IMG/VR virus record: IMGVR_UViG_3300022696_000071
Coordinates: 169,748 to 201,166 of that record
Source of the DNA: a virus
Reading direction: 5' to 3' (one strand)
DNA: 31,419 nt
Shown here: piece by piece, positions 1 to 31,419 of the stretch
Position numbering within the stretch: position 1 is the stretch's first letter
Layout of the letters: each line of letters begins with the position of its first letter
Made by a program: the position numbers and the translations under genes
The notes under the pieces: model-generated
What the model saw: the letters and a program-made list of their open reading frames with translations, nothing else
Databases searched by the model: none
Told to the model about the DNA's origin: nothing

Positions 1-2345
1 TTCGCCTCAACAGTATCTCTTAATGTATGTGAAATTAACAAAACAATATAATCATTAGATAATGTATTCAACATATTTATCACAATGTCAACATTTTTTG
101 GATCTAATGCGTCTAAAATTTCATCCATTATGATTATATTGAAATGTGTATTTGTCATGTGTTCAAGAAGATGTCGTAATGATAATAATGTTATGATATC
201 AATTAATCGACCTTCGCCTCCAGAAAAACAATCCCTTGAATCTGTTAAATGTTCAGTATGAATACAATTAACCGAAAATTTATTTCTCATTTCTCCAGAT
301 TTTAATTGACTTTGGGAACTAAATCTTACTCTTAAATTATCAGTCATTTCAGATAATTCAGACGCACGAGAATTAATGATAGGTATAGATTCATCGAGAA
401 GAACAGCTTTAATTCCAGTAGATGAAAATGCATTTTTCCAGAATTTCAATATTTCTATATCCGTCTTTATCTTATTCAACTCTTGATTGTTAATATCTAT
501 TTTAGTCGATATATTCAATATAGAAGATTGTATATTTTTAACAGATTCATCATATTTTTCTTTATTTAATTTTCTATTTTCATTCATTATTCTGAGTCTG
601 GCTTCATACATTTCGATTTCTTTAACGCATTCATTAAAATTATTTGCTAATTGATTTAATAAATCAAGAGTTGTGGTTAATTCTAAAATTATAGATCCAA
701 CTACTTCAATTCTATCATTTATATCATTAATTTCATCATTATGTCTTTTTGTTTCTCTATCTATCAGATCATTCAATTTATTTTTGTATTTATTTTCTAA
801 TGTTAATTCTATTTTAGTTTTATCATTATTTAAATCAGATAATTTATTATTTAATGCTTCTCTATCTCTCTGATATTCAGTTGTTATATTATCTAATCTA
901 TATATTAGAGAATGTTTAACATTTACTTTCCAATCTTCAAGCAGTTCCATCTTTTCAGATTTTGATTTGTTTATATTATCCATATTTTGAGATTCTTTAT
1001 CTATTTCTTTTCCATAATTTTCAGATGAACTTTCGATATTATCAAGATTTTGTTTCAATCTTTTAAGTTCTGTTTTCATATTATTTACTTCAGATAATAT
1101 TTGAGATTTACTATATTCATCAGATAAATTTTGACCACATGCATAACACGTTGGATCATCTTTATTCAATCCATCAGTCATAGTTTTTAATCTATCATTT
1201 ACGGTTTTCATCGATTCCATTATCTCAACTTTTTTATCTGATAAATTAGATAATTCCATTGAATATGTCTGAAGTCGTTCTCTAACAGGTTCTACTTGTC
1301 TATTAAATTCTTCATCTATATTTGATTTATCAAATAGATATTTAGATTTAGCTTTTTGATTTTCATTTTCGATACCAGATCTATTATTATTAAATGAGAT
1401 ATCAAGATTTGATAATTTATTATTCAATTGATTTATTTTATCAGTTATATCTCTTAATTGTCGATTTAACTCATTATTTTTATCTGATTCTATTTTCTGA
1501 CGTATAAGATTTATATCTTGATTATATTCCCTTTGTTTACTCTCTATTTTGTTTTTAAGAGTTGTATGATCTATTTCATATTGGGTTAACTGTCGTTTTA
1601 TATCTTTAATATCATGAGTTTTTAATTCGGCTTCAAATTTTGATTTTTTATCTAATAATTGTTTTATTTCTTTATTTATATCTTCTACCGATTTGTCATG
1701 ATTATCTTTTTCTGATTGTTCAGATTTACGAATATTTTCTAATTCTGCATTTCTGGTATTTAAATATTTTTCATTAAATTCTATTTCAGATGATATAGTT
1801 GGTATTTTATTCTTACTTAATTCATCTTCTTTATTTTTTATAGATTGTCTATATTCTTCATATGCATCCAAATTTAACATCATATCAAAAATCTTTTTCT
1901 GATTTCCATCTGTTTCTTCAGTAAAAGATTTCTTTATAAACTGAGAGAACATTAAACAGTTTATAAATATATTAAATGGCATTAATATGTCTTCAATAGA
2001 TACATCAACTGGAGTTTTACCATTATCTTTATATATTAAGAATTCATTTTTATAAACTTTATGTTTTCTGTATCGTTCTACTCTATATTCATCGTCATCT
2101 ATACTAAACGTCAATTTAACATATGTATTTTTACCACTTCTTATTCGTATTACATCATCTGCTTTTATATTCTTGGTTGTTTTGCCATATAGTGCATATA
2201 CTATACCATCACAACATAATGTTGTTTTTCCTTGCCCATTATTCCCTTGAACAATAACGAATCTATTCGGTGTAAATTCGAAATCTATATGTTCGAAACA
2301 TTTGAAATTATGCATTTCTATTTTTTTGAATATTACTTGTCTCAT
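1..2345 (-). CDS. Rad50/SbcC-like recombination ATPase (T4 gp46-like); C-terminal end runs off window start (partial)
   Basis: Minus-strand frame starts at ATG 2343-2345 (MRQVIFKKIEMHNFKCF...), with N-terminal Walker A GNNGQGKTT. Long Lys/Glu/Asn-rich coiled-coil carries a zinc-hook-like CYAC. Near window start (C-terminal) are ABC signature FSGGE, Walker B IIIMDE and H-loop ISH. The start overlaps the stop of the SbcD-like gene (TAATG). Confidence 0.85.
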   Translation of the reverse strand, partial: MRQVIFKKIEMHNFKCFEHIDFEFTPNRFVIVQGNNGQGKTTLCCDGIVYALYGKTTKNIKADDVIRIRSGKNTYVKLTFSIDDDEYRVERYRKHKVYKNEFLIYKDNGKTPVDVSIEDILMPFNIFINCLMFSQFIKKSFTEETDGNQKKIFDMMLNLDAYEEYRQSIKNKEDELSKNKIPTISSEIEFNEKYLNTRNAELENIRKSEQSEKDNHDKSVEDINKEIKQLLDKKSKFEAELKTHDIKDIKRQLTQYEIDHTTLKNKIESKQREYNQDINLIRQKIESDKNNELNRQLRDITDKINQLNNKLSNLDISFNNNRSGIENENQKAKSKYLFDKSNIDEEFNRQVEPVRERLQTYSMELSNLSDKKVEIMESMKTVNDRLKTMTDGLNKDDPTCYACGQNLSDEYSKSQILSEVNNMKTELKRLKQNLDNIESSSENYGKEIDKESQNMDNINKSKSEKMELLEDWKVNVKHSLIYRLDNITTEYQRDREALNNKLSDLNNDKTKIELTLENKYKNKLNDLIDRETKRHNDEINDINDRIEVVGSIILELTTTLDLLNQLANNFNECVKEIEMYEARLRIMNENRKLNKEKYDESVKNIQSSILNISTKIDINNQELNKIKTDIEILKFWKNAFSSTGIKAVLLDESIPIINSRASELSEMTDNLRVRFSSQSQLKSGEMRNKFSVNCIHTEHLTDSRDCFSGGEGRLIDIITLLSLRHLLEHMTNTHFNIIIMDEILDALDPKNVDIVINMLNTLSNDYIVLLISHTLRDTVEA

Positions 2346-3388
2346 TATTGATTACCCCCTATAGCTTTTAATCCAACTTTCATGTATTTTTTTCTATCCC
2401 GCTCTGGAACATTTTCTATTTCAAGCCATTTTTTCATTTGATCTTTAATTTGCATATTAGATGTTATTCCACGTATTTCGTATTCTTCTTCATATTCATC
2501 TAATAATACAATATCTTCTTTAGAAGTATCCAATTCTTTTGGAACTTCTTTGAGTTTATTTCTAACGATTACATGATGCCCCTCTTTTTTCCTCTTTTCT
2601 ATATTTTCCAACATTGTCTTAAGATTACTCTTTGATGATTCATCAATTATAAAATTATAATACTTCCTATACCCTTTTGTTTCCACACTTTCTACTGATA
2701 AATCATCTGGATCTATAACGAGAAATCTTTTTGTTTCTCCATGCTCATCACGACGAAGTGGTATAGGGGAACCAACATAATATAATTTAGTAGTATCATT
2801 TTCTATTTTCTGAGGAGTATGATAATGACCAAGTAATACTAATTTAAATTTTGATAAATCGCCCATCGATATATTAGTTTTTAATGATATTCCAGATGCT
2901 AAATGTGCATCTGATAAACCAAAATGAGATATTAATATATCTGCTGGTGATGAATTTTCTATATGATTTATAATATTTTTAGAATGTGGAATATACATTA
3001 TATTATCAGTGAAGAATGGTTCAGTTATAGATGAAACATTTCCGTAACCACTTAACAAATTTATAGAAGATTCATTTTCAACATTCGATCCAATGTCATG
3101 ATTCCCATGAAGTAACACAAAATGTATACTTCTATACTTAAGTAGCACTTTACGTCTAAAATAATCAAAAGCTCTTGTATGAATGGTATTTTTAAGATCA
3201 TTTATATCACCACCTATTACTAACTTTGGAATATCGTTATTTAAAGCATAATTACACATATGATCGATTGTATCAATTGTTTCTATTAATCTAAGTGGTA
3301 TACCATCATCATTACTTTTTTTATCATTCCACATCTTTAAATGGATATCTGCTGTGAAAATGAATTTTTCTCTGGTTGACGAATTCAT
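2345..3388 (-). CDS. Mre11/SbcD-like calcineurin-type phosphoesterase nuclease (T4 gp47-like)
   Basis: 347 aa ORF with Mre11 phosphoesterase motifs: FTADIHLK (motif I), GGDINDL (II), LLHGNHD (III), GHYH. Adjacent and translationally coupled to the Rad50-like gene, as in T4 46/47. Confidence 0.88.
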   Translation of the reverse strand: MNSSTREKFIFTADIHLKMWNDKKSNDDGIPLRLIETIDTIDHMCNYALNNDIPKLVIGGDINDLKNTIHTRAFDYFRRKVLLKYRSIHFVLLHGNHDIGSNVENESSINLLSGYGNVSSITEPFFTDNIMYIPHSKNIINHIENSSPADILISHFGLSDAHLASGISLKTNISMGDLSKFKLVLLGHYHTPQKIENDTTKLYYVGSPIPLRRDEHGETKRFLVIDPDDLSVESVETKGYRKYYNFIIDESSKSNLKTMLENIEKRKKEGHHVIVRNKLKEVPKELDTSKEDIVLLDEYEEEYEIRGITSNMQIKDQMKKWLEIENVPERDRKKYMKVGLKAIGGNQ

Positions 3389-3440
3389 AAGGTATGTCCT
3401 TTTTGATTATTTAAAAAAATTTAAATTAATTAATATTTTT

Positions 3441-3488
3441 GAGTGTTTTGCAAAAGTACGAGATATTCTCCACTCTTGCAAAACGCTC
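3441..3488 (-). promoter_or_regulatory. 13-bp imperfect inverted repeat (GAGTGTTTTGCAA ... TTGCAAAACGCTC) between the 188-aa gene and the sbcD-like gene
   Basis: Read directly in the intergenic sequence. Could be a terminator or attenuator hairpin, or a protein operator, sitting upstream of the gp47-like RBS. Confidence 0.35.
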
Positions 3489-3501
3489 AGTCATATATTT
3501 T

Positions 3502-4068
3502 TTATCGTTTCGATTCAATTATTTCAATGTTTAAATCCCGATATTCTTCATCTGGATTTTTGAAAATAACAATTGGTTTATAATGTGATTTGAATCTTGT
3601 TGCCAGCGAAGCAAGAGTAAGATCGACAGTTAACGATCTATAAAATCTTGCAAATGTATATTTGTGATCTTCTCCTGCTTCATTGTATGATGAAGCAATG
3701 GCATCAAGTTTATCATATATCAGATATGGATCTTTATCCAACTTGATTTTTCTCTTGACCAATTTCGGTTTCCCCGAATTCTTGCGTTCGAAAATAGGAA
3801 CCATTTCTTCCGATGTCTTCTCGCTAAGAGCAGCTTTCATTGCTCTCATAAACGATTTATGTTTTCCTTCTTTTCTCACGAAATGATCTTCGAGAGATGT
3901 AATTGCAATTCCCGAAGATACAATGTTTTCACTTTTATCATACATTACACATATCATGCCGAATGTACCAATGATATCACATCGCATATCATAAAATTTG
4001 ATTTTTTCAACACCAGCCTCATTTCTTAGTTTTCTCTTTTGGGGAGATTCTTTTTCTGAGTGTTCCAT
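3502..4068 (-). CDS. hypothetical protein (188 aa, basic)
   Basis: Intact ORF with AAAGGAG RBS 9 nt upstream of ATG. No recognisable motif, and it does not resemble T4 gp55. Confidence 0.55.
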   Translation of the reverse strand: MEHSEKESPQKRKLRNEAGVEKIKFYDMRCDIIGTFGMICVMYDKSENIVSSGIAITSLEDHFVRKEGKHKSFMRAMKAALSEKTSEEMVPIFERKNSGKPKLVKRKIKLDKDPYLIYDKLDAIASSYNEAGEDHKYTFARFYRSLTVDLTLASLATRFKSHYKPIVIFKNPDEEYRDLNIEIIESKR

Positions 4069-4164
4069 TAAAATACTCCTTTCTAATAAAAATTAATTAA
4101 CATAACAAATCCGTTGCGTAAAAAATTTACACAACAATTACTTATTACTATTTAATATATATGA

Positions 4165-4881
4165 TTAATTTCCGTTACCGTTTTCTTCATATTTTACTCT
4201 TTTATGATGCTCACTCTTCATTTCTTCAATCATGATTTCTCTTAATTTTCTTTGTTGATAAAATGACATAGTTACATAATCGAATTGCTCATCTGCAACT
4301 ATTTCATTAAATATTTCATCAAATAATGTTTCGTGATCATATTCTGAAGAACTAAATTCAGATTTAAATCTTGCTTCTACTGTGTCACAAAGCATTAAAA
4401 GACCAGCTTCGATTGATCGTGGTCTTTGTGTTTTATATCTGTAATCATCTTCATTTTTGCTCTTACTACGATCATAAAATATTTTCAATAATCTCGTCCC
4501 ATGATGTTGACAACACCACTGTATAACATCTCTTGGTATATTATTATCTGGAAGAAGAATTATTGCTGTATCTGATACATGAGTTGTTATTATCTTTTTT
4601 GACATCCACGGATCAAGCGTATCATGGGGATTCTTATCATCTTCTCTTTGATTTTCGCTGAAATATTTTGGATCGACTGTTTTACCAATATCATGATACA
4701 TTCCAGCTATTTCCAATTTGTGAGTATCGAGTTTAAACTCATTACCAAGTGTTATTAATAAAGACGATACTTTTTTACAATGAGCATGAGTTCCTGGTGC
4801 CTTTTCTTTCAATTTTATCATCAATGGATATTGTGGATCTAAAACATCTGTTGATGATGGATTTTCATTTAATTCATTCAT
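4165..4881 (-). CDS. HD-domain metal-dependent phosphohydrolase
   Basis: H..H (THAHCKK) followed about 28 aa later by MYHDIGK (classic HD motif), then further His/Asp (THVSD, LCD). RBS AAAGGAGA. Confidence 0.7.
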   Translation of the reverse strand: MNELNENPSSTDVLDPQYPLMIKLKEKAPGTHAHCKKVSSLLITLGNEFKLDTHKLEIAGMYHDIGKTVDPKYFSENQREDDKNPHDTLDPWMSKKIITTHVSDTAIILLPDNNIPRDVIQWCCQHHGTRLLKIFYDRSKSKNEDDYRYKTQRPRSIEAGLLMLCDTVEARFKSEFSSSEYDHETLFDEIFNEIVADEQFDYVTMSFYQQRKLREIMIEEMKSEHHKRVKYEENGNGN

Positions 4882-4898
4882 GATTTCTCCTTTTTATC

Positions 4899-5429
4899 TT
4901 AAATGAAAAAATTGATGTTGGTTAACTTAATAATTATTCTGTTAAAATCATAGATAAGTATAGTTGAAAGAATATTTTTTGTAAATGTACTGACTGGATT
5001 TATATAATATGCAAATATATCGGAATGTATAGCTTTACTGGATATATACTTTTCATTTTTATATGTATATCTATGTTGCAATTTTTCTAAATATTCTCTA
5101 TATGGTAATATATAACCATTAACACAAATATATGTATAAAAGTTTCGTGGGTCATGTATAGATGGTGCCAATAATCTATTATTATTATAATTTATATGAA
5201 TTGATCTATTCATAACATCAAAATCAATTTTATCTATAGTTGCACCATGCTTAATTAGATACTTTTTAACTTCTCTTTCAAAATTTTTATGATTTTCTTC
5301 TATAAATTTAGTATCAATTTTTCGTTCATCAAATATAAATTTAAATCTTAATCTTATATTATTTATATCTTTTTGGATTATATTATTAGTTTCATCTATA
5401 ACCCTTCTTATATTCAAATAACTCATCAT
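4899..5429 (-). CDS. hypothetical protein, member of window-wide paralog family (YTYICVNGYILP motif)
   Basis: ORF track frame. Its start overlaps the next gene (ATGA). Shares the central Y-T-[FY]-I-x-x-N-G motif with ORFs 5426, 5929, 12096 and 12686. Confidence 0.55.
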   Translation of the reverse strand: MMSYLNIRRVIDETNNIIQKDINNIRLRFKFIFDERKIDTKFIEENHKNFEREVKKYLIKHGATIDKIDFDVMNRSIHINYNNNRLLAPSIHDPRNFYTYICVNGYILPYREYLEKLQHRYTYKNEKYISSKAIHSDIFAYYINPVSTFTKNILSTILIYDFNRIIIKLTNINFFI

Positions 5430-5932
5430 AATATATATCCTTTCTCTGACAAGACATCATATATCTTTTCTACTCCAATATATAGATCATAATTCAATGT
5501 ATAATCAAAAACTAAACCATTATTTCCACTTAAATGACCATCAAAAAATTCTCCTAATTCATTCTTATATACATATATATTTGTAAATTTAAATTCGGTT
5601 GGTTTAAATTTATTTATCATAGATTTAAAATAATGATAATCTATAAATATACCAAATTTTATATTTAATGCACTATATAAATTTGATGGAATTATATAAA
5701 TGTTTTTTACTAATGGTTTAGAACCAAATGATATTCTATAATCTATATATTTAATATTATTCCTATTATACTTTCTTAAATATTCAGTAACATATTTTCT
5801 TATTTTTTCATGTAATTTAACTTTACCATTAAAAGTGTATTTTTTATCACTATATTTATCATTAATATAGTCTAATAATTCATCATATTTTTTGAAAAAT
5901 ATTTCATCTTGTATTAATTTCGATAAATTCAT
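5426..5932 (-). CDS. hypothetical protein, paralog family member (C-terminal ...SEKGYIL)
   Basis: Overlapping-start operon arrangement. C-terminal G-Y-I-L and internal IYIIPSNLYS resemble other family members. Confidence 0.55.
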   Translation of the reverse strand: MNLSKLIQDEIFFKKYDELLDYINDKYSDKKYTFNGKVKLHEKIRKYVTEYLRKYNRNNIKYIDYRISFGSKPLVKNIYIIPSNLYSALNIKFGIFIDYHYFKSMINKFKPTEFKFTNIYVYKNELGEFFDGHLSGNNGLVFDYTLNYDLYIGVEKIYDVLSEKGYIL

Positions 5933-6531
5933 AACATAAATCCTCTACTATTAATGATATCAAATATTCTAATAAATTTTGAAAAAATAGGGCAAATATT
6001 AAAAGTTATTGTCTTTCTTTTAGAATCTGGATGAAATGCTACAAATACCATAATATTTTCATAAATATAATACTCCATATTAAATATATCTGTCGTTATA
6101 CTATTTTCCATAATTATATTATATTTATTTTTATTAAATTCATCTGATGATAAAAATATTCCATTCGATAAGATAAATGTATATAAATTTAATGGTTTTG
6201 GAATATAGACTTGATCACACTCAAGTTTAATACTATTAAATTTTTCAAATTGTATATATTTTAAATCCAATATATCATTATATTTAATATTCAACTCTTC
6301 TAAAAAGAATTTTTTTAATTCATCATTTAAAAATGTAGTAAGATATTCACCACGTTTAAAATACTCATCAAAATTTCCATCTTTTCTTAATCTTTCTAAA
6401 AAATTAGTTTCACATAAAATATTAGTTAGTGAAACTAATTTGTATTTTCCTTGATTTTCAATAAATTTAATTATTCCAATTCTATTATCAACATAAGTAT
6501 CCTTTAATAATTTTGATATGATTTCATTCAT
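5929..6531 (-). CDS. hypothetical protein, paralog family member (YTFILSNGIFLS ... INSRGFML-COOH)
   Basis: Motif match to 12096 (YTFVLLCGVPGN ... INSKGLIL) and 12686 (YTVILLCGISTT ... INSRGIII). RBS AGGTGAT. Confidence 0.6.
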   Translation of the reverse strand: MNEIISKLLKDTYVDNRIGIIKFIENQGKYKLVSLTNILCETNFLERLRKDGNFDEYFKRGEYLTTFLNDELKKFFLEELNIKYNDILDLKYIQFEKFNSIKLECDQVYIPKPLNLYTFILSNGIFLSSDEFNKNKYNIIMENSITTDIFNMEYYIYENIMVFVAFHPDSKRKTITFNICPIFSKFIRIFDIINSRGFML

Positions 6532-6552
6532 ATAATCACCTATAAAACAAAA

Positions 6553-6586
6553 AACGGTTTATATGAATAAGATCATATAAACCGTT
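6553..6586 (-). terminator. rho-independent terminator (14-bp perfect stem AACGGTTTATATGA/TCATATAAACCGTT, then UUUUUGUUUUAU on the minus transcript)
   Basis: Inverted repeat read directly. U-run lies on the minus-strand side, 22 nt downstream of the stop of ORF 6609..7472. Confidence 0.7.
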
Positions 6587-6608
6587 CATATTCAAAAATT
6601 ATTGATAT

Positions 6609-7472
6609 TTATTGATTTATTTGTGGAACCATATCATTCGGAACTATTAAGTTACCATAACAATATATTTTATATTCAACATTATCAGTTTCAGTTTCGA
6701 GAACCATTATTAATGAATCGATACATGTCATACCATCTCTCGAAAACCTATTTGCTTCTGTGAATGTTGATAATTTATAACATTTTACACTTATTTCATC
6801 AAATCCAAGTATGAATGGATCAAGTGGGAATACAGTTGTTCCAGTTGTTTCTATATCCAAATCAATAGTTAATATTTTGCCGATTGTTGATGCAGAAGCA
6901 TCTCCCACTGGACATACAATTAGATCACATTTATCACCAGTGAATTCAAGTTGTAAAAATGTTGAATCTAATCCCCTTCCTAATGCATCCATTCTATTGA
7001 TGAGAAATCTTTGTATCTCTACTTCAAATATTGGTTGATTTGGATCGAATACAATATATCTATTATCTCTATCAGTTTCTGATATAAATCTATTGTTTAA
7101 ATATTCTTTTACTGGATTAATAAATACTATTTGAGAATAATCATCTTTAAACGTATGTTTAGTTTCAGTTATTTCAAGATCCATATCTACTTTTTGTTTC
7201 TTGAATGGATCTAACAGATCTACTTTACCCTGCAATGATATCATATCTATAGATATATTTCCTATTATATTTGATAAATCAATATTAAATATTGCAGTTT
7301 TTGAATTAGTATGTTGACATATTTCACCATTTATTATTTCCACATCATGGCACACTTTTGCTAATCTACTAAAAGTGTTAAGTAAACATGACACTTTCTC
7401 AGATTCTAAATGAATGCTAATTGGTCCTTCTTGTCTGTCTCCAACTAAATTAGTCAAGTTTTCATCTGTCAT
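6609..7472 (-). CDS. hypothetical protein (287 aa)
   Basis: Intact ORF followed by a strong terminator. Contains DLDIETTG, which resembles a DEDD-exonuclease Exo I motif, but its placement is atypical and no Exo II/III were recognised. Confidence 0.55.
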   Translation of the reverse strand: MTDENLTNLVGDRQEGPISIHLESEKVSCLLNTFSRLAKVCHDVEIINGEICQHTNSKTAIFNIDLSNIIGNISIDMISLQGKVDLLDPFKKQKVDMDLEITETKHTFKDDYSQIVFINPVKEYLNNRFISETDRDNRYIVFDPNQPIFEVEIQRFLINRMDALGRGLDSTFLQLEFTGDKCDLIVCPVGDASASTIGKILTIDLDIETTGTTVFPLDPFILGFDEISVKCYKLSTFTEANRFSRDGMTCIDSLIMVLETETDNVEYKIYCYGNLIVPNDMVPQINQ

Positions 7473-7487
7473 TTTATTTTCCCTTTT

Positions 7488-8936
7488 TTAATTTACTATC
7501 ATTTCTTTAACAGGCCAATTTCTTTCTTCATACGTCATTTTTCTCTTGGTATAACTTCTTTCAAACCAAGTGGTATTTTTTATAATCTTTGGATCATAAT
7601 CTGGACTATATTTTGGTACTCTAACAACTGGACCACCTGTATCAACAAGATCAAATACGAGTGGATTCTTCTTTATATTTTTTCCATGTTCATTCAGTAT
7701 AACTCTTTGAACTCTACCAATTGCTTGATCTATATTACCTGTTGGTGTTGACATTATAAAGCATGTAAACTCATCTCTACTATTTCCATCTCTCCCACCA
7801 GCATATGTTGCAAATACAATTTTCTTCTCATAAAATGCAACATCCAAATCATCAGTATCAGATACTTTTAATCTTTCTTTTTTGGTAGAAGTTGGTACAA
7901 ATAGACCAATATCTTTATTGTCAGCATTACATTTATCAGCAAGTGTAATCAAACAATCTTTTGTTTTTCCAAGTATAAGTGTTGGTCTATTATTATCATA
8001 TGCTTCATTAATAAGATATATTGTATTATTTATATAATGATCTATCTTATGCATTTGTTTATAATATCGTGATAATATAAATTTACCTCCCCAGGATAAA
8101 TATTTCTTATATCTATCATATATTCCAAAATTAAATTTAACTGCATAAATAAATGGATCAAGTCGCTCATCTGCTTCTTGTGGGAAATATTTAACATCTC
8201 CAAGATAATAACATATAATATCGTCTTGTCCATCTTCACGAGTAGGAGTAGCAGATAATCCATATAAACGATGACATGTCAAATGAAGAACAGCTTTAGA
8301 AAATTGTTCTGGTCCAACCCCAACATGACATTCATCAACTACTCCAACACCAATATCTGAATTCTTCAATGCATTTAAAAAATCTAATTTTTCTTTATTT
8401 ACAGCAGTATATATTACATGTGGAGTAGATAGTATTATTTTTTTATTTAATACTTTTTCATAATTTGTAGATGATAATCTCCCTATATCATCTTCTTTAA
8501 GATCAGTAAATTTAAGAAACTCATTTTCCCATTGTTTCAATAATTTATCTTTATGAGCAAATATAATTGCTTTTCTTTTTATTTTAGATATAGCTGCAAT
8601 AGTTATGACTGTTTTGCCAGAACCAGGTTCTAATTGAAGTACGCCTTTTGTGTTTGCTACTAAAAAATTAATAGCTTTTTCTTGTCTCTTATTTCTTGGA
8701 ACAATTTTCGAATTTATATCAATCTTTTCGCCTTTTATAGTGAAGTCAACAATTGGTTCAGAAGTGATGGGATAATTTCGAGGTATAAGTATATTATTGC
8801 TATCATATTCTGCATAAAATTTTATTCTTGAAACTGAATTATCCCACCCCTGAATTGTTCTATCAAGATCGCTTCTTATTTGCTCAAAACGATTATGATT
8901 TCTTGGTAATAATATCCCCCCTATTTTATCCAACAT
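7488..8936 (-). CDS. Superfamily-2 DEAD/DEAH-box helicase
   Basis: Walker A LEPGSGKTVI, motif II VVDECH, motif III LSATP, later QAIGRVQR (motif VI-like). Confidence 0.8.
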   Translation of the reverse strand: MLDKIGGILLPRNHNRFEQIRSDLDRTIQGWDNSVSRIKFYAEYDSNNILIPRNYPITSEPIVDFTIKGEKIDINSKIVPRNKRQEKAINFLVANTKGVLQLEPGSGKTVITIAAISKIKRKAIIFAHKDKLLKQWENEFLKFTDLKEDDIGRLSSTNYEKVLNKKIILSTPHVIYTAVNKEKLDFLNALKNSDIGVGVVDECHVGVGPEQFSKAVLHLTCHRLYGLSATPTREDGQDDIICYYLGDVKYFPQEADERLDPFIYAVKFNFGIYDRYKKYLSWGGKFILSRYYKQMHKIDHYINNTIYLINEAYDNNRPTLILGKTKDCLITLADKCNADNKDIGLFVPTSTKKERLKVSDTDDLDVAFYEKKIVFATYAGGRDGNSRDEFTCFIMSTPTGNIDQAIGRVQRVILNEHGKNIKKNPLVFDLVDTGGPVVRVPKYSPDYDPKIIKNTTWFERSYTKRKMTYEERNWPVKEMIVN

Positions 8937-8950
8937 AACGTCTTCCTTTT

Positions 8951-9217
8951 TTATTCAAAATTATCACCCTGTACACCAGTTTCTATCATCATTTTTATTT
9001 CTTTAGCTTTTTTAGTTATATCAAGTCCATAAAACTTATAATCATTATTTTCTATTGCTTTATTTGCACCATGATAAAATGATAATGCAGAATCATAACT
9101 TAAATAGTTACCCATTGCAGTAATATGCTCTATAACCATATTTAATATATTGATTAATCCAAGTTCTTCATCATGAATCATCATGATTTTAGGTTCATTG
9201 TCTATTTTCATTATCAA
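8951..9217 (-). CDS. hypothetical protein (88 aa)
   Basis: ORF tightly packed between the helicase and QueD-fusion genes. Confidence 0.45.
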   Translation of the reverse strand: MIMKIDNEPKIMMIHDEELGLINILNMVIEHITAMGNYLSYDSALSFYHGANKAIENNDYKFYGLDITKKAKEIKMMIETGVQGDNFE

Positions 9218-9229
9218 CCCTTTTTAATT

Positions 9230-10276
9230 TTATGAATCATCGTCCATTTCAGGAACATATATATACCTATCAGATATATATGAATTTCTATAATCAGACA
9301 TTAAAATATCATTATATTCTAAATCAACATATGATTCTGTAGTTTCCCATAATCTCAATTTATATAATCCCTTTAACAATGCTTCTTTTTCTAATACCAA
9401 CCATATATAAAGAATAATATTTTCAGCAGTTGGATTAACATCTTTTAAAATTTGATTAACATAAGAATGATCAAATCTATCTACTATATATTTATTTACT
9501 TTATCTTTTAATTTTCCAAAATCTATAGTAAATCCATAATAATCTTTTGGTAATCTTAATGTAACTTCTAATTTATAATCATGACCATGAACATACATAC
9601 ATTTTCCATTATATCCATATAAATTATGCGACGAACAGAATCTAAATATTTTTGTTATATTCATATATGTATCTGGTATAATATGATCATTACATAATGG
9701 TATATAATCTGTAACTAAACCAATATCATCAGATTCATTATTATGTAGTTTACCAAATTCTTCTCTTCTATTTCCACAATAAAAACATATATGCTCTCGT
9801 TCATTTTGATTATGATAAAATTCTGCAATTGATGATAACTGACGAATTGATGTATAGCCGTTTATTTTTTTATTTGAATCTACATATTCAGATATAAATG
9901 TGAATAATTTTTCATCATTTTCTGGTAAATTTGAATCGATATTATAATCAGTTATTAAGTCTAATGATTTTCCCATTGTTTTGATATCAAATATATTGCC
10001 ATATAAATTATATATTTTTCTATTTGGCATTAATTTCATTATTCGCCATTTTATAAGATTTAATAAATCATCAGTACCTTTTATTCTAACATTATAAGAA
10101 TTATACATGTATTTATTAACTTCAAATTTTATTTCAGATATACCATATGACGTATTCTTAATAATAGTATCCAATTTATTTATTGTATCTTTTAAAATAT
10201 CAATACTAATTCTACCAAGTGATATACTTCTTATTAAATCGTTAAATGTATTAAACGTTTCTAATTTTTTTGACAT
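9230..10276 (-). CDS. queD: Two-domain protein: N-terminal unknown region (about 215 aa with CxxC and DHIIP) fused to a C-terminal QueD/6-carboxy-tetrahydropterin synthase (PTPS) domain
   Basis: C-terminal about 125 aa align by eye to E. coli QueD. Matches include FRFCSSHNL/FEAAHRL, KCMYVHGHDY/KCGRLHGHSF, IDFGKLK/IDFAELK, RFDHSYVNQI/RLDHHYLNDI and NPTAENIILYIW/NPTSEVLAKWIW. This covers the Cys-x4-HGH zinc/catalytic motif. Confidence 0.78.
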   Translation of the reverse strand: MSKKLETFNTFNDLIRSISLGRISIDILKDTINKLDTIIKNTSYGISEIKFEVNKYMYNSYNVRIKGTDDLLNLIKWRIMKLMPNRKIYNLYGNIFDIKTMGKSLDLITDYNIDSNLPENDEKLFTFISEYVDSNKKINGYTSIRQLSSIAEFYHNQNEREHICFYCGNRREEFGKLHNNESDDIGLVTDYIPLCNDHIIPDTYMNITKIFRFCSSHNLYGYNGKCMYVHGHDYKLEVTLRLPKDYYGFTIDFGKLKDKVNKYIVDRFDHSYVNQILKDVNPTAENIILYIWLVLEKEALLKGLYKLRLWETTESYVDLEYNDILMSDYRNSYISDRYIYVPEMDDDS

Positions 10277-10294
10277 TTTGAAGTTCTCCTATAA

Positions 10295-11671
10295 TCAAGT
10301 TATAATATCATTATATATTTTTACACATTCATTATTTATATTTTTTAATTTTGACTCATTATCTTTAACTTTATTTTCTAATTCATGTATATCTAATTCA
10401 ACAGTTAATAATTTCTTTATCTTATATTTATTTATTATATTTTCTATATCTTCTCTACTTTCATATATTTTATGAGATATATCATCGATATATTCATCTT
10501 TCCAGCCAGTTTCAGAAAGATGACTAATATATGGTCTTATTTTACCAACTATATTTAACTCTTTTATTTTTTTATTTAGTGATTCTATTTGTAAGTTATG
10601 ATATTTCTCTTTAGCAGCTTTAAAATGATTATATGCAGATAATAGAAAATCATCTACGCCTATACTTTTGACAGTATCATCTTCAACAACCATTATATTG
10701 TATGACCGTGTGAATGTAAGAGCATTATCTACAGCATCCACCATTTGATCAAACATTTTTTTCTTATTTCTTTTTCTGGTAACACTGATTCTGATACGAG
10801 GTGGCTTTTCAGTATATATATCTAAATCTTCATAATCATCTTCTTTTTCATCACCAGTTTCATCAACAAATGAGATATTACCATCACTTGCAAGATTATA
10901 TTTTTTATATCTATCTATTTTATTCCATATCTTCTCAAAAGATGTTCTATTATCAAACCCTTTAACCATCACATCAAAATTCTTATTATCATTATAATAC
11001 TCTCCCTTAAATTCTATTTTAGCTGAACCGTCTTTAAGAAGTTTCTTATATAATTTATCATCTGATATTGCTATGCATCCAGGGAGACTTGGTTTTATAA
11101 ATATATCCTCCTTCGATTCACCAATAAGAAATAATAATCTTTTTACTAAATCTTCTATTTTGTATGTTGGTAAATCTACTTTGAAACCAAAGGCTATCGT
11201 GTTTAAATCAAACTTTGATATGAGACATAATGGAATTGTTGTTGGAAGAGAAATCGGTTCCTCTTCACCATCGAGTTCACCATCTATCCAATCAACATAA
11301 TCAATATATTCAAATGCTATTTTTTCAATAAATGGATTCGATTTAACACTTGTATATCTTGGAGCAGCAGCATTTGTCTTCTCAATTCCCATAGAAAGTC
11401 CCCACTGCCCCGATCCATGAACCAACCCGTTGGACACTAATGTTTGTATTGGAACTTCTGCCAGAGCATATGGGTGGAGTCTGGCAGAAGTATTACCAAG
11501 TATTTTAACCGTTTTTTCAAACTTATTTTTAGCTGATCTATGAACCGTCAATAATAATCTTCTGTGAATTGGGATTAATCCATCGAGAATAGATGGTATC
11601 ATTTTTGAAGTATTCACATATTTTGCATAGCTATAGTATAACGATTTTATAATAGTATCCAATATGTACAC
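10295..11671 (-). CDS. Type II DNA topoisomerase medium subunit (GyrA-like cleavage/religation subunit, T4 gp52-like)
   Basis: GyrA N-terminal motif IPSILDGLIPIHRRLL and active-site region AAAPRYTSVKS (catalytic Tyr). 458 aa, similar in size to T4 gp52. Confidence 0.88.
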   Translation of the reverse strand: MYILDTIIKSLYYSYAKYVNTSKMIPSILDGLIPIHRRLLLTVHRSAKNKFEKTVKILGNTSARLHPYALAEVPIQTLVSNGLVHGSGQWGLSMGIEKTNAAAPRYTSVKSNPFIEKIAFEYIDYVDWIDGELDGEEEPISLPTTIPLCLISKFDLNTIAFGFKVDLPTYKIEDLVKRLLFLIGESKEDIFIKPSLPGCIAISDDKLYKKLLKDGSAKIEFKGEYYNDNKNFDVMVKGFDNRTSFEKIWNKIDRYKKYNLASDGNISFVDETGDEKEDDYEDLDIYTEKPPRIRISVTRKRNKKKMFDQMVDAVDNALTFTRSYNIMVVEDDTVKSIGVDDFLLSAYNHFKAAKEKYHNLQIESLNKKIKELNIVGKIRPYISHLSETGWKDEYIDDISHKIYESREDIENIINKYKIKKLLTVELDIHELENKVKDNESKLKNINNECVKIYNDIIT

Positions 11672-11674
11672 CTC

Positions 11675-12049
11675 CTAAATCTTCCCTGCTTTGACGAGAT
11701 CAATTACTTTTAAGCAAGTTTCTTTCCCAAATTTGGATATATGGCAATCTTTATAGGGTATATCGAGCAATTTAGACAAGTTTAAATATACTCGCGTTCT
11801 TGACATAATACCATTTTTCCAAATAAGATCTAAGTAGTTATGAGTTTCTACTCTTAATTTTTTTAATTCTGTATCGTTTATTGGTTTTCCTCTTGGTTCT
11901 CCGTATCTATCAGCACTTATACTTGATTTACATTTTGGATACTTTAAACATCCATAATACCAACCAAATCTACCATGTTTTAAAACCATATCGGATGAAC
12001 AGTGAGGACAAGTTATAATCTTCACTTCTCTTATAGTAGCTGTTTCCAT
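11675..12049 (-). CDS. Topoisomerase-type C4 zinc-ribbon protein (124 aa)
   Basis: CPHCSSDMVLKHGRFGWYYGCLKYPKC matches the zf-C4 topoisomerase ribbon pattern (CxxC ... GxFGx[YF]xGC..YPxC). Stop lies 3 nt from the gp52-like start. Confidence 0.7.
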   Translation of the reverse strand: METATIREVKIITCPHCSSDMVLKHGRFGWYYGCLKYPKCKSSISADRYGEPRGKPINDTELKKLRVETHNYLDLIWKNGIMSRTRVYLNLSKLLDIPYKDCHISKFGKETCLKVIDLVKAGKI

Positions 12050-12095
12050 ATTAATTACCTTTTACTCACATAAATAATATATTTCCTTTCTTATA

Positions 12096-12674
12096 TTATA
12101 ATATTAAGCCTTTACTATTAATTATTGAATATATCCCATGCGCATTCATATTAGTTCTATTAACATTAGGATAAAACGAAGAATATAATGGTTCACCATG
12201 TTCAACTTTAAAAACTATAATAAATGCATCATTTTCATATATAAAACCAAGTTCACGATGATCATCGAATACAAAGTTATCATTTTTTGTTTCTTTTCTA
12301 ATATGTTTAGAAAATTCTGCATAATTTCCAGGTACACCACAAAGTAGTACAAATGTATATGGGTCATTAAGGATTATAAAATCTAATAAATATAACGAAT
12401 CTTTAAAGTGTCGGATAAATATAGATGGATCTGCCATCACACCTCTACAATAAATAAAATCACCACATGATTTTTCATTTATTAATTCGTATAGTTTTTT
12501 AGTTACATATACAAGTTGTTCAATTATTAATTCATTTCTGCTATTTGGAAAATCTTTACTGTATGGATCGATACATTTTCCAAATTTTTCTACATATTTT
12601 CTCGATGCTTTGTTTATGATGTTGTGCAACTCAGATAACAAATAATTCGATATTAATACTTCCATTAAATCCAA
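12096..12674 (-). CDS. hypothetical protein, paralog family member (192 aa)
   Basis: Tandem paralog of 12686..13258 (CRGVMADPSIFIRHF/CKGVMISPDVFISKV; YTFVLLCGVPGNYAEF/YTVILLCGISTTYTIF; C-terminal INSKGLIL/INSRGIII). Confidence 0.6.
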   Translation of the reverse strand: MDLMEVLISNYLLSELHNIINKASRKYVEKFGKCIDPYSKDFPNSRNELIIEQLVYVTKKLYELINEKSCGDFIYCRGVMADPSIFIRHFKDSLYLLDFIILNDPYTFVLLCGVPGNYAEFSKHIRKETKNDNFVFDDHRELGFIYENDAFIIVFKVEHGEPLYSSFYPNVNRTNMNAHGIYSIINSKGLIL

Positions 12675-12685
12675 TTTATCTTCAT

Positions 12686-13258
12686 TTATATAATTATACC
12701 TCTACTATTAATATTCTTATATATCCAATTTATATTTATACGAGAAACATCCATTTTTAAATCAAATATTAATTTAATATAATCAGAATGGTGAAAATCA
12801 TAATCGATATTAAATAATTCATGTTTATATCTATTTCCGCCATGTATAACATTTGAATATAATGATTTACGATTTATATAGTTTTGATAAAATATAGTAT
12901 AAGTTGTAGATATTCCGCATAATAATATAACAGTATATATATCATTAGCTTTTATATGATCAAACACACATTTTTCATCTACTTTTGATATAAACACATC
13001 TGGTGATATCATTACACCTTTACAAAATTCAAAACAATTTTTAGAATTTTTATATATTAAATAATATAATTTATTTGTTAAATTTAATATTGTATCAAGC
13101 AATAATTTATTATTATATTCTTTATATTTATGGTATTCTCTTCTATAAGGATTAGCATTTAATTTACTATAATATTCATCGTATGTTAATTTTATCAATT
13201 CCATTAATTCAGATAACATATATTTTCTCAATAAAATTTCTGCTCTATCTTTATCCAT
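12686..13258 (-). CDS. hypothetical protein, paralog family member (190 aa)
   Basis: See the previous feature; an intact ORF. Confidence 0.6.
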   Translation of the reverse strand: MDKDRAEILLRKYMLSELMELIKLTYDEYYSKLNANPYRREYHKYKEYNNKLLLDTILNLTNKLYYLIYKNSKNCFEFCKGVMISPDVFISKVDEKCVFDHIKANDIYTVILLCGISTTYTIFYQNYINRKSLYSNVIHGGNRYKHELFNIDYDFHHSDYIKLIFDLKMDVSRININWIYKNINSRGIII

Positions 13259-13278
13259 ATAATCATTTACTTATATAT

Positions 13279-15120
13279 TTAATCTTCTTCTATTTTCCAT
13301 TCTCCCATAGCTAATTTCCGTTTCTCAGAACTTAATGTTAATAAATCGGTTATTTTATCAATATTACTGGTCCATGTTACTTTTCTTATTTTTCTCGTAT
13401 TCTTATCCAGTATAAGTCGTTTCAAATCTTTTGGTAAGAATTCTCCTAATCCTTTAAATCTATATATCTTTTCTCCTTTATTTGATGCTTCTTTTCTTTC
13501 ATTTGTTGTCCAAATTGGAACCAATTTTTTATTTCTACGAACACCATATAATGGAATAATACAAATATAAAGATTTCCATTTTTGATAATATCTGGAGTC
13601 AATTTTGCAAAAAGAGCAATAAGAAGAACTGTAATGAATCGACCAGCAGGATCAGCGTCTGCTGCTAATAATATTTTATCATATCGTAATTTTTTAATAT
13701 TACAATTATCAAGTATTCCAGTTCCAACAGCATTCACTATATCTTTTATTTCTTTATTTTTTATTAATTCATCTGTTTTCTTCATCATTGCATTTGGTAT
13801 TACACCACGAAGAGGGAGTATGGCATGATGTTTTTTATCTCTTACTTGAATAAGACCACCTATTGCAGAATCACCCTCCCCGATTATCAATTCAGAATTC
13901 TTTCTACTTTTACAATCTGATAATTTAGTGAATTTAGTTGATCCACGTTTTGTACCAGTTCCATTTCCCTTCTCAATTTTCAATGCTCTATTTTGAATTG
14001 ATTTTCTTCTCAATTCGAATCGTTCTATTAATTTATCTCTTATTTCTTTATTCTTAGAAAAATAATTAAATAATTCTCTATTAAGTATTTTATCCAAAAC
14101 TGATAAATCACTTTTGGACTCAAGTTTAACTTTAACTTGAGCTTCAAAAGATGTTTTTATTAATTTAAGATCCATGAATATACGAAGATTTGCAAGACAA
14201 TCTTCTGGAATATATTCTGCTTTATGTTTCTTTCCAATTCGCTCAAATACAGATTTTAATTCATTTGTTAACTTAGTTATATGAACGCCACTATGTACTC
14301 GTACTAAATTAACACATGTGAATGATTTTGTAGCAATTGGTGGATGATCATCCCATCCAATTTTAAGAAAACATTCTTCTGGTCCCTTTTTTACAGTAAA
14401 TTCAAACCATTCAATATTATCTATATGTTTTGTTAGATAATATTTTATAAGATCATTTCTATCTGTATTTATAACAACATCATTTCCATCTACTCGATAT
14501 ACAATTCTAAGTTTTGGATAATTTGAACATGCAATTCTTAATTTTTCTTCAATTACATCTAAATCTACACCAGTATCATTGAAATATTTAGAAGATGGTT
14601 TTACAGTTACTTTAGTTGAATATGGTGGATTACCATTATATGTTTCAAACTTTCGTGAATAGTCAGATGTATTCTTAAATGAATATGTTCCACGTTTTCC
14701 ATCTCTATAAATATCTATTTCAAAATATTCAGATACTGCGTTAACTGCTGTATTTCCAATTCCATGTAATCCACTCGCTATCTTATAAGCAGAATCTTTT
14801 TTGTCTTTATTAAATTTACCAGATGAAAAAAGTTTAAGAGAAGTAGAAATGGGTGGATCTTCTTCTTCTGGAAGATCAGGATCAAATGGCATACCTCTAC
14901 CATTATCTAATACTCTAAATTCTTTATTTTCAGTATCAATAAATACACCAATTATATCACTGTAGCCAGCTTGAACTTCATCAAGAGCATTATCGATTAA
15001 TTCTTCTGCTAATCTCGTAGCAGTTTCAGTACTTCCTAAATACATACCCGTATTATGACGAATATGATTGATTTCATCCATTACAACTATATCTTCAGTT
15101 CCATAAATATCCATAAGCAT
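13279..15120 (-). CDS. Type II DNA topoisomerase large subunit (GyrB-like ATPase + TOPRIM; T4 gp39 fused with gp60 equivalent)
   Basis: GHKL ATPase N-box EELIDNALDE, TOPRIM IIGEGDSAIGG and DADPAG. 613 aa is about T4 gp39 (516) plus gp60 (160), as in T2-type fused genes. Continuous frame with no bypass gap. Confidence 0.9.
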   Translation of the reverse strand: MLMDIYGTEDIVVMDEINHIRHNTGMYLGSTETATRLAEELIDNALDEVQAGYSDIIGVFIDTENKEFRVLDNGRGMPFDPDLPEEEDPPISTSLKLFSSGKFNKDKKDSAYKIASGLHGIGNTAVNAVSEYFEIDIYRDGKRGTYSFKNTSDYSRKFETYNGNPPYSTKVTVKPSSKYFNDTGVDLDVIEEKLRIACSNYPKLRIVYRVDGNDVVINTDRNDLIKYYLTKHIDNIEWFEFTVKKGPEECFLKIGWDDHPPIATKSFTCVNLVRVHSGVHITKLTNELKSVFERIGKKHKAEYIPEDCLANLRIFMDLKLIKTSFEAQVKVKLESKSDLSVLDKILNRELFNYFSKNKEIRDKLIERFELRRKSIQNRALKIEKGNGTGTKRGSTKFTKLSDCKSRKNSELIIGEGDSAIGGLIQVRDKKHHAILPLRGVIPNAMMKKTDELIKNKEIKDIVNAVGTGILDNCNIKKLRYDKILLAADADPAGRFITVLLIALFAKLTPDIIKNGNLYICIIPLYGVRRNKKLVPIWTTNERKEASNKGEKIYRFKGLGEFLPKDLKRLILDKNTRKIRKVTWTSNIDKITDLLTLSSEKRKLAMGEWKIEED

Positions 15121-15140
15121 ATACCTTATTACGAATTAAT

Positions 15141-15173
15141 AGAGTGGTGAGTTAAACATCAACGCACCACTCT
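15141..15173 (-). promoter_or_regulatory. 9-bp inverted repeat AGAGTGGTG/CACCACTCT hairpin between the Whirly-like gene and the topoisomerase large-subunit gene
   Basis: Read directly. No clean U-run follows, so it is more likely an attenuator or processing site than a strong terminator. Confidence 0.3.
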
Positions 15174-15204
15174 ATATTATATATTATGAGTATAGTGGAT
15201 TATA

Positions 15205-15915
15205 TTACCACTGAAAATCTTGATTATCTATATTATCAACATTTTCTTGTGGTGGTGTTTGTTGTCCTCCACCACCACTATTTTGTTGTGGTTGATTCTG
15301 TTGTCCACCACCTCCACTATAGTTCTGATCATATCCACCATATCCACCACCACTCTGCTGTCCACCTTGACCTCCCTGTTGATTCTGTTGATTTTCTTTA
15401 TACTTCTTTGCTCTATCAACAGCTTCAAAGCAGTCATGAATAAATGGAAGCATTCGTGCGCCGTTTTCAATATATGATTTAAACAGCAACAATTCTTGCC
15501 CTCTCAGCAAGAATGATATGTTTTGTCCTTCACTCTGTGGAGGCAATGTGGTAAGAAGCATACATCCGTTAAGATTGCCTTGAGGGTCTTTTCCAGGAGC
15601 GAGAAATAGTCTGGATGGTTGATTTTGTCTGAAATGCGTTACTTTGAATACATTTTTCAGATCTTGTGGTGCTTTTGGATCTGGATCTTCATATGTTCCC
15701 TGTAATATTCGATCAAAACTTCTTGTTATTCCTACACATTCTCCGGGTGATAGAGAAAAGAAATTTTTGTTGTTCCAATCAAATACTTTTGCTCCTGCTT
15801 GTGGCCTTCCTTGTGCTTGCGGATTCAACGCTCTTGCCATTTCAATTTGAATGTTTCCCTTAACAAGCGTTACTCCAACTTTTAACGACGACATTTTTGG
15901 GTTGTAAAATTGCAT
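15205..15915 (-). CDS. Whirly-like ssDNA-binding protein with SSB-like Gly/Gln-rich tail and acidic-aromatic C-terminus (tentative)
   Basis: AKVFDWNNKNFFSLSPGECVGI resembles the Whirly signature (YDWSRKQVFSLSVTEIG). The downstream region is also similar (YEDPDP vs FFHDP; LLRGQELLLFKSYIE vs ITRAEFAVLISAFN). C-terminal 55 aa are GGQ/GGY repeats ending ...NIDNQDFQW, like bacterial SSB IDL plus acidic tip. RBS GGAGAGAG. Confidence 0.6.
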   Translation of the reverse strand: MQFYNPKMSSLKVGVTLVKGNIQIEMARALNPQAQGRPQAGAKVFDWNNKNFFSLSPGECVGITRSFDRILQGTYEDPDPKAPQDLKNVFKVTHFRQNQPSRLFLAPGKDPQGNLNGCMLLTTLPPQSEGQNISFLLRGQELLLFKSYIENGARMLPFIHDCFEAVDRAKKYKENQQNQQGGQGGQQSGGGYGGYDQNYSGGGGQQNQPQQNSGGGGQQTPPQENVDNIDNQDFQW

Positions 15916-15946
15916 ACGTCTCTCTCCATATATTTTTTAAACTTTT

Positions 15947-16507
15947 TTAGTAGTGATTTTTCTTAACTAATTTCCATCGAAATAAATTCTTCACATTGTG
16001 TAATTCTAATACATGATTCGATGATAGAATAGTCAACATTGGATACTGTCGTATCATTTGTAAATCTATTACTTGAACAACTTCAGGCATATTGAAATCT
16101 TCAACTCTTACAGTGAATGGTGTTATTTTTCTTATCCATAAATCTGATAATTGATCACTATTATTTGAATCATCAAGTTGAAAAGGAGGGCAATCTATGA
16201 ATATAAGTAAGTTTTCAGGTTCATTATATTTAAATATAAAAAACTTTGTCATGAATACTGTATATCCATTATTCACATTTTTGAATTTTATACATTTATC
16301 GCAATCATAGAGTTTTGAAAGAAGATTATGTTTTTTGCACGGATTACCTGGAGCACATTGTGTGCATTCTTTATCTCGCCAATCTTCTTCTCTTCTATTT
16401 TCAAATTCGCCCATGTATGTAGCCACAAGCTTCTCATTTAATAGTAATTTTGCAAATGCATTATCAAAAATAACTTTTTCCGATACAAAATCATTTAATA
16501 TTGCCAT
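15947..16507 (-). CDS. hypothetical Cys-rich protein (186 aa; CTQCAPGNPCKKH ... CDKC)
   Basis: Intact ORF with RBS TGAGGAAAA. Putative zinc-binding cluster. Confidence 0.55.
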   Translation of the reverse strand: MAILNDFVSEKVIFDNAFAKLLLNEKLVATYMGEFENRREEDWRDKECTQCAPGNPCKKHNLLSKLYDCDKCIKFKNVNNGYTVFMTKFFIFKYNEPENLLIFIDCPPFQLDDSNNSDQLSDLWIRKITPFTVRVEDFNMPEVVQVIDLQMIRQYPMLTILSSNHVLELHNVKNLFRWKLVKKNHY

Positions 16508-16636
16508 ATAATTTTCCTCAAATAATATTTACTACATTTTTACTATAATAAAATTATCATGTGATTTTTTTTATATTTCATCTATAGATTCTTTGTTTTA
16601 CAATATAAATGATGATGTTTCAATTAATCATCATTA

Positions 16637-16789
16637 TCAATCTTCTTTTAAATTTTCATCTTTTATTTCGCGTTCAAAGATATCAGATAGACCAATAAGT
16701 CCAAATATTGTTTCTGATGCCTCCTTTCTAAAAGTTTTAGATAAACATAATATTGAACCAGTAATTAATAATGGTAATACTAAACCCAT
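16637..16789 (-). CDS. small hydrophobic (single-TM) protein, 50 aa (MGLVLPLLITGSILCLSKTFRKEASETIFGLIGLSDIFEREIKDENLKED)
   Basis: Not in the ORF track (under 60 aa). Hand-translated on the minus strand. SD GGGAGA sits 5 nt upstream of the ATG. The hydrophobic N-terminal half plus acidic tail is typical of a small membrane peptide. Confidence 0.4.
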   Translation of the reverse strand: MGLVLPLLITGSILCLSKTFRKEASETIFGLIGLSDIFEREIKDENLKED

Positions 16790-16874
16790 GATAATCTCCC
16801 AATTTATGTATTTGTCCTATTCGTATTACTTTTCAAATAAAAAATAAAATTTTAAAAAATATTAATAACTGAAA

Positions 16875-16925
16875 GTGATATGATTCTGCTTATTCTATAA
16901 TATATAAATCGCAGAATCATATCAC
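16875..16925 (-). terminator. rho-independent terminator closing the tRNA/ncRNA transcription unit (perfect 15-bp stem GTGATATGATTCTGC/GCAGAATCATATCAC, U-rich tail on minus transcript)
   Basis: Perfect inverted repeat read directly. The minus-strand transcript continues with UUUCAGUUAUUAAUAUUUUUUAAAAUUUUAUUUUUU. Confidence 0.65.
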
Positions 16926-17391
16926 CGTTCCAGCTTACTACTATGCGAAGTCCTTGTCGGGATTTTCCGTCGCATGTTGATCTAAATCTTAATTTAGATC
17001 AACTTAATTATATCTAATCTTATAAATTAGATATAATCAGTACACTAAATACTTACTCTATAGTACTAACTAATAATATAATTTTTTATTAATATGCCAC
17101 CCCAATCCACCCACACCGAATACAATGGACTTATTGATGTGCCAAGTCGGTGAGGTTCCGAGTATTTCACGACACGCTTTATAATACGTAGATATGTATG
17201 AAATCAGATCTATAACTTAGATCCTATATCTATTATTATAAGCGTGTAACACAATAAATCTTGTTACTTCCTCCTACTCTGTACTCTTCCCACCCATCTC
17301 TCCCTAATGAAATTATCTATCATGATCTCTTATTCTTATCATCATGTTACCTCCTTTCTGATTGGTTTTCTGGTTAACTGCATGTTTTTGA

Positions 17392-17481
17392 TGGCGGAAG
17401 AGAGAGGATTCGAACCTCCGGACGCTTTTAAACGTCGATGGTTTTCAAGACCATTGCTTTAAACCACTCAGCCACTCTTCC
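17392..17481 (-). tRNA. tRNA-Ser (anticodon TGA), type II long variable arm, CCA encoded
   Basis: Hand-folded from the reverse complement: acceptor GGAAGAG/CTCTTCC, anticodon stem ATGGT/ACCAT with loop CTTGAAA, long variable arm, T-arm GGAGG-TTCGAAT-CCTCT, discriminator G, then CCA. Confidence 0.85.
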
Positions 17482-17581
17482 ATATGAATTATATATTATA
17501 AAGTAATCGATCTAATTCATAACTCTTCTCCAATTACTTTCTAAATAAAAAATATATTTAATAAAATCAAATAATTAAGAG

Positions 17582-17660
17582 TGGTGGACCCTGCTGGATT
17601 CGAACCAGCGAATGATCGGTTATGAGCCGATGGCCTTACCAGACTTGGCGAAGGGTCCAC
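17582..17660 (-). tRNA. tRNA-Met (anticodon CAT; elongator-type; could alternatively be lysidine-modified tRNA-Ile2), CCA encoded
   Basis: Acceptor GTGGACC/GGTCCAC, anticodon stem ATCGG/CCGAT with loop CTCATAA, T-arm GCTGG-TTCGAAT-CCAGC, discriminator A, then CCA. Confidence 0.85.
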
Positions 17661-19191
17661 ATAATTAAATTACAATATATCTTGAACTTTAATATGCCTA
17701 TGGAATTTTTATACGAGATGTGGAATGGATATTAAAATCCATCAAATATTAATTCCGTCACATAAATGCATCTCTATCGCAAATGAGTCAGAAAGGAGTT
17801 AGAAACCGACTCATTTACTATCCCTTTTATTTTATTTAGAAATAACCATAACCATTAATGCCGCCAATCGGCAGGGATTCTGTGATTATTCCATAGGCAT
17901 ATTAAAATTTAAGATAACTTATACACACTAAACTGATCATGGGCATGTATGTGGGAGGATGGTATGCGCGTACCATATTCCATATACATGCAAGCGAGTC
18001 TCATGATCAGTTTACTACATATAAATTGAATGATTTGAGTTCCCCAACATTGACAGTTTGCGTCACCGATCAAGGTCTAAGAACTTATTAAGAGAACCCA
18101 AATCAAAGCATTTGCATATATATGCATTAATCTGATCACAAGCCATGATTACGATACGAGAAATAGGATTAAATAATATCGTAATCATTAGAGAGAAGAA
18201 GGGGTTGTCTGCCGCAACCGTAAAGCTCTCAAACTTGTGACCAGATTAATACATATATAAAAGACTCAAATGGGGAAATGGGACAGTTTGAGTGGGTATT
18301 CTACTTTTTACCATCTCCCCATCTGAGAAACCAAATCGGGCACCATCGTTTGTGGCGATTATACATCCGGTATGAATAATAACCGCCGATGCCCTTATCT
18401 TATCGTTATATCAAACTCATATGTGGGTATCACCTCCTTCCTTAATATTTATCCGATTACTCACAGGCCAATCAGTCTTACACTCAACGCCCATGACATA
18501 AAAGCGAAGAGTTGCTGATTGACGACGACTAATATATTCTAATATGATTCCATGCAGGGAGACTCGTTGGTTAGACAATACTCCCTGAATATGACCGATG
18601 ACACATTGCAATGATTAACGTAAATTAATCACCGATCTTTGATTATCTGCACTCATCGCAAAATAATCACGACATCTTACTGCCGTTTTGACACGACCAC
18701 CACAGCCGCGTCTCAATGCATCAATCATGCACATTTACGTGTACTATGATTGTATCGGATTAGCTTTAATCATCCACTACATGGACGACATTTTATCCGA
18801 CAAATGCATGGAACCATATTACAATATACTAATTAAGAGTTGAAGATCTCGTTATTGATTGACTGCCACGAAAATCAACAACAAAATCTTCAATCTCTTT
18901 AAATTGATGAATACAACGTTATCATAATATATAAACCTTATAAGATTTATATACGTTGCTTGAGCCATAGCTTCCCCATCAAGCAACAGATAACGTTGTA
19001 CTCATAGTAAACTGATCGAGCATCGGTGTTTGTAAACGGAATGAACACCAATCTCTTTCGAGTGCATGATGTTCTCGTTTTGCTCGATCAGTTTATAATG
19101 AACACAATCTTGACTCGGCACGAATCAACCAAACGGATTAAATATTGATAAATAAAGATTGTGCTCATTATAAAATCAAAGATTAATTGAG
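17661..19191 (-). ncRNA. ORF-free, GC-elevated (about 40%), hairpin-dense 1.5-kb region inside the tRNA operon; candidate stable structured RNA(s), identity unknown
   Basis: No ORF of 65 aa or more on either strand (the two 60-64 aa track ORFs lack RBS, and one overlaps tRNA-Leu). Many perfect 10-15 bp inverted repeats, including two about 85-nt hairpins at 17931-18014 and 19007-19092. Flanked by co-oriented tRNAs. Confidence 0.35.
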
Positions 19192-19276
19192 TACCGGGAG
19201 CGGGACTCGAACCCGCACGGTCGCAATGACCTCGGATTTTAAGTCCGATATGTAGACCTGATTCCATCATCCCGGC
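19192..19276 (-). tRNA. tRNA-Leu (anticodon TAA), type II long variable arm, no encoded CCA
   Basis: Acceptor GCCGGGA/TCCCGGT (G1-U72 wobble), anticodon stem TCGGA/TCCGA with loop CTTAAAA, variable arm GGTCATTGCGACC, T-arm GCGGG-TTCGAGT-CCCGC, discriminator A. Confidence 0.75.
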
Positions 19277-19336
19277 ACAAAAATCTAAATTGATCTTTGA
19301 TTATAATTTAATATATATAGTCAGTTGAATATATAT

Positions 19337-19663
19337 TTAATCAACAATAAGTTTTTTTATCTTAGCTTTAAGCATGAATTGTCTCAATTCATCTTCGGTT
19401 ACATTTAAAGTTCCAGATTTTATCATATCATTGAAAGCATCATATTTTTCAAATAATCGATCTTCTACACTTATTTTATTCTCATCATTTTTTCTATCTC
19501 TTTCAAGAACAAGATTTGTAAATTCATCAACTATATCATCAGTTGCACAACTGAGTTTGATTATTTTATTTCGATATGCTTCTTCATGTAATCTTGATTG
19601 ACACAGCATAGCAGCCAATATGACATTCGTAACTACACTCACAAATAAAAACAAACTAATCAT
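19337..19663 (-). CDS. hypothetical membrane-anchored protein (N-terminal TM helix, 108 aa)
   Basis: N-terminal hydrophobic segment ISLFLFVSVVTNVILAAML followed by a charged, coiled-coil-like domain. Confidence 0.5.
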   Translation of the reverse strand: MISLFLFVSVVTNVILAAMLCQSRLHEEAYRNKIIKLSCATDDIVDEFTNLVLERDRKNDENKISVEDRLFEKYDAFNDMIKSGTLNVTEDELRQFMLKAKIKKLIVD

Positions 19664-19699
19664 AATAATCTCTCCATTTGTTTGTCCTGCTTGAAAGAA

Positions 19700-20002
19700 T
19701 CAAATAATAAATCCATATTCTATTTTATAAATTATAATATCTATAGTAATTGGATCTTCTAAAACTACTATATGATTATAAGCTTTATTATCGGAACCAA
19801 TTACATCGATGGTTAAAACACACTTAAAACCAATATCTATATCGTTAAAATCATGATATTTATATCTATTAGAATTATATAAATCACTTATAGTTTTATT
19901 TAATAATATAATATTATGAATGTATTCTCTACATGGATCATCTTCATCAAGCATATTATTTAAATATTTTTCAAACTTTGTCTTTTCCATTATTCGCCCC
20001 AT
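19700..20002 (-). CDS. hypothetical protein (100 aa; C-terminal ...KIEYGFII like paralog family end)
   Basis: ORF track. The C-terminal G-F-I-I resembles the family-wide C-terminal motif. Confidence 0.45.
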   Translation of the reverse strand: MGRIMEKTKFEKYLNNMLDEDDPCREYIHNIILLNKTISDLYNSNRYKYHDFNDIDIGFKCVLTIDVIGSDNKAYNHIVVLEDPITIDIIIYKIEYGFII

Positions 20003-20445
20003 TCAGTACTATGAAAATTATTGAATGTTTGAATACCAAGTTCTTTTCTCAATTTCTTATCTCTCATATTTTTATTTTTGATTGTAACTTCATTTGCATA
20101 ATATACTTTCTCTTTTGGTTTATTAATACAATCTATTTTTGATTGTAATTTTTCATATTCTCTAAATAATCTATATCTATCGACTTGTAATTTTTCAGAA
20201 TCAATCATCTTCATCAACATATCATAAGTACCCTTCAATTTATCATATTCATTATTATTCTTTATATTCTTTTCTTCTTCTTTCATGATTATTCTTATAA
20301 GTTCTTCTGATGGTGATAATTCTTTAGTTTTTTTCGATTTATTATTATTAAACATAATTATTAAATGTTTTGTTATATAAATCAGTATAAATCCAAATAT
20401 CCCACCAATCACAAAAACACCAAATTTAATCCAATCCATTTTCAA
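19990..20445 (-). CDS. hypothetical membrane-anchored protein (N-terminal TM, Lys/Glu-rich coiled coil, 151 aa)
   Basis: FGVFVIGGIFGFILIYITKHLII TM segment followed by a highly charged region. Confidence 0.5.
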   Translation of the reverse strand: MKMDWIKFGVFVIGGIFGFILIYITKHLIIMFNNNKSKKTKELSPSEELIRIIMKEEEKNIKNNNEYDKLKGTYDMLMKMIDSEKLQVDRYRLFREYEKLQSKIDCINKPKEKVYYANEVTIKNKNMRDKKLRKELGIQTFNNFHSTEWGE

Positions 20446-20792
20446 CCACCTTTTCTCTTCTTAATATCTTTTAATATATTATCAAACATACGTTTGAAAT
20501 GGTCATTGACTTTCTTTTTTTGAATATCTATCTGATGCTCTAATAGATGTATTGGAACTTCTTCCAATTTAAAAAGTCTTACTTCATCTTTACCATTTCT
20601 TATAGAAAACATAAGTTCATCTTTATGAATATTTCCAGATAAAGAACAAACTACTGATCCATAATCAAATGCATCGGGCCAAATTTCTTGTATTTGTAAT
20701 GATCGTTTTAGCTTAACCATTAAAGCATTCTTTTCATCATTCAGTTCATCTATTCTTTTCATTTTTTCTTCTATTTCTTCAGATCTATTCAT
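20442..20792 (-). CDS. hypothetical protein (116 aa)
   Basis: Start overlaps the upstream gene's stop (ATGA-type coupling). Confidence 0.5.
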   Translation of the reverse strand: MNRSEEIEEKMKRIDELNDEKNALMVKLKRSLQIQEIWPDAFDYGSVVCSLSGNIHKDELMFSIRNGKDEVRLFKLEEVPIHLLEHQIDIQKKKVNDHFKRMFDNILKDIKKRKGG

Positions 20793-20811
20793 TATAACTA
20801 TTCTCCTATAA

Positions 20812-21129
20812 TTATTTAAGTATTAATACTATGCTTCCAGATTCATAAATAACAGTTTCCCCTTTATCTGCTCTATTCTTAATTATTTTATATAATATCC
20901 TCTCCAATTCGACTTGCGCTTTTCTGAGAATATCTCCGTAGTATACCCCTATACTCGGAACAGCAAAAAGTTCCCGTAGAGTTATCTTTTTCGGGGAACG
21001 ATAATTATCACCAACTTCTAATCTATCATATAGTACTATGCTAACAGAACTATCTGGATTATCATCTAATGATAAAACGAAGTTATTTATTTCAGTCACT
21101 ATTCCTTCATCTATAAATATAATCGGCAT
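20812..21129 (-). CDS. hypothetical protein (105 aa)
   Basis: ORF with RBS AAAAAAGGAGG immediately upstream of the ATG. Confidence 0.55.
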   Translation of the reverse strand: MPIIFIDEGIVTEINNFVLSLDDNPDSSVSIVLYDRLEVGDNYRSPKKITLRELFAVPSIGVYYGDILRKAQVELERILYKIIKNRADKGETVIYESGSIVLILK

Positions 21130-21371
21130 ATAAGCCTCCTTTTTTCTATCTCTACAGAAATAAAAATTCTATTGATCTATCATGAGATGCAAATATTTTA
21201 TTACTTTCCATAACTTTAAATATATCGTCTATCTTTCTATTATTATGTTTAATTTTATAATTCGCCAGAGTAGGAAACCCCGTGATCTGCTTTAGCAGTC
21301 GCTGGGTAGTTCACTTTTCCAGATTGTTTCATTAAAATCGTCATTATAAAATCTCCATTAATAAATGAAAA

Positions 21372-21461
21372 TGGTCCTGGGGGAAGGATTCGAACCTTCG
21401 AAGACCATATAGGCCAACGGGTTTACAGCCCGTGTCCTTTGAGCCACTTGGATACCCCAGG
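21372..21461 (-). tRNA. tRNA-Tyr (anticodon GTA), long variable arm, CCA encoded
   Basis: Acceptor CCTGGGG/CCCCAGG, anticodon stem ACGGG/CCCGT with loop CTGTAAA, T-arm GAAGG-TTCGAAT-CCTTC, discriminator A, then CCA. Confidence 0.85.
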
Positions 21462-21467
21462 AAATAA

Positions 21468-21953
21468 TTAAGTTTTTTCGTTATTCAACATATATAGTTT
21501 ATTTTCTATAGCCAATTTATCTCTAATAACTGAATGATCGATTTTAACCCATTTAACAATATTATCAAAAACAACCATCATCGATAATGTTTCTAAATCG
21601 ACTATAGCAAGTTGACCATTTTTAACAGCTTCAACATCACTACGTGCATAACCTTTTCCAGTAAAAAATTCATAATTTCTTGGATCAATATCAAGAAATA
21701 AATATTTTACTGGTTCGTTTTTAGTTATTTCTGCATAATTAGTTTCTTTAATCGGACATCTTATTCTATCACATTTTGTAATCGTATATAATTTATAATC
21801 CAATAAACTGCAGTTTTCTAACCCTATACTATTAACAAGCTTATGTTCACACATATCACTTGTCATGGTTATACCTTTATTCTTTATAATCCATCCCATA
21901 ATAATCCCTTTTTTATATGGAAGTGGCGGCTGGATTTGAACCAGCGAAAACAT
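21468..21953 (-). CDS. hypothetical protein (161 aa)
   Basis: Intact ORF between tRNA-Tyr and tRNA-Gln. Confidence 0.5.
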   Translation of the reverse strand: MFSLVQIQPPLPYKKGIIMGWIIKNKGITMTSDMCEHKLVNSIGLENCSLLDYKLYTITKCDRIRCPIKETNYAEITKNEPVKYLFLDIDPRNYEFFTGKGYARSDVEAVKNGQLAIVDLETLSMMVVFDNIVKWVKIDHSVIRDKLAIENKLYMLNNEKT

Positions 21954-21994
21954 GAGCCAAAATCATGTGTCTTAAACCACTCGACCACGCCACT
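21918..21994 (-). tRNA. tRNA-Gln (anticodon TTG), CCA encoded
   Basis: Continuous 9-bp acceptor helix read as 7-bp AGTGGCG/CGCCACT, U8, anticodon stem CATGA/TCATG with loop TTTTGGC, T-arm GCTGG-TTCAAAT-CCAGC, discriminator U, then CCA. The 3' end overlaps the start region of ORF 21468..21953 by about 36 nt. Confidence 0.75.
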
Positions 21995-22300
21995 TCAGTT
22001 TAAAATAAGCCCACTCGACATACTATATATTTTATCAAAAAGTACACAATCTTTGTCATTTAGATATATAGTATGTCCAAATGACCCATTGTGTAATACT
22101 AATCCAAACGAATAAGTATTATCGTAAACTAAAACTCCATACTCATTGGGTGAACAATATTTAACTCTCATTGTATTATACTTATAATTTCTTTTATAAA
22201 GATCTATGTAACATAAAACATCTCTGATATTATCGGTTAATCTTATCGTCATAATATTACTCCAATATAAGGCCACATGATATATTTTGATAAATGTCAA
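21995..22300 (-). CDS. hypothetical protein, paralog family member (YSFGLVLHNGSF ... SSGLILN-COOH)
   Basis: Family motif comparison. Confidence 0.5.
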   Translation of the reverse strand: MTFIKIYHVALYWSNIMTIRLTDNIRDVLCYIDLYKRNYKYNTMRVKYCSPNEYGVLVYDNTYSFGLVLHNGSFGHTIYLNDKDCVLFDKIYSMSSGLILN

Positions 22301-22508
22301 ATAAAGATATACAACACTTTTCAGTTAATATATGAGTAATACAATATACACCTTCATGCGTATATATATCTATAGATATTGGATATTCATCATTATAATA
22401 TTTAGATTTATAATCGGTAGATGATTTATATACATCAAAATGAGATCCACCACGATCATAAAAATCATGAATGAAATTATCCATAAATTCATTAAATTTT
22501 TTATTCAT
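22257..22508 (-). CDS. hypothetical protein (83 aa; ends ...ISCGLILE)
   Basis: ORF track. Overlaps its neighbours by short distances, so the true start may be internal. Confidence 0.4.
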   Translation of the reverse strand: MNKKFNEFMDNFIHDFYDRGGSHFDVYKSSTDYKSKYYNDEYPISIDIYTHEGVYCITHILTEKCCISLFDIYQNISCGLILE

Positions 22509-22768
22509 ATAATCACCCCATTACATATATTATTCAAAACATTATAAATAGAAATAAATTCAAAACATATCCATTTATTTGTTTGAGAATTAGAAGTATT
22601 AATATTTATAAATGATATAGTAACTATAAATAAATATGGGACATAATACTTATACTTATATTGATTAACTTTTATGTCTACTATATGTTCATAATCATTA
22701 TATTGATTTAATAGACGATCTATATTATTTAATACAACCAGTCGATTATTTCCAATATTTAAAAGCAT
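22505..22768 (-). CDS. hypothetical protein (87 aa; ends ...NNICNGVII)
   Basis: ORF track with a family-like C-terminus. Confidence 0.4.
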   Translation of the reverse strand: MLLNIGNNRLVVLNNIDRLLNQYNDYEHIVDIKVNQYKYKYYVPYLFIVTISFININTSNSQTNKWICFEFISIYNVLNNICNGVII

Positions 22769-22789
22769 GATAAATTCCTATTGTATAAT

Positions 22790-23098
22790 TTATATAAAAA
22801 CACCATTATCATATAATCTATCAACTATATTATTAAATAATATTCCATTATAGATAAGATACCCATTTAAAAATATACAACCAGATGGGTTAGAATCTTT
22901 GCGTCTATGTTTCATTCTAACTATAAATATTTCAACCACCCGATTATTATTATCATAAAACTTTTGACAGTTATTTGATTCAACTTCAAAAGTAACATCA
23001 TAAAAGTTATCATCGAATCTTTCAGGATTAAAAGAATATTCAATAGAATAAGTATTATACACTCTATCTCGTGAACGTAAAATCATATAGTCACCCAA
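22790..23098 (-). CDS. hypothetical protein, paralog family member (CIFLNGYLIYNG ... YDNGVFI-COOH)
   Basis: Family motif comparison. Confidence 0.5.
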   Translation of the reverse strand: MGDYMILRSRDRVYNTYSIEYSFNPERFDDNFYDVTFEVESNNCQKFYDNNNRVVEIFIVRMKHRRKDSNPSGCIFLNGYLIYNGILFNNIVDRLYDNGVFI

Positions 23099-23345
23099 TT
23101 AAATCAAATCCATATAAGTGAATTTGCCCACATTTTGGACATGCTAATATTTTATCGCCCTTTTCTTTTGATGGTTGTTCAGATCCACCTATAGGATTAC
23201 CATCTTTATCTGCATAAATAAATGGGGATAGAGGCGTAAGAATTGAAATATTATCACTTGGTTCTATGAATTTCATTTCATTTCTTTTAAATGTTGCATC
23301 ACACTCATCACATTTGTATACTTTGTCTTGATCTAATTCAGTCAT
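23091..23345 (-). CDS. small zinc-ribbon protein (CDEC ... CPKC), 84 aa
   Basis: Two CxxC pairs about 55 aa apart. Confidence 0.5.
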   Translation of the reverse strand: MTELDQDKVYKCDECDATFKRNEMKFIEPSDNISILTPLSPFIYADKDGNPIGGSEQPSKEKGDKILACPKCGQIHLYGFDLIG

Positions 23346-23375
23346 GATAAATTCTCCATAGTTTAAAATAATGTA

Positions 23376-23447
23376 AGCCCACAGTCAGATTCGAACTGAC
23401 GCATCTGGATTACAAATCCAGCACTCTACCAACTGAGTTATGCGGGC
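23376..23447 (-). tRNA. tRNA-Thr (anticodon TGT), no encoded CCA
   Basis: Acceptor GCCCGCA/TGTGGGC (one G-U), D-arm with AGTTGGTAG, anticodon stem CTGGA/TCCAG with loop TTTGTAA, T-arm GTCAG-TTCGAAT-CTGAC. Confidence 0.85.
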
Positions 23448-23457
23448 TTAAAGGTGT

Positions 23458-23721
23458 TTAAGAAACTTTATAATCATCTCCTATTACACCAATACATTTA
23501 AAATGTTTTGGTATATGTTCTTTTTCTTTCCATAAATATCTATATTGATCTACAAACCACCATTTTGCATCCATCTTTTCAAATTCATCATGCCATTTAT
23601 TCGTTATTGGTGAACATTCTGAACATAATGGCTCTTCTTTCAGCATTCCAATTCTATAGGCATAATCAGTTAAAGCTGTATTCTCTACACATTTACACTT
23701 GGAACACATAAATAATGGCAT
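23458..23721 (-). CDS. small Cys-rich (zinc-binding) protein, 87 aa
   Basis: CSKCKC ... CSEC ... C clusters. Confidence 0.5.
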   Translation of the reverse strand: MPLFMCSKCKCVENTALTDYAYRIGMLKEEPLCSECSPITNKWHDEFEKMDAKWWFVDQYRYLWKEKEHIPKHFKCIGVIGDDYKVS

Positions 23722-23723
23722 GA

Positions 23724-23948
23724 TTATTTCCTCACATATTTTTTTAATTCTTTCAATTTTAGATCTCGTTCACTCTTACTTTCAAAGATTAATGGTTTTC
23801 CTCTTTCTGAAGTATTAAACCATTTTCCGTCTTTTTCGATCTGAGCTTGAATTCCATACATTGGAATATTTCTTTTGGTATCTAACCAATTATATTCTCG
23901 ATAATTCATTACTGTTCTTTCCTTTTCGTCTCCCATATCCAACCACAA
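23724..23948 (-). CDS. hypothetical basic protein (74 aa)
   Basis: ORF track. Immediately follows 23458..23721. Confidence 0.45.
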   Translation of the reverse strand: MWLDMGDEKERTVMNYREYNWLDTKRNIPMYGIQAQIEKDGKWFNTSERGKPLIFESKSERDLKLKELKKYVRK

Positions 23949-24124
23949 TCAGAGCATTTACATTCATAGAAGAAAGACCCATTTCGCTCTTTCATCAAAC
24001 GAATACCATGAATCTGTTTCCAATACACAATGGCTTTCTTATTGCAATTTGGGCATATTATTCTTTTATTCATTAATTTAACCCCTATGCAATATAGTAT
24101 CCCAACAAGTATTACCATAATCAT
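23909..24124 (-). CDS. small zinc-ribbon protein (CPNC ... CKCSDC); true start probably the internal Met at 24073 (MNKRIICPNC...)
   Basis: The internal start would abut upstream gene 24078..24278 without overlap. Two Cys pairs. Confidence 0.45.
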   Translation of the reverse strand: MIMVILVGILYCIGVKLMNKRIICPNCNKKAIVYWKQIHGIRLMKERNGSFFYECKCSDCGWIWETKRKEQ

Positions 24125-24278
24125 CGACAGACATAACTTCTTCAGTATCTAAATCAATAATTATTTTATCACCACTTTTTACATCATTCACATCATCTTC
24201 ATCATAATCGAAAGAAAATCCAACATCATCTTGTGTTATGTCTTTATCAATAATCAAATACATAATAATTCTCCTCAT
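24078..24278 (-). CDS. small highly acidic protein (about 60 aa; about one-third of residues are D/E)
   Basis: Sequence ...DKDITQDDVGFSFDYDEDDVNDVKSGDKIIIDLDTEEVMSVDDYGNTCWDTILHRG. Confidence 0.5.
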   Translation of the reverse strand: MRRIIMYLIIDKDITQDDVGFSFDYDEDDVNDVKSGDKIIIDLDTEEVMSVDDYGNTCWDTILHRG

Positions 24279-24310
24279 AATAAATCATATAATATTTATA
24301 GACGCAGAAA

Positions 24311-24340
24311 ATCGGGAAGCATAATAATCAGCTTCCCGAT
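24311..24340 (-). terminator. rho-independent terminator (10-bp perfect stem ATCGGGAAGC/GCTTCCCGAT, then UUUUCUG on the minus transcript)
   Basis: Read directly, 29 nt downstream of the stop of ORF 24369..24992. Confidence 0.65.
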
Positions 24341-24368
24341 AATCTGAAAAATTTGGAAAGATTAATTA

Positions 24369-24992
24369 TTATCTCAGAATGATCTTCATGAAGTAATAAT
24401 AATCATCTTCGACATCTCTCACATCCATGCGAGTATCTGACTTTTTAATTGTGTCTAAAAGATTTCGTTCCGAACACATCTCTTCTATTGATGTCCATAC
24501 TTTTTGATTCATGTATATGGAGTGTTGTTCAGGCAAAAATCGTTTAAATCGCTGAATAAGTCGGTACACTCTTTCTAAATCAATTACAGTAACTGTGAAT
24601 TCATCACCATCAAACAGATTATATGGCACGAATGTGTATTTTGTTCGTTCAACAATTGGACGCTCAAATGGATGAGTTACTTCATGCCTCGTTCTATACC
24701 ATATTGATCTTTCTTCGGCAGTATAGTTTTGAGTACGTTCAGCCATTTCTTGAGAATTGTCAGTCGGATAACATAATGCAAAAGTATTATCTTTGAATTG
24801 ACATCCACGAGCAGCGGAATACGCACGAGAAGCGGAAGGAATATAAAGAGTTGTACCATATCGATTGAAATCTTCAGTGAAGATATCTACGATGGCATCA
24901 GCGTACTCATCTGGTATGTAGTTACACGCGGGATATCCAGTATACTTTACGAGCATGTTTGGCTTGAAATTTAAATTCATTTGCCCCTCCAA
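24369..24992 (-). CDS. hypothetical protein (207 aa; GC content visibly above local background)
   Basis: Intact ORF with RBS GGAGGGG before the ATG. Terminator just downstream. Confidence 0.6.
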   Translation of the reverse strand: MEGQMNLNFKPNMLVKYTGYPACNYIPDEYADAIVDIFTEDFNRYGTTLYIPSASRAYSAARGCQFKDNTFALCYPTDNSQEMAERTQNYTAEERSIWYRTRHEVTHPFERPIVERTKYTFVPYNLFDGDEFTVTVIDLERVYRLIQRFKRFLPEQHSIYMNQKVWTSIEEMCSERNLLDTIKKSDTRMDVRDVEDDYYYFMKIILR

Positions 24993-25008
24993 ATATAATG
25001 ATTTAAAG

Positions 25009-25740
25009 TTATGTTCTGCAATCTACTTTTACAACAGAACAATATCTATCTTCATTATATTTGTCCTCTTCCAATTCTTTAAAATATGAATCGGGGGTAT
25101 CTTCCATATTTAAAAATGATTCATTAACAGACTTATTTAAATCAATCCATATATAGAAAATTTTATTTATTATAATATTTTCATATTGATTATTTCTTAA
25201 ATATTTTAATATAGTTTTTAATATTCTATCGGTGTCTAACTCATATGATATCATTATAGATTTTATATTTTCGGGTTTAAAGTATTCAGAATCTTTTTTA
25301 AATTTTCTACTATTTTTAACCCATGTCCAAACTTTACAAAAGTCAAATTTAGTAATATCTAAATAATTTTTATAAATTACAACTTTCACATACTTTGATA
25401 ACGATAATCTTGGTAAAATTATTTTTACATCAAATGATGCATTAAATATACCAAATTTTCTTGCCATTTTTTCTGATACGTTTATCGATGATACACAATT
25501 AATTTTTGGAGTATTACAAAATATTGTTGCTGGATAATCATAACCATCTTCTTCTTTTACAATATCAACAAAATCTAATCCAATTTTATCGGATGGTGGT
25601 ATATATAAACCATCATGACGTGTACCAATTACATTATCAATAATTCTTTCATCTATAGATGTATCATCTTTATATCTTAAAGTGTATAAAAATATCTTAC
25701 ATCTTTCACTTGGACGATTATTACCCAATAAATCTACCAT
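25009..25740 (-). CDS. hypothetical protein (243 aa)
   Basis: Intact ORF overlapping the upstream gene (ATGGTAG). Confidence 0.55.
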   Translation of the reverse strand: MVDLLGNNRPSERCKIFLYTLRYKDDTSIDERIIDNVIGTRHDGLYIPPSDKIGLDFVDIVKEEDGYDYPATIFCNTPKINCVSSINVSEKMARKFGIFNASFDVKIILPRLSLSKYVKVVIYKNYLDITKFDFCKVWTWVKNSRKFKKDSEYFKPENIKSIMISYELDTDRILKTILKYLRNNQYENIIINKIFYIWIDLNKSVNESFLNMEDTPDSYFKELEEDKYNEDRYCSVVKVDCRT

Positions 25741-26381
25741 ACTTTACCTCCATCAATTATTGACTTAACTTTAAATCGGGTTTGAAGATTAATATCTTGT
25801 GTTGGTATTTCATATTTAAACTTTTTAATGTCATGCATAGCAATAGTATCATTCAAAAACTTTTTATTTAATAACTCAACTAATAGATTATAATCAGTTT
25901 TTAATGTTACTACTATTGATTTACAATCATTTATAACAAATAATGATTTATTTAAATCAGATAAAAATTTATCATTAAGTTCACGTATATGTGCTGGTGA
26001 TATACAATCCCGCATATTAAAATCAACTTGAAAATAAGTTATACCCATTAAGCCATTTTTTGGCATATAAATATTAAATTTGGTATTATTATTAAATACA
26101 GAATATAATTTATGTAATTTTTTAACAACTGACATATCAGTTATTAAGAATCGTGTTTGAATCGACTTTTCATCATTTAATACAACTTTTTTTGCATCTA
26201 TCAGTATCTTATTTTTATTTTCTTTTAAATTGTAACCTATTTCTTCCAATCTATCTTTAATACAATTCTCAATAAATACAACTAATCCATAACCATTTAC
26301 AAATGATGGAACTTTGTATAATTCACAAGCAGATCCATCATCACATTTATCATAAGAATGTATCTTATAGTAAAAATCCAT
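25734..26381 (-). CDS. hypothetical protein (215 aa)
   Basis: Intact ORF packed against 26383..26697. Confidence 0.55.
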   Translation of the reverse strand: MDFYYKIHSYDKCDDGSACELYKVPSFVNGYGLVVFIENCIKDRLEEIGYNLKENKNKILIDAKKVVLNDEKSIQTRFLITDMSVVKKLHKLYSVFNNNTKFNIYMPKNGLMGITYFQVDFNMRDCISPAHIRELNDKFLSDLNKSLFVINDCKSIVVTLKTDYNLLVELLNKKFLNDTIAMHDIKKFKYEIPTQDINLQTRFKVKSIIDGGKVW

Positions 26382-26382
26382 A

Positions 26383-26697
26383 TCATTCTCCTTTCCCGAA
26401 TAGCTTCGCTCTTTTCAATCGGTTTTCATCTACTATATTCCAATATCGATCTTTACAATTACCACTTCCTTTATTGGAACAAAACTTATGTTGATATGAT
26501 TTTTTTCTTATTTTGCGATTACATATTGGACAATTCATATAAGATCCGATATCTGCATTAGAATTCTCTTCATATTTTTGTTTAATAATTGAAATAAAAT
26601 CTCCATTATTATTATCAGCTTTAACTTTCCTACTGTAGAATAAATCTCTTACTTCCCAATAATCATCTCTCATCATTCCCAACTTACCATCACCCAT
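26383..26697 (-). CDS. zinc-ribbon protein (CPICNRK ... KFCSNKGSGNC), 104 aa
   Basis: CxxC plus Cx6C Cys arrangement. Confidence 0.55.
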   Translation of the reverse strand: MGDGKLGMMRDDYWEVRDLFYSRKVKADNNNGDFISIIKQKYEENSNADIGSYMNCPICNRKIRKKSYQHKFCSNKGSGNCKDRYWNIVDENRLKRAKLFGKGE

Positions 26698-26961
26698 GAT
26701 ATATTCTCCTTTATAAATATAATAAATTTTACAAAAAATATATAAAGTGGTATTCTTTGCACTTTATATATTTCCATTTGAGATTTGACATGATAGTCCC
26801 AAATGGTTGTCGGATGGGTTTCATCATATTTCCCTTTTCGAGCCAATGTAATAGTGGCTCTATCCGACTGCCAGATCCCGCAGGTTGCGGGGTTTATAGC
26901 GCGTATCTGTACATGGGATTTTCACCCACTCTGGCCCGCGCTTCGGTCTGGATCACGTCTC

Positions 26962-27870
26962 TTAGATCGCCGAGACGACTATCCGCGTAACCAGTTCAAG
27001 ATCCAATTCTGAATCTTTTTTCTGGTTGCTGCCGATAATCGTGCCACTTGGCGGTCCACCCCAACCACTTTCGACTTTACTGATGTCGTCAGCAGCGGGG
27101 GCAACGGAGATTCCCTTGTTACCAGCGACCGTAAACTTTCTAATCCCTTGGAAATTGGGATTAACAGCCACGACCACTTGTGCACCATTTTCATACAGTG
27201 CACCTATGGTTCCAAAGAAACCAGACTCCACCGAAGCTATAATAAGCCCCGACTTTGTCTTACCCCATGTTGCCTTTTCGACGACCTTCTGCACTTGCCG
27301 TTTATTTTCGGCGTGTGCATCGACGAATTGAACATAATGTTCATTTTCATCGACCAACAGTTTCATCGATCCAAAAGGATCAATTCCACTGCGGGAAATA
27401 TCGTCGAGAAACAATATCCCTTCTTCGACCTTTTTCGCGTTATCTTTCGGATTAACCAGAAAGATACCGGAAATTATGTCGGAGAGGAACGGGGGTTCCC
27501 CGATAGAGTATTTTCGGATCTCGTCCGGGCCGAATCTATCCATCGTATCGATGTATTTTACGATACGCTGAGTATCTTCGGTGTAGACACCGACTGGCTT
27601 ATATTTATCATAAGCCTGCCAGGTCGCCGAAACGAGACCTTCAGATCCTTCGCCATGATGATCAAAGTTCATCAGATCGACTCGACCGCTTCCACCGCAT
27701 TCGATACAAACTACGGTTGGGTCGGAAAGATCTTCAGCCTTTGCATCGCCAAAGACGAACTCAATGGCATCGGCCTTAACGTCGAAACGAAAAGCTAAAA
27801 GCCAAAGAGCACCGATAATATCAAGATCGACCTTAAACCCACAGACGATCTTGGAAATATTATCCAACAT
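26962..27870 (-). CDS. hypothetical protein encoded by an anomalously GC-rich (about 50%) gene, 302 aa; function unknown
   Basis: Perfect RBS GGAGGGAGG 6 nt before the ATG at 27870. Gly/Val/Asp/Ala-rich composition typical of a high-GC donor. ILFLDDISRSG is weakly reminiscent of a PRPP-binding loop (speculative). Overlapping long plus-strand ORFs are GC artefacts. Confidence 0.6.
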   Translation of the reverse strand: MLDNISKIVCGFKVDLDIIGALWLLAFRFDVKADAIEFVFGDAKAEDLSDPTVVCIECGGSGRVDLMNFDHHGEGSEGLVSATWQAYDKYKPVGVYTEDTQRIVKYIDTMDRFGPDEIRKYSIGEPPFLSDIISGIFLVNPKDNAKKVEEGILFLDDISRSGIDPFGSMKLLVDENEHYVQFVDAHAENKRQVQKVVEKATWGKTKSGLIIASVESGFFGTIGALYENGAQVVVAVNPNFQGIRKFTVAGNKGISVAPAADDISKVESGWGGPPSGTIIGSNQKKDSELDLELVTRIVVSAI

Positions 27871-28273
27871 AAGAATCCTCCCTCCATTGGATTTACGTGT
27901 CCAATGCTCCGTGCTTATAATATTCAGTCACCAGATTTGTCAGATCTGTTTACCCAGAATATCTTCGCTGGAGTCTCTCACGGCATATTTTCATAAACGT
28001 AATATGCAACGTTATGTTAGAATTTAATATATATAGTGATTTTAATAAAAAACACGTAATGCAAACGTGTTCCCTGGAGCATATTCCAGTATCATTTTTG
28101 TTAGATATATGGCTGACTAAACCATTACTTTTATAGTGGTATTCCACTGATTTTTTCAATGCTTTCTCACATTGCCGAGTTTTTTGCTTCTCGTATAAAG
28201 TTTTTACCAATTCTTACGCGATTGGATGGCTACACTTTATAAGTAACCATTTAGCACGTTTTCAGATTAGAAG

Positions 28274-28822
28274 TTACCCTCTAATCTTACAATATTCCAA
28301 TCCAAGAGATATAGCTTCTTGGACTAAAACTATTGTACCAACCAATATCTCCGAAGAGACATTAGATGGAAAAACTGGATCTCCGGGATGGAAAGTGTAT
28401 ACTACTTCACTTTCCATTTCCTGACCAAGAATCAGCACAGTATAATCGACAGAATATCGATGAAGATCAATATCCTCTCGATCTACAACTGCAGATACTT
28501 GGCCCGTCTCTTTACCATCATCGAGTTCGATGACGGTTAGATTCGGGAGATCATCCAACCTCACGACACCCACTTTACCCCCCAAATTATGGGTGATGAA
28601 TGCCGTACATCCGTCTGCTACAGACGGATGTTTAAATGGTTTCCATTCAGCATTAATGAGATCGTCTTCAGTGACTCTCCCATTAAATGTCGAACCGATA
28701 CCATCCGGTTGGCGAGACTTAAGCGTATTTTGAAAGTAGTCGGTCGGAAATCCTTCGACTTCTTTCGAGAGACGCTTAGTCTCATGGATAGCATTTTCGA
28801 TTCGTTTCTGAATCGTATCCAT
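28274..28822 (-). CDS. hypothetical protein encoded by a second GC-rich (about 50%) gene, 182 aa
   Basis: Intact ORF. Same compositional anomaly as 26962..27870, separated from it by an AT-rich 400-nt spacer. Confidence 0.55.
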   Translation of the reverse strand: MDTIQKRIENAIHETKRLSKEVEGFPTDYFQNTLKSRQPDGIGSTFNGRVTEDDLINAEWKPFKHPSVADGCTAFITHNLGGKVGVVRLDDLPNLTVIELDDGKETGQVSAVVDREDIDLHRYSVDYTVLILGQEMESEVVYTFHPGDPVFPSNVSSEILVGTIVLVQEAISLGLEYCKIRG

Positions 28823-28872
28823 TAATACTTAATATATATATAATATATTCATTATATATATAAAATTTTAAT

Positions 28873-28889
28873 CTATCTCGAAGAGATAG
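28873..28889 (-). terminator. terminator-like hairpin (CTATCTC-gaa-GAGATAG) with U-rich minus-strand tail, 6 nt after the stop of the lipoprotein gene
   Basis: Read directly. Confidence 0.45.
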
Positions 28890-28894
28890 TAGAT

Positions 28895-29152
28895 CTATTT
28901 TTTAAGATGCAATATATCATATGTACTTAAATATGCTTCAATAGCAGATTCTATAAGTTCAGTATTAACTTCAGCAGAACCAACAGATATTCTATTTCCA
29001 CCAGAAGTTTCTGCCTTAAGATCATATACCTCTGTAAAGATTCTCATATATGTATATTCAGATCCATCAGCCATTTTGATATGAACAGAAGTACAACCAT
29101 TTAAACCAATTAAAAAGATACAAAAAATTAAAACGATTAAATTTTTCATCAC
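28895..29152 (-). CDS. small lipoprotein (signal peptide + lipobox LNGC), 85 aa
   Basis: MMKNLIVLIFCIFLIGLNGCTS: hydrophobic signal ending in L-x-G-C. Confidence 0.55.
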   Translation of the reverse strand: MMKNLIVLIFCIFLIGLNGCTSVHIKMADGSEYTYMRIFTEVYDLKAETSGGNRISVGSAEVNTELIESAIEAYLSTYDILHLKK

Positions 29153-29309
29153 ATTTTCCTTTCTTAATATAAGTTTTTTTATTTAAACATAAAAAAATTT
29201 GTGTTGTACAAAAAGGATTAAAAAAGTTAAACAGTATGATAAAAACGATATTTCCTATTTTATAATATATAAGAAATATCGTTATAATACTACTCTCCAC
29301 AAATAAAAA

Positions 29310-29339
29310 GGGAAACCAATTATAAAAAATTGATTTCCC
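29310..29339 (-). terminator. rho-independent terminator immediately 3' of tRNA-Pro (12-bp stem with one mismatch, then UUUUUAUUUG on the minus transcript)
   Basis: GGGAAACCAATT ... AATTGATTTCCC inverted repeat read directly. Confidence 0.6.
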
Positions 29340-29350
29340 TTATGATAAAT

Positions 29351-29427
29351 TGGTCGGGGCAGAGGGATTTGAACCCCCGACAATGCGGACCCAAACCGCA
29401 CACTCTACCAGACTGAGATATACCCCG
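29351..29427 (-). tRNA. tRNA-Pro (anticodon TGG), CCA encoded
   Basis: Acceptor CGGGGTA/TGCCCCG (C1-G72, as in bacterial tRNA-Pro), anticodon stem TGCGG/CCGCA with loop TTTGGGT, T-loop TTCAAAT, discriminator A, then CCA. Confidence 0.85.
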
Positions 29428-29434
29428 AAATATA

Positions 29435-29842
29435 TTATGTTGTAATCTTCGTCTCAACATCGCCATCAGCAATATCAAAATGGATTCTCTTCTTTAATCC
29501 AACACATGATGCAATTGCTGGTAGCATTGTTTGTCTTAACGATTTTGCAATTATTCCTTTCACTCCAATTAGCCTACCAGTGTCTATCATCGTTGATGCT
29601 GATGCAGATACAACAATCAATGATGGATATTCATTTATTTGTACATCCAACTTTTTGGGATCTTTAACAAGAATATGTAATTGCGAGATTGCTCTTTCTT
29701 TGAATAATTCGAATGCTTTTTCATTACTACTTATAGATTCATTATCTTTTGATTGTTTTTCTTTTTCCACAACGCCATTATCTTTTGTATCTTTTGTCAT
29801 TTGGTATCCTTTCATTTTTGCATCAACTATAGTAAACGCCAT
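29435..29842 (-). CDS. KH-domain-like RNA-binding protein (135 aa)
   Basis: GRLIGVKGIIAKSLRQ fits the KH GxxG loop pattern (I-G-x-x-G-x-x-I). Confidence 0.5.
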   Translation of the reverse strand: MAFTIVDAKMKGYQMTKDTKDNGVVEKEKQSKDNESISSNEKAFELFKERAISQLHILVKDPKKLDVQINEYPSLIVVSASASTMIDTGRLIGVKGIIAKSLRQTMLPAIASCVGLKKRIHFDIADGDVETKITT

Positions 29843-29851
29843 TTTATTTAT

Positions 29852-30115
29852 TTATCCAAGACTCAAAGTTGCATTTGTGAAATTGATTGTTGCTCCAGGT
29901 AGTTTATTGAGTCCAACAGTATTCATCGTAACTCTTAACTTATCCATAGTGGTATCTGTAACGAACGCTTTCCGATCAACTTCAAATGCACATCCATTTT
30001 CAAAATCGATTCGAAATGTTTCTCCTCCTGGTGTAAATCCAGATACAACACCAACAACTTTTGTTCCACCATGAATTACAGTAGTTGGTCTTTTTACTTC
30101 TTTGGCTTCTGGCAT
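29852..30115 (-). CDS. hypothetical protein (87 aa)
   Basis: ORF with RBS AGGAGAGAA. Confidence 0.5.
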   Translation of the reverse strand: MPEAKEVKRPTTVIHGGTKVVGVVSGFTPGGETFRIDFENGCAFEVDRKAFVTDTTMDKLRVTMNTVGLNKLPGATINFTNATLSLG

Positions 30116-30169
30116 GATTCTCTCCTTTATTTATGTATATTCAAAGAAAAACAAAAAATAATTTAAACT

Positions 30170-30205
30170 ATAAGTATGTCCTACCTCCAATCGGACCATA
30201 CTTAT
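30170..30205 (-). terminator. terminator-like hairpin (ATAAGTATG.TCC ... GGACCATACTTAT) with long U-rich minus-strand tail
   Basis: Read directly, downstream of the stop of ORF 30379..30576. Confidence 0.45.
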
Positions 30206-30378
30206 CACATATAACATATTATTAATAAATGCAACTTAATAATGTTAATATTTAATATATATAATCATAAAATTATTTTTTTCTTTTTATATAGTTTCAT
30301 TTGATAATCTCCAACTCTACAAACACACTCATCAGACGATTCGACTTGAGTATATTTTGAGCATGGAGTTTCTTCGTA

Positions 30379-30576
30379 TCAATCATGATCATGAATTGCG
30401 CATGAATAGTTTCCAGGGGCATCACCAACTAAATGTTTACATGGACCATCGCCAATATTGGCAATTAAGTTACCTTCAATTATCCCTTTTTCTGGATCAT
30501 CAATAATAACAACAAACAATTTCTTACAGCAATATCCACATCGTAAACAAATCATATCGTAACTCCTATCTTCCAA
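30379..30576 (-). CDS. CxxCxxCC-type putative Zn/Fe-chelating domain protein (YkgJ-like), 65 aa
   Basis: CLRCGYCC ... C ... C pattern. Confidence 0.5.
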   Translation of the reverse strand: MEDRSYDMICLRCGYCCKKLFVVIIDDPEKGIIEGNLIANIGDGPCKHLVGDAPGNYSCAIHDHD

Positions 30577-30905
30577 ATAGTTTTAAGAACTCTATCCATT
30601 CTGCATAAAAATATATCATTAAAATCAATATGATGACCATATTTATCAATAATGGTATTTTTTATACGTGTGAATTCACCAGGGTTACAGTAAAATCCAT
30701 TGCCGATAGTATAATTATCTTCATTTTCTTTAAGTATATCATTTATAAAAGCAAAATATGAATCTGATGACAACCAATTATCGACATCTAATTGTTGGTG
30801 AAAACGTAACAAATGTCGATAATTGATGTAATCAAATATTTCTTCTATACTCACAGTCATAGATATATCTCTCCTATGAACAAAACATGTTGGGTATACC
30901 CCCAA
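30552..30905 (-). CDS. hypothetical protein (117 aa)
   Basis: ORF track. Confidence 0.45.
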   Translation of the reverse strand: MGVYPTCFVHRRDISMTVSIEEIFDYINYRHLLRFHQQLDVDNWLSSDSYFAFINDILKENEDNYTIGNGFYCNPGEFTRIKNTIIDKYGHHIDFNDIFLCRMDRVLKTIWKIGVTI

Positions 30906-30940
30906 CCGTTTACATGTTATAATTTAATATATATATATAT

Positions 30941-31345
30941 TCAGATTATTATACCACTGAGTCCGATATTATATATATCATGTATCGATATTATTTTTAT
31001 GATGGCATGTATATTTCCATATTTTTCATATATGATAGATCTTACATTATAAAATCTACTAAAGAATAAATAATTAGAATTTCTAAAATGGGCATCTGCA
31101 AATATATCATTATCAGAATACTCTAAATTAAATCTTTTAACTATATTCCATAATGTTATATGATAAAAAGTTAATTGTTTATAACTATCTAAACACACTG
31201 ATAATACATATCTATTATATTTTATTGAATCAGTATTTATATATCTAAATAGTGAATATGATTCATAATTAATATTCCACATTCTTTTACTATATTCATA
31301 TAATCTCATAAAATTTCTCCTCATCAATTCATTATAAAACCACAA
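30941..31345 (-). CDS. hypothetical protein, probable paralog family member (ends ...YNIGLSGIII)
   Basis: RBS GAGGAGAAA before the ATG. C-terminal motif is like INSRGIII. Confidence 0.5.
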   Translation of the reverse strand: MWFYNELMRRNFMRLYEYSKRMWNINYESYSLFRYINTDSIKYNRYVLSVCLDSYKQLTFYHITLWNIVKRFNLEYSDNDIFADAHFRNSNYLFFSRFYNVRSIIYEKYGNIHAIIKIISIHDIYNIGLSGIII

Positions 31346-31419
31346 TTATCAAGCTTCATTAAATCTTCAACAAATATAGTCTTTATTGTAAATGGTATAT
31401 TTTTCGCTTCCATCAGGTG
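31324..31419 (-). CDS. C-terminal fragment of an upstream minus-strand gene (...MEAKNIPFTIKTIFVEDLMKLDNCGFIMN*), partial at window end
   Basis: Open minus-strand frame from the window edge to TGA at 31324-31326, overlapping the next start (ATGA). Confidence 0.35.
   Translation of the reverse strand, partial: HLMEAKNIPFTIKTIFVEDLMKLDNCGFIMN

Follow-up and report, generated by a model that had tools for sequence, protein, structure and literature searches.

An expanded set of small phage proteins sharing a C-terminal module in an AT-rich jumbo phage

Results

The window analysed here, a stretch of 31,419 nucleotides, derives from a ∼201-kb AT-rich (29 per cent GC) jumbo phage known only from metagenomic records. 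The backbone around the slots described below encodes both topoisomerase II subunits, PTPS, a helicase, and Mre11/SbcD-like and SbcC-like proteins, and tRNA genes are present as well. Small orphan proteins that bear a common C-terminal module account for approximately one-fifth of the genes in the window, and their genes form four tandem clusters plus one isolated gene (19700):

Tandem triple A, 5929-5426-4899, minus strand
5929–6531, minus strand: 200 aa, first gene of the triple; central YTFILSNG (aa 117–124), end IFDIINSRGFML
5426–5932, minus strand: 168 aa; degenerate central NLYSALNIKFG, end IYDVLSEKGYIL; its start overlaps the 5929 stop (ATGA)
4899–5429, minus strand: 176 aa; central YTYICVNG (aa 98–105), end IYDFNRIIIKLTNINFFI with Asn replacing Gly
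Tandem pair B, 12686-12096, minus strand, between both topoisomerase II subunit genes
12686–13258, minus strand: 190 aa, first of the pair; central YTVILLCG, end IYKNINSRGIII; identical to P0001
12096–12674, minus strand: 192 aa from a TTG start; central YTFVLLCG, end IYSIINSKGLIL; database entry P0002 (189 aa) fits this ORF with an ATG start at 12665
Tandem array C, 22790-22505-22257-21995, minus strand
22790–23098, minus strand: first of the array, likely ATG at 23086 giving 98 aa; module end IVDRLYDNGVFI; database protein P0133 (98 aa)
22505–22768, minus strand: 87 aa; module end SIYNVLNNICNGVII
22257–22508, minus strand: 83 aa; module end LFDIYQNISCGLILE
21995–22300, minus strand: likely ATG at 22252 giving 85 aa; module end LFDKIYSMSSGLILN; stop codon abuts tRNA-Gln; database protein P0128 (85 aa)
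Isolated gene
19700–20002, minus strand: 100 aa; module end IIIYKIEYGFII; database protein P0129 (100 aa)
Right-edge cluster, edge ORF-30941, minus strand
31324–31419, minus strand: 3' end only, the ORF being truncated at the window edge; ends KLDNCGFIMN
30941–31345, minus strand: likely ATG at 31324, which gives 127 aa and overlaps the stop of the module-bearing edge ORF upstream; module end HDIYNIGLSGIII; database protein P0132 (122 aa)
Possible relaxed member
20812–21129, minus strand: 105 aa; ILYKII followed by an end written IYESGSIVLILK or TVIYESGSIVLILK

All of the ORFs and C-terminal sequences quoted in the original prediction were recovered at their coordinates on the minus strand. 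The edge-cut ORF was absent from its list, and 20812–21129 is a possible extra candidate under a relaxed pattern, its membership uncertain. A hairpin terminator (6552–6587) directly precedes the 5929 gene. The family genes have a median GC of 0.21 versus 0.30 for the remaining genes, a difference that accessory genes under rapid evolution would be expected to show, and they find no BLAST match in the conserved backbone of related phages, indicating that they occupy variable positions; in relatives the same slots hold other genes or nothing.

The C-terminal ending

The ending was defined strictly as G[FILVMY]{3}.?$, that is, a glycine, three hydrophobic residues and zero or one further residue. 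It closes 10 of the 53 non-overlapping minus-strand ORFs in the window, where composition-preserving shuffles predict 0.29 (none of 5000 exceeds 4) and the rate at which this tetrapeptide occurs internally predicts 0.47. The edge-cut ORF (stop at 31324–31326) supplies an eleventh case, and no further minus-strand open stretch in the window carries the ending. It is likewise missing from all 285 plus-strand open stretches of the window and occurs in only 1 of 331 ORFs from nine syntenic loci of related jumbo phages described as equally AT-rich (GC 0.235–0.45; Fisher p = 1e-8). The predicted excess of C-terminal x-G-hydrophobic endings is thus genuine and far above chance expectation, and AT-rich bias, as represented by shuffles, plus strand and relatives, fails to reproduce it. 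A lineage-specific expansion of small proteins that have a C-terminal module in common is likewise supported, and the module is specific to this phage. The terminal Gly is encoded by GGA, GGC, GGT or GGG, and the three hydrophobic codons have T fixed at position 2 while positions 1 and 3 vary; given the variable third positions, conservation of the module is at the amino-acid level.

The module spans the last 13–16 residues. A second, independent element, I[YF]xx[ILMV], lies 5–9 residues upstream of the ending; it occurs within 11 residues of the terminal Gly in 6 of 10 versus a background of 1.2 per cent, with p ∼ 1e-9 even when internal stretches of these same proteins serve as the reference. 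In a set of 13 sequences that includes two from other phages, position −7 relative to the Gly is hydrophobic in 12 and position −4 in 9, positions −1 and −2 are polar, and conservation at −8/−7/−4 is amphipathic. The chain stops exactly three residues after the Gly in 10 sequences and four residues after it in the other 3; in three members the hydrophobic triplet is followed by one more residue, a polar one (N, E, N). Read from the sequence, the −8 to −1 pattern is that of an amphipathic helix with a Gly C-cap. AF2 models place a helix directly before the Gly at the same position in long and short representatives, but their mean pLDDT values of 48 and 54 make both models unreliable and the terminal residues are the least confident of all. 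The secondary structure predicted for 22257, also at low confidence, is alpha-beta-beta-beta-alpha-beta. The module is predicted to consist of an amphipathic helix, a helix-capping Gly and a three-residue hydrophobic strand that ends the chain.

Long and short members

Sequence comparison places the five ORFs of 168–200 aa in one subfamily. The pattern Y[ST][FYV][IV][LC]..G is present in exactly four ORFs (4899, 5929, 12096 and 12686; 0.005 expected from shuffles), in each case 79–87 residues from the chain end. The central block had been ascribed to all five; 5426 has only the degenerate YSALNIKFG, at the same distance from its end as in the other long ORFs. Pairwise similarity links 12096 with 12686 (BLASTP E = 2e-23), 5929 with 12096, which are collinear over nearly their full length (Smith–Waterman z 4.7–5.7), 4899 with 5929 (z 3.5–4.5), and 5426 with 5929 (z 3.8). 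Leave-one-out HMMs within the long set fail to recover 5929, 5426 and 4899. The end of 4899 (IYDFNRIIIKLTNINFFI) looks like a Gly-to-Asn variant of the module.

The short group comprises ORFs of 83–134 aa, among which 21995 and 22257 resemble each other (Smith–Waterman z 6.5–7). For 21995 and 22790, the central motifs given in the prediction depart from the pattern and lie 17–38 residues from the end, so this part of the prediction is unconfirmed. Across all pairs, candidate–candidate scores exceed other pairs overall (Mann–Whitney p = 2e-5). Against an HMM of the long ORFs the short ones score no better than shuffled decoys. When the long and short alignments are compared with hhalign, G-L-I is the only part that aligns, and leave-one-out profiles covering the 40 residues that precede the terminal Gly yield only weak ranks (combined p ∼ 0.03). 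The C-terminal module is the sole detectable similarity between the groups. The proposal of a single family of at least 11 members with a central block therefore holds only in part, covering the five long ORFs and leaving the short ones unlinked by HMM or hhalign, although the short ORFs may well be further, more diverged tandem-duplication products of the same small alpha/beta domain.

Two genes in related phages are probable orthologues of the long subfamily, single-copy and at a syntenic site:

L001:17380–17958, related phage: YTHICFHG, end HEGAVL; syntenic position
L004:12329–12757, related phage: YTWVLFHD, end ESGIVL; syntenic position

They alone among the 331 related ORFs carry the central motif, and they alone carry a G-[FILVMYA]3 ending. 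The first is detected by HMMER at E = 1e-4, its bit score exceeding those of all 5300 decoys; hhalign gives P = 0.0013; an HMM built from both putative orthologues fails to recover the paralogues in the window. Both genes lie downstream of a conserved gene for a 264–287 aa protein, and one is directly upstream of an Mre11/SbcD-like nuclease gene, the other contig stopping before that point. The long subfamily probably derives from one single-copy gene that at least two related phages carry, and its expansion in this phage has probably given three copies at the ancestral locus plus two more flanked by the topoisomerase II subunit genes.

No member has a match among Pfam, PHROGs or PDB sequences, and searches spanning billions of database proteins gave back nothing beyond the ORFs of the window itself. 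A fold match to minimal PD-(D/E)xK (restriction-endonuclease-like, VRR-NUC-type) domains is only a lead, as it comes from the model with pLDDT 54; the alignments contain no conserved D…(D/E)xK residues, and the model of a long member gives unrelated fold matches instead.

Discussion

Clusters of small ORFans between conserved core blocks, known as hyperplastic regions, have been detailed in T4-like phages (PMC4122927, PMC2839356), and ORFan 55.2 of T4 shows that DNA-topology enzymes are among the possible targets of such genes (PMC4396842). The present genes similarly fill variable slots in a conserved backbone and around tRNA genes. However, hyperplastic ORFans are usually unrelated singletons, whereas at least 11 proteins here have one module and five are clear paralogues; PeSL-type promoter–terminator cassettes were not seen flanking the family genes.

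That the pattern reflects chance, or the compositional bias of an AT-rich genome with abundant I, L, F, Y and N, could be entertained because the family genes are the window's most AT-rich, are rich in aromatic and aliphatic residues, and because the motifs were defined after the data were seen. The shuffles, the plus strand, the related ORFs (including a locus at 23.5 per cent GC) and the enrichment of the second element refute this explanation, to which we attach almost no probability. It is also very improbable that the ending is a by-product of nucleotide signals at gene 3' ends, such as a Shine–Dalgarno GG(A/T) for a coupled gene with an AT-rich spacer, or an embedded promoter or −10 element. 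In 5929, 5426 and 22505 (A/G)GA-GGN codons do lie 7–9 nt before the overlapping ATGA start of the gene that follows, and the extra Glu codon of 22257 doubles as the GGAG ribosome-binding site for 21995, the gene behind it. Yet 7 of 11 endings are followed by an 11–46 nt gap, a tRNA gene, or a start codon served by a separate ribosome-binding site; the third position of the Gly codon and the first and third of the hydrophobic codons are free while residue class is kept; a ribosome-binding site cannot account for the upstream I-[YF]-x-x-h element; and coupled genes of relatives lack the ending (1/331). This explanation is largely refuted.

A more serious alternative, though one we consider less probable than the reading favoured below, is a C-terminal recognition tag that is portable between proteins and recognised by a single shared partner, the protein bodies being unrelated or free to diverge. 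The partner might be a host AAA+ or FtsH-type protease for non-polar C-termini that times early-protein removal, a PDZ-like or strand-augmentation docking site, a sliding clamp, or, by analogy with the T4 capsid targeting sequence, a virion-packaging receptor. Non-polar C-termini, as in ssrA-type tags, are a classic determinant of degradation in bacteria, reportedly described by Parsell, Silber and Sauer in 1990. The module alone detectably links long and short ORFs, its last residues are non-polar throughout, and the chain stops three or four residues after the Gly in 13 of 13 sequences, the two from other phages included. N-terminal parts vary and the proteins range from 83 to 200 aa while the end after the Gly is fixed, a pattern that a terminus-reading partner would also give. 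Like ssrA-type LAA, PDZ class II Φ-x-Φ-COOH and clamp-binding peptides, the ending has three non-polar residues near the free carboxylate, but it fits no established consensus (no LAA, Q-L-x-L-F or YxF), and the Gln-based clamp-binding consensus is lacking. The sequence before it is structured rather than a polar or flexible linker, and the conserved, predicted-helical amphipathic segment and Gly cap suggest that the tag would pack onto the domain. Strict carboxylate-dependent recognition would be disrupted in the three polar-ended members, and a PDZ domain, protease or clamp partner gene was not identified within the window. The T-even internal proteins IPI, IPII and IPIII and the polymorphic ip loci, anti-defence effectors of T4 that are highly diverse and have in common only a short targeting sequence (PMC3012670), offer a precedent: they too are lineage-specific, clustered, divergent small phage proteins with a short terminal peptide as the main common feature. 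The T4 targeting sequence, however, is N-terminal and removed by the prohead protease, whereas the module is C-terminal with a predicted helix; neither virion packaging nor cleavage is indicated for the window proteins, and their genes lie in a replication/recombination module and the tRNA region, not beside head genes.

The explanation we favour, at roughly even odds, is a set of accessory proteins that arose by tandem duplication and diverge quickly, and whose closing helix-Gly-strand unit is conserved for a structural or oligomerisation role. The predicted helix before the Gly and the amphipathic positions are no less compatible with a structural element than with a free tag. The terminal helix-Gly-strand would be the slowest-evolving part of a small alpha/beta domain, possibly because the sheet or a dimer interface buries the final strand. 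We suggest that the proteins may act as non-enzymatic accessory factors directed at host or phage DNA-metabolism machinery, or at host defences, and that they would diversify under arms-race pressure.

Conservation of the C-terminus

Ten of the 53 non-overlapping minus-strand ORFs in the window end in glycine followed by three hydrophobic residues and at most one further residue (G-[FILVMY]3 plus 0–1 residue), against an expectation of 0.29 from composition-preserving shuffles of the same proteins (maximum 4 in 5000) and of 0.47 from the internal frequency of the same tetrapeptide. The ORFs, named here by the coordinates at which they start, and the peptides quoted in the original prediction are all present as described, and its claim that they share a C-terminal module beyond what AT-rich composition would yield is borne out across the 11–13 ORFs concerned. 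When the count is extended to every open stretch of 30 or more codons, the ending is found in none of 285 on the plus strand and in 11 on the minus strand, every one of which is a gene; the eleventh, absent from the earlier list, is truncated by the window's right edge (...KLDNCGFIMN, stop codon 31324–31326). As controls, nine syntenic loci were fetched from related phages (331 ORFs, GC 0.235–0.45), and the same ending occurs in only 1 of these 331 ORFs (Fisher p = 1e-8), so that AT-richness is not the cause. Chance is excluded as an explanation.

All four glycine codons are used for the terminal glycine, and the codons for the hydrophobic residues retain second-position T alone, so that the constraint lies at protein and not at DNA level. 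DNA-level repeats were sought at the 3' ends of the family genes and none were found; an 11-nt repeat near the junction of 12686 and 12096 was dropped because it occurs elsewhere in the window too. The glycine might also arise where the ribosome-binding site of the next gene overlaps the end of the preceding one, but such overlap accounts for at most 3–4 of the 11 endings and is rejected as a general cause.

The conservation extends upstream of the glycine. An I-[YF]-x-x-[ILMV] element, independent of the criterion by which the ORFs were selected, lies 5–9 residues upstream in 6 of 10 cases as compared with 1.2 per cent of background windows (p ~1e-9), and sequences anchored on the glycine are hydrophobic at position -7 in 12 of 13 and at -4 in 9 of 13, with polar residues at -1 and -2. 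Together these patterns define a shared unit of ~13–16 residues, which by prediction is an amphipathic helix, a capping glycine and a terminal hydrophobic strand. ORF 4899 carries the module with asparagine replacing the glycine (IYDFNRIIIKLTNINFFI at its end), and 20812–21129 is a looser candidate.

Long and short members

The original prediction placed at least 11 ORFs in one family with a conserved central block; this stands for the five long ORFs and is not supported for the short ones, in which the block is absent. Among the former, the pair 12096/12686 is clearly paralogous (E = 2e-23), each recovering the other in leave-one-out profiles. The pattern Y-[ST]-[FYV]-[IV]-[LC]-x-x-G is present in exactly four ORFs (4899, 5929, 12096 and 12686), always 79–87 residues from the C-terminus, where shuffles give an expectation of 0.005; in 5426 the block is degenerate and lies 82 residues from the end. 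Collinear Smith–Waterman z-scores connect 5929 to 12096 (4.7–5.7), to 5426 (3.8) and to 4899 (3.5–4.5). Given this block, these scores, similar lengths (168–200 aa) and the tandem arrangement, we accept that 4899, 5426, 5929, 12096 and 12686 form one subfamily. Divergence within it is extreme, for HMMER leave-one-out profiles miss 5929, 5426 and 4899; an HMM of this triple ranks 12096 first of 5348, but only at E = 0.047.

Directly ahead of 5929, which opens the tandem triple, and directly behind a conserved gene of 287 aa lies a strong 15-bp hairpin followed by a T-run (6552–6587, minus strand); the triple may thus be transcribed separately or attenuated. An 87-aa ORF (29852–30115, minus strand) has local similarity to residues 135–182 of 12686 (BLASTP E = 0.005, Smith–Waterman z 5.8) and lacks the C-terminal module.

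The "central motifs" that had been quoted for the short ORFs (19700, 21995, 22257, 22505, 22790 and 30941) match neither the pattern nor its spacing. No significant sequence or profile similarity links every member, the long-family HMM placing no short ORF above 5300 shuffled decoys and hhalign of the long against the short alignment pairing only three columns, G-L-I. Within the short set 21995 and 22257 are related (z 6.5–7). Leave-one-out profiles restricted to the 40 residues before the glycine raise the ranks weakly (Fisher combination of ranks ~0.03), and candidate–candidate pairs as a class outscore other pairs (p = 2e-5), in scores that include the module itself. Common descent of short and long ORFs is nevertheless plausible, since the short ORFs likewise stand in tandem arrays, one being 22790-22505-22257-21995 and the other the window-edge ORF followed by 30941. 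The stop codon of 21995–22300 (21995–21997) abuts the first base of a tRNA-Gln gene (21918–21994) with zero spacer, so that 5' processing of the tRNA would cut the mRNA right behind that stop codon.

A second set of small paralogues, unrelated to the first, is formed by 21468–21953, 24078–24278 and 30379–30576 (minus strand), in which the first matches the second with BLASTP E = 3e-4 and Smith–Waterman z 9.6 and the third with z 5.5; Pfam gave no match to any of them.

Genomic setting

The window has a GC content of 28.8 per cent, nearly all of its coding is on the minus strand, and it holds seven tRNA genes. Megablast of 12 kb of it gave no DNA-level match to phage records. The topoisomerase II subunit B protein has many relatives at 45–60 per cent identity on metagenomic contigs of 186–335 kb, and the source phage therefore belongs to an uncultured jumbo-phage clade. 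An alternative genetic code was considered as a source of artefact and rejected, the conserved genes being of normal length under code 11.

Annotated genes of the window
1–2342, SbcC-like ORF, running past the left edge of the window
2345–3388, Mre11/SbcD-like phosphoesterase
4165–4881, HD protein
7488–8936, SNF2/ResIII helicase
9230–10276, minus strand, PTPS/QueD-domain protein
10295–11671, topoisomerase II subunit A-like
11675–12049, Top1-type zinc-ribbon protein
13279–15120, topoisomerase II subunit B-like

Several further features of this stretch deserve record. The PTPS/QueD domain occupies residues 207–320 only of the 348-aa protein encoded at 9230–10276, and the PTPS protein of relatives measures 129–227 aa; this points to an N-terminal fusion specific to the lineage, which may have to do with DNA modification of the 7-deazaguanine type. 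A 302-aa ORF at 26962–27870 (minus strand), which is without a Pfam match, stands out by its GC content (0.46, where the window averages 0.29) and may have been acquired recently. Between tRNA-Met and tRNA-Leu, positions 17660–19190 hold few ORFs, with GC raised to 0.36 and no Rfam match at gathering thresholds, and could contain an undescribed RNA or degraded genes. The motif CTATATATATTAAATT is repeated, with 24 matches (at most 3 mismatches) against 8.9 expected; copies at 24286, 28826 and 30921 stand just upstream of gene starts, and the motif may be a phage-specific promoter.

Minus-strand copies of CTATATATATTAAATT
4149–4164
19305–19320
24286–24301
28021–28036
28826–28841
30249–30264
30921–30936

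Relatives and probable orthologues

Scans of all members against Pfam and PHROGs returned nothing below E = 0.05 and no family common to two members, and PDB sequence profiles gave no match. A full HMMER search with the long-family profile against 1.84 billion representative proteins found only the five query proteins, and word-indexed searches with 12686 and with the short-ORF alignment found only proteins of the window's own 201,166-bp contig.

Candidates do exist at syntenic positions in two of the related loci.

Probable orthologues of the long subfamily
L001:17380–17958, 192 aa, ...NLYTHICFHGVYP...HEGAVL at the C-terminus
L004:12329–12757, 142 aa, ...NLYTWVLFHDYYP...ESGIVL at the C-terminus

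Each combines a central NLYT-x-[IV]-[LC] block with G-[AI]-V-L at the C-terminus and is probably a single-copy gene, and the two are related to each other (E = 5.5e-7). Among the 331 related-locus ORFs the central motif is confined to these two, as is the ending when alanine is admitted (G-[FILVMYA]3). Each lies just downstream of the gene for a conserved protein of 264–287 aa and a ~100-aa gene, just where 5929-5426-4899 stand in the window. Searched with the long-family HMM, L001:17380 obtains 16.2 bits (E = 1e-4 within the set searched), and none of 5300 decoys exceeds 10.6 bits; hhalign yields P = 0.0013 over the central block. The reverse search, with the orthologue HMM against the window paralogues, fails, and for this reason we grade their orthology to the long subfamily, judged from sequence and position, as probable. 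Further scans came back empty, whether of viral contigs (queries 12686, topoisomerase subunit B and both orthologues) or of metagenomes (the orthologue pair as query, and a scan of metagenome contigs for exact matches).

The conserved neighbor (6609–7472, minus strand, in the window) has orthologues of 30–38 per cent identity to the window copy in L001, L003, L004, L006, L007, L009 and L010 and belongs to the replication/recombination module. Neither Pfam, PHROGs nor PDB sequences gave a match to it, and no support was found for its being a sliding clamp.

If both are true orthologues, this phage would have amplified what was once a single-copy gene of the replication/recombination module, with three copies at the ancestral site and two between the topoisomerase subunit genes. 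The latter interval is a variable slot in the phage clade, as compared across L001, L003, L004 and L006–L011: L001 has nothing there, L003 has an HNH_3 endonuclease and five small ORFs, and the window (11675–13258) has two family paralogues and the Top1-type zinc-ribbon protein. Large phages commonly show this pattern, in which small genes that evolve fast and multiply in tandem fill the variable slots between conserved genes (PMC4122927, PMC2839356).

Possible roles: structural element or terminal tag

There is reason to think that the module is part of the fold, since the amphipathic helix, glycine cap and all-hydrophobic strand look like a buried final alpha–beta unit, and we favor a structural or oligomerization role, at about even odds. 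AF2 models of a long and a short representative, both of low confidence (mean pLDDT 48 and 54), show a helix over I-Y-x-x-I, and in that of the short protein the final residues form a strand, for a predicted order alpha-beta-beta-beta-alpha-beta; at this confidence it is only a tentative lead to the PD-(D/E)xK/VRR-NUC nuclease fold. The catalytic D...(D/E)xK residues are not conserved in alignments A2 and A3; A2 has a single invariant acidic column, D18, where the first predicted helix ends, and no PD-(D/E)xK/VRR-NUC family profile from Pfam or PDB sequences was matched.

That the module is instead read by a terminus-recognizing partner, whether a protease, a docking site or a packaging receptor, is somewhat unlikely, even though the chain ends 3–4 residues past the glycine in 13 of 13 sequences while everything upstream varies, and the module is the sole similarity between long and short ORFs. 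The endings would suit a non-polar degron, in which the last 3–5 residues are non-polar: 8 of 11 end in three non-polar residues, and the remaining 3 add one polar residue after that triplet. Peptides that bind the sliding clamp have a consensus such as Q-L-[SD]-L-F or Q-x-x-Φ-x-Φ on a flexible C-terminal tail; the members have no glutamine there, carry S, N, K, R or C at -1 and -2, and place the motif after a predicted helix. T-even internal proteins offer a precedent for diverse phage effectors that share just a short targeting peptide (PMC3012670). In the T4-type proteins this peptide is N-terminal, conserved and accompanied by a prohead-protease cleavage site, whereas the N-termini of the present members are not conserved and the shared element is C-terminal. 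It is a still more doubtful conjecture that helix-Gly-ΦΦΦ-COOH is an address label by which a single machine, of the phage or of the host, handles otherwise unrelated, fast-evolving effectors; it would then be the C-terminal equivalent of T4's capsid targeting sequence. That machine could be a packaging receptor, a protease/unfoldase or a replication-associated hub such as a clamp, and the label would have originated in a conserved replication-module gene and later spread to new gene bodies.

Implications

The module is a real and statistically striking feature, and it represents a new orphan family or module in an uncharacterized jumbo phage. Lineage-specific multigene families of phages often comprise genes for dealing with the host. 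Here ~20 per cent of the genes in a 31-kb window share one conserved terminal module, and for none of these genes did the protein databases searched contain a recognizable relative. Should the module prove to be a shared handle, a simple sequence rule would follow for finding the whole effector set in the phage clade, and experimenters would gain a transferable tag; should it be no more than a conserved structural element, the locus would still be a clear case of a single-copy replication-module gene amplified and diversified in one lineage.

What the first reader, a model, noticed from the sequence alone, without database searches (positions are those of the whole stretch)
15205..15915. Whirly-like ssDNA-binding domain fused to a bacterial-SSB-style Gly/Gln-rich disordered tail with acidic-aromatic tip (…DNQDFQW)
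The N-terminal 180 aa carry a close match to the Whirly family signature (FDWNNKNFFSLSPGECVGI vs YDWSRKQVFSLSVTEIG) plus downstream similarity. Whirly proteins are chiefly plant organellar ssDNA binders and are unusual in phages. The C-terminal roughly 55 residues are GGQ/GGY low-complexity ending in an acidic tip with terminal aromatic residues. This is exactly the architecture bacterial SSB uses (IDL + DDDIPF) to recruit genome-maintenance partners, and T7 gp2.5 uses a similar acidic C-terminal Phe. The protein may therefore act as an alternative SSB hub, or as a decoy that hijacks host SSB-interacting proteins. It sits next to the topoisomerase II genes.
Basis: partly seen in the sequence, partly recalled or inferred. 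Interest (0 to 1): 0.7.

Follow-up and report, generated by a model that had tools for sequence, protein, structure and literature searches.

The report
Phage Whirly-fold protein with SSB-like tail
An uncultured giant phage encodes a protein with the plant-organelle "Whirly" nucleic-acid-binding fold and a floppy acidic tail like that of bacterial single-stranded-DNA-binding protein, so it is probably a non-standard ssDNA-binding hub for phage DNA replication or repair.

Summary
Window 15205-15915 (-) is a real 236-aa gene.

- **Tail:** Residues 181-236 are disordered and Gly/Gln/Asn-rich, ending in the acidic-aromatic tip DNQDFQW.
- **Family:** There are 96 representatives at 50% identity, all metagenomic. 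Of 85 full-length members, 61 end in an aromatic residue and 17 end in the bacterial SSB tip motif (D/E)(I/L)PF. The tail is therefore selected, not a low-complexity artefact.
- **Context:** The gene lies just upstream of phage topoisomerase II genes in 12 of 13 informative loci, inside a helicase/Mre11-Rad50 module.

Best reading (about 0.55): an ssDNA-binding hub that works like SSB, gp32 or gp2.5 but is built on a Whirly scaffold.

Two caveats apply. One relative has a canonical OB-fold SSB gene 37 nt upstream, so this may be a second, specialised ssDNA binder. The known jumbo-phage Whirly-fold protein ChmC has the same architecture yet prefers RNA, and this lineage also encodes a multisubunit RNA polymerase.

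Novelty: new variant of a known kind.

The parts
15205..15915 (-). Complete gene for the 236-aa Whirly-fold protein with an SSB-like tail. The stop codon is at 15205-15207.
   Evidence: ORF listing. 96 homologous cluster representatives. The start is supported by the conserved M-x-F-[YF]-N-P N-terminus and by the RBS.
15376..15915 (-). Whirly domain, residues 1-180: b1-b4 (2-55), a1 (57-72), b5-b8 (90-137), then a helix-turn-helix (139-154 and 156-180). The domain is basic, with pI 9.35.
15739..15783 (-). Sequence-detectable Whirly signature F45-D-W-N-N-K-N-F-F-S-L-S-P-G-E59, in the b3-b4 hairpin and the start of a1. It is equivalent to YDWxxKQxFSLSxxE of plant Whirly proteins.
   Evidence: HMMER alignments to 4kop, 4koo and 1l3a. 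Pfam PF08536 hit over residues 6-66. A [YF][DN][WHNYF]-type motif is found in 62 of 94 relatives.
15244..15375 (-). Disordered Gly/Gln/Asn-rich linker, residues 181-224. It is analogous to the intrinsically disordered linker of bacterial SSB.
   Evidence: pLDDT 51-64. Composition. Compositional tblastn match to the E. coli SSB linker, E 1e-5 with composition statistics switched off. Family tail length after the domain is 9-138 aa, median 71.
15241..15320 (.). 39-bp tandem duplication (2.1 copies, 82% match) inside the tail coding region. It encodes the repeated GGGGQQ-x6-7 unit.
   Evidence: Tandem Repeats Finder. This suggests the linker grows by slippage or duplication.
15208..15243 (-). C-terminal acidic-aromatic tip, residues 225-236 (NVDNIDNQDFQW). 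It is the presumed docking peptide.
   Evidence: pLDDT rises to about 67 in the last 16 residues. A terminal aromatic is found in 61 of 85 relatives. The last ten residues average 3.0 acidic and 0.2 basic. 14 members including the query end in [DE][FW]x[FW], and 17 end in [DE]x0-1[ILVM]PF.
15920..15927 (-). Shine-Dalgarno sequence GGAGAGAG, 4 nt upstream of the ATG.
   Evidence: Read directly from the sequence.
15139..15175 (-). Stable hairpin (11-bp outer stem) in the 84-nt spacer between the Whirly stop codon and the topoisomerase II large-subunit start codon. It may be a partial terminator or an mRNA-stabilising or processing element.
   Evidence: RNA fold of -25 kcal/mol, z = -3.7, with 0 of 200 shuffles as stable. 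It has no T-run, so the terminator scan did not call it. Its function is inferred.
13279..15120 (-). Type II topoisomerase ATPase/Toprim (GyrB-like) subunit. It is the conserved downstream neighbour.
   Evidence: Pfam DNA_gyraseB, Toprim, HATPase_c and GyrB_C. It lies downstream of the Whirly gene on the same strand in 12 of 13 informative loci.
10295..11671 (-). Type II topoisomerase cleavage (GyrA/ParC-like) subunit, in the same module.
   Evidence: Pfam DNA_topoisoIV, E 7e-30. Syntenic in L002, L005, L006, L010, L015 and L016.
7488..8936 (-). SNF2/DEAD-type helicase, in the same module.
   Evidence: Pfam ResIII, DEAD and SNF2. Syntenic in L002, L005, L006 and L015.
2345..3388 (-). Mre11-like phosphoesterase. 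A Rad50-like ORF runs off the window start. It belongs to the same module.
   Evidence: Pfam Metallophos. Its homologue lies directly upstream of the Whirly gene in L003 and within the module in L005.
15947..16507 (-). Conserved upstream neighbour of 186 aa, with a C-x2-C-x5-CKKH zinc-knuckle-like motif and a DCPPF motif. Function unknown.
   Evidence: Homologues lie directly upstream of the Whirly gene in L002, L015 and L016. There is no Pfam, PHROG or PDB match.

Best explanation
The gene encodes a two-part nucleic-acid-binding protein of an uncultured, AT-rich jumbo-phage lineage.

**Part 1** is a basic Whirly domain (two four-stranded sheets plus a C-terminal helix-turn-helix). By analogy with plant Whirly proteins, MRP1/2 and ChmC, it should assemble into a tetramer and bind single-stranded nucleic acid without sequence specificity.

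**Part 2** is an acidic, disordered Gly/Gln/Asn-rich tail that ends in a short acidic-aromatic peptide.

The most likely job is that of an ssDNA-binding hub in phage DNA replication, recombination and break processing. The protein would coat ssDNA made by the neighbouring helicase, Mre11/Rad50 and type II topoisomerase machinery. The tail tip would dock partner enzymes, either phage-encoded or the host's SSB-binding proteins. The acidic tail probably also competes with DNA for the basic surface. In this reading it works like E. coli SSB, T4 gp32 and T7 gp2.5 but is built on the fold that plant organelles use for their Whirly ssDNA binders.

One relative carries a canonical OB-fold SSB gene right next to it. 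The protein may therefore be a second, specialised ssDNA binder rather than the sole replicative SSB. One such role would be protecting resected ends from illegitimate annealing, as plant Whirly proteins do.

**Shown here:** the gene, the predicted fold, the family, conservation of the tail and tip, and the synteny.

**Inferred:** ssDNA binding, tetramer formation, partner recruitment and autoinhibition.
For: **Fold**
- The AF2 model has pLDDT of about 97 for residues 1-175.
- Sequence-level Whirly hits support this.

**Charge**
- The domain has pI 9.35 and the tail 4.05. Family medians are 9.08 and 4.13.

**Tail under selection**
- 61 of 85 family representatives end in F, W or Y, and 77 of 85 have an aromatic residue in the last three positions.
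- The last ten residues average 3.0 acidic and 0.2 basic.
- 17 members end in (D/E)(I/L/V/M)PF, the bacterial SSB C-terminal tip. That tip occurs in several clades of the domain tree.
- The linker composition matches the E. coli SSB linker.

**Context**
- The topoisomerase II large subunit lies downstream on the same strand, 46 nt to 7.7 kb away, in the window and in L001, L002, L005, L006, L010, L012, L015, L016, L017, L018 and L021. This holds down to 24% protein identity.
- The helicase and Mre11/Rad50-like genes belong to the same block. In L003 the Mre11-like gene is directly upstream.
- In L010 a canonical SSB gene ending in ...TDLPY is 37 nt upstream. This ties the gene to ssDNA metabolism.

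**Established knowledge**
- Plant Whirly proteins are tetrameric ssDNA binders that limit microhomology-mediated repair after gyrase-poison-induced breaks (PMC3245945; PMC7549692).
- The C-terminal tips of SSB and gp2.5 recruit partner proteins.
Against: - No binding, oligomer or partner data exist.
- ChmC, the only characterised phage Whirly-fold protein, has the same domain-plus-tail design, even with FDDDIPDF-type tips. Yet it binds ssRNA (58 nM) better than ssDNA (184 nM) and acts on mRNA. The tail architecture therefore does not prove a DNA role.
- The lineage encodes a multisubunit RNA polymerase 2-5 kb upstream of the gene in L002 and L015.
- A canonical SSB coexists in L010, so the protein is not needed as a generic SSB there.
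- The query's own tip (DFQW) is not the IPF/LPF type known to bind host partners.
- The KGKAAL hallmark of plant Whirly proteins is absent.
- Only 31 kb of the 201-kb genome could be seen. Whether this phage has an OB-fold or gp32-type SSB is unknown.
Confidence: 0.55

Rival explanations
1. It is a ChmC-like RNA-binding protein. In this reading a Whirly-fold tetramer binds phage mRNA or small RNAs. It uses the Gly/Gln/Asn-rich tail to form condensates and supports transcription, mRNA handling or export in a jumbo phage that has its own multisubunit RNA polymerase.
For: - ChmC (PhiPA3 gp61, PhiKZ gp67) is a Whirly-fold homotetramer with a roughly 50-70-aa disordered N/G-rich tail and an acidic end. 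It prefers ssRNA, forms tail-dependent condensates and is encoded next to RNA polymerase genes.
- Its tails end in an aromatic residue after acidic residues, as they do here.
- Multisubunit RNA polymerase beta/beta' genes lie 1.8-5 kb upstream of the Whirly gene in L002 and L015.
- The structural matches MRP1/2 and PUR-alpha are RNA binders.
Against: - There is no detectable sequence relationship to ChmC. hhalign of the family profiles gives probability 0.3% and E 0.22.
- The fold is the four-stranded canonical Whirly type. Its best matches are the plant ssDNA binders, and ChmC-type entries are not recognisable in the viral fold search. ChmC is described as beta3-alpha repeats.
- No chimallin homologue is found in the window or in loci L001-L003, which is a limited view.
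- The tightest and most conserved neighbour is topoisomerase II, not the polymerase.
- A canonical SSB is adjacent in L010.
Confidence: 0.2
2. It is primarily a decoy that mimics the host SSB tail. It would titrate or redirect host SSB-interacting proteins such as RecQ, ExoI, PriA, chi or Ung, or defence sensors that watch SSB or ssDNA. In this reading it does not serve as a structural ssDNA coat.
For: - 17 of 85 relatives carry an exact bacterial-type (D/E)(I/L)PF C-terminus after a disordered linker.
- Tip type clusters by clade, as expected if it tracks hosts or partners.
- It coexists with a genuine SSB in L010.
- Whirly/sPC4 domains are used by the defence systems Shedu and Menshen as nucleic-acid sensors, so the fold is in play in phage-host conflict.
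Against: - A decoy does not need a conserved, basic, 180-aa nucleic-acid-binding domain under strong constraint. That domain is alignable across 96 clusters.
- The query's clade has replaced IPF with D-F-x-W, which is not known to bind host SSB partners.
- The conserved position in the core replication and repair block suggests a core rather than an accessory function.
- The host is unknown, so mimicry cannot be checked.
Confidence: 0.12
3. It is a sequence-specific transcription factor or a nucleoid- or chromatin-type DNA-compacting protein of the phage. Potato p24/PBF-2 was first described in the former role, and some bacterial PC4/Whirly-like proteins are described in the latter.
For: - An HU-like gene lies directly upstream of the homologue in L014.
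- RNA polymerase genes are nearby in L002 and L015.
Against: - Whirly proteins bind ssDNA without sequence specificity in the solved complexes.
- An SSB-type acidic-aromatic tail is not a feature of transcription factors or nucleoid-associated proteins.
- The synteny is with topoisomerase, helicase and nuclease genes.
Confidence: 0.05
4. It is not a real feature. The Whirly resemblance would be a chance motif match and the tail a low-complexity translation artefact.
For: - The Pfam score is below the gathering threshold (21.6 against 23 bits) and covers only 61 residues.
- The tail coding region contains a 39-bp tandem duplication.
- Mirror low-complexity ORFs exist on the other strand.
Against: - There are 96 homologous cluster representatives, 62 of them at E<=1e-10.
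- The tip is conserved far beyond chance, with P about 2e-47.
- Synteny is conserved.
Confidence: 0.01

Closest known systems
Plant organellar Whirly proteins (p24/PBF-2 = StWHY1, StWhy2, AtWHY1-3; Pfam PF08536)
   Same: - Shared [YF]DW...FSLS..E signature.
- These proteins are non-OB ssDNA binders that act in break repair alongside a bacterial-type SSB and a gyrase. This parallels the topoisomerase II, Mre11/Rad50 and (in L010) SSB neighbourhood seen here.
   Different: - Only 13-17% identity.
- The query is below the Pfam gathering score.
- The KGKAAL hallmark is absent in all 94 family members.
- Plant Whirly proteins have no Gly/Gln-rich linker ending in an SSB-type tip.
- The host here is a phage, not a eukaryotic organelle.
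ChmC / Imp6 of Chimalliviridae (PhiKZ gp67, PhiPA3 gp61, Goslar gp176)
   Same: - A jumbo-phage protein of about 250 aa with a Whirly-like fold.
- An N/G-rich disordered tail of 50-70 aa followed by an acidic end with a C-terminal aromatic residue (...FDEDMPSF...FDDDIPDF).
- It binds single-stranded nucleic acids and is a tetramer.
- Its phages also encode multisubunit RNA polymerases.
   Different: - No detectable sequence homology (hhalign probability 0.3%).
- ChmC is described as beta3-alpha repeats, prefers RNA, and is encoded next to RNA polymerase subunits. It is tied to the phage nucleus.
- The present family is canonical beta4-alpha and sits at the head of a topoisomerase II, helicase and Mre11-Rad50 block.
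Bacterial SSB (OB fold, disordered linker, DDDIPF tip)
   Same: - A basic DNA-binding core, a Gly/Gln/Pro-rich disordered linker and an acidic tip ending in an aromatic residue.
- 17 of 85 relatives end in the same (D/E)(I/L)PF motif.
   Different: - The core is a Whirly fold, not an OB fold.
- The query's tip is D-F-Q-W rather than I-P-F.
- A true OB-fold SSB coexists next to the homologue in L010.
T7 gp2.5 and T4 gp32 (phage SSBs with acidic C-termini)
   Same: By established knowledge, these are phage-encoded ssDNA binders. Their acidic C-terminal tails both recruit replisome partners and compete with DNA for the binding cleft. The gp2.5 tail ends in an essential Phe. The same logic is proposed here.
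   Different: Both have OB-fold cores and belong to unrelated families. No sequence or fold similarity to them was seen in any search.
Phage T5 PC4-like protein (PDB 4bg7) and bacterial PC4-like proteins YdbC and SP_0782
   Same: Members of the same PC4-like superfamily. They bind ssDNA, and the T5 protein is implicated in recombination-dependent replication.
   Different: - They are single-repeat (type II) domains that dimerise, not a tandem type I Whirly domain.
- They have no SSB-like tail.

Membership tests
Whirly family (PF08536; plant WHY proteins) | Whirly domain fold: two antiparallel four-stranded beta-sheets, each followed by a helix, plus a C-terminal helix-turn-helix | tested here: met
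   [not shown]
Whirly family (PF08536; plant WHY proteins) | Sequence match to the Pfam model at or above its gathering score | tested here: not met
   The query scores 21.6 bits against a cut-off of 23, with E 2.1e-4, over residues 6-66 only. 16 of 79 relatives match at E<0.01, with a best of 7e-6. That best value scales to about 26 bits, which is my own inference.
Whirly family (PF08536; plant WHY proteins) | KGKAAL hallmark motif in strand 1 | tested here: not met
   0 of 94 family members contain KGKAAL or KGK[AS][AS][LIVM]. The N-terminus carries F[YF]NP[KR] instead.
Whirly family (PF08536; plant WHY proteins) | Homotetrameric 'whirligig' assembly | not testable with these tools
   Only single-chain prediction was available. 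A conserved helix-turn-helix with an LP[FY] turn is compatible with this but is not a test.
Whirly family (PF08536; plant WHY proteins) | Sequence-nonspecific ssDNA binding | not testable with these tools
   Only indirect evidence exists: a basic domain with pI 9.35 and the genomic context.
Bacterial SSB (PF00436) | OB-fold DNA-binding core | tested here: not met
   There is no SSB or OB hit in Pfam, the PDB or the fold searches. The fold is Whirly.
Bacterial SSB (PF00436) | Intrinsically disordered Gly/Gln/Pro-rich linker | tested here: met
   Residues 181-224 have pLDDT 51-64. The 64-aa tail has 18 Q, 17 G and 8 N. There is a compositional match to the E. coli SSB linker.
Bacterial SSB (PF00436) | Acidic C-terminal tip ending in (I/L)-P-F | tested here: inconclusive
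   The query ends in D-N-Q-D-F-Q-W. This is acidic and aromatic but lacks I/L-P-F. 17 of 85 relatives end in [DE]x0-1[ILVM]PF, and tip types are clade-specific.
ChmC (Chimalliviridae Whirly-fold RNA-binding protein) | Sequence homology to PhiKZ gp67 / PhiPA3 gp61 | tested here: not met
   hhalign of the family profile against gp67 and against a 22-sequence ChmC profile gives probability 0.3-0.4%. tblastn against GenBank phages finds no match.
ChmC (Chimalliviridae Whirly-fold RNA-binding protein) | Whirly-like fold plus an N/G-rich disordered tail and an acidic end | tested here: met
   for this protein. for ChmC.
ChmC (Chimalliviridae Whirly-fold RNA-binding protein) | Encoded by a chimallin-encoding (nucleus-forming) phage, next to non-virion RNA polymerase genes | tested here: inconclusive
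   There is no chimallin hit in the window or L001-L003, but only 20-31 kb per genome was visible. Multisubunit RNA polymerase beta/beta' genes lie 1.8-5 kb upstream in L002 and L015. The immediate conserved neighbour is topoisomerase II.
ChmC (Chimalliviridae Whirly-fold RNA-binding protein) | Preferential ssRNA binding and tail-dependent condensates | not testable with these tools
   This needs biochemistry.

The most novel reading that the evidence does not exclude
Whirly-fold proteins carrying bacterial-SSB-type tails may be a general, previously unrecognised class of ssDNA/ssRNA-binding interaction hubs in jumbo phages that encode their own multisubunit RNA polymerase. In this reading, the present family and ChmC are two anciently diverged or convergent branches. 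Their (D/E)(I/L)P(x)F or D-F-x-W tips would work as SSB-tip mimics that plug the phage protein into the host's SSB-interactome, or into phage topoisomerase, helicase and nuclease partners. ChmC's tail would then do more than drive condensates, and in many of these phages the Whirly protein would be the functional replacement for an OB-fold SSB.
Probability: 0.15. Interest if true: 0.8.

Novelty: new variant of a known kind. Interest (0 to 1): 0.6.

Why it matters
Nearly all characterised replicative SSBs of bacteria and phages use OB folds. This family would show that a different scaffold, the one plant organelles use, has independently acquired the same "disordered linker plus acidic-aromatic tip" interaction module. 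That would be strong evidence that the tail logic, rather than the fold, is what makes an SSB hub.

The family also gives a concrete, testable handle on an entire uncultured jumbo-phage lineage. No curated library or cultured phage covers its replication genes.

It prompts a second look at ChmC, whose tails end in near-copies of the SSB tip, a similarity the ChmC paper does not mention.

If the tips bind host SSB partners, they are natural peptide probes or inhibitors of that interactome. If they bind phage topoisomerase II or Mre11/Rad50, they define a new coupling between ssDNA protection and break processing.

Tried and rejected
1. **Word-indexed protein searches.** The search with the protein found only itself, and the search with the family profile found only three proteins. 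The family became visible only with the exhaustive HMMER scan.
2. **Curated libraries and cultured phages.**
   - blastn of the region and tblastn of the domain and of the family consensus against 50,697 GenBank phage records gave no match.
   - PHROGs gave no family for any of the 79 members. The single-protein hits were tail-only and weak.
   - NCBIfam gave nothing.
3. **Reference genomes.** Two scans of reference bacterial and archaeal genomes found no relative, so no prophage or host clue was obtained. One attempt failed for lack of a conserved stretch, as did the first viral scan with the wide alignment. A viral scan with the DDIPF-clade alignment found nothing.
4. **ChmC homology.** It was tested with sequence-profile and profile-profile comparisons and rejected.
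5. **Chimallin and PhiKZ proteins.** Searched against the window and loci, they gave only a weak RNA polymerase hit.
6. **The parent contig.** It could not be walked, because the exact protein is not in the contig index. The rest of the 201-kb genome was not examined, including any OB-fold SSB, gp32-like gene or chimallin.
7. **The upstream 186-aa neighbour.** I considered that it might be a gp32-like zinc-containing SSB, because an OB-fold SSB occupies that slot in L010. It has no Pfam, PHROG or PDB match. Only four loci carry true homologues. The idea is unsupported.
8. **Terminator after the gene.** The terminator scan called none. The intergenic hairpin was found by direct folding.
9. **Literature.** The searches found no paper describing a phage Whirly-fold SSB. 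They found only ChmC and defence-system sensor domains.
10. **Cappadocia 2010.** This paper on ssDNA-contact residues is not held, so residue-level conservation of the DNA-binding surface was not assessed.
Full report
**1. The observation**

Window 15205-15915 on the minus strand is an intact ATG-to-TAA ORF of 236 codons. A GGAGAGAG ribosome-binding site precedes it.

HMMER aligns it with the YDW..KQ.FSLS..E stretch of potato p24/PBF-2 and Arabidopsis WHY1-3.

The C-terminal 64 residues contain 18 Gln, 17 Gly and 8 Asn and end in ...NVDNIDNQDFQW. The next gene downstream, 85 nt away, is a GyrB-like type II topoisomerase subunit.

**2. Is the Whirly resemblance more than chance?**

Sequence evidence is consistent but weak.
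- Pfam Whirly gives E 2.1e-4 and 21.6 bits, just under the gathering score of 23, and covers only residues 6-66.
- phmmer against the PDB lists WHY2, WHY1, p24 and WHY3 as the top four hits at E 0.5-1.5.

An exhaustive HMMER scan of 1.84 billion cluster representatives with residues 1-172 found 96 proteins at E<=1e-3 and 62 at E<=1e-10. A 79-sequence alignment of these (A1) has Whirly proteins as its six best PDB hits, with a best E of 0.0087. Sixteen of the 79 members hit Pfam Whirly on their own, with a best of 7e-6.

Structure prediction with that alignment is decisive.
- pLDDT is about 97 over residues 1-175.
- The topology is b4-a-b4-a plus a further helix.
- The tail is disordered at pLDDT 51-67.
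- The Foldseek top six are the same superfamily.

The domain is a genuine but distant Whirly-superfamily member. The KGKAAL hallmark of plant Whirly proteins is absent from all 94 family members. I therefore do not file it as a plant-type Whirly protein.

**3. Is the tail real?**

Yes. I examined the 85 family representatives of at least 200 aa.
- 61 end in an aromatic residue (47 Phe, 13 Trp), and 77 have one in the last three positions.
- The last ten residues average 3.0 acidic and 0.2 basic.
- 17 end in (D/E)x0-1(I/L/V/M)PF, for example ...DDDIPF, ...DSDLPF and ...EDDIPF. This is the C-terminal tip of bacterial SSB.
- 14, including the query, end in (D/E)(F/W)x(F/W).

Against a 7.8% aromatic background in the tails, 60 of 84 terminal aromatics gives a binomial P of about 2e-47.

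Tail length after the domain ranges from 9 to 138 residues, with a median of 71. The domain is basic and the tail acidic (query pI 9.35 against 4.05, family medians 9.08 against 4.13).

On a neighbour-joining tree of the domain, tip types cluster by clade. The IPF/LPF type occurs in several clades, and the query's clade has D-F-x-W. The query's tip is therefore a derived variant.

The tail coding region carries a 39-bp tandem duplication, which suggests growth by slippage. With composition correction switched off, the E. coli SSB linker aligns to the query tail at E 1e-5. This is a compositional likeness, not homology.

**4. Where the family lives**

- All members are metagenomic and either unnamed or labelled "hypothetical protein".
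- No member matches any PHROG or NCBIfam model.
- Neither the domain nor the family consensus finds anything in 50,697 GenBank phage records by tblastn.
- Two pattern-based scans of 185,579 reference prokaryote genomes found nothing.
- Long contigs that carry the gene are 201-236 kb.
- The window is 28.8% GC and has seven tRNA genes.
- Its topoisomerase subunit is at most 32% identical to that of any cultured phage.

This is an uncultured jumbo-phage lineage.

**5. Genomic context**

I compared 13 distinct loci with usable flanks. In 12 of them the GyrB-like topoisomerase subunit lies downstream of the Whirly gene on the same strand. These are the window and L001, L002, L005, L006, L010 (= L011), L012, L015, L016, L017, L018 and L021.

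| Spacing to topoisomerase subunit | Loci |
|---|---|
| 46 nt to about 0.4 kb | window, L002, L005, L006, L012, L018, L021 |
| 1.3 to 7.7 kb | L001, L010, L015, L016, L017 |

In L003 (= L013) the topoisomerase genes are upstream, and an Mre11-like gene abuts the Whirly gene.

The order is Whirly, TopoII-B, TopoII-A, (QueD/PTPS), SNF2/DEAD helicase, Mre11-like, Rad50-like. It holds even for members only 24-28% identical to the query, such as L005 and L006.

Two further context facts cut in different directions.
- In L010 a canonical OB-fold SSB lies 37 nt upstream of the Whirly gene. It is 39% identical to the E. coli SSB core (E 8e-22) and ends in ...IPTDLPY. L011 is the same phage.
- In L002 and L015 multisubunit RNA polymerase beta'/beta genes lie 1.8-5 kb upstream.

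A 186-aa protein with a C-x2-C-x5-CKKH motif is the immediate upstream neighbour in the window, L002, L015 and L016. It has no match anywhere.

A stable hairpin sits between the Whirly gene and the topoisomerase gene (z -3.7). It could raise Whirly mRNA relative to downstream genes, but this is an inference.

**6. What is known**

*Plant Whirly proteins.* They are tetrameric, non-OB ssDNA binders of organelles. They bind without sequence specificity and suppress microhomology-mediated repair after breaks, including those induced by the gyrase poison ciprofloxacin (PMC3245945; PMC7549692).

*ChmC.* The only characterised phage protein with this fold that the literature searches found is ChmC of nucleus-forming jumbo phages (PMC11077065).
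- It is a homotetramer.
- It binds ssRNA with Kd 58 nM and ssDNA with Kd 184 nM.
- It has an N/G-rich disordered tail needed for condensates and an acidic end.
- It is encoded near RNA polymerase genes.

I fetched PhiKZ gp67 and 38 relatives. Their tails end in ...FDEDMPSF...GFDDDIPDF and ...GDDDFPF. ChmC therefore shares the SSB-like tip design. The paper does not mention SSB.

Profile-profile comparison finds no sequence relationship between ChmC and the present family.

The viral fold library returns several uncharacterised phage proteins with this fold, with a best hit of G4KKB5 at E 6.7e-9. The fold therefore recurs in phages, although it is unannotated.

**7. Mechanism**

The most likely reading (about 0.55) is an ssDNA-binding hub.
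- A basic, probably tetrameric Whirly platform coats ssDNA.
- The acidic tail both tempers binding and presents a terminal docking peptide to partner enzymes.
- The protein operates with the co-encoded topoisomerase II, helicase and Mre11/Rad50 functions.

The adjacent canonical SSB in L010 links the gene to ssDNA metabolism. It also argues that the protein can be a second, specialised binder, as in plant organelles, rather than the sole SSB.

The main rival (about 0.2) is a ChmC-like RNA role. ChmC's identical design and the RNA polymerase genes nearby keep it alive. A pure host-SSB-tail decoy gets about 0.12, a transcription or nucleoid factor about 0.05, and an artefact about 0.01.

The steps shown here are the gene, the fold prediction, the family, the tail and tip conservation and the synteny. 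The inferred steps are ssDNA binding, tetramerisation, partner docking and autoinhibition.

**8. Novelty and score**

Both the fold and the tail logic are known, and a Whirly-fold protein with a disordered tail is known in jumbo phages. Three things are new.
- A large, uncatalogued family of canonical-type Whirly domains in phages.
- Its fusion to a tail that in many members ends in the exact bacterial SSB tip.
- Its fixed place at the head of a topoisomerase II and repair block.

I rate it a new variant of a known kind, with interest 0.6.

Noticed in passing
window 17660-19310: About 1.5 kb between tRNA-Met and tRNA-Leu has no ORF of 65 aa or more, yet its GC is 0.35-0.41 against a window mean of 0.288. 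On the minus strand, 17700-18690 folds with z = -12.7. The region is a string of long-stem hairpins with 20-36-nt arms enclosing 43-250 nt, and several arms share a CTGATC core. One such inverted repeat (19171-19191 / 19285-19305) brackets tRNA-Leu exactly. Rfam finds nothing here beyond the tRNAs. These may be processing stems around tRNA-like or small RNAs.
   Followed up: partly
L004:17160-17900 (PhiKZ gp67 = ChmC) and homologues P0097-P0134: ChmC tails are Gly/Asn-rich and end in near-copies of the bacterial SSB C-terminal tip (...GFDDDIPDF...FDEDIPNF...GDDDFPF...AFDEDMPSF). The ChmC paper interprets the tail only as a condensate driver and never mentions SSB.
   Followed up: partly
L010:9583-9963 (and L011:2-301, the same phage): A canonical OB-fold SSB lies 37 nt upstream of the Whirly homologue. 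It is 39% identical to the E. coli SSB core, has a short tail and ends in ...IPTDLPY. No such gene was detected in the window or the other loci.
   Followed up: yes
window 15947-16507 (-): A 186-aa protein with a C-x2-C-x5-CKKH zinc-knuckle-like motif and DCPPF and SDxW..KI.PF motifs is conserved directly upstream of the Whirly gene in the window, L002, L015 and L016. It has no Pfam, PHROG or PDB match.
   Followed up: partly
L002:20-8191 and L015:1-5119: Multisubunit RNA polymerase beta' (Rpb1 domain 5) and beta (Rpb2 domains 3 and 6) genes are interrupted or flanked by intein and DUF7487 ORFs. They lie 1.8-5 kb upstream of the Whirly gene. This uncultured lineage therefore encodes its own RNA polymerase.
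   Followed up: partly
window 9230-10276 (-): A 348-aa protein with a C-terminal 6-pyruvoyl-tetrahydropterin synthase (QueD-like) domain sits between the topoisomerase A subunit and the helicase. L015 and L016 have a stand-alone 138-140-aa PTPS in the same place. This may point to a 7-deazaguanine-type DNA modification pathway.
   Followed up: no
L005:16671-16756 and beyond: The Rad50-like gene (1118 aa) downstream of the Mre11-like gene carries an intein-splicing domain. Inteins also occur in the RNA polymerase region of L002 and L015.
   Followed up: no
window 15139-15175: An 11-bp-stem hairpin sits in the 84-nt spacer between the Whirly stop codon and the topoisomerase start codon. It folds at -25 kcal/mol with z -3.7. 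It lacks a T-run, so it is not a classical terminator.
   Followed up: partly
window 15150-15900: The Whirly gene has GC of 0.37-0.42, well above the window mean of 0.288. This is partly because of GGN and CAR codons in the tail.
   Followed up: no
L014:131-409: An HU-type (Bac_DNA_binding) gene lies directly upstream of the closest homologue, P0002, on a short contig.
   Followed up: no
window 16500-31419: Seven tRNA genes (Ser, Met, Leu, Tyr, Gln, Thr, Pro), all on the minus strand, are interspersed with small ORFs that match nothing in Pfam or PHROGs. ORF 29435-29842 has a weak KH-domain hit at E 4e-4, below the cut-off.
   Followed up: no
model m52e79e17875f against BFVD: Several uncharacterised phage proteins share the fold. 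These are G4KKB5 (301 aa, E 6.7e-9), A0A6J5MEJ5, A0A8S5UTR0, and about 120-130-aa proteins of Acinetobacter phage ME3 and Bacillus phages W.Ph. and BPS10C. Whirly/PC4-like folds therefore recur unannotated in cultured phages.
   Followed up: no

Follow-up and report, generated by a model that had tools for sequence, protein, structure and literature searches.

A gene-free, hairpin-dense block in a jumbo-phage tRNA operon as a candidate source of lineage-specific structured RNAs

The question raised by this locus is what some 1.5 kb without genes could be doing inside a phage tRNA operon. Large or stable non-coding RNAs with unexplained function form a recurring class beside phage tRNA islands, the precedents being the T4 RNAs C and D, GOLLD, ROOL and the lncRNAs of phage K (PMC12286853, PMC9241854, PMC9697503). 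The stretch of DNA analysed here (31,419 nucleotides, referred to as the window) is part of a ~200-kb genome from an uncultured jumbo-phage clade. The gene-free block lies at window positions 17659-19190 (~1.5 kb) and is bounded by tRNA-Met and tRNA-Leu genes of the minus strand; the block, all seven tRNAs and all genes in the window share this orientation.

The coding capacity of the block is minimal. The longest ORF on either strand of 17659-19190 encodes 64 aa and lacks a Shine-Dalgarno sequence. None of the single stop-codon reassignments tried yields a long ORF, and a recoded gene was rejected on that ground. Six-frame translations scanned against Pfam and PHROGs gave zero matches at E<=1 and tblastx of the block against relatives gave none, and a pseudogene was likewise rejected. 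The sequence-only reading had seen no credible ORF between the two tRNAs and a raised GC content, and both observations hold: GC is 0.361 in the block, 0.288 in the whole window and 0.272 in the window minus the block and a GC-rich island at 26.7-28.8 kb. The ORF-free segment that it described is real but was drawn too small, as the zone extends from ~16848 to 19336 and also includes tRNA-Ser. A sigma-70-like promoter sought on the minus strand within the block was not found, and terminator-like sites within it are weak only.

Inverted repeats dominate the block. The stems include 17671-17706/17888-17923 (36-nt arms), 18117-18142/18234-18259 (26 nt, 92%), 18530-18556/18805-18831 (27 nt) and 18840-18860/18873-18893, with others besides, and each of the shorter inverted repeats named earlier proved to be part of a longer stem. 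Counting only arms of >=16 nt with >=84% complementarity, six lie in 1.65 kb at the block, compared with a mean of 0.06 and a maximum of one in 200 dinucleotide shuffles, and only nine in the remaining ~30 kb of the window. Folding was modelled with a limit on span, as unconstrained global folding is unreliable and adds nothing beyond weak AU-rich long-range pairs. Three 500-nt minus-strand tiles of the block have fold z-scores of -6.7, -4.9 and -11.2 (coding controls, -0.4 to -3.4), and individual domains or units reach -6 to -10.5. Taken by themselves such scores carry little weight here, because the coding GC island of the same genome likewise reaches -6 to -8. Two of the three tiles fold better on the minus strand than on the plus strand, and some tiles are strongly negative on both. 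The asymmetry is clearest in a tile at 18601-18800 within domain D (z -7.0 on the minus strand vs -1.3 on the plus strand) and in the tile covering hairpins h8 and h9 (18265-18400; -4.9 vs -1.8).

Evidence for the strand on which the stems are maintained comes from their imperfections. Within the block these comprise 12 minus-strand G.U pairs, one plus-strand G.U pair and three others, and in the rest of the window 16, 18 and 78, respectively. The bias is significant (binomial p=0.0017; Fisher p=0.004), also against a null drawn from the block's own composition (p=0.009), in a test with 13-19 informative positions in all. The 12:1 excess therefore indicates that the stems are maintained as RNA helices on the tRNA strand, not as DNA palindromes. 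The earlier suggestion of structured RNA on the tRNA strand thus gains from the extreme, partly strand-specific folding and from the minus-strand G.U excess. One of the options it named, a single large stable RNA, lacks such support, and the fold looks like ~12 autonomous domains.

The span-limited fold resolves the block into 12 contiguous stem-closed domains joined by linkers of 0-7 nt (Table 1). Two of these, A and D, are multi-branch domains of ~240 and ~300 nt in which the minimum free energy and centroid structures are close to each other, and A adjoins tRNA-Met; B, C and G are paralogous long hairpins. The outer arms of G overlap those of H and F. The closing helices of H, E, D, C, B and A measure 23, 26, 25, 28, 25 and 28 bp, and all six have the length of an RNase III substrate, namely about two helical turns (at least ~20 bp) of double-stranded RNA with little interruption. 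In d2, one hairpin loop displays an 11-nt anti-16S (Shine-Dalgarno-like) sequence, AAGGAGGUGAU, with an ATG 12 nt downstream of its GGAGG core that opens only four codons (~18420-18441).

Table 1. Predicted domains, tRNAs and candidate terminator of the unit, in order of transcription (positions are those of the window)
Feature	Position	Strand	Description	Inverted repeat	Fold z	Basis
Domain L	19174-19302	minus	16-bp stem bracketing tRNA-Leu, arms ~19171-19191/19285-19305	I10		span-limited fold
tRNA-Leu(UAA)	19191-19276	minus	5′ boundary of block on the transcribed strand			ARAGORN; Rfam tRNA 55.9 bits
Hairpin H	19093-19173	minus	81 nt	I9	-7.2	span-limited fold
Hairpin G	18996-19107	minus	112 nt; B/C/G family; stem box UAAACUGAUC	I5	-6.9	
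Domain F	18907-19005	minus	99 nt; Y-shaped; 17-bp closing helix, two inner hairpins	I18	-8.8	
Hairpin E	18835-18899	minus	65 nt; near-perfect; three minus-strand G.U	I12	-6.9	
Domain D	18530-18831	minus	302 nt; multi-branch core, seven hairpin loops	I4	-10.5	
Domain d2	18402-18529	minus	128 nt; three hairpins			span-limited fold
Hairpin h8	18333-18400	minus	GC-rich			span-limited fold
Hairpin h9	18265-18327	minus	GC-rich; 17-bp helix			span-limited fold
Hairpin C	18117-18259	minus	143 nt; closing helix with four G.U, two inner hairpins	I3	-10.5	
Hairpin m	18031-18105	minus	75 nt; 15-bp closing helix			span-limited fold
Hairpin B	17917-18026	minus	110-112 nt; nearly continuous	I7	-6.4	
Domain A	17671-17923	minus	~240-250 nt; 28-36-bp closing helix, multi-branch core, five hairpin loops	I1	-8.0	
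tRNA-Met(CAU)	17582-17658	minus	3′ boundary of block			ARAGORN; Rfam
tRNA-Ser(UGA)	17392-17481	minus	100 nt further downstream			ARAGORN; Rfam
Candidate terminator	16875-16925	minus	25-bp hairpin, then a U-rich tract	I6		sequence

When the block is folded in context, the cloverleaves of both tRNA-Leu and tRNA-Met are retained. Relaxed and intron-aware ARAGORN and Rfam searches for hidden tRNAs in the block returned the flanking tRNAs only, a relaxed ARAGORN "tRNA-Lys" at 18827-18908 being a false positive that corresponds to the near-perfect hairpin E. The minus strand of 17659-19190 holds no T-loop motif, and inspection of the hairpin loops by eye gave no convincing anticodon-loop mimic.

The block is best read as a structured, non-coding component of the tRNA operon that is new and specific to its lineage. 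It is probable, if well short of assured, that it forms the highly structured middle of that operon and that the precursor gives rise to discrete structured RNAs. Here, a minus-strand transcript would start upstream of tRNA-Leu, continue through the block, tRNA-Met and tRNA-Ser, and probably end at ~16.9 kb, where a hairpin and U-rich tract form a candidate terminator of the unit. The transcript would fold locally into the ~12 stem-closed domains, leaving almost no single-stranded linker, and the closing helices of 15-28 bp, the bracket of tRNA-Leu included, may serve as substrates for a double-strand-specific enzyme of RNase III type. Its cuts, combined with the action of RNase P and the trimming of 3′ ends at the tRNAs, would yield mature tRNAs and discrete nuclease-resistant RNAs, and the latter would accumulate during infection as do the T4 RNAs C and D, GOLLD, ROOL and the phage K lncRNAs. 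A downstream role might lie in the binding or titration of host factors, for example of the ribosome through the displayed anti-16S sequence.

The proposed processing has known counterparts. In rRNA operons and in the early transcripts of phage T7, RNase III cuts long double-stranded stems that flank an RNA and so frees the enclosed molecule. The block resembles these systems in the stem that brackets tRNA-Leu, which is comparable to the processing stems flanking rRNAs, and in having a closing stem on every domain. It differs in that the stems of rRNA and T7 transcripts flank rRNAs or mRNAs of known function, whereas most stems of the block enclose further structure.

A more far-reaching proposal, considered unlikely though not fanciful, is that the block represents a new class: double-stranded hairpin modules arrayed over 1.5 kb along with two multi-branch domains of ornate type, embedded in a tRNA operon and converted by RNase III into stable RNAs that act on the host. 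Some eukaryotic viruses have clusters of hairpin RNAs linked to tRNAs, and the block would be their equivalent in a bacterial virus. Its products might work by titrating proteins of defence or dsRNA binding, RNase III among them, or by tethering the ribosome by means of the 11-nt anti-16S sequence.

The hairpins could instead act in cis only, processing and insulating the flanking tRNAs and stabilising them against exonucleases, with the excised pieces being functionless. The bracket around tRNA-Leu fits this account (its flank duplex has a dG of -12.5 and a z of -2.9), as does the absence of the block from relatives whose tRNA islands work without it. However, tRNA-Leu alone among the seven tRNAs of the window has a clearly non-random bracket and no bracketing stem occurs at the five tRNAs that do not flank the block; twelve domains over 1.5 kb go far beyond the needs of two tRNAs; and A and D, with their multi-branch cores, exceed processing stems in complexity. 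A role confined to cis is rated as rather improbable.

Searches for homologues of the block were extensive and yielded none. Rfam cmscan of the whole window at the gathering threshold detected only tRNAs and no family for the block. With permissive filters, a 2-kb query (17400-19400) gave no GOLLD, ROOL, intron or tmRNA at E<=10, and its sub-threshold matches (RNA-OUT, miRNA precursors) reflect generic hairpin resemblance. The group I intron core that had been suggested thus found no Rfam match even at E<=10; group I and group II introns were both set aside on this result and on the failure of ARAGORN, run with its intron option, to find an interrupted tRNA. In blastn against INPHARED the block matched tRNAs only, T4-like phages being reached by distant blastn solely at tRNA-Ser, and exact probes (three against IMG/VR, and one tRNA-Leu probe against JGI metagenomes) gave zero matches, which means that even the source contig is absent from those collections. 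Exact look-ups of the flanking proteins and of protein P0001 likewise returned no record. Both genes flanking the unit are orphans among 5.8 billion proteins, and the closest relative shows only 60% identity in topoisomerase II. In eight related loci (L001-L008) whose synteny was inspected, tRNA islands are present and a large non-coding block is absent. Topoisomerase II alignment supplied 159 further loci, for a total of 167 related phage loci (2.5 Mb), in which nhmmer, blastn and a covariance model found zero matches to the block. With no homologue anywhere searched, the block therefore has neither evolutionary conservation nor independent covariation to offer, and it is dispensable for the clade, because no such block accompanies the syntenic tRNA islands of relatives; both points weigh against the favoured reading.

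By position the block is akin to the T4 RNAs C and D, to GOLLD and ROOL and to the phage K lncRNAs, and it is a member of none of these groups. The function of the T4 RNAs C and D is still unexplained (PMC9697503). In the T4 annotation rnaC and rnaD (species 1 and 2) lie on the tRNA strand and adjoin a tRNA, with spacers of 1-6 nt, so that, like the block, they are non-coding, sit within a tRNA cluster on the same strand and abut tRNAs. They are presumably derived from the same precursor as the tRNAs, as is proposed for the block, and species 1 RNA was reportedly found in the 1970s to be an RNase III substrate in vitro. At 139 and 119 nt they are similar in length to units B, C and G (110-143 nt). 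The likeness ends there, as rnaC has a tRNA-like T-arm, visible in its fold, and an acceptor-like stem, neither of which occurs in units of the block. T4 has two RNAs totalling ~260 nt compared with ~12 domains totalling 1.5 kb, and the fold z-scores of the T4 RNAs (-4.6 and -0.8) are far less extreme than those of the block units. In comparisons with rnaC and rnaD, nhmmer detected nothing, and the sole blastn match was the T-arm GGTTCGAATCC in the flanking tRNAs.

In Staphylococcus phage K (Kayvirus), lnc001 and lnc002 (635 and 1154 nt) are intergenic, located beside tRNA genes and abundantly transcribed (PMC9241854). They fall into a size class comparable to that of the block and share its proximity to tRNAs, but they were defined by RNA-seq, whereas the block is defined by sequence and predicted structure only; blastn against INPHARED revealed no similarity between them. 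GOLLD and ROOL are structured RNAs of ~580 to over 800 nt from phages and prophages that often lie beside tRNA islands, with one GOLLD example beside tRNA-Met and tRNAs that can be embedded in GOLLD, and their function is still unexplained (PMC12286853, PMC5737381). The block is like GOLLD in its location on a jumbo-phage contig between tRNA-Leu and tRNA-Met.

This likeness in location raises the possibility that the whole 1.5 kb is a single uncut "ornate" molecule with tertiary or quaternary architecture, as in GOLLD and ROOL. The contiguity of the domains (linkers of 0-7 nt), the resemblance of A and D to modules of ornate RNAs, and the occurrence of GOLLD and ROOL near phage tRNA islands, with tRNAs possible in the GOLLD linker (PMC12286853), would all suit such a molecule. 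Neither covariance model, that of GOLLD with its conserved 3′ core included, matches the block at E<=10, however, and most of its length consists of simple, very long, near-perfect hairpins and is not junction-rich. Global folding contributes just the weak AU-rich pairs mentioned above, and neither a conserved core nor pseudoknots are definable in a sequence without homologues. The giant-RNA explanation is considered improbable, a little more so than action in cis.

Inverted repeats this dense might also act as DNA, forming cruciforms or protein-binding palindromes at a recombination hotspot or where replication starts or packaging takes place. Some support comes from a 10-bp box, TAAAYTGATC, which contains GATC and recurs in inverted orientation in the block, and from those tiles with strongly negative fold z on both strands. 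DNA palindromes do not predict G.U imperfections on one strand (12:1), and GATC shows no specific enrichment, its nine occurrences against 5.5 expected equalling the window-wide excess. The cumulative GC skew has no inflection, transcription is co-directional on both sides, and iterons and direct-repeat arrays are absent. A DNA-level role is rated as very unlikely.

Still less credence is given to the alternative raised with the first description of the segment, that it is what decay has left of acquired, GC-richer DNA (pseudogenes), with structure being incidental. Its GC exceeds that of the phage, there is an acquired GC-rich island at a distance of 8 kb, the block is lineage-specific, and the isolated Shine-Dalgarno sequence and ATG with its four-codon ORF in d2 might once have marked the start of a gene. 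The empty Pfam, PHROGs and tblastx searches weigh against it, and decay does not give rise to inverted repeats of 17-36 nt, here 100 times as frequent as expected from shuffles, or to a G.U bias confined to one strand. The parallel drawn with the 26.7-28.8 kb island as another decayed remnant also fails: the island is intact coding DNA and therefore not analogous to the block.

Part of the block was built by duplication. A stem of 27 bp is common to B, C and G and belongs to a consensus fold of 38 pairs; 16 of these pairs are changed on both sides, which speaks for the structured-RNA reading. The three units score 108.4 (B), 96.7 (G) and 91.2 (C) bits with the corresponding covariance model (R1). 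Their ends carry 25-28-nt inverted termini with a common box and thus qualify as terminal inverted repeats. That they are MITE-like mobile hairpins gathered in a permissive intergenic site is the least credible account of all, for although B and G are both 112 nt long with terminal inverted-repeat sequence in common, C is related and the block is lineage-specific, no unit has target-site duplications, searches with the R1 model across the window and 2.5 Mb of relatives recover copies within the block only, no transposase lies nearby, and the G.U strand bias favours selection on RNA.

To the class of RNAs beside phage tRNA islands the block adds an unusually large and architecturally distinct example, hairpin-array-like and partly duplication-built, in the form of an orphan whose own sequence bears signs of selection at the RNA level. 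Should expression and processing follow the proposed course, phages would be capable of building such RNAs de novo in a lineage-specific manner, and short, very stable hairpin RNAs would be available as tractable material for host-factor binding tests. If it is not expressed, it would stand as a warning about predicting ncRNAs from thermodynamics alone when phage genomes are AT-rich. Structure also extends past the tRNAs that bound the block: the region 16848-17391, upstream of the candidate terminator hairpin, is likewise ORF-poor and structured, with tile z-scores of -8.6 (minus strand) and -5.2 (plus strand).

The block between tRNA-Met and tRNA-Leu (about 17659-19190, minus strand) has no coding capacity; its stems are non-random and bear the mark of selection at the RNA level on the tRNA strand. 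The reading best supported is a structured non-coding segment of the tRNA operon. The longest ORF of the block, at 64 aa, lacks a ribosome-binding site, and each single stop-codon reassignment tried gave no minus-strand opening of more than 122 codons. The ORF-free zone described in the sequence-only reading is real and wider than stated there, extending from about 16848 to 19336 and including tRNA-Ser. The raised GC content was likewise borne out (0.361, versus 0.272 in the window minus the block and minus the 26.7-28.8 kb island), and the inverted repeats listed in that reading each belong to a longer stem, whose arms measure 17-36 nt at 84-95% complementarity. When long inverted repeats are defined by arms of at least 16 nt, at least 84% complementarity and a span of at most 400 nt, six occur in the block, compared with a mean of 0.06 and a maximum of one in 200 dinucleotide shuffles, and nine in the other ~30 kb. 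The original observation is therefore confirmed. Every gene and all seven tRNAs of the window lie on the minus strand; inside the block no sigma-70-like promoter was found on this strand, and terminator-like sites are weak ones only.

For telling RNA from DNA, the type of imperfection within these stems is a cleaner test than fold z-scores. In a DNA palindrome undergoing decay, G:T is expected equally on both strands, whereas a selected RNA helix tolerates G.U on the transcribed strand only. Block stems with arms of at least 16 nt contain 12 minus-strand G.U, 1 plus-strand G.U and 3 other mismatches, against 16, 18 and 78, respectively, in chance repeats from the rest of the window (binomial p=0.0017, Fisher p=0.004, with few informative positions); p is 0.009 when the expected fraction (0.58) is taken from the base composition of the block itself. 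The 12:1 bias therefore identifies the tRNA strand as the transcribed strand, and the block helices seem to be maintained at the RNA level on it. Fold z-scores of three 500-nt block tiles were -6.7, -4.9 and -11.2 on the minus strand (coding controls, -0.4 to -3.4), and in two of the three this strand folds much better than the plus strand.

The alternative put forward in the sequence-only reading was a decayed remnant of acquired DNA, likened to the GC island at 26700-28830. That island (GC 0.44-0.50 versus 0.27 for the phage) reaches fold z -6 to -8 on both strands although it is coding, and z-scores were therefore not relied on alone. The likeness does not hold, as the island's ORFs of 302 aa (with an 'NFDHHGEG' motif) and 182 aa are intact and protein-like, which makes it a feature of a different kind from the block; neither ORF matches Pfam or PHROGs, and the island is probably a recent horizontal acquisition. 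Six-frame translations of the block also gave no match to Pfam or PHROGs, and tblastx against syntenic genes of relatives was empty. DNA-level readings are without support, with no specific GATC enrichment or iterons in the block, no inflection in cumulative GC skew, and no target-site duplication at any hairpin unit.

With pair span limited to 320 nt, the predicted fold of the block region pairs 67% of nucleotides, preserves both tRNA cloverleaves, and resolves the interval between the tRNAs into 12 contiguous stem-closed domains and one trivial 8-nt hairpin, spaced 0-7 nt apart. For single units the fold z ranges from -6.4 to -10.5. Of the seven tRNAs, tRNA-Leu alone is enclosed by a bracketing stem that is clearly non-random (z -2.9).

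Predicted domains of the block (L to A, 5' to 3' on the minus strand) and other features; window positions unless a related-phage locus (L-number) is named
Feature	Position	Strand	Closing helix	Remarks
tRNA-Met	17582-17658	minus		ARAGORN and Rfam agree
tRNA-Leu-UAA	19191-19276	minus		ARAGORN and Rfam agree
L	19302-19174	minus	16 bp	brackets tRNA-Leu
H	19173-19093	minus	23 bp	
G	19107-18996	minus	12 bp formed in span-limited fold	27-nt arms; outer arms compete with H and F
F	19005-18907	minus	17 bp	Y-shaped
E	18899-18835	minus	26 bp	
D	18831-18530	minus	25 bp	seven hairpin loops; z -10.5
d2	18529-18402	minus	5 bp	three hairpins
h8	18400-18333	minus	4 bp	
h9	18327-18265	minus	17 bp	
C	18259-18117	minus	28 bp	
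m	18105-18031	minus	15 bp	
B	18026-17917	minus	25 bp	
A	17916-17678	minus	28 bp	five hairpin loops; z -8.0
25-bp hairpin with U-rich tail	16925-16875	minus		downstream of tRNA-Ser
302-aa ORF	26962-27870	minus		GC island
182-aa ORF	28274-28822	minus		GC island
236-aa Whirly-like protein	15205-15915; L001 6955-7698; L004 1548-2258			
ORF-free tRNA-adjacent gaps, distant relatives	L038 1124-2500; L021 1-904; L016 2270-3000; L132 2016-2994			

Hairpins B, C and G are weakly yet significantly similar (alignment z 3.5-3.7) and have in common a stem box, TAAAYTGATC. Seven of the eight window occurrences of the 10-bp form TAA[AT][CT]TG[AG]TC fall in the block (17929-19295), always within long stems, namely those of B, C and G and the tRNA-Leu bracket; in shuffles the mean was 1.3, with no more than 5 in any. 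In the consensus fold of the three hairpins the closing stem is 27 bp long, and 16 of 38 pairs differ on both sides among the copies, which points to duplication of a hairpin unit as the origin of part of the block; the box could be a recognition element or simply a trace of such duplication. A covariance model built on B, C and G recovered nothing else in the window than those three training hairpins and the closing stems of D (E ~0.002) and A (E ~0.06). Hairpin arms overlap within 18989-19174, where 19092-19107 is common to H and G and 18996-19005 to G and F. G therefore cannot form its outer 9-16 bp while H and F are fully paired, an attenuator-like 1:2 / 2:3 / 3:4 layout. The overlap might represent a folding switch, or a mere by-product of duplication.

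At gathering thresholds, Rfam (4227 families) detected tRNAs only, and at E<=10 the extra matches were generic hairpin look-alikes. Even at this level nothing matched GOLLD, ROOL, group II introns, tmRNA, RNase P, 6S or Y RNA, nor a group I intron, for which a check had been proposed. The T4 RNAs C and D, whose function is still unknown (PMC9697503), GOLLD and ROOL (PMC12286853), and phage K lnc001/lnc002 (PMC9241854) are analogous to the block in position and context. It was tested for membership in each and belongs to none: T4 rnaC/rnaD have no similarity to it, the rnaC T-arm is absent, and the GOLLD and ROOL covariance models fail to match. The block would thus be a further case of RNA beside phage tRNAs, a kind already known, recognized here from sequence and predicted fold alone. 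It would be transcribed together with the flanking tRNAs, RNase III-type cleavage may occur within the closing helices of 15-28 bp, and the RNAs so released would accumulate. That the block is a functional RNA is held with moderate confidence, and any specific function for its RNAs with low confidence. The sole nearby hint of an RNA-binding partner is a 135-aa tRNA-island protein (29435-29842) with a sub-threshold match to the KH domain (KhpA/B, RNA-binding; E 4e-4, 20.7 bits versus a cut-off of 32.1).

The source phage is uncultured and jumbo-class (window GC 0.288). Its topoisomerase II large subunit (13279-15120) is on record solely from a JGI source, where it occurs on two contigs, one of 201 kb and one shorter. 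Among 5.8 billion proteins the next-best share at most 60% identity with it and lie on contigs of up to ~335 kb; the nearest cultured phages share ~30% in this enzyme. A syntenic tRNA island is present in L001 (59% identity) and L007, the large relatives closest to this phage; in L001 it lies upstream of the same Whirly-like gene and holds six tRNAs among small genes, with gaps of at most 200 nt. A 26-sequence topoisomerase II alignment led to 159 more loci in IMG/VR and JGI metagenomes. No homologue of the block was found in the full set of 167 loci (2.5 Mb) by nhmmer, blastn or the covariance model, and both genes flanking it are complete orphans; the block is therefore lineage-specific. Its lack of any conservation, its dispensability in relatives and the few informative positions underlying the strand-bias test count as the main weaknesses of the functional-RNA reading. 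Only 12 ORF-free gaps of at least 700 nt occur in these loci (largest 1377 nt), none with the long-stem signature, while the window at the same settings has a 2489-nt gap with six long stems. Where they adjoin tRNAs, the relatives' gaps hold only tRNAs and tRNA fragments. The four distant gaps in the table (0.7-1.4 kb, slightly raised GC; topoisomerase II identity 38-39%) lack the long-stem signature and match no Rfam family; L038 and L021 hold partial tRNA matches (positions 10-63 of the 71 in the model), which may represent tRNA pseudogenes or tRNA-like elements. The conserved 236-aa protein, which matches the Pfam family Whirly (ssDNA-binding) weakly and just under cut-off (E 2e-4), marks the tRNA-island boundary in this jumbo-phage clade, and PTPS/QueD, RNA ligase and RtcB genes lie near topoisomerase II in various members.

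Within 18405-18441 (minus strand), a predicted hairpin loop of d2 displays AAGGAGGUGAU, 11 nt perfectly complementary to the 3' tail of 16S rRNA. An ATG follows its GGAGG core 12 nt downstream and opens only four codons (MSLI*); the pair could be a gene-start relic, a mini-ORF or a ribosome-binding decoy. The hairpin and U-tract downstream of tRNA-Ser plausibly form the end of the transcription unit. The stretch from tRNA-Ser to the next gene (16848-17391) is ORF-poor and strongly structured (z -8.6 minus, -5.2 plus), and includes a strong Shine-Dalgarno followed by a 10-codon mini-ORF starting at 17345. Just downstream lies a hydrophobic 50-aa ORF (16789 to 16637, minus strand), led by a Shine-Dalgarno and shorter than the usual gene-calling length.

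Follow-up and report, generated by a model that had tools for sequence, protein, structure and literature searches.

Two long hairpins that an earlier note had picked out of a stretch of phage DNA, as twins bracketing a non-coding RNA region, both exist by direct reading of the sequence and by folding, and together with a third they are, by sequence, diverged paralogs of one stem module with a helix of ~22–28 bp. The "twin, bracketing" framing is incomplete: the third paralog, hairpin C, lies between hairpins A and B, and at least nine further modules lie on both sides. An RNase III-type reading of these hairpins is the most plausible, and we tentatively favour, with confidence a little short of even, a model in which they would be double-stranded stems of a minus-strand tRNA/ncRNA precursor cut by an endonuclease of this type.

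A gene-free island of abutting hairpins

The genome is that of an uncultured jumbo phage, represented by a 201-kb contig, of which a single 31.4-kb stretch was analysed as a whole and is referred to here as the window. The nearest relatives by topoisomerase II are 60% identical or less and lie on 190–335-kb contigs, and the source is therefore, by this measure, an uncultured AT-rich jumbo phage that lacks a close cultured relative. Every long ORF of the window is on the minus strand, one orientation being kept throughout, and among the encoded proteins are topoisomerase II subunits, a helicase, an SbcD-like nuclease, a QueD-like enzyme and an HD protein. The genes ending at 16507 and 19337 are separated by a 2.5-kb non-coding island (16.85–19.34 kb) that is dense in stop codons, lacks long ORFs (the longest is 64 aa) and recognisable protein families, and gave no matches when its 10 ORFs were searched against PHROG. 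GC content is 0.37 in the island (0.35–0.38 locally) versus 0.29 (about 0.25–0.29 in the surroundings), and GC-rich, stop-dense gaps are how ncRNA genes look in AT-rich genomes. Exposed SD-like and anti-SD-like sequences are also present in the island region.

Seven tRNAs were detected in the window by ARAGORN or the Rfam tRNA model, three of them within the island and all three on the minus strand: tRNA-Ser(UGA) at 17392–17481 and tRNA-Met(CAU) at 17582–17658, both with an encoded CCA, and tRNA-Leu(UAA) at 19191–19276. The last of these sits inside a 21-bp stem (19171–19191/19285–19305), forming a unit that spans 19171–19305, and one arm of this stem, CTAAATTGATC, is identical to CTAAACTGATC of hairpin A at 10 of 11 positions. 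The 3′ trailer of tRNA-Met, CTCTTAATTATTTGATTTTAT, is similar to that of tRNA-Leu. Statistically the duplex flanking tRNA-Leu is modestly significant (z −2.7, p about 0.013), and the corresponding values for the other six window tRNAs were not significant. The idea that processing stems enclose all of the phage tRNAs was rejected, as tRNA-Leu alone has complementary flanks.

Within the window, all but two of the inverted repeats that reach 20 nt and 85% complementarity lie in 16875–19305. Repeat finding and folding resolve 17660–19305 into ~12 abutting modules, each closed by a 17–36-nt inverted repeat; folding z-scores of the island modules run from about −4 to −12, each far better than its shuffles, and the result is 1.5 kb of contiguous structure between tRNAs of the same strand. 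All features described here are assigned to the minus strand. Two modules are multi-branch structures: M1 (253 nt, 17671–17923), which is closed by a 36-nt inverted repeat (z −8.0) and lies immediately upstream of tRNA-Met on the minus strand, and M2 (302 nt, 18530–18831), which is closed by a 27-nt inverted repeat and folds at −118.7 kcal/mol (z −9.1) on the minus strand versus −73.2 kcal/mol (z −5.0) on the plus strand. At 18835–18899 a near-perfect 21-bp hairpin (z −7.8 minus, −4.7 plus) has three mismatches, all of which are G·U on the minus strand. A hairpin with 25-nt arms at 16875–16925 (z −7.1) is followed on the minus strand by a U-rich stretch and is a possible terminator of the putative island transcript.

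Several modules are copies of one another. The hairpin between A and C (18031–18105) is a paralog of the hairpin after C (18265–18327; z −6.2, minus strand), the two sharing blocks GACAGTTTG and GAGAAnCCAAATC in the same order. The arrangement suggests tandem duplication of a two-hairpin unit, with A plus the 18031 hairpin as one copy and C plus the 18265 hairpin as the other, and the island has evidently been enlarged through duplication of hairpin units.

Hairpins A, B and C and their neighbours

The core of hairpin A (17929–18014) is closed by pairing of TAAACTGATCATG (17929–17941) with CATGATCAGTTTA (18002–18014), inside which lie a 14-bp stem with two G·T pairs and then ATGGTA-loop-TACCAT. 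An outer extension (17916–17926/18017–18027) pairs only via G·U on the minus strand, and the hairpin as a whole spans 17916–18027 (−42.1 kcal/mol, z −6.4, minus strand). Hairpin B (18996–19107; z −8.5 minus, −5.9 plus) has a core of 19008–19095 in which TAAACTGATCGAGCA (19008–19022) pairs perfectly with TGCTCGATCAGTTTA (19081–19095). The perfect 15-bp stem of B had been recognised in the earlier note, but with an end at 19092, 3 nt short of the true end at 19095. The apparent outer extension of B is made of arms borrowed from both neighbouring hairpins, and arises because these two (18907–19005 and 19092–19174) are paralogs of each other. With 200 dinucleotide shuffles of both strands as controls, hairpin A folded at −41.7 kcal/mol (z −7.6) on the plus strand and −31.2 kcal/mol (z −5.3) on the minus strand, and hairpin B at −32.9 kcal/mol (z −5.1) and −31.4 kcal/mol (z −5.4), respectively. 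In this comparison, which the earlier note had proposed, 0 of 200 shuffles matched A or B on either strand.

The 9-mer originally described as common to both hairpins, AAACTGATC, occurs four times in the window, exactly at the four arms of A and B, against an expectation of 0.42, and the common word is actually a 10-mer, TAAACTGATC. Internal spacings are 66 and 68 nt, and the two hairpins start 1079 nt apart. Hairpin C (18117–18259), which belongs with A and B to family 1, has a closing stem of 26–28 bp around two sub-hairpins, with an inverted repeat that is 92% complementary; its closing arms, TATATATGCATTAATCTGATCACAAG/CTTGTGACCAGATTAATACATATATA, form the same stem as in A with a few (1–2) changes, and it folds at −60.2 kcal/mol (z −10.5 to −12.5) on the minus strand, with a plus-strand z of −8.4. 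Stem lengths are 12 + 14 bp for A (~25–27 bp with its extension), a perfect 15 bp for B (~26–27 bp extended) and 28 bp for C, so that all three hairpins have the continuous or nearly continuous RNA helix, about two turns long (at least 20 bp), that characterizes RNase III substrates.

Sequence comparison of the arms ties the three stems together. A and B are identical at 15 of 19 arm positions, the exact 10-mer included, and A and C at 15 of 19; two arm pairs at this level (at least 15/19) were found in none of 1500 shuffled arm sets, and a shared word of at least 10 nt among the region's 12 stem arms arose in 71 of 2000. When the 22-bp stem of A, C and B is aligned as minus-strand RNA, 95.5% of cells are paired and seven pairs are changed on both sides, flanking a nearly invariant 10-bp box, UAAACUGAUC/GAUCAGUUUA. 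This level of covariation, drawn from three family-1 paralogs (and two of family 2) that were themselves chosen as hairpins and for which homologues were not found, was reached by 0 of 500 shuffles and by no slid register. The interiors of A, B and C are unrelated. A conserved box amid covarying pairs suggests sequence-specific recognition.

The two hairpins on either side of B make up family 2. The first (18907–19005; z −8.8) has a 17-bp closing stem with ATGAGUACAA/UUGUAUUCAU and a minus-strand G·U at position 5, and the second (19092–19174; z −7.2) has a 20-bp stem with ATGAGCACAA/UUGUGUUCAU that keeps this G·U next to a compensatory change from U-A to C-G. Their shared stem reads ATGAG[C/U]ACAA paired to UUGU[G/A]UUCAU.

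Folding and wobble pairs both show a strand bias. The whole region folds at −615.6 kcal/mol on the minus strand versus −493.8 kcal/mol on the plus strand, and after normalisation to shuffles most modules also fold better on the minus strand, which is that of the tRNAs, with stronger z-scores there for C, M2, the 18835 hairpin, B and the 19092 hairpin. Hairpin A is about equal on both strands; its core folds slightly better on the plus strand, and its inner stem holds two plus-strand G·U pairs. Among transition-type mismatches of the outer stems, 17 are G·U on the minus strand versus 3 on the plus strand, to which the inner stem of A adds 2 plus-strand pairs. Corrected for base composition, this asymmetry reaches only p ~0.05 (an estimate from mismatch counts and skews), and strand-biased C-to-T mutation by deamination could mimic it in part. 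The conserved G·U of family 2, beside a compensatory change, would make sense for minus-strand RNA only. Because of the minus-biased folding, the wobble asymmetry, the covariation of A, C and B and this conserved G·U, we favour selection on minus-strand RNA helices, and with it the RNA-level interpretation already offered in the earlier note, in which the hairpins are long dsRNA stems of a transcript.

Homologue searches and competing explanations

In Rfam searches at gathering and at permissive thresholds (E up to 10; GOLLD, ROOL, Y RNA, 6S, ribozymes and introns included), tRNAs alone passed, the best non-tRNA scores being 20–24 bits for miRNA-precursor models against thresholds of 90–119. 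BLAST of the island against 50,697 phage records found matches solely at the tRNAs, and megablast with 24 kb of the window returned 0 matches. Comparison with related genomes, a check suggested when the hairpins were originally described, was carried out on ~90 loci around the orthologous topoisomerase gene (80 from IMG/VR plus several from ENA, JGI and Logan). No counterpart of the island was found in these loci, where topoisomerase II of the nearest relatives is 60% identical, nor did they contain an ORF-free gap longer than 830 nt or comparable inverted repeats, and nhmmer with 12 modules gave 0 matches in them. Exact-box scans of IMG/VR, JGI metagenomes and GTDB genomes revealed nothing resembling A or B; the returns were chance matches in coding DNA, unrelated hairpins with a mid-stem box, and a repeat family of Anaerolineae. 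The latter, seen in Anaerolineae MAGs, is a multi-copy palindromic element of 92–95 nt with an identical terminal 10-mer. It was rejected as a homologue of B, since nothing is common beyond 11 nt and coincidence is the best reading. Within the window no further copies of the A/B/C type were found. With both an Rfam family and homologues lacking in these searches, the hairpin sequence families appear to be new, and the kind of element would be a familiar one, namely stems that serve the processing or stability of a phage tRNA/ncRNA transcript.

Several known element types were considered and set aside. Integron attC sites combine RYYYAAC and GTTRRRY core sites with an unpaired central spacer, extrahelical bases, a nearby integrase and ORF cassettes. 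Here ACTAAAC and AGTAAAC break the consensus and the stems are fully paired over 12–15 bp; attC is also contradicted by a 1-kb interval without a long ORF and by the failure to find an integrase in the window. Intrinsic termination was rejected for A and B, both of which lack U tracts, and the sole hit of a terminator scan, on the plus strand, was the 9-bp inner hairpin of B, whose tail is poor. A tRNA-like gene was dropped for A, B and C, none of which is overlapped by any of the seven tRNAs detected in the window with ARAGORN and the Rfam tRNA model, and the TIGR-array and Y-RNA readings were dropped for missing periodicity or Rfam matches. A 9-nt identity between hairpin A and what we take to be the 5′ end of 16S rRNA (TGATCATGG) was judged to be chance.

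The hairpins could instead be selfish palindromic DNA elements, MITE-like or similar to the hairpin elements of AT-rich organelles, which duplicated and built up in one permissive non-coding stretch of a compact genome and are functionless for the phage. Such an origin, which we consider unlikely, would account for families with common arms and unrelated interiors, for near-perfect 20–36-bp stems that resemble decaying palindromic selfish elements, for GC richer than that of the genome and for the lineage specificity of an island missing from ~90 related loci. The Anaerolineae palindrome with the same terminal 10-mer shows that such elements are real, but has only 11 nt in common with B. Moreover, the flanks of A, B and C carry no target-site duplications, their termini are not discrete (the conserved box is mid-stem and the outward stem extensions differ), the rest of the 31 kb holds no copies, and no transposase was found among the ~40 window ORFs; nor are a conserved G·U beside a compensatory change and a minus-strand bias expected of DNA palindromes. 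The Correia elements of Neisseria and the enterobacterial ERIC sequences, transcribed palindromic MITEs whose hairpins are cut by ribonucleases, are likewise 80–150-nt palindromic units with ~25-bp arms. They are, however, present in many copies that have conserved interiors, defined ends and TA duplications, unlike family 1 with its unrelated interiors, non-discrete ends and three copies in one island. We hold it highly improbable that a single 1.17-kb non-autonomous mobile element (17929–19095) has A and B as its terminal inverted repeats, an alternative raised in the earlier note. Inverted copies do stand at its two ends, TAAACTGATC on the left and GATCAGTTTA on the right, but both orientations are present within each hairpin, which makes the "TIR" a by-product. 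The flanks are non-repeating (…ACACAC/TAAAC and GTTTA/TAATGA, the slash marking the end of the supposed element) and show no target-site duplication, the third copy C lies inside, and like hairpins continue beyond both supposed ends. Neither a transposase nor an integrase was found among the ~40 window ORFs. Searches of the window and of public collections gave no further copies, and elsewhere neither an empty nor a filled site was found.

Known ornate RNAs are built from short helices, pseudoknots and multi-way junctions. One or a few very large structured RNAs of the GOLLD/ROOL kind, in which the long stems would be architectural and uncut, could underlie the 1.5 kb of contiguous structure between same-strand tRNAs, although we regard this as decidedly unlikely. 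GOLLD and ROOL are phage or prophage RNAs that often occur near tRNA islands, with tRNAs sometimes inside GOLLD, and the island resembles them in having much structured non-coding RNA beside or interleaved with phage tRNA genes (PMC12286853). In contrast to their pseudoknotted, multi-junction folds, the island comprises modular hairpins with no covariance-model match in Rfam, even at E up to 10 with GOLLD and ROOL included, and with no homologues found; it splits into independent hairpins, each with a long near-perfect closing stem, and its modules are paralogous duplicates. It is improbable, in our estimation, that the hairpins act as DNA, in the form of cruciforms or single-strand hairpins serving replication initiation, packaging, recombination or injection pausing and recognised via the TAAACTGATC box. 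A conserved 10-bp box within variable stems does resemble a protein recognition site, and phage T5 has a non-coding injection-stop region rich in repeats and palindromes. Against this, cumulative GC skew passes straight through the island and gene orientation is uniform, several stems, the outer extension of A and the 18835 hairpin among them, need minus-strand G·U pairs that would be A·C mismatches as DNA, and GC enrichment and tRNA co-orientation indicate RNA. Nothing was found in support of the recombination or packaging site that the earlier note had entertained.

A proposed, processed tRNA/ncRNA precursor

Under the RNase III-type model that we prefer, the island would be read on the minus strand, with tRNA-Leu, tRNA-Met and tRNA-Ser, as a single precursor composed of ~12 abutting stem-closed RNA modules. 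This precursor may begin at a stretch that contains TATAAT, upstream of tRNA-Leu, and end with the hairpin and U-rich tail at 16925–16870. Its long stems would serve as double-stranded RNA, inside which a dsRNA-specific endonuclease would cleave to free the tRNAs and the individual structured RNAs; the simplest candidate is host RNase III, and no RNase III gene was found among the window ORFs. Leftover stem stubs could then shield the ends from exonucleases, or the stems might themselves be structures that protect the ends, and the released RNAs may have a downstream function.

Stems of at least 20 bp suit the needs of RNase III, as in the T7 early sites and the stems of rRNA operons. The early-gene RNase III hairpins of T7 (R0.3–R1.3) and of Bacillus phage SP82, and the 16S/23S rRNA stems, resemble the island hairpins in this length, within what is here a putative polycistronic transcript, in the occurrence of several sites per genome with common sequence, and in that some enclose stable RNA, which here would be tRNA-Leu, M1 and M2. 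The T7 and SP82 sites lie between protein genes, whereas the island hairpins lie end to end between tRNA/ncRNA modules, and the island stems are longer and more perfect than the T7 sites, which carry internal loops. Cleavage of rRNA stems by RNase III is described in PMC6582327 and, with the phage sites, provides a precedent (see also PMC3867540).

We give little weight to a further possibility, that the island holds arrayed hairpin pre-RNAs of the phage, which would be the counterpart in a bacterial virus of herpesvirus clusters of tRNA-linked hairpins and whose products would act in trans. The 10-bp box would then direct a dsRNA-binding nuclease or another protein, and the freed small duplex or hairpin RNAs might target host transcripts, ribosomes or RNA-sensing defence systems. 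The TMERs of murine gammaherpesvirus 68 are viral tRNA-like genes directly before stable stem-loops in one precursor, and the likeness to the island, a tRNA gene plus stem-loops, is a functional analogy only; unlike the island, TMERs belong to a eukaryotic system in which Pol III makes the transcript and tRNase Z and Dicer process it.

If the precursor model is true, this jumbo phage would give ~1% of its genome to a duplicated long-stem RNA array that is co-transcribed with tRNAs. Current RNA families cover none of the array, which would represent a new class beside GOLLD and ROOL at phage tRNA islands and a compact collection of natural signals for dsRNA processing that have a defined conserved box. 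If the hairpins are selfish palindromes instead, they would be elements confined to the only non-coding refuge of a dense phage genome. Under either reading, A and B should not be annotated as the ends of a mobile element.

A possible boundary motif and tRNA ends in the island

The sequence CTCTTAATWA occurs three times in the whole window, on every occasion on the minus strand and at a module boundary of the gene-free, hairpin-packed island. One copy follows tRNA-Met (17572-17581), another lies within the hairpin at 18031-18105 (18085-18094), and the third coincides with the start of the multi-branch module M2 (18830-18839). The trailer of tRNA-Leu resembles the same motif. CTCTTAATWA may serve as a signal for processing or as a mark of module boundaries. 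The 3' CCA is genomically encoded in tRNA-Ser (17392-17394) and tRNA-Met (17582-17584), whereas tRNA-Leu, the only one of the three enclosed by a stem, carries no encoded CCA and has CUC after its 3' end (19188-19191). Outside the island, a further long hairpin (29233-29294) adjoins a tRNA: read along the minus strand, it comes immediately after tRNA-Pro; its 26-nt arms are 81% complementary around a 10-nt loop, and it overlaps a doubtful 77-aa ORF.

Shine-Dalgarno-like segments within the island

Two paralogous 59-nt segments on the minus strand (17318-17376 and 18401-18459; 63% identity to each other) each contain a near-perfect Shine-Dalgarno sequence, AAAGGAGGU and GGAAGGAGGUG, respectively. 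Each is followed by an ATG and a tiny ORF within the 'non-coding' island, encoding MMIRIRDHDR* in the former and MSLI* in the latter. Furthermore, a loop of the multi-branch module M1 (loop at ~17782-17795) displays CUCCUUUCUG, the exact complement of CAGAAAGGAG at ~17349-17358. Together, the segments and the loop could represent micro-ORFs, ribosome-binding decoys or long-range pairing.

Recurrent hairpins at loci from the box scans

Among loci recovered by exact 10-bp box scans, we observed a multi-copy, intergenic palindromic element of 92-95 nt, (C)TAAACTGATCGCArrGTG...TGCGATCAGTTTA(G), in high-GC Anaerolineae (L131, L134, L141, L143, L151 and L152, all from one Anaerolineae MAG; L127; and the JGI contigs L018, L020, L026, L029, L038 and L039). 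Both orientations were found with differing flanks, and no match to the element was found in Rfam. The element is MITE- or REP-like and is unrelated to the phage hairpins, with which it has only 11 nt in common. Another hairpin, 82 nt long and built on a stem of 22 bp (TAAACTGATCTCAGATCCATGC...), is found repeatedly on low-GC marine JGI contigs (L027, ~1302-1383; L033, ~854-935; L036, ~107-188), where it is apparently intergenic.

A GC-rich patch and RNA repair genes in relatives

Positions 26500-28850 of the window have a GC content of 0.36-0.46, versus 0.25-0.29 for the genome, with strong local folding z-scores. Inside this patch, a 302-aa ORF (26962-27870) had no match in Pfam or PHROG; it looks like a real protein and may have been acquired horizontally. 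In related jumbo phages, RNA ligase and RtcB are encoded upstream of the topoisomerase genes (L044, 1-676; L045, 1-792 and 2210-4342), which suggests that this jumbo phage clade invests in RNA/tRNA repair.

Follow-up and report, generated by a model that had tools for sequence, protein, structure and literature searches.

Two neighbouring genes in a giant phage genome stand out from the DNA around them, which raises the question of where they came from and what they do for the phage. The genome is ~200 kb long and very AT-rich; the window, i.e., the whole stretch of 31,419 nt that was analysed (IMG/VR record IMGVR_UViG_3300022696_000071), also encodes a T4-like topoisomerase II, an SbcD-like nuclease, a helicase and seven tRNAs, and the island formed by the two genes lies in a tRNA-rich region. 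According to our best reading, to which we assign a probability of about 40% as a whole, the island would hold two cargo genes, each foreign in composition and each transcribed on its own. The first, coding for a 302-aa enzyme tied to Cas10/CARF signalling, would act as a viral off-switch and would share its transcript with a structured RNA of ~180 nt that is conserved.

Composition, transcription units and origin of the island

The 302-aa ORF (26962..27870, minus strand) has a GC content of 46.4% (56, 36 and 47% at codon positions one to three) and the 182-aa ORF (28274..28822, minus strand) one of 42.3% (57, 35 and 35%), compared with ~28% in the rest of the window (27.8% in the left and 28.1% in the right flank of the island), where the remaining 33 ORFs have a GC3 of 10-30%. 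The earlier note had put the genes at about 50% GC, which is correct in direction and slightly too high in figure, the richest 300-nt interval being 49%, and had called the spacer between them AT-rich again, while these 403 nt are in fact intermediate at 34.7%. Its observation of long spurious ORFs and of Gly/Ala/Val/Asp-rich proteins was confirmed: there are two antisense ORFs, 216 and 101 aa long, and G+A+V+D+P+R account for 42% (302-aa) and 39% (182-aa) of the residues versus 28% in other ORFs. The codon-aligned antisense frame is open in many homologues, variably, because TTA, CTA and TCA codons are avoided, a usual by-product, and the 216-aa antisense ORF was therefore rejected as a gene and attributed to codon usage. 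A structured non-coding RNA in place of the genes was rejected as well, since each ORF is matched by a diverse set of homologous proteins and its product folds with confidence.

The 302-aa gene carries a Shine-Dalgarno sequence, GGAGGGAGG (27877..27885, minus strand), 6 nt before its ATG as read from the sequence, and a promoter-like 12-mer, TATATATATTAA, ~150 nt upstream (28024..28035, minus strand). The 182-aa gene has no Shine-Dalgarno sequence, and a copy of the same 12-mer (28829..28840, minus strand) ends 7 nt ahead of its start codon ATG, so that its mRNA may be leaderless; the good phage-style ribosome-binding site previously ascribed to each gene is thus present only at the 302-aa gene. 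Five exact copies of TATATATATTAA occur in the window, all intergenic and on the minus strand, and allowing up to one mismatch raises this to 15 matches against 5.8 expected. Downstream of the 182-aa gene, a terminator-like hairpin, ACACGU-UUGCAUU-ACGUGU followed by a U run (28046..28070, minus strand), was recognized by eye and is present in the MFE structure, suggesting that the two genes are separate transcription units. A further intrinsic-terminator-like hairpin with a U run (26725..26773, minus strand; 14-bp perfect stem 26736-26749/26760-26773) would close the unit made up of the 302-aa gene and the RNA.

Concerning the origin of the genes, a recent horizontal acquisition from a high-GC donor had been proposed. 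Foreign origin is supported, as GC at synonymous sites lies far outside the phage range and the 302-aa family, referred to here as DHH-like for its fold (see below), is otherwise known from Patescibacteria/CPR, with no member in the IMG/VR and GenBank phages, both of which were searched. Neither "recent" nor "high-GC donor" could be upheld, considering that identity to the nearest relatives is no higher than 52% and 51%, that both genes have phage-type promoter-like motifs and terminators of their own, and that the GC excess extends across both families. In bacteria, the DHH-like gene is GC-richer than its surroundings at 19 of 23 loci (median +11 points, GC3 +14; p = 1e-5), with GC1+2 elevated at 22 of 23, and the 182-aa gene, whose phage-borne family is marked by the conserved motif T-x-H-P-G-D-P-x-x-P-S, is GC-richer at all 18 phage loci, e.g., with 41% versus 24% in a second AT-rich phage (L005). 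An excess at nearly all loci thus characterizes the two gene families and provides no time stamp for this phage; the case illustrates that a phage GC island need not date a transfer, the excess here following the gene family across dozens of genomes.

The raised GC1+2, the family-wide excess, the composition of the L005 homologue and the phage-type promoter-like motifs would likewise be expected if the genes were old residents of the phage lineage whose GC is kept high by amino-acid composition or by a constraint on mRNA structure. We regard this as quite improbable: GC3, too, is up, by ~30 points here and by 14 points (median) across loci, a rise for which amino-acid constraint cannot account, the DHH-like family is missing from all phage collections searched, the two genes were never found together outside the window, and in L005 the 182-aa gene occupies a different locus on the strand opposite to its neighbours. 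Flanking the island, a search for insertion scars returned AT-rich chance repeats only. No related phage lacking the insertion was found (no megablast match), and the flanking genes had no relatives among IMG/VR or GenBank phages; for the window's topoisomerase II, identity to known phages does not exceed 32%, and an identical 302-aa protein is carried by a 201-kb contig, which is the window's own. The 182-aa gene has no conserved neighbours across unrelated phages and would be an unrelated phage accessory gene that neighbours the 302-aa gene by chance. Its protein was set beside BECR-fold RNase toxins (YxiD-CT, MafB2-CT, CdiA-CT, YafQ, BrnT, colicin D), the criterion being a BECR fold with catalytic His/Lys/Arg/Thr.

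A divergent DHH/DHHA1 family and its ties to type III CRISPR signalling

Neither the 302-aa nor the 182-aa protein was matched by Pfam, PHROG, NCBIfam or PADLOC models, and a PDB sequence search with the 302-aa protein gave no match. Its AF2 model (pLDDT 92.9, pTM 0.86) has two domains, and the best 50 Foldseek matches in the PDB all belong to the DHH family (E 3e-8 to 3e-4, probability 0.96-1.00), including PAP phosphatase (8a8k), TM1595, PggH, GdpP, NrnA and RecJ, at TM-scores of only 0.3-0.5. The corresponding motifs are DxD (D15/D17), DHH (residues 70-72) and a C-terminal W-G-G-P (residues 270-273). In an alignment of 16 close homologues (A1), D70, H71 and H72 are invariant, D15 and D17 are at least 90% conserved, and E57 and D111 are conserved; across the family, 148 of 163 members retain DHH. 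At the position of the GGGH substrate-binding motif of DHHA1, the phage protein has W270-G-G-P273 and the family WGGP (73), WGGR (25) or WGGH (14) but never GGGH, so that the substrate cannot be read from known enzymes. None of the 16 members matched Pfam DHH (PF01368) or DHHA1 (PF02272) at E <= 10, and three showed weak matches to MYG1_exonuc (E = 0.075). Judged by its modelled structure, the protein is a two-domain DHH/DHHA1 phosphoesterase, predicted to be a metal-dependent hydrolase, of an unannotated family with 483 cluster representatives almost entirely from Patescibacteria. The earlier note had seen a PRPP-loop-like segment, ILFLDDISRSG, as a hint at nucleotide or NAD metabolism; this idea was rejected, because the segment lies in a variable, non-conserved helix of a DHH/DHHA1 fold. 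The N-terminus opens directly with a core beta-strand (residues 7-11) followed by the DxD helix (16-28), with no additional segment, and the most hydrophobic 19-mer (residues 8-26, KD 1.76), which holds K13, D15 and D17, is this same core element.

Further hints to a function come from the relatives. P0064 is a fusion of a DHH-like domain with CARF7 and HD (PADLOC CARF7--CARF_HD, E = 1e-30; Cas_APE2256, 5e-8; HD-CE, 4e-15), and P0065 is a CARF4-PD(D/E)xK protein fused to a DHH-like domain, with its gene beside a complete cmr1-6/cas10 operon. Both retain the DLD and FDHH motifs and are 35% and 32% identical to the phage protein (E = 1e-33 and 1e-27), i.e., as near to it as stand-alone bacterial members are. 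Moreover, one stand-alone member (L051) shares its strand with a CARF gene (PDB 8phb, E = 5e-26) that it follows at a distance of 220 nt, and the 150 neighbouring ORFs from 28 loci include three Csx1/Csm6 CARF-HEPN proteins and one Cas1. Linkage to Cas10/CARF, by fusion or adjacency, was thus found for the family and not for the phage copy; CARF fusions make up only two of the 150 listed family representatives, and most members are stand-alone CPR genes beside housekeeping genes or TrmB-type regulators.

Taken together, relatives that are fused to type III CRISPR signalling proteins or adjoin them, and a conserved RNA downstream, make the 302-aa protein a candidate counter-defence enzyme in place of a metabolic gene, and we infer as the best reading that it is a phosphodiesterase destroying the type III nucleotide signal. 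During infection, it would hydrolyse a host signal, which may be cyclic oligoadenylate (cOA), the linear form derived from it or another, related product of Cas10, and CARF effectors would then never be activated or be deactivated early. In calling this a viral off-switch we argue by analogy with viral ring nucleases and the cellular DHH enzymes MAD and NrN. Counter-defence had already been suggested, on the basis of the PRPP loop; the direction agrees with the CARF fusions and neighbourhoods, and that basis is lost.

A function in nucleotide salvage would explain part of the same data. The enzyme would then be a nanoRNase, pAp phosphatase or oligoribonuclease (NrnA-like) and would take fragments of host RNA or DNA all the way to mononucleotides for phage replication, i.e., an auxiliary metabolic enzyme with no link to defence. 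PAP phosphatase (8a8k), NrnA and TM1595 are among the top structural matches, other nucleotide and DNA metabolism genes lie close by in the phage, and most members stand alone in mixed housekeeping neighbourhoods of CPR bacteria, organisms that depend on nucleotide salvage. However, two independent fusions to CARF effectors and adjacency to a cmr operon are unexpected for a housekeeping nanoRNase, the gene stands out in composition from most of the genomes that carry it, which is atypical of core salvage, and the protein lacks the GGGH motif, by which NrnA-type enzymes bind the 5' phosphate, so that we consider salvage somewhat less likely than signal degradation. The signal-degradation reading, if true, would explain what a so far unannotated family does that comprises ~480 sequence clusters and is concentrated in Patescibacteria, and the CARF fusions put it directly within reach of standard cOA cleavage and plasmid-challenge assays.

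The structured RNA behind the 302-aa gene

The stretch past the stop codon of the 302-aa gene had been described as a GC-rich 3' UTR with stable hairpins. Its folding was confirmed (z = -5.8), its GC content is 40%, and it proved to be a conserved structured RNA (26782..26961, minus strand) that starts right at the stop codon. The 5' domain has a stem, GCGCG/CGCGC, around a T-loop-like hairpin, GUGGG-UGAAAAU-CCCAU, followed by ACAGA and CUAUAAA; in the 3' domain, a stem GUCGGAU/AUCCGAC encloses two hairpins, and the RNA ends in a conserved GUCAUGUCAAA. The same blocks directly follow the stop codon in L023, L024 and L067, and model CM R2 scores 67-94 bits in exactly these three loci and the window and nowhere else in 412 kb. 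Within these four closest loci, the RNA retains ~70-78% nucleotide identity versus 48-52% amino-acid identity for the adjacent protein, and compensatory changes keep the pairing (UCGGAU/AUCCGA vs UCCUCC/GGAGGA vs CCUUCC/GGAAGG; GCGCG/CGCGC vs GCGCC/GGCGC). A related module lies behind the gene in ten further loci, where P1 covaries at all six pairs. As the group-A and group-B RNA models do not match each other, their homology is based on shared short blocks alone. Rfam gave no match over 26400-29500, at the gathering score or at E <= 10, and none for the RNA element in 15 related loci, and a group-A pattern search of IMG/VR found no copies. With its clear covariation, the RNA is a candidate for a new structured RNA class; the signal-degradation model leaves it unexplained.

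One might ask whether protein and RNA form a functional pair, with the RNA as substrate, guide or cofactor, or as a ligand-sensing leader whose own terminator controls the next gene, in which case the system would serve to process or repair RNA in the tRNA region. The stronger conservation of the RNA than of the protein, its constant start at the stop codon, the maintained helices and the covarying module in further loci all favour such a pair, as do the RtcB, NUDIX and tRNA genes near L025, L042, L036 and L037 and the order in the window of aptamer-like fold, terminator, ribosome-binding site and next ORF. Nevertheless, the CARF-fused or CRISPR-adjacent members (L068, L069, L051) have no such RNA, showing that the protein does not require it, the RNA is undetectable in more than half of the loci, the Rfam searches assigned neither family nor ligand, and the group-A alignment consists of four sequences only; we therefore find the pairing improbable. 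A still wider proposal, which we likewise hold at long odds, is that viral anti-type-III-CRISPR enzymes include a new class with a DHH fold, of which the 302-aa protein is the founding member, that the RNA is a new functional RNA of the same module (a signal sensor or decoy, or a stabiliser of the message while CARF RNases are active), and that the GC excess of gene and RNA is the mark of a mobile cassette for defence and counter-defence that Patescibacteria and their phages exchange.

Comparison with known systems

The 302-aa protein resembles NrnA, PggH, the catalytic domain of GdpP and archaeal PAP phosphatase in size, in having a fold of two domains and in the DxD and DHH motifs of the metal site, whereas unlike these canonical DHH-DHHA1 enzymes it has no Pfam DHH/DHHA1 match (E <= 10), no PDB sequence match and no GGGH, and TM-scores are 0.3-0.5. 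AcrIII-1 (DUF1874) is a viral ring nuclease that destroys cOA, and its cellular relatives are fused to CARF effectors (Csx1-Crn2). The logic proposed for the phage enzyme would be analogous, with a virus-borne enzyme directed against the cOA signal and CARF-fused cellular relatives, but the folds differ (DHH/DHHA1 by Foldseek, with no Pfam match, versus DUF1874), as does the chemistry, which is predicted to be metal-dependent here and is metal-independent in AcrIII-1/Crn2. If the enzyme degrades a signal made by Cas10, it would represent a second kind of viral ring nuclease, structurally unrelated to the first.

Among cellular enzymes, the DHH-DHHA1 nuclease MAD degrades cA4 (Zhao et al. 2020, as cited in PMC8284326), and fusions of effectors and ring nucleases signal a regulatory role (PMC8284326). 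Degradation of a type III second messenger is thus the activity of MAD and only proposed for the 302-aa protein, which shares the DHH/DHHA1 fold but, in contrast to the membrane-anchored MAD, has no N-terminal anchor. The DHH phosphodiesterase NrN degrades SAM-AMP and has PggH and GdpP as closest folds (Chi et al. 2023, PMC10600005); it does not cleave cOA (PMC10600005), indicating that DHH enzymes in the type III niche can have unexpected substrates. The 302-aa protein differs from NrN, which is CorA-associated in type III-B systems, in that its family partners are CARF-HD and CARF-PD(D/E)xK and not CorA, which was found neither in the window nor in the list of the 25 most frequent Pfam families of the 150 neighbouring ORFs (28 loci), a limited sample, and in that it is phage-borne, matches no DHH/DHHA1 sequence model and has WGGP instead of GGGH. 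What it has in common with NrN is the architecture of a soluble DHH/DHHA1 phosphodiesterase of ~300 aa with PggH and GdpP as nearest structures and, at the level of the family, a genetic tie to type III CRISPR signalling, at times as a fusion to the effector itself.

The divergent DHH-fold protein and its GC-rich island

The 302-aa gene (26962-27870, minus strand) encodes a protein that matched no Pfam, PHROG, NCBIfam or PADLOC model and, searched by sequence, no PDB entry. Its AlphaFold2 model, built from an alignment of 16 homologues (34-52% identity), reached a pLDDT of 92.9, and all best 50 Foldseek matches in the PDB are DHH-family proteins (E = 3e-8 to 3e-4), among them the PAP phosphatase 8a8k, TM1595, PggH (7d62) and GdpP as well as DhhP, NrnA, RecJ, PPX1 and family II pyrophosphatase. 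Within the same alignment D70-H71-H72 is invariant, and an N-terminal K-x-D-x-D, C-I-E-x-G-G, Y-x-x-x-x-D and a C-terminal G-W-G-G-P-x-x-G-T-I-x-G-S are conserved. Together, matches and motifs identify a divergent two-domain phosphoesterase of DHH/DHHA1 fold with intact metal site; throughout its DHH-like family, WGG[P/R/H] replaces the canonical GGGH. Residues 152-162, which the earlier note took for a PRPP loop, sit in a helix without conservation, and that reading was rejected.

A profile search covering 1.84 billion cluster representatives returned 483 family members (169 at E <= 1e-30); where the genome is named, it nearly always belongs to the Patescibacteria (Falkowbacteria, Jorgensenbacteria, Saccharibacteria and 'Patescibacteria group'). 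Neither IMG/VR nor the GenBank phages yielded a member, thus the phage copy is an outlier in a bacterial family, a distribution that supports acquisition of the gene from a cellular source. Since even the nearest relative shares just 52% identity, neither donor nor date can be given.

In 300-nt windows, GC content is 42-49% at 26701-27900, against 21-29% on either side, and 46% at 28501-28800. The 302-aa gene has 46.4% GC (GC1/2/3 = 56/36/47) and the 182-aa gene (28274-28822, minus strand) 42.3% (57/35/35), compared with 27.8% and 28.1% in the island flanks and a GC3 of 10-30% in the other 33 ORFs of the window, which confirms the reported anomaly; the spacer described as AT-rich measured 34.7% GC. 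Both proteins are indeed Gly/Ala/Val/Asp-rich (G+A+V+D+P+R share 42% and 39%; background 28%), and the GC excess is not solely due to this, being strongest at synonymous sites, as the raised GC3 of both genes indicates. The long antisense ORFs opposite them (216 and 101 aa) are present and, since the codon-aligned frame is open only irregularly among homologues, are spurious as claimed and were rejected as genes. Two further ORFs have moderately raised GC, 15205-15915 (39%; weak Whirly-like match) and 24369-24992 (37%; GC3 30%; no family match), and may be additional cargo genes.

Flanks were usable at 23 bacterial loci, and at 19 of these the DHH-like gene is GC-richer than neighbouring ORFs. 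The median excess is 11 points for GC (Wilcoxon p = 1e-5), 14 for GC3 (p = 2e-4) and 9 for GC1+2 (p = 1e-6), the island comprising the gene and the first ~200 nt downstream. The 182-aa gene lies above its surroundings in 18/18 phage loci (+1.4 to +16.7 points). L005, another AT-rich phage, is among them; the gene there has 41% GC versus 24% and stands at a different locus on the strand opposite to its neighbours'. The earlier note had itself set homologues of similar GC elsewhere against its proposal of recent acquisition from a high-GC donor, and given the family-wide excess this objection holds in part: foreign cargo expressed in the phage context stands, whereas 'recent' and 'high-GC donor' are not supported. 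The excess fits mobile cargo genes moving repeatedly between genomes, or selective pressure on composition; a one-off recent event does not account for it. Co-occurrence of the two genes was not seen outside this phage, and no flanking repeats mark an insertion.

Structured RNA downstream of DHH-like genes

The first 237 nt 3' of the 302-aa stop codon fold with z = -5.8 into a multi-branched element (~180 nt) and, behind it, a terminator hairpin. Long blocks of this RNA (group A) recur directly 3' of the stop codons in L023, L024 and L067, the loci of the closest homologues (proteins 48-52% identical), namely a 5' part CCGAAGCGC..GCC..AG(U)GGGUG(A/C)AA(A/U)UCCC..ACAGA..GCGCUAUA, a loop AUA.GA..AA, and GUCAUGUCAAA. 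When the 5' domain was modelled by covariance, the model matched exactly these three loci and the window (67-94 bits) and nothing else in 412 kb. Nucleotide conservation (~70-78%) exceeds the expectation from ~50% amino-acid identity, and helices carry compensatory changes (GCGCG/CGCGC vs GCGCC/GGCGC; UCGGAU/AUCCGA vs UCCUCC/GGAGGA vs CCUUCC/GGAAGG; GGG/CCC vs GGGC/GCCC; a stem base A-U vs G-C in L067). The hairpin-bearing 'GC-rich 3' UTR' of the earlier note is, judged by this comparison, a conserved structured RNA.

More distant homologues carry a group-B module 40-170 nt 3' of the stop codon, always on the gene's strand, with a stem around (U)GAAG...hairpin...CUAUAAG and then GCGAGACC. Its model matched 10 loci (32-50 bits) and gave no match in control phage loci; in P1, 6/6 pairs covary and 88.5% are paired (56% shuffled, 27-51% slid), the alignment having been fitted to the model. 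Neither group has an Rfam match, and the two models do not cross-match, so that the short blocks which both share do no more than suggest homology. The RNA is absent from the loci of CRISPR-linked members (L051, L068, L069). Candidate roles are those of a 3' stabiliser, of a partner RNA, or of a terminator-bearing leader that serves the next gene.

Several other elements were observed at these loci. A second group-B copy (L032 4741-4791, 34.8 bits) lies 1.4 kb 3' of the first with no DHH-like gene adjoining, and a second recurrent element, recognised by eye only, occupies the first ~150 nt 3' of the DHH-like stop in L039, L048/L060, L055, L056, L061, L049 and L059 (a GC-rich hairpin, then a long hairpin CCCUUUCAGAGAUU...UCUGAAAGGGA). 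Matches to hammerhead ribozymes that stay below threshold (29-33 bits; gathering scores 37-48.5) occur near DHH-like genes on the gene's strand: at L023 1201-1269 and 2622-2688, flanking gene and RNA, at L032 3580-3634, and at L057 1814-1884 (type II; CUGAUGA and GAAAC cores intact); the window has none. In L036 and L037, tRNA genes lie directly 3' of the DHH-like gene.

Phage setting and the 182-aa gene

All genes of the window lie on the minus strand. Among them are seven tRNA genes and those for both subunits (large and small) of a T4-type topoisomerase II (<=32% identity to known phages), a helicase, an SbcD-like nuclease and a QueD-like protein. A 201-kb JGI contig is on record with proteins identical to the 302-aa and 182-aa ones, and no GenBank phage matched the window at the nucleotide level; the source is a novel AT-rich phage of roughly 200 kb. 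The 348-aa protein at 9230-10276 carries a QueD/PTPS domain at its C terminus, a hint of 7-deazaguanine DNA modification. Between tRNA-Met and tRNA-Leu, 1.5 kb without ORFs (17659-19190, minus strand; none >64 aa; 35-42% GC) matches no Rfam family or GenBank phage and contains successive inverted repeats of 17-36 bp with 43-181 nt inside each; 18200-19190 folds with z = -12, and tRNA-Leu is enclosed by a 21-bp stem (19171-19191/19285-19305). The region has the look of small structured RNAs arrayed within processing stems.

The 12-mer TATATATATTAA, a candidate phage promoter element, has five exact copies in the window, all intergenic and on the coding minus strand (19308-19319, 28024-28035 upstream of the 302-aa gene, 28829-28840 upstream of the 182-aa gene, 30252-30263 and 30924-30935), and 15 matches at <=1 mismatch versus 5.8 expected. 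A terminator-like hairpin follows each GC-rich gene, thus the two appear to be separate transcription units with phage-type signals. The good ribosome-binding site ascribed to both genes holds for the 302-aa gene (GGAGGGAGG) and fails for the 182-aa gene, which lacks a Shine-Dalgarno sequence; there, only 7 nt separate the end of TATATATATTAA from the ATG (28820-28840), and the mRNA may be leaderless.

None of the >110 homologues of the 182-aa protein has an annotation or Pfam domain. The family occurs on 16 IMG/VR contigs, four of 241-273 kb, and within a prophage-like region, with no conserved neighbours across unrelated phages, and the gene is a phage accessory gene. Its AF2 model (pLDDT 92.5) gave no significant Foldseek match; invariant residues include K104, T143, H145, P146, G147 and S153, and the protein is possibly an RNA-directed enzyme. 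A 319-aa subgroup (P0222, P0227, P0230-P0238, P0241, P0242, P0244) combines the module with ~140 extra residues on contigs of up to 173 kb.

Type III CRISPR links and likely function

Two homologues are fused to CARF effectors. P0064 (1021 aa) joins DHH-like(2-276) to CARF7 and HD (PADLOC CARF7--CARF_HD 1e-30, Pfam Cas_APE2256 5e-8, HD-CE 4e-15), and P0065 (975 aa) joins CARF4-PD(D/E)xK to DHH-like(693-974); a homologue of the N-terminal part of P0065 is encoded upstream of P0064. The P0065 gene adjoins a complete type III-B operon with three RAMP genes (Cmr1/4/6 positions), Cmr3, Cmr5 and Cas10/Cmr2. Both fusions retain DLD and FDHH; with 35% and 32% identity (E = 1e-33 and 1e-27), they resemble the phage protein to the same degree as stand-alone bacterial members do. 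In L051, a CARF 'APE2256 family' gene, whose product matches PDB 8phb (E = 5e-26), precedes a stand-alone member by 220 nt on the same strand. The neighbourhood of the DHH-like gene was surveyed to a distance of 4.5 kb at 28 loci. Of the 150 ORFs there, three hit CARF-HEPN models of Csx1/Csm6 (best 3e-25 and 4e-32) and another encodes Cas1; the most frequent neighbours are TrmB/CasR-like regulators (5) and integrases (4). RtcB RNA ligase and NUDIX hydrolases were seen a few kb from stand-alone genes (L025 4812-5810 and 6527-6916; L003 12424-12873).

Stand-alone genes make up most of the family, and a salvage nanoRNase is a serious rival reading of the 302-aa protein. Considering the CARF fusions and neighbourhoods together with literature precedents, we infer that the family would hydrolyse a Cas10-made nucleotide signal, the phage-borne copy then acting as a counter-defence enzyme. 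A DHH-fold phosphodiesterase hydrolysing a type III CRISPR nucleotide signal is the likeliest mechanism, to which we assign a probability of about 0.4; the counter-defence role raised in the earlier note is plausible on the basis of the family's type III fusions and neighbours.

There are precedents for such an activity: MAD, a DHH-DHHA1 nuclease, degrades cA4, and fusions of effectors with signal-degrading enzymes have been read as a sign of a regulatory role (PMC8284326), while the DHH phosphodiesterase NrN is specific for SAM-AMP, a type III-B signal that it degrades, and has as its closest folds PggH and GdpP, likewise found among the matches of the 302-aa protein (PMC10600005). The 302-aa protein would represent a variant of the DHH signal-degrading enzymes (MAD, NrN) and viral ring nucleases, with an unclassified conserved RNA attached.
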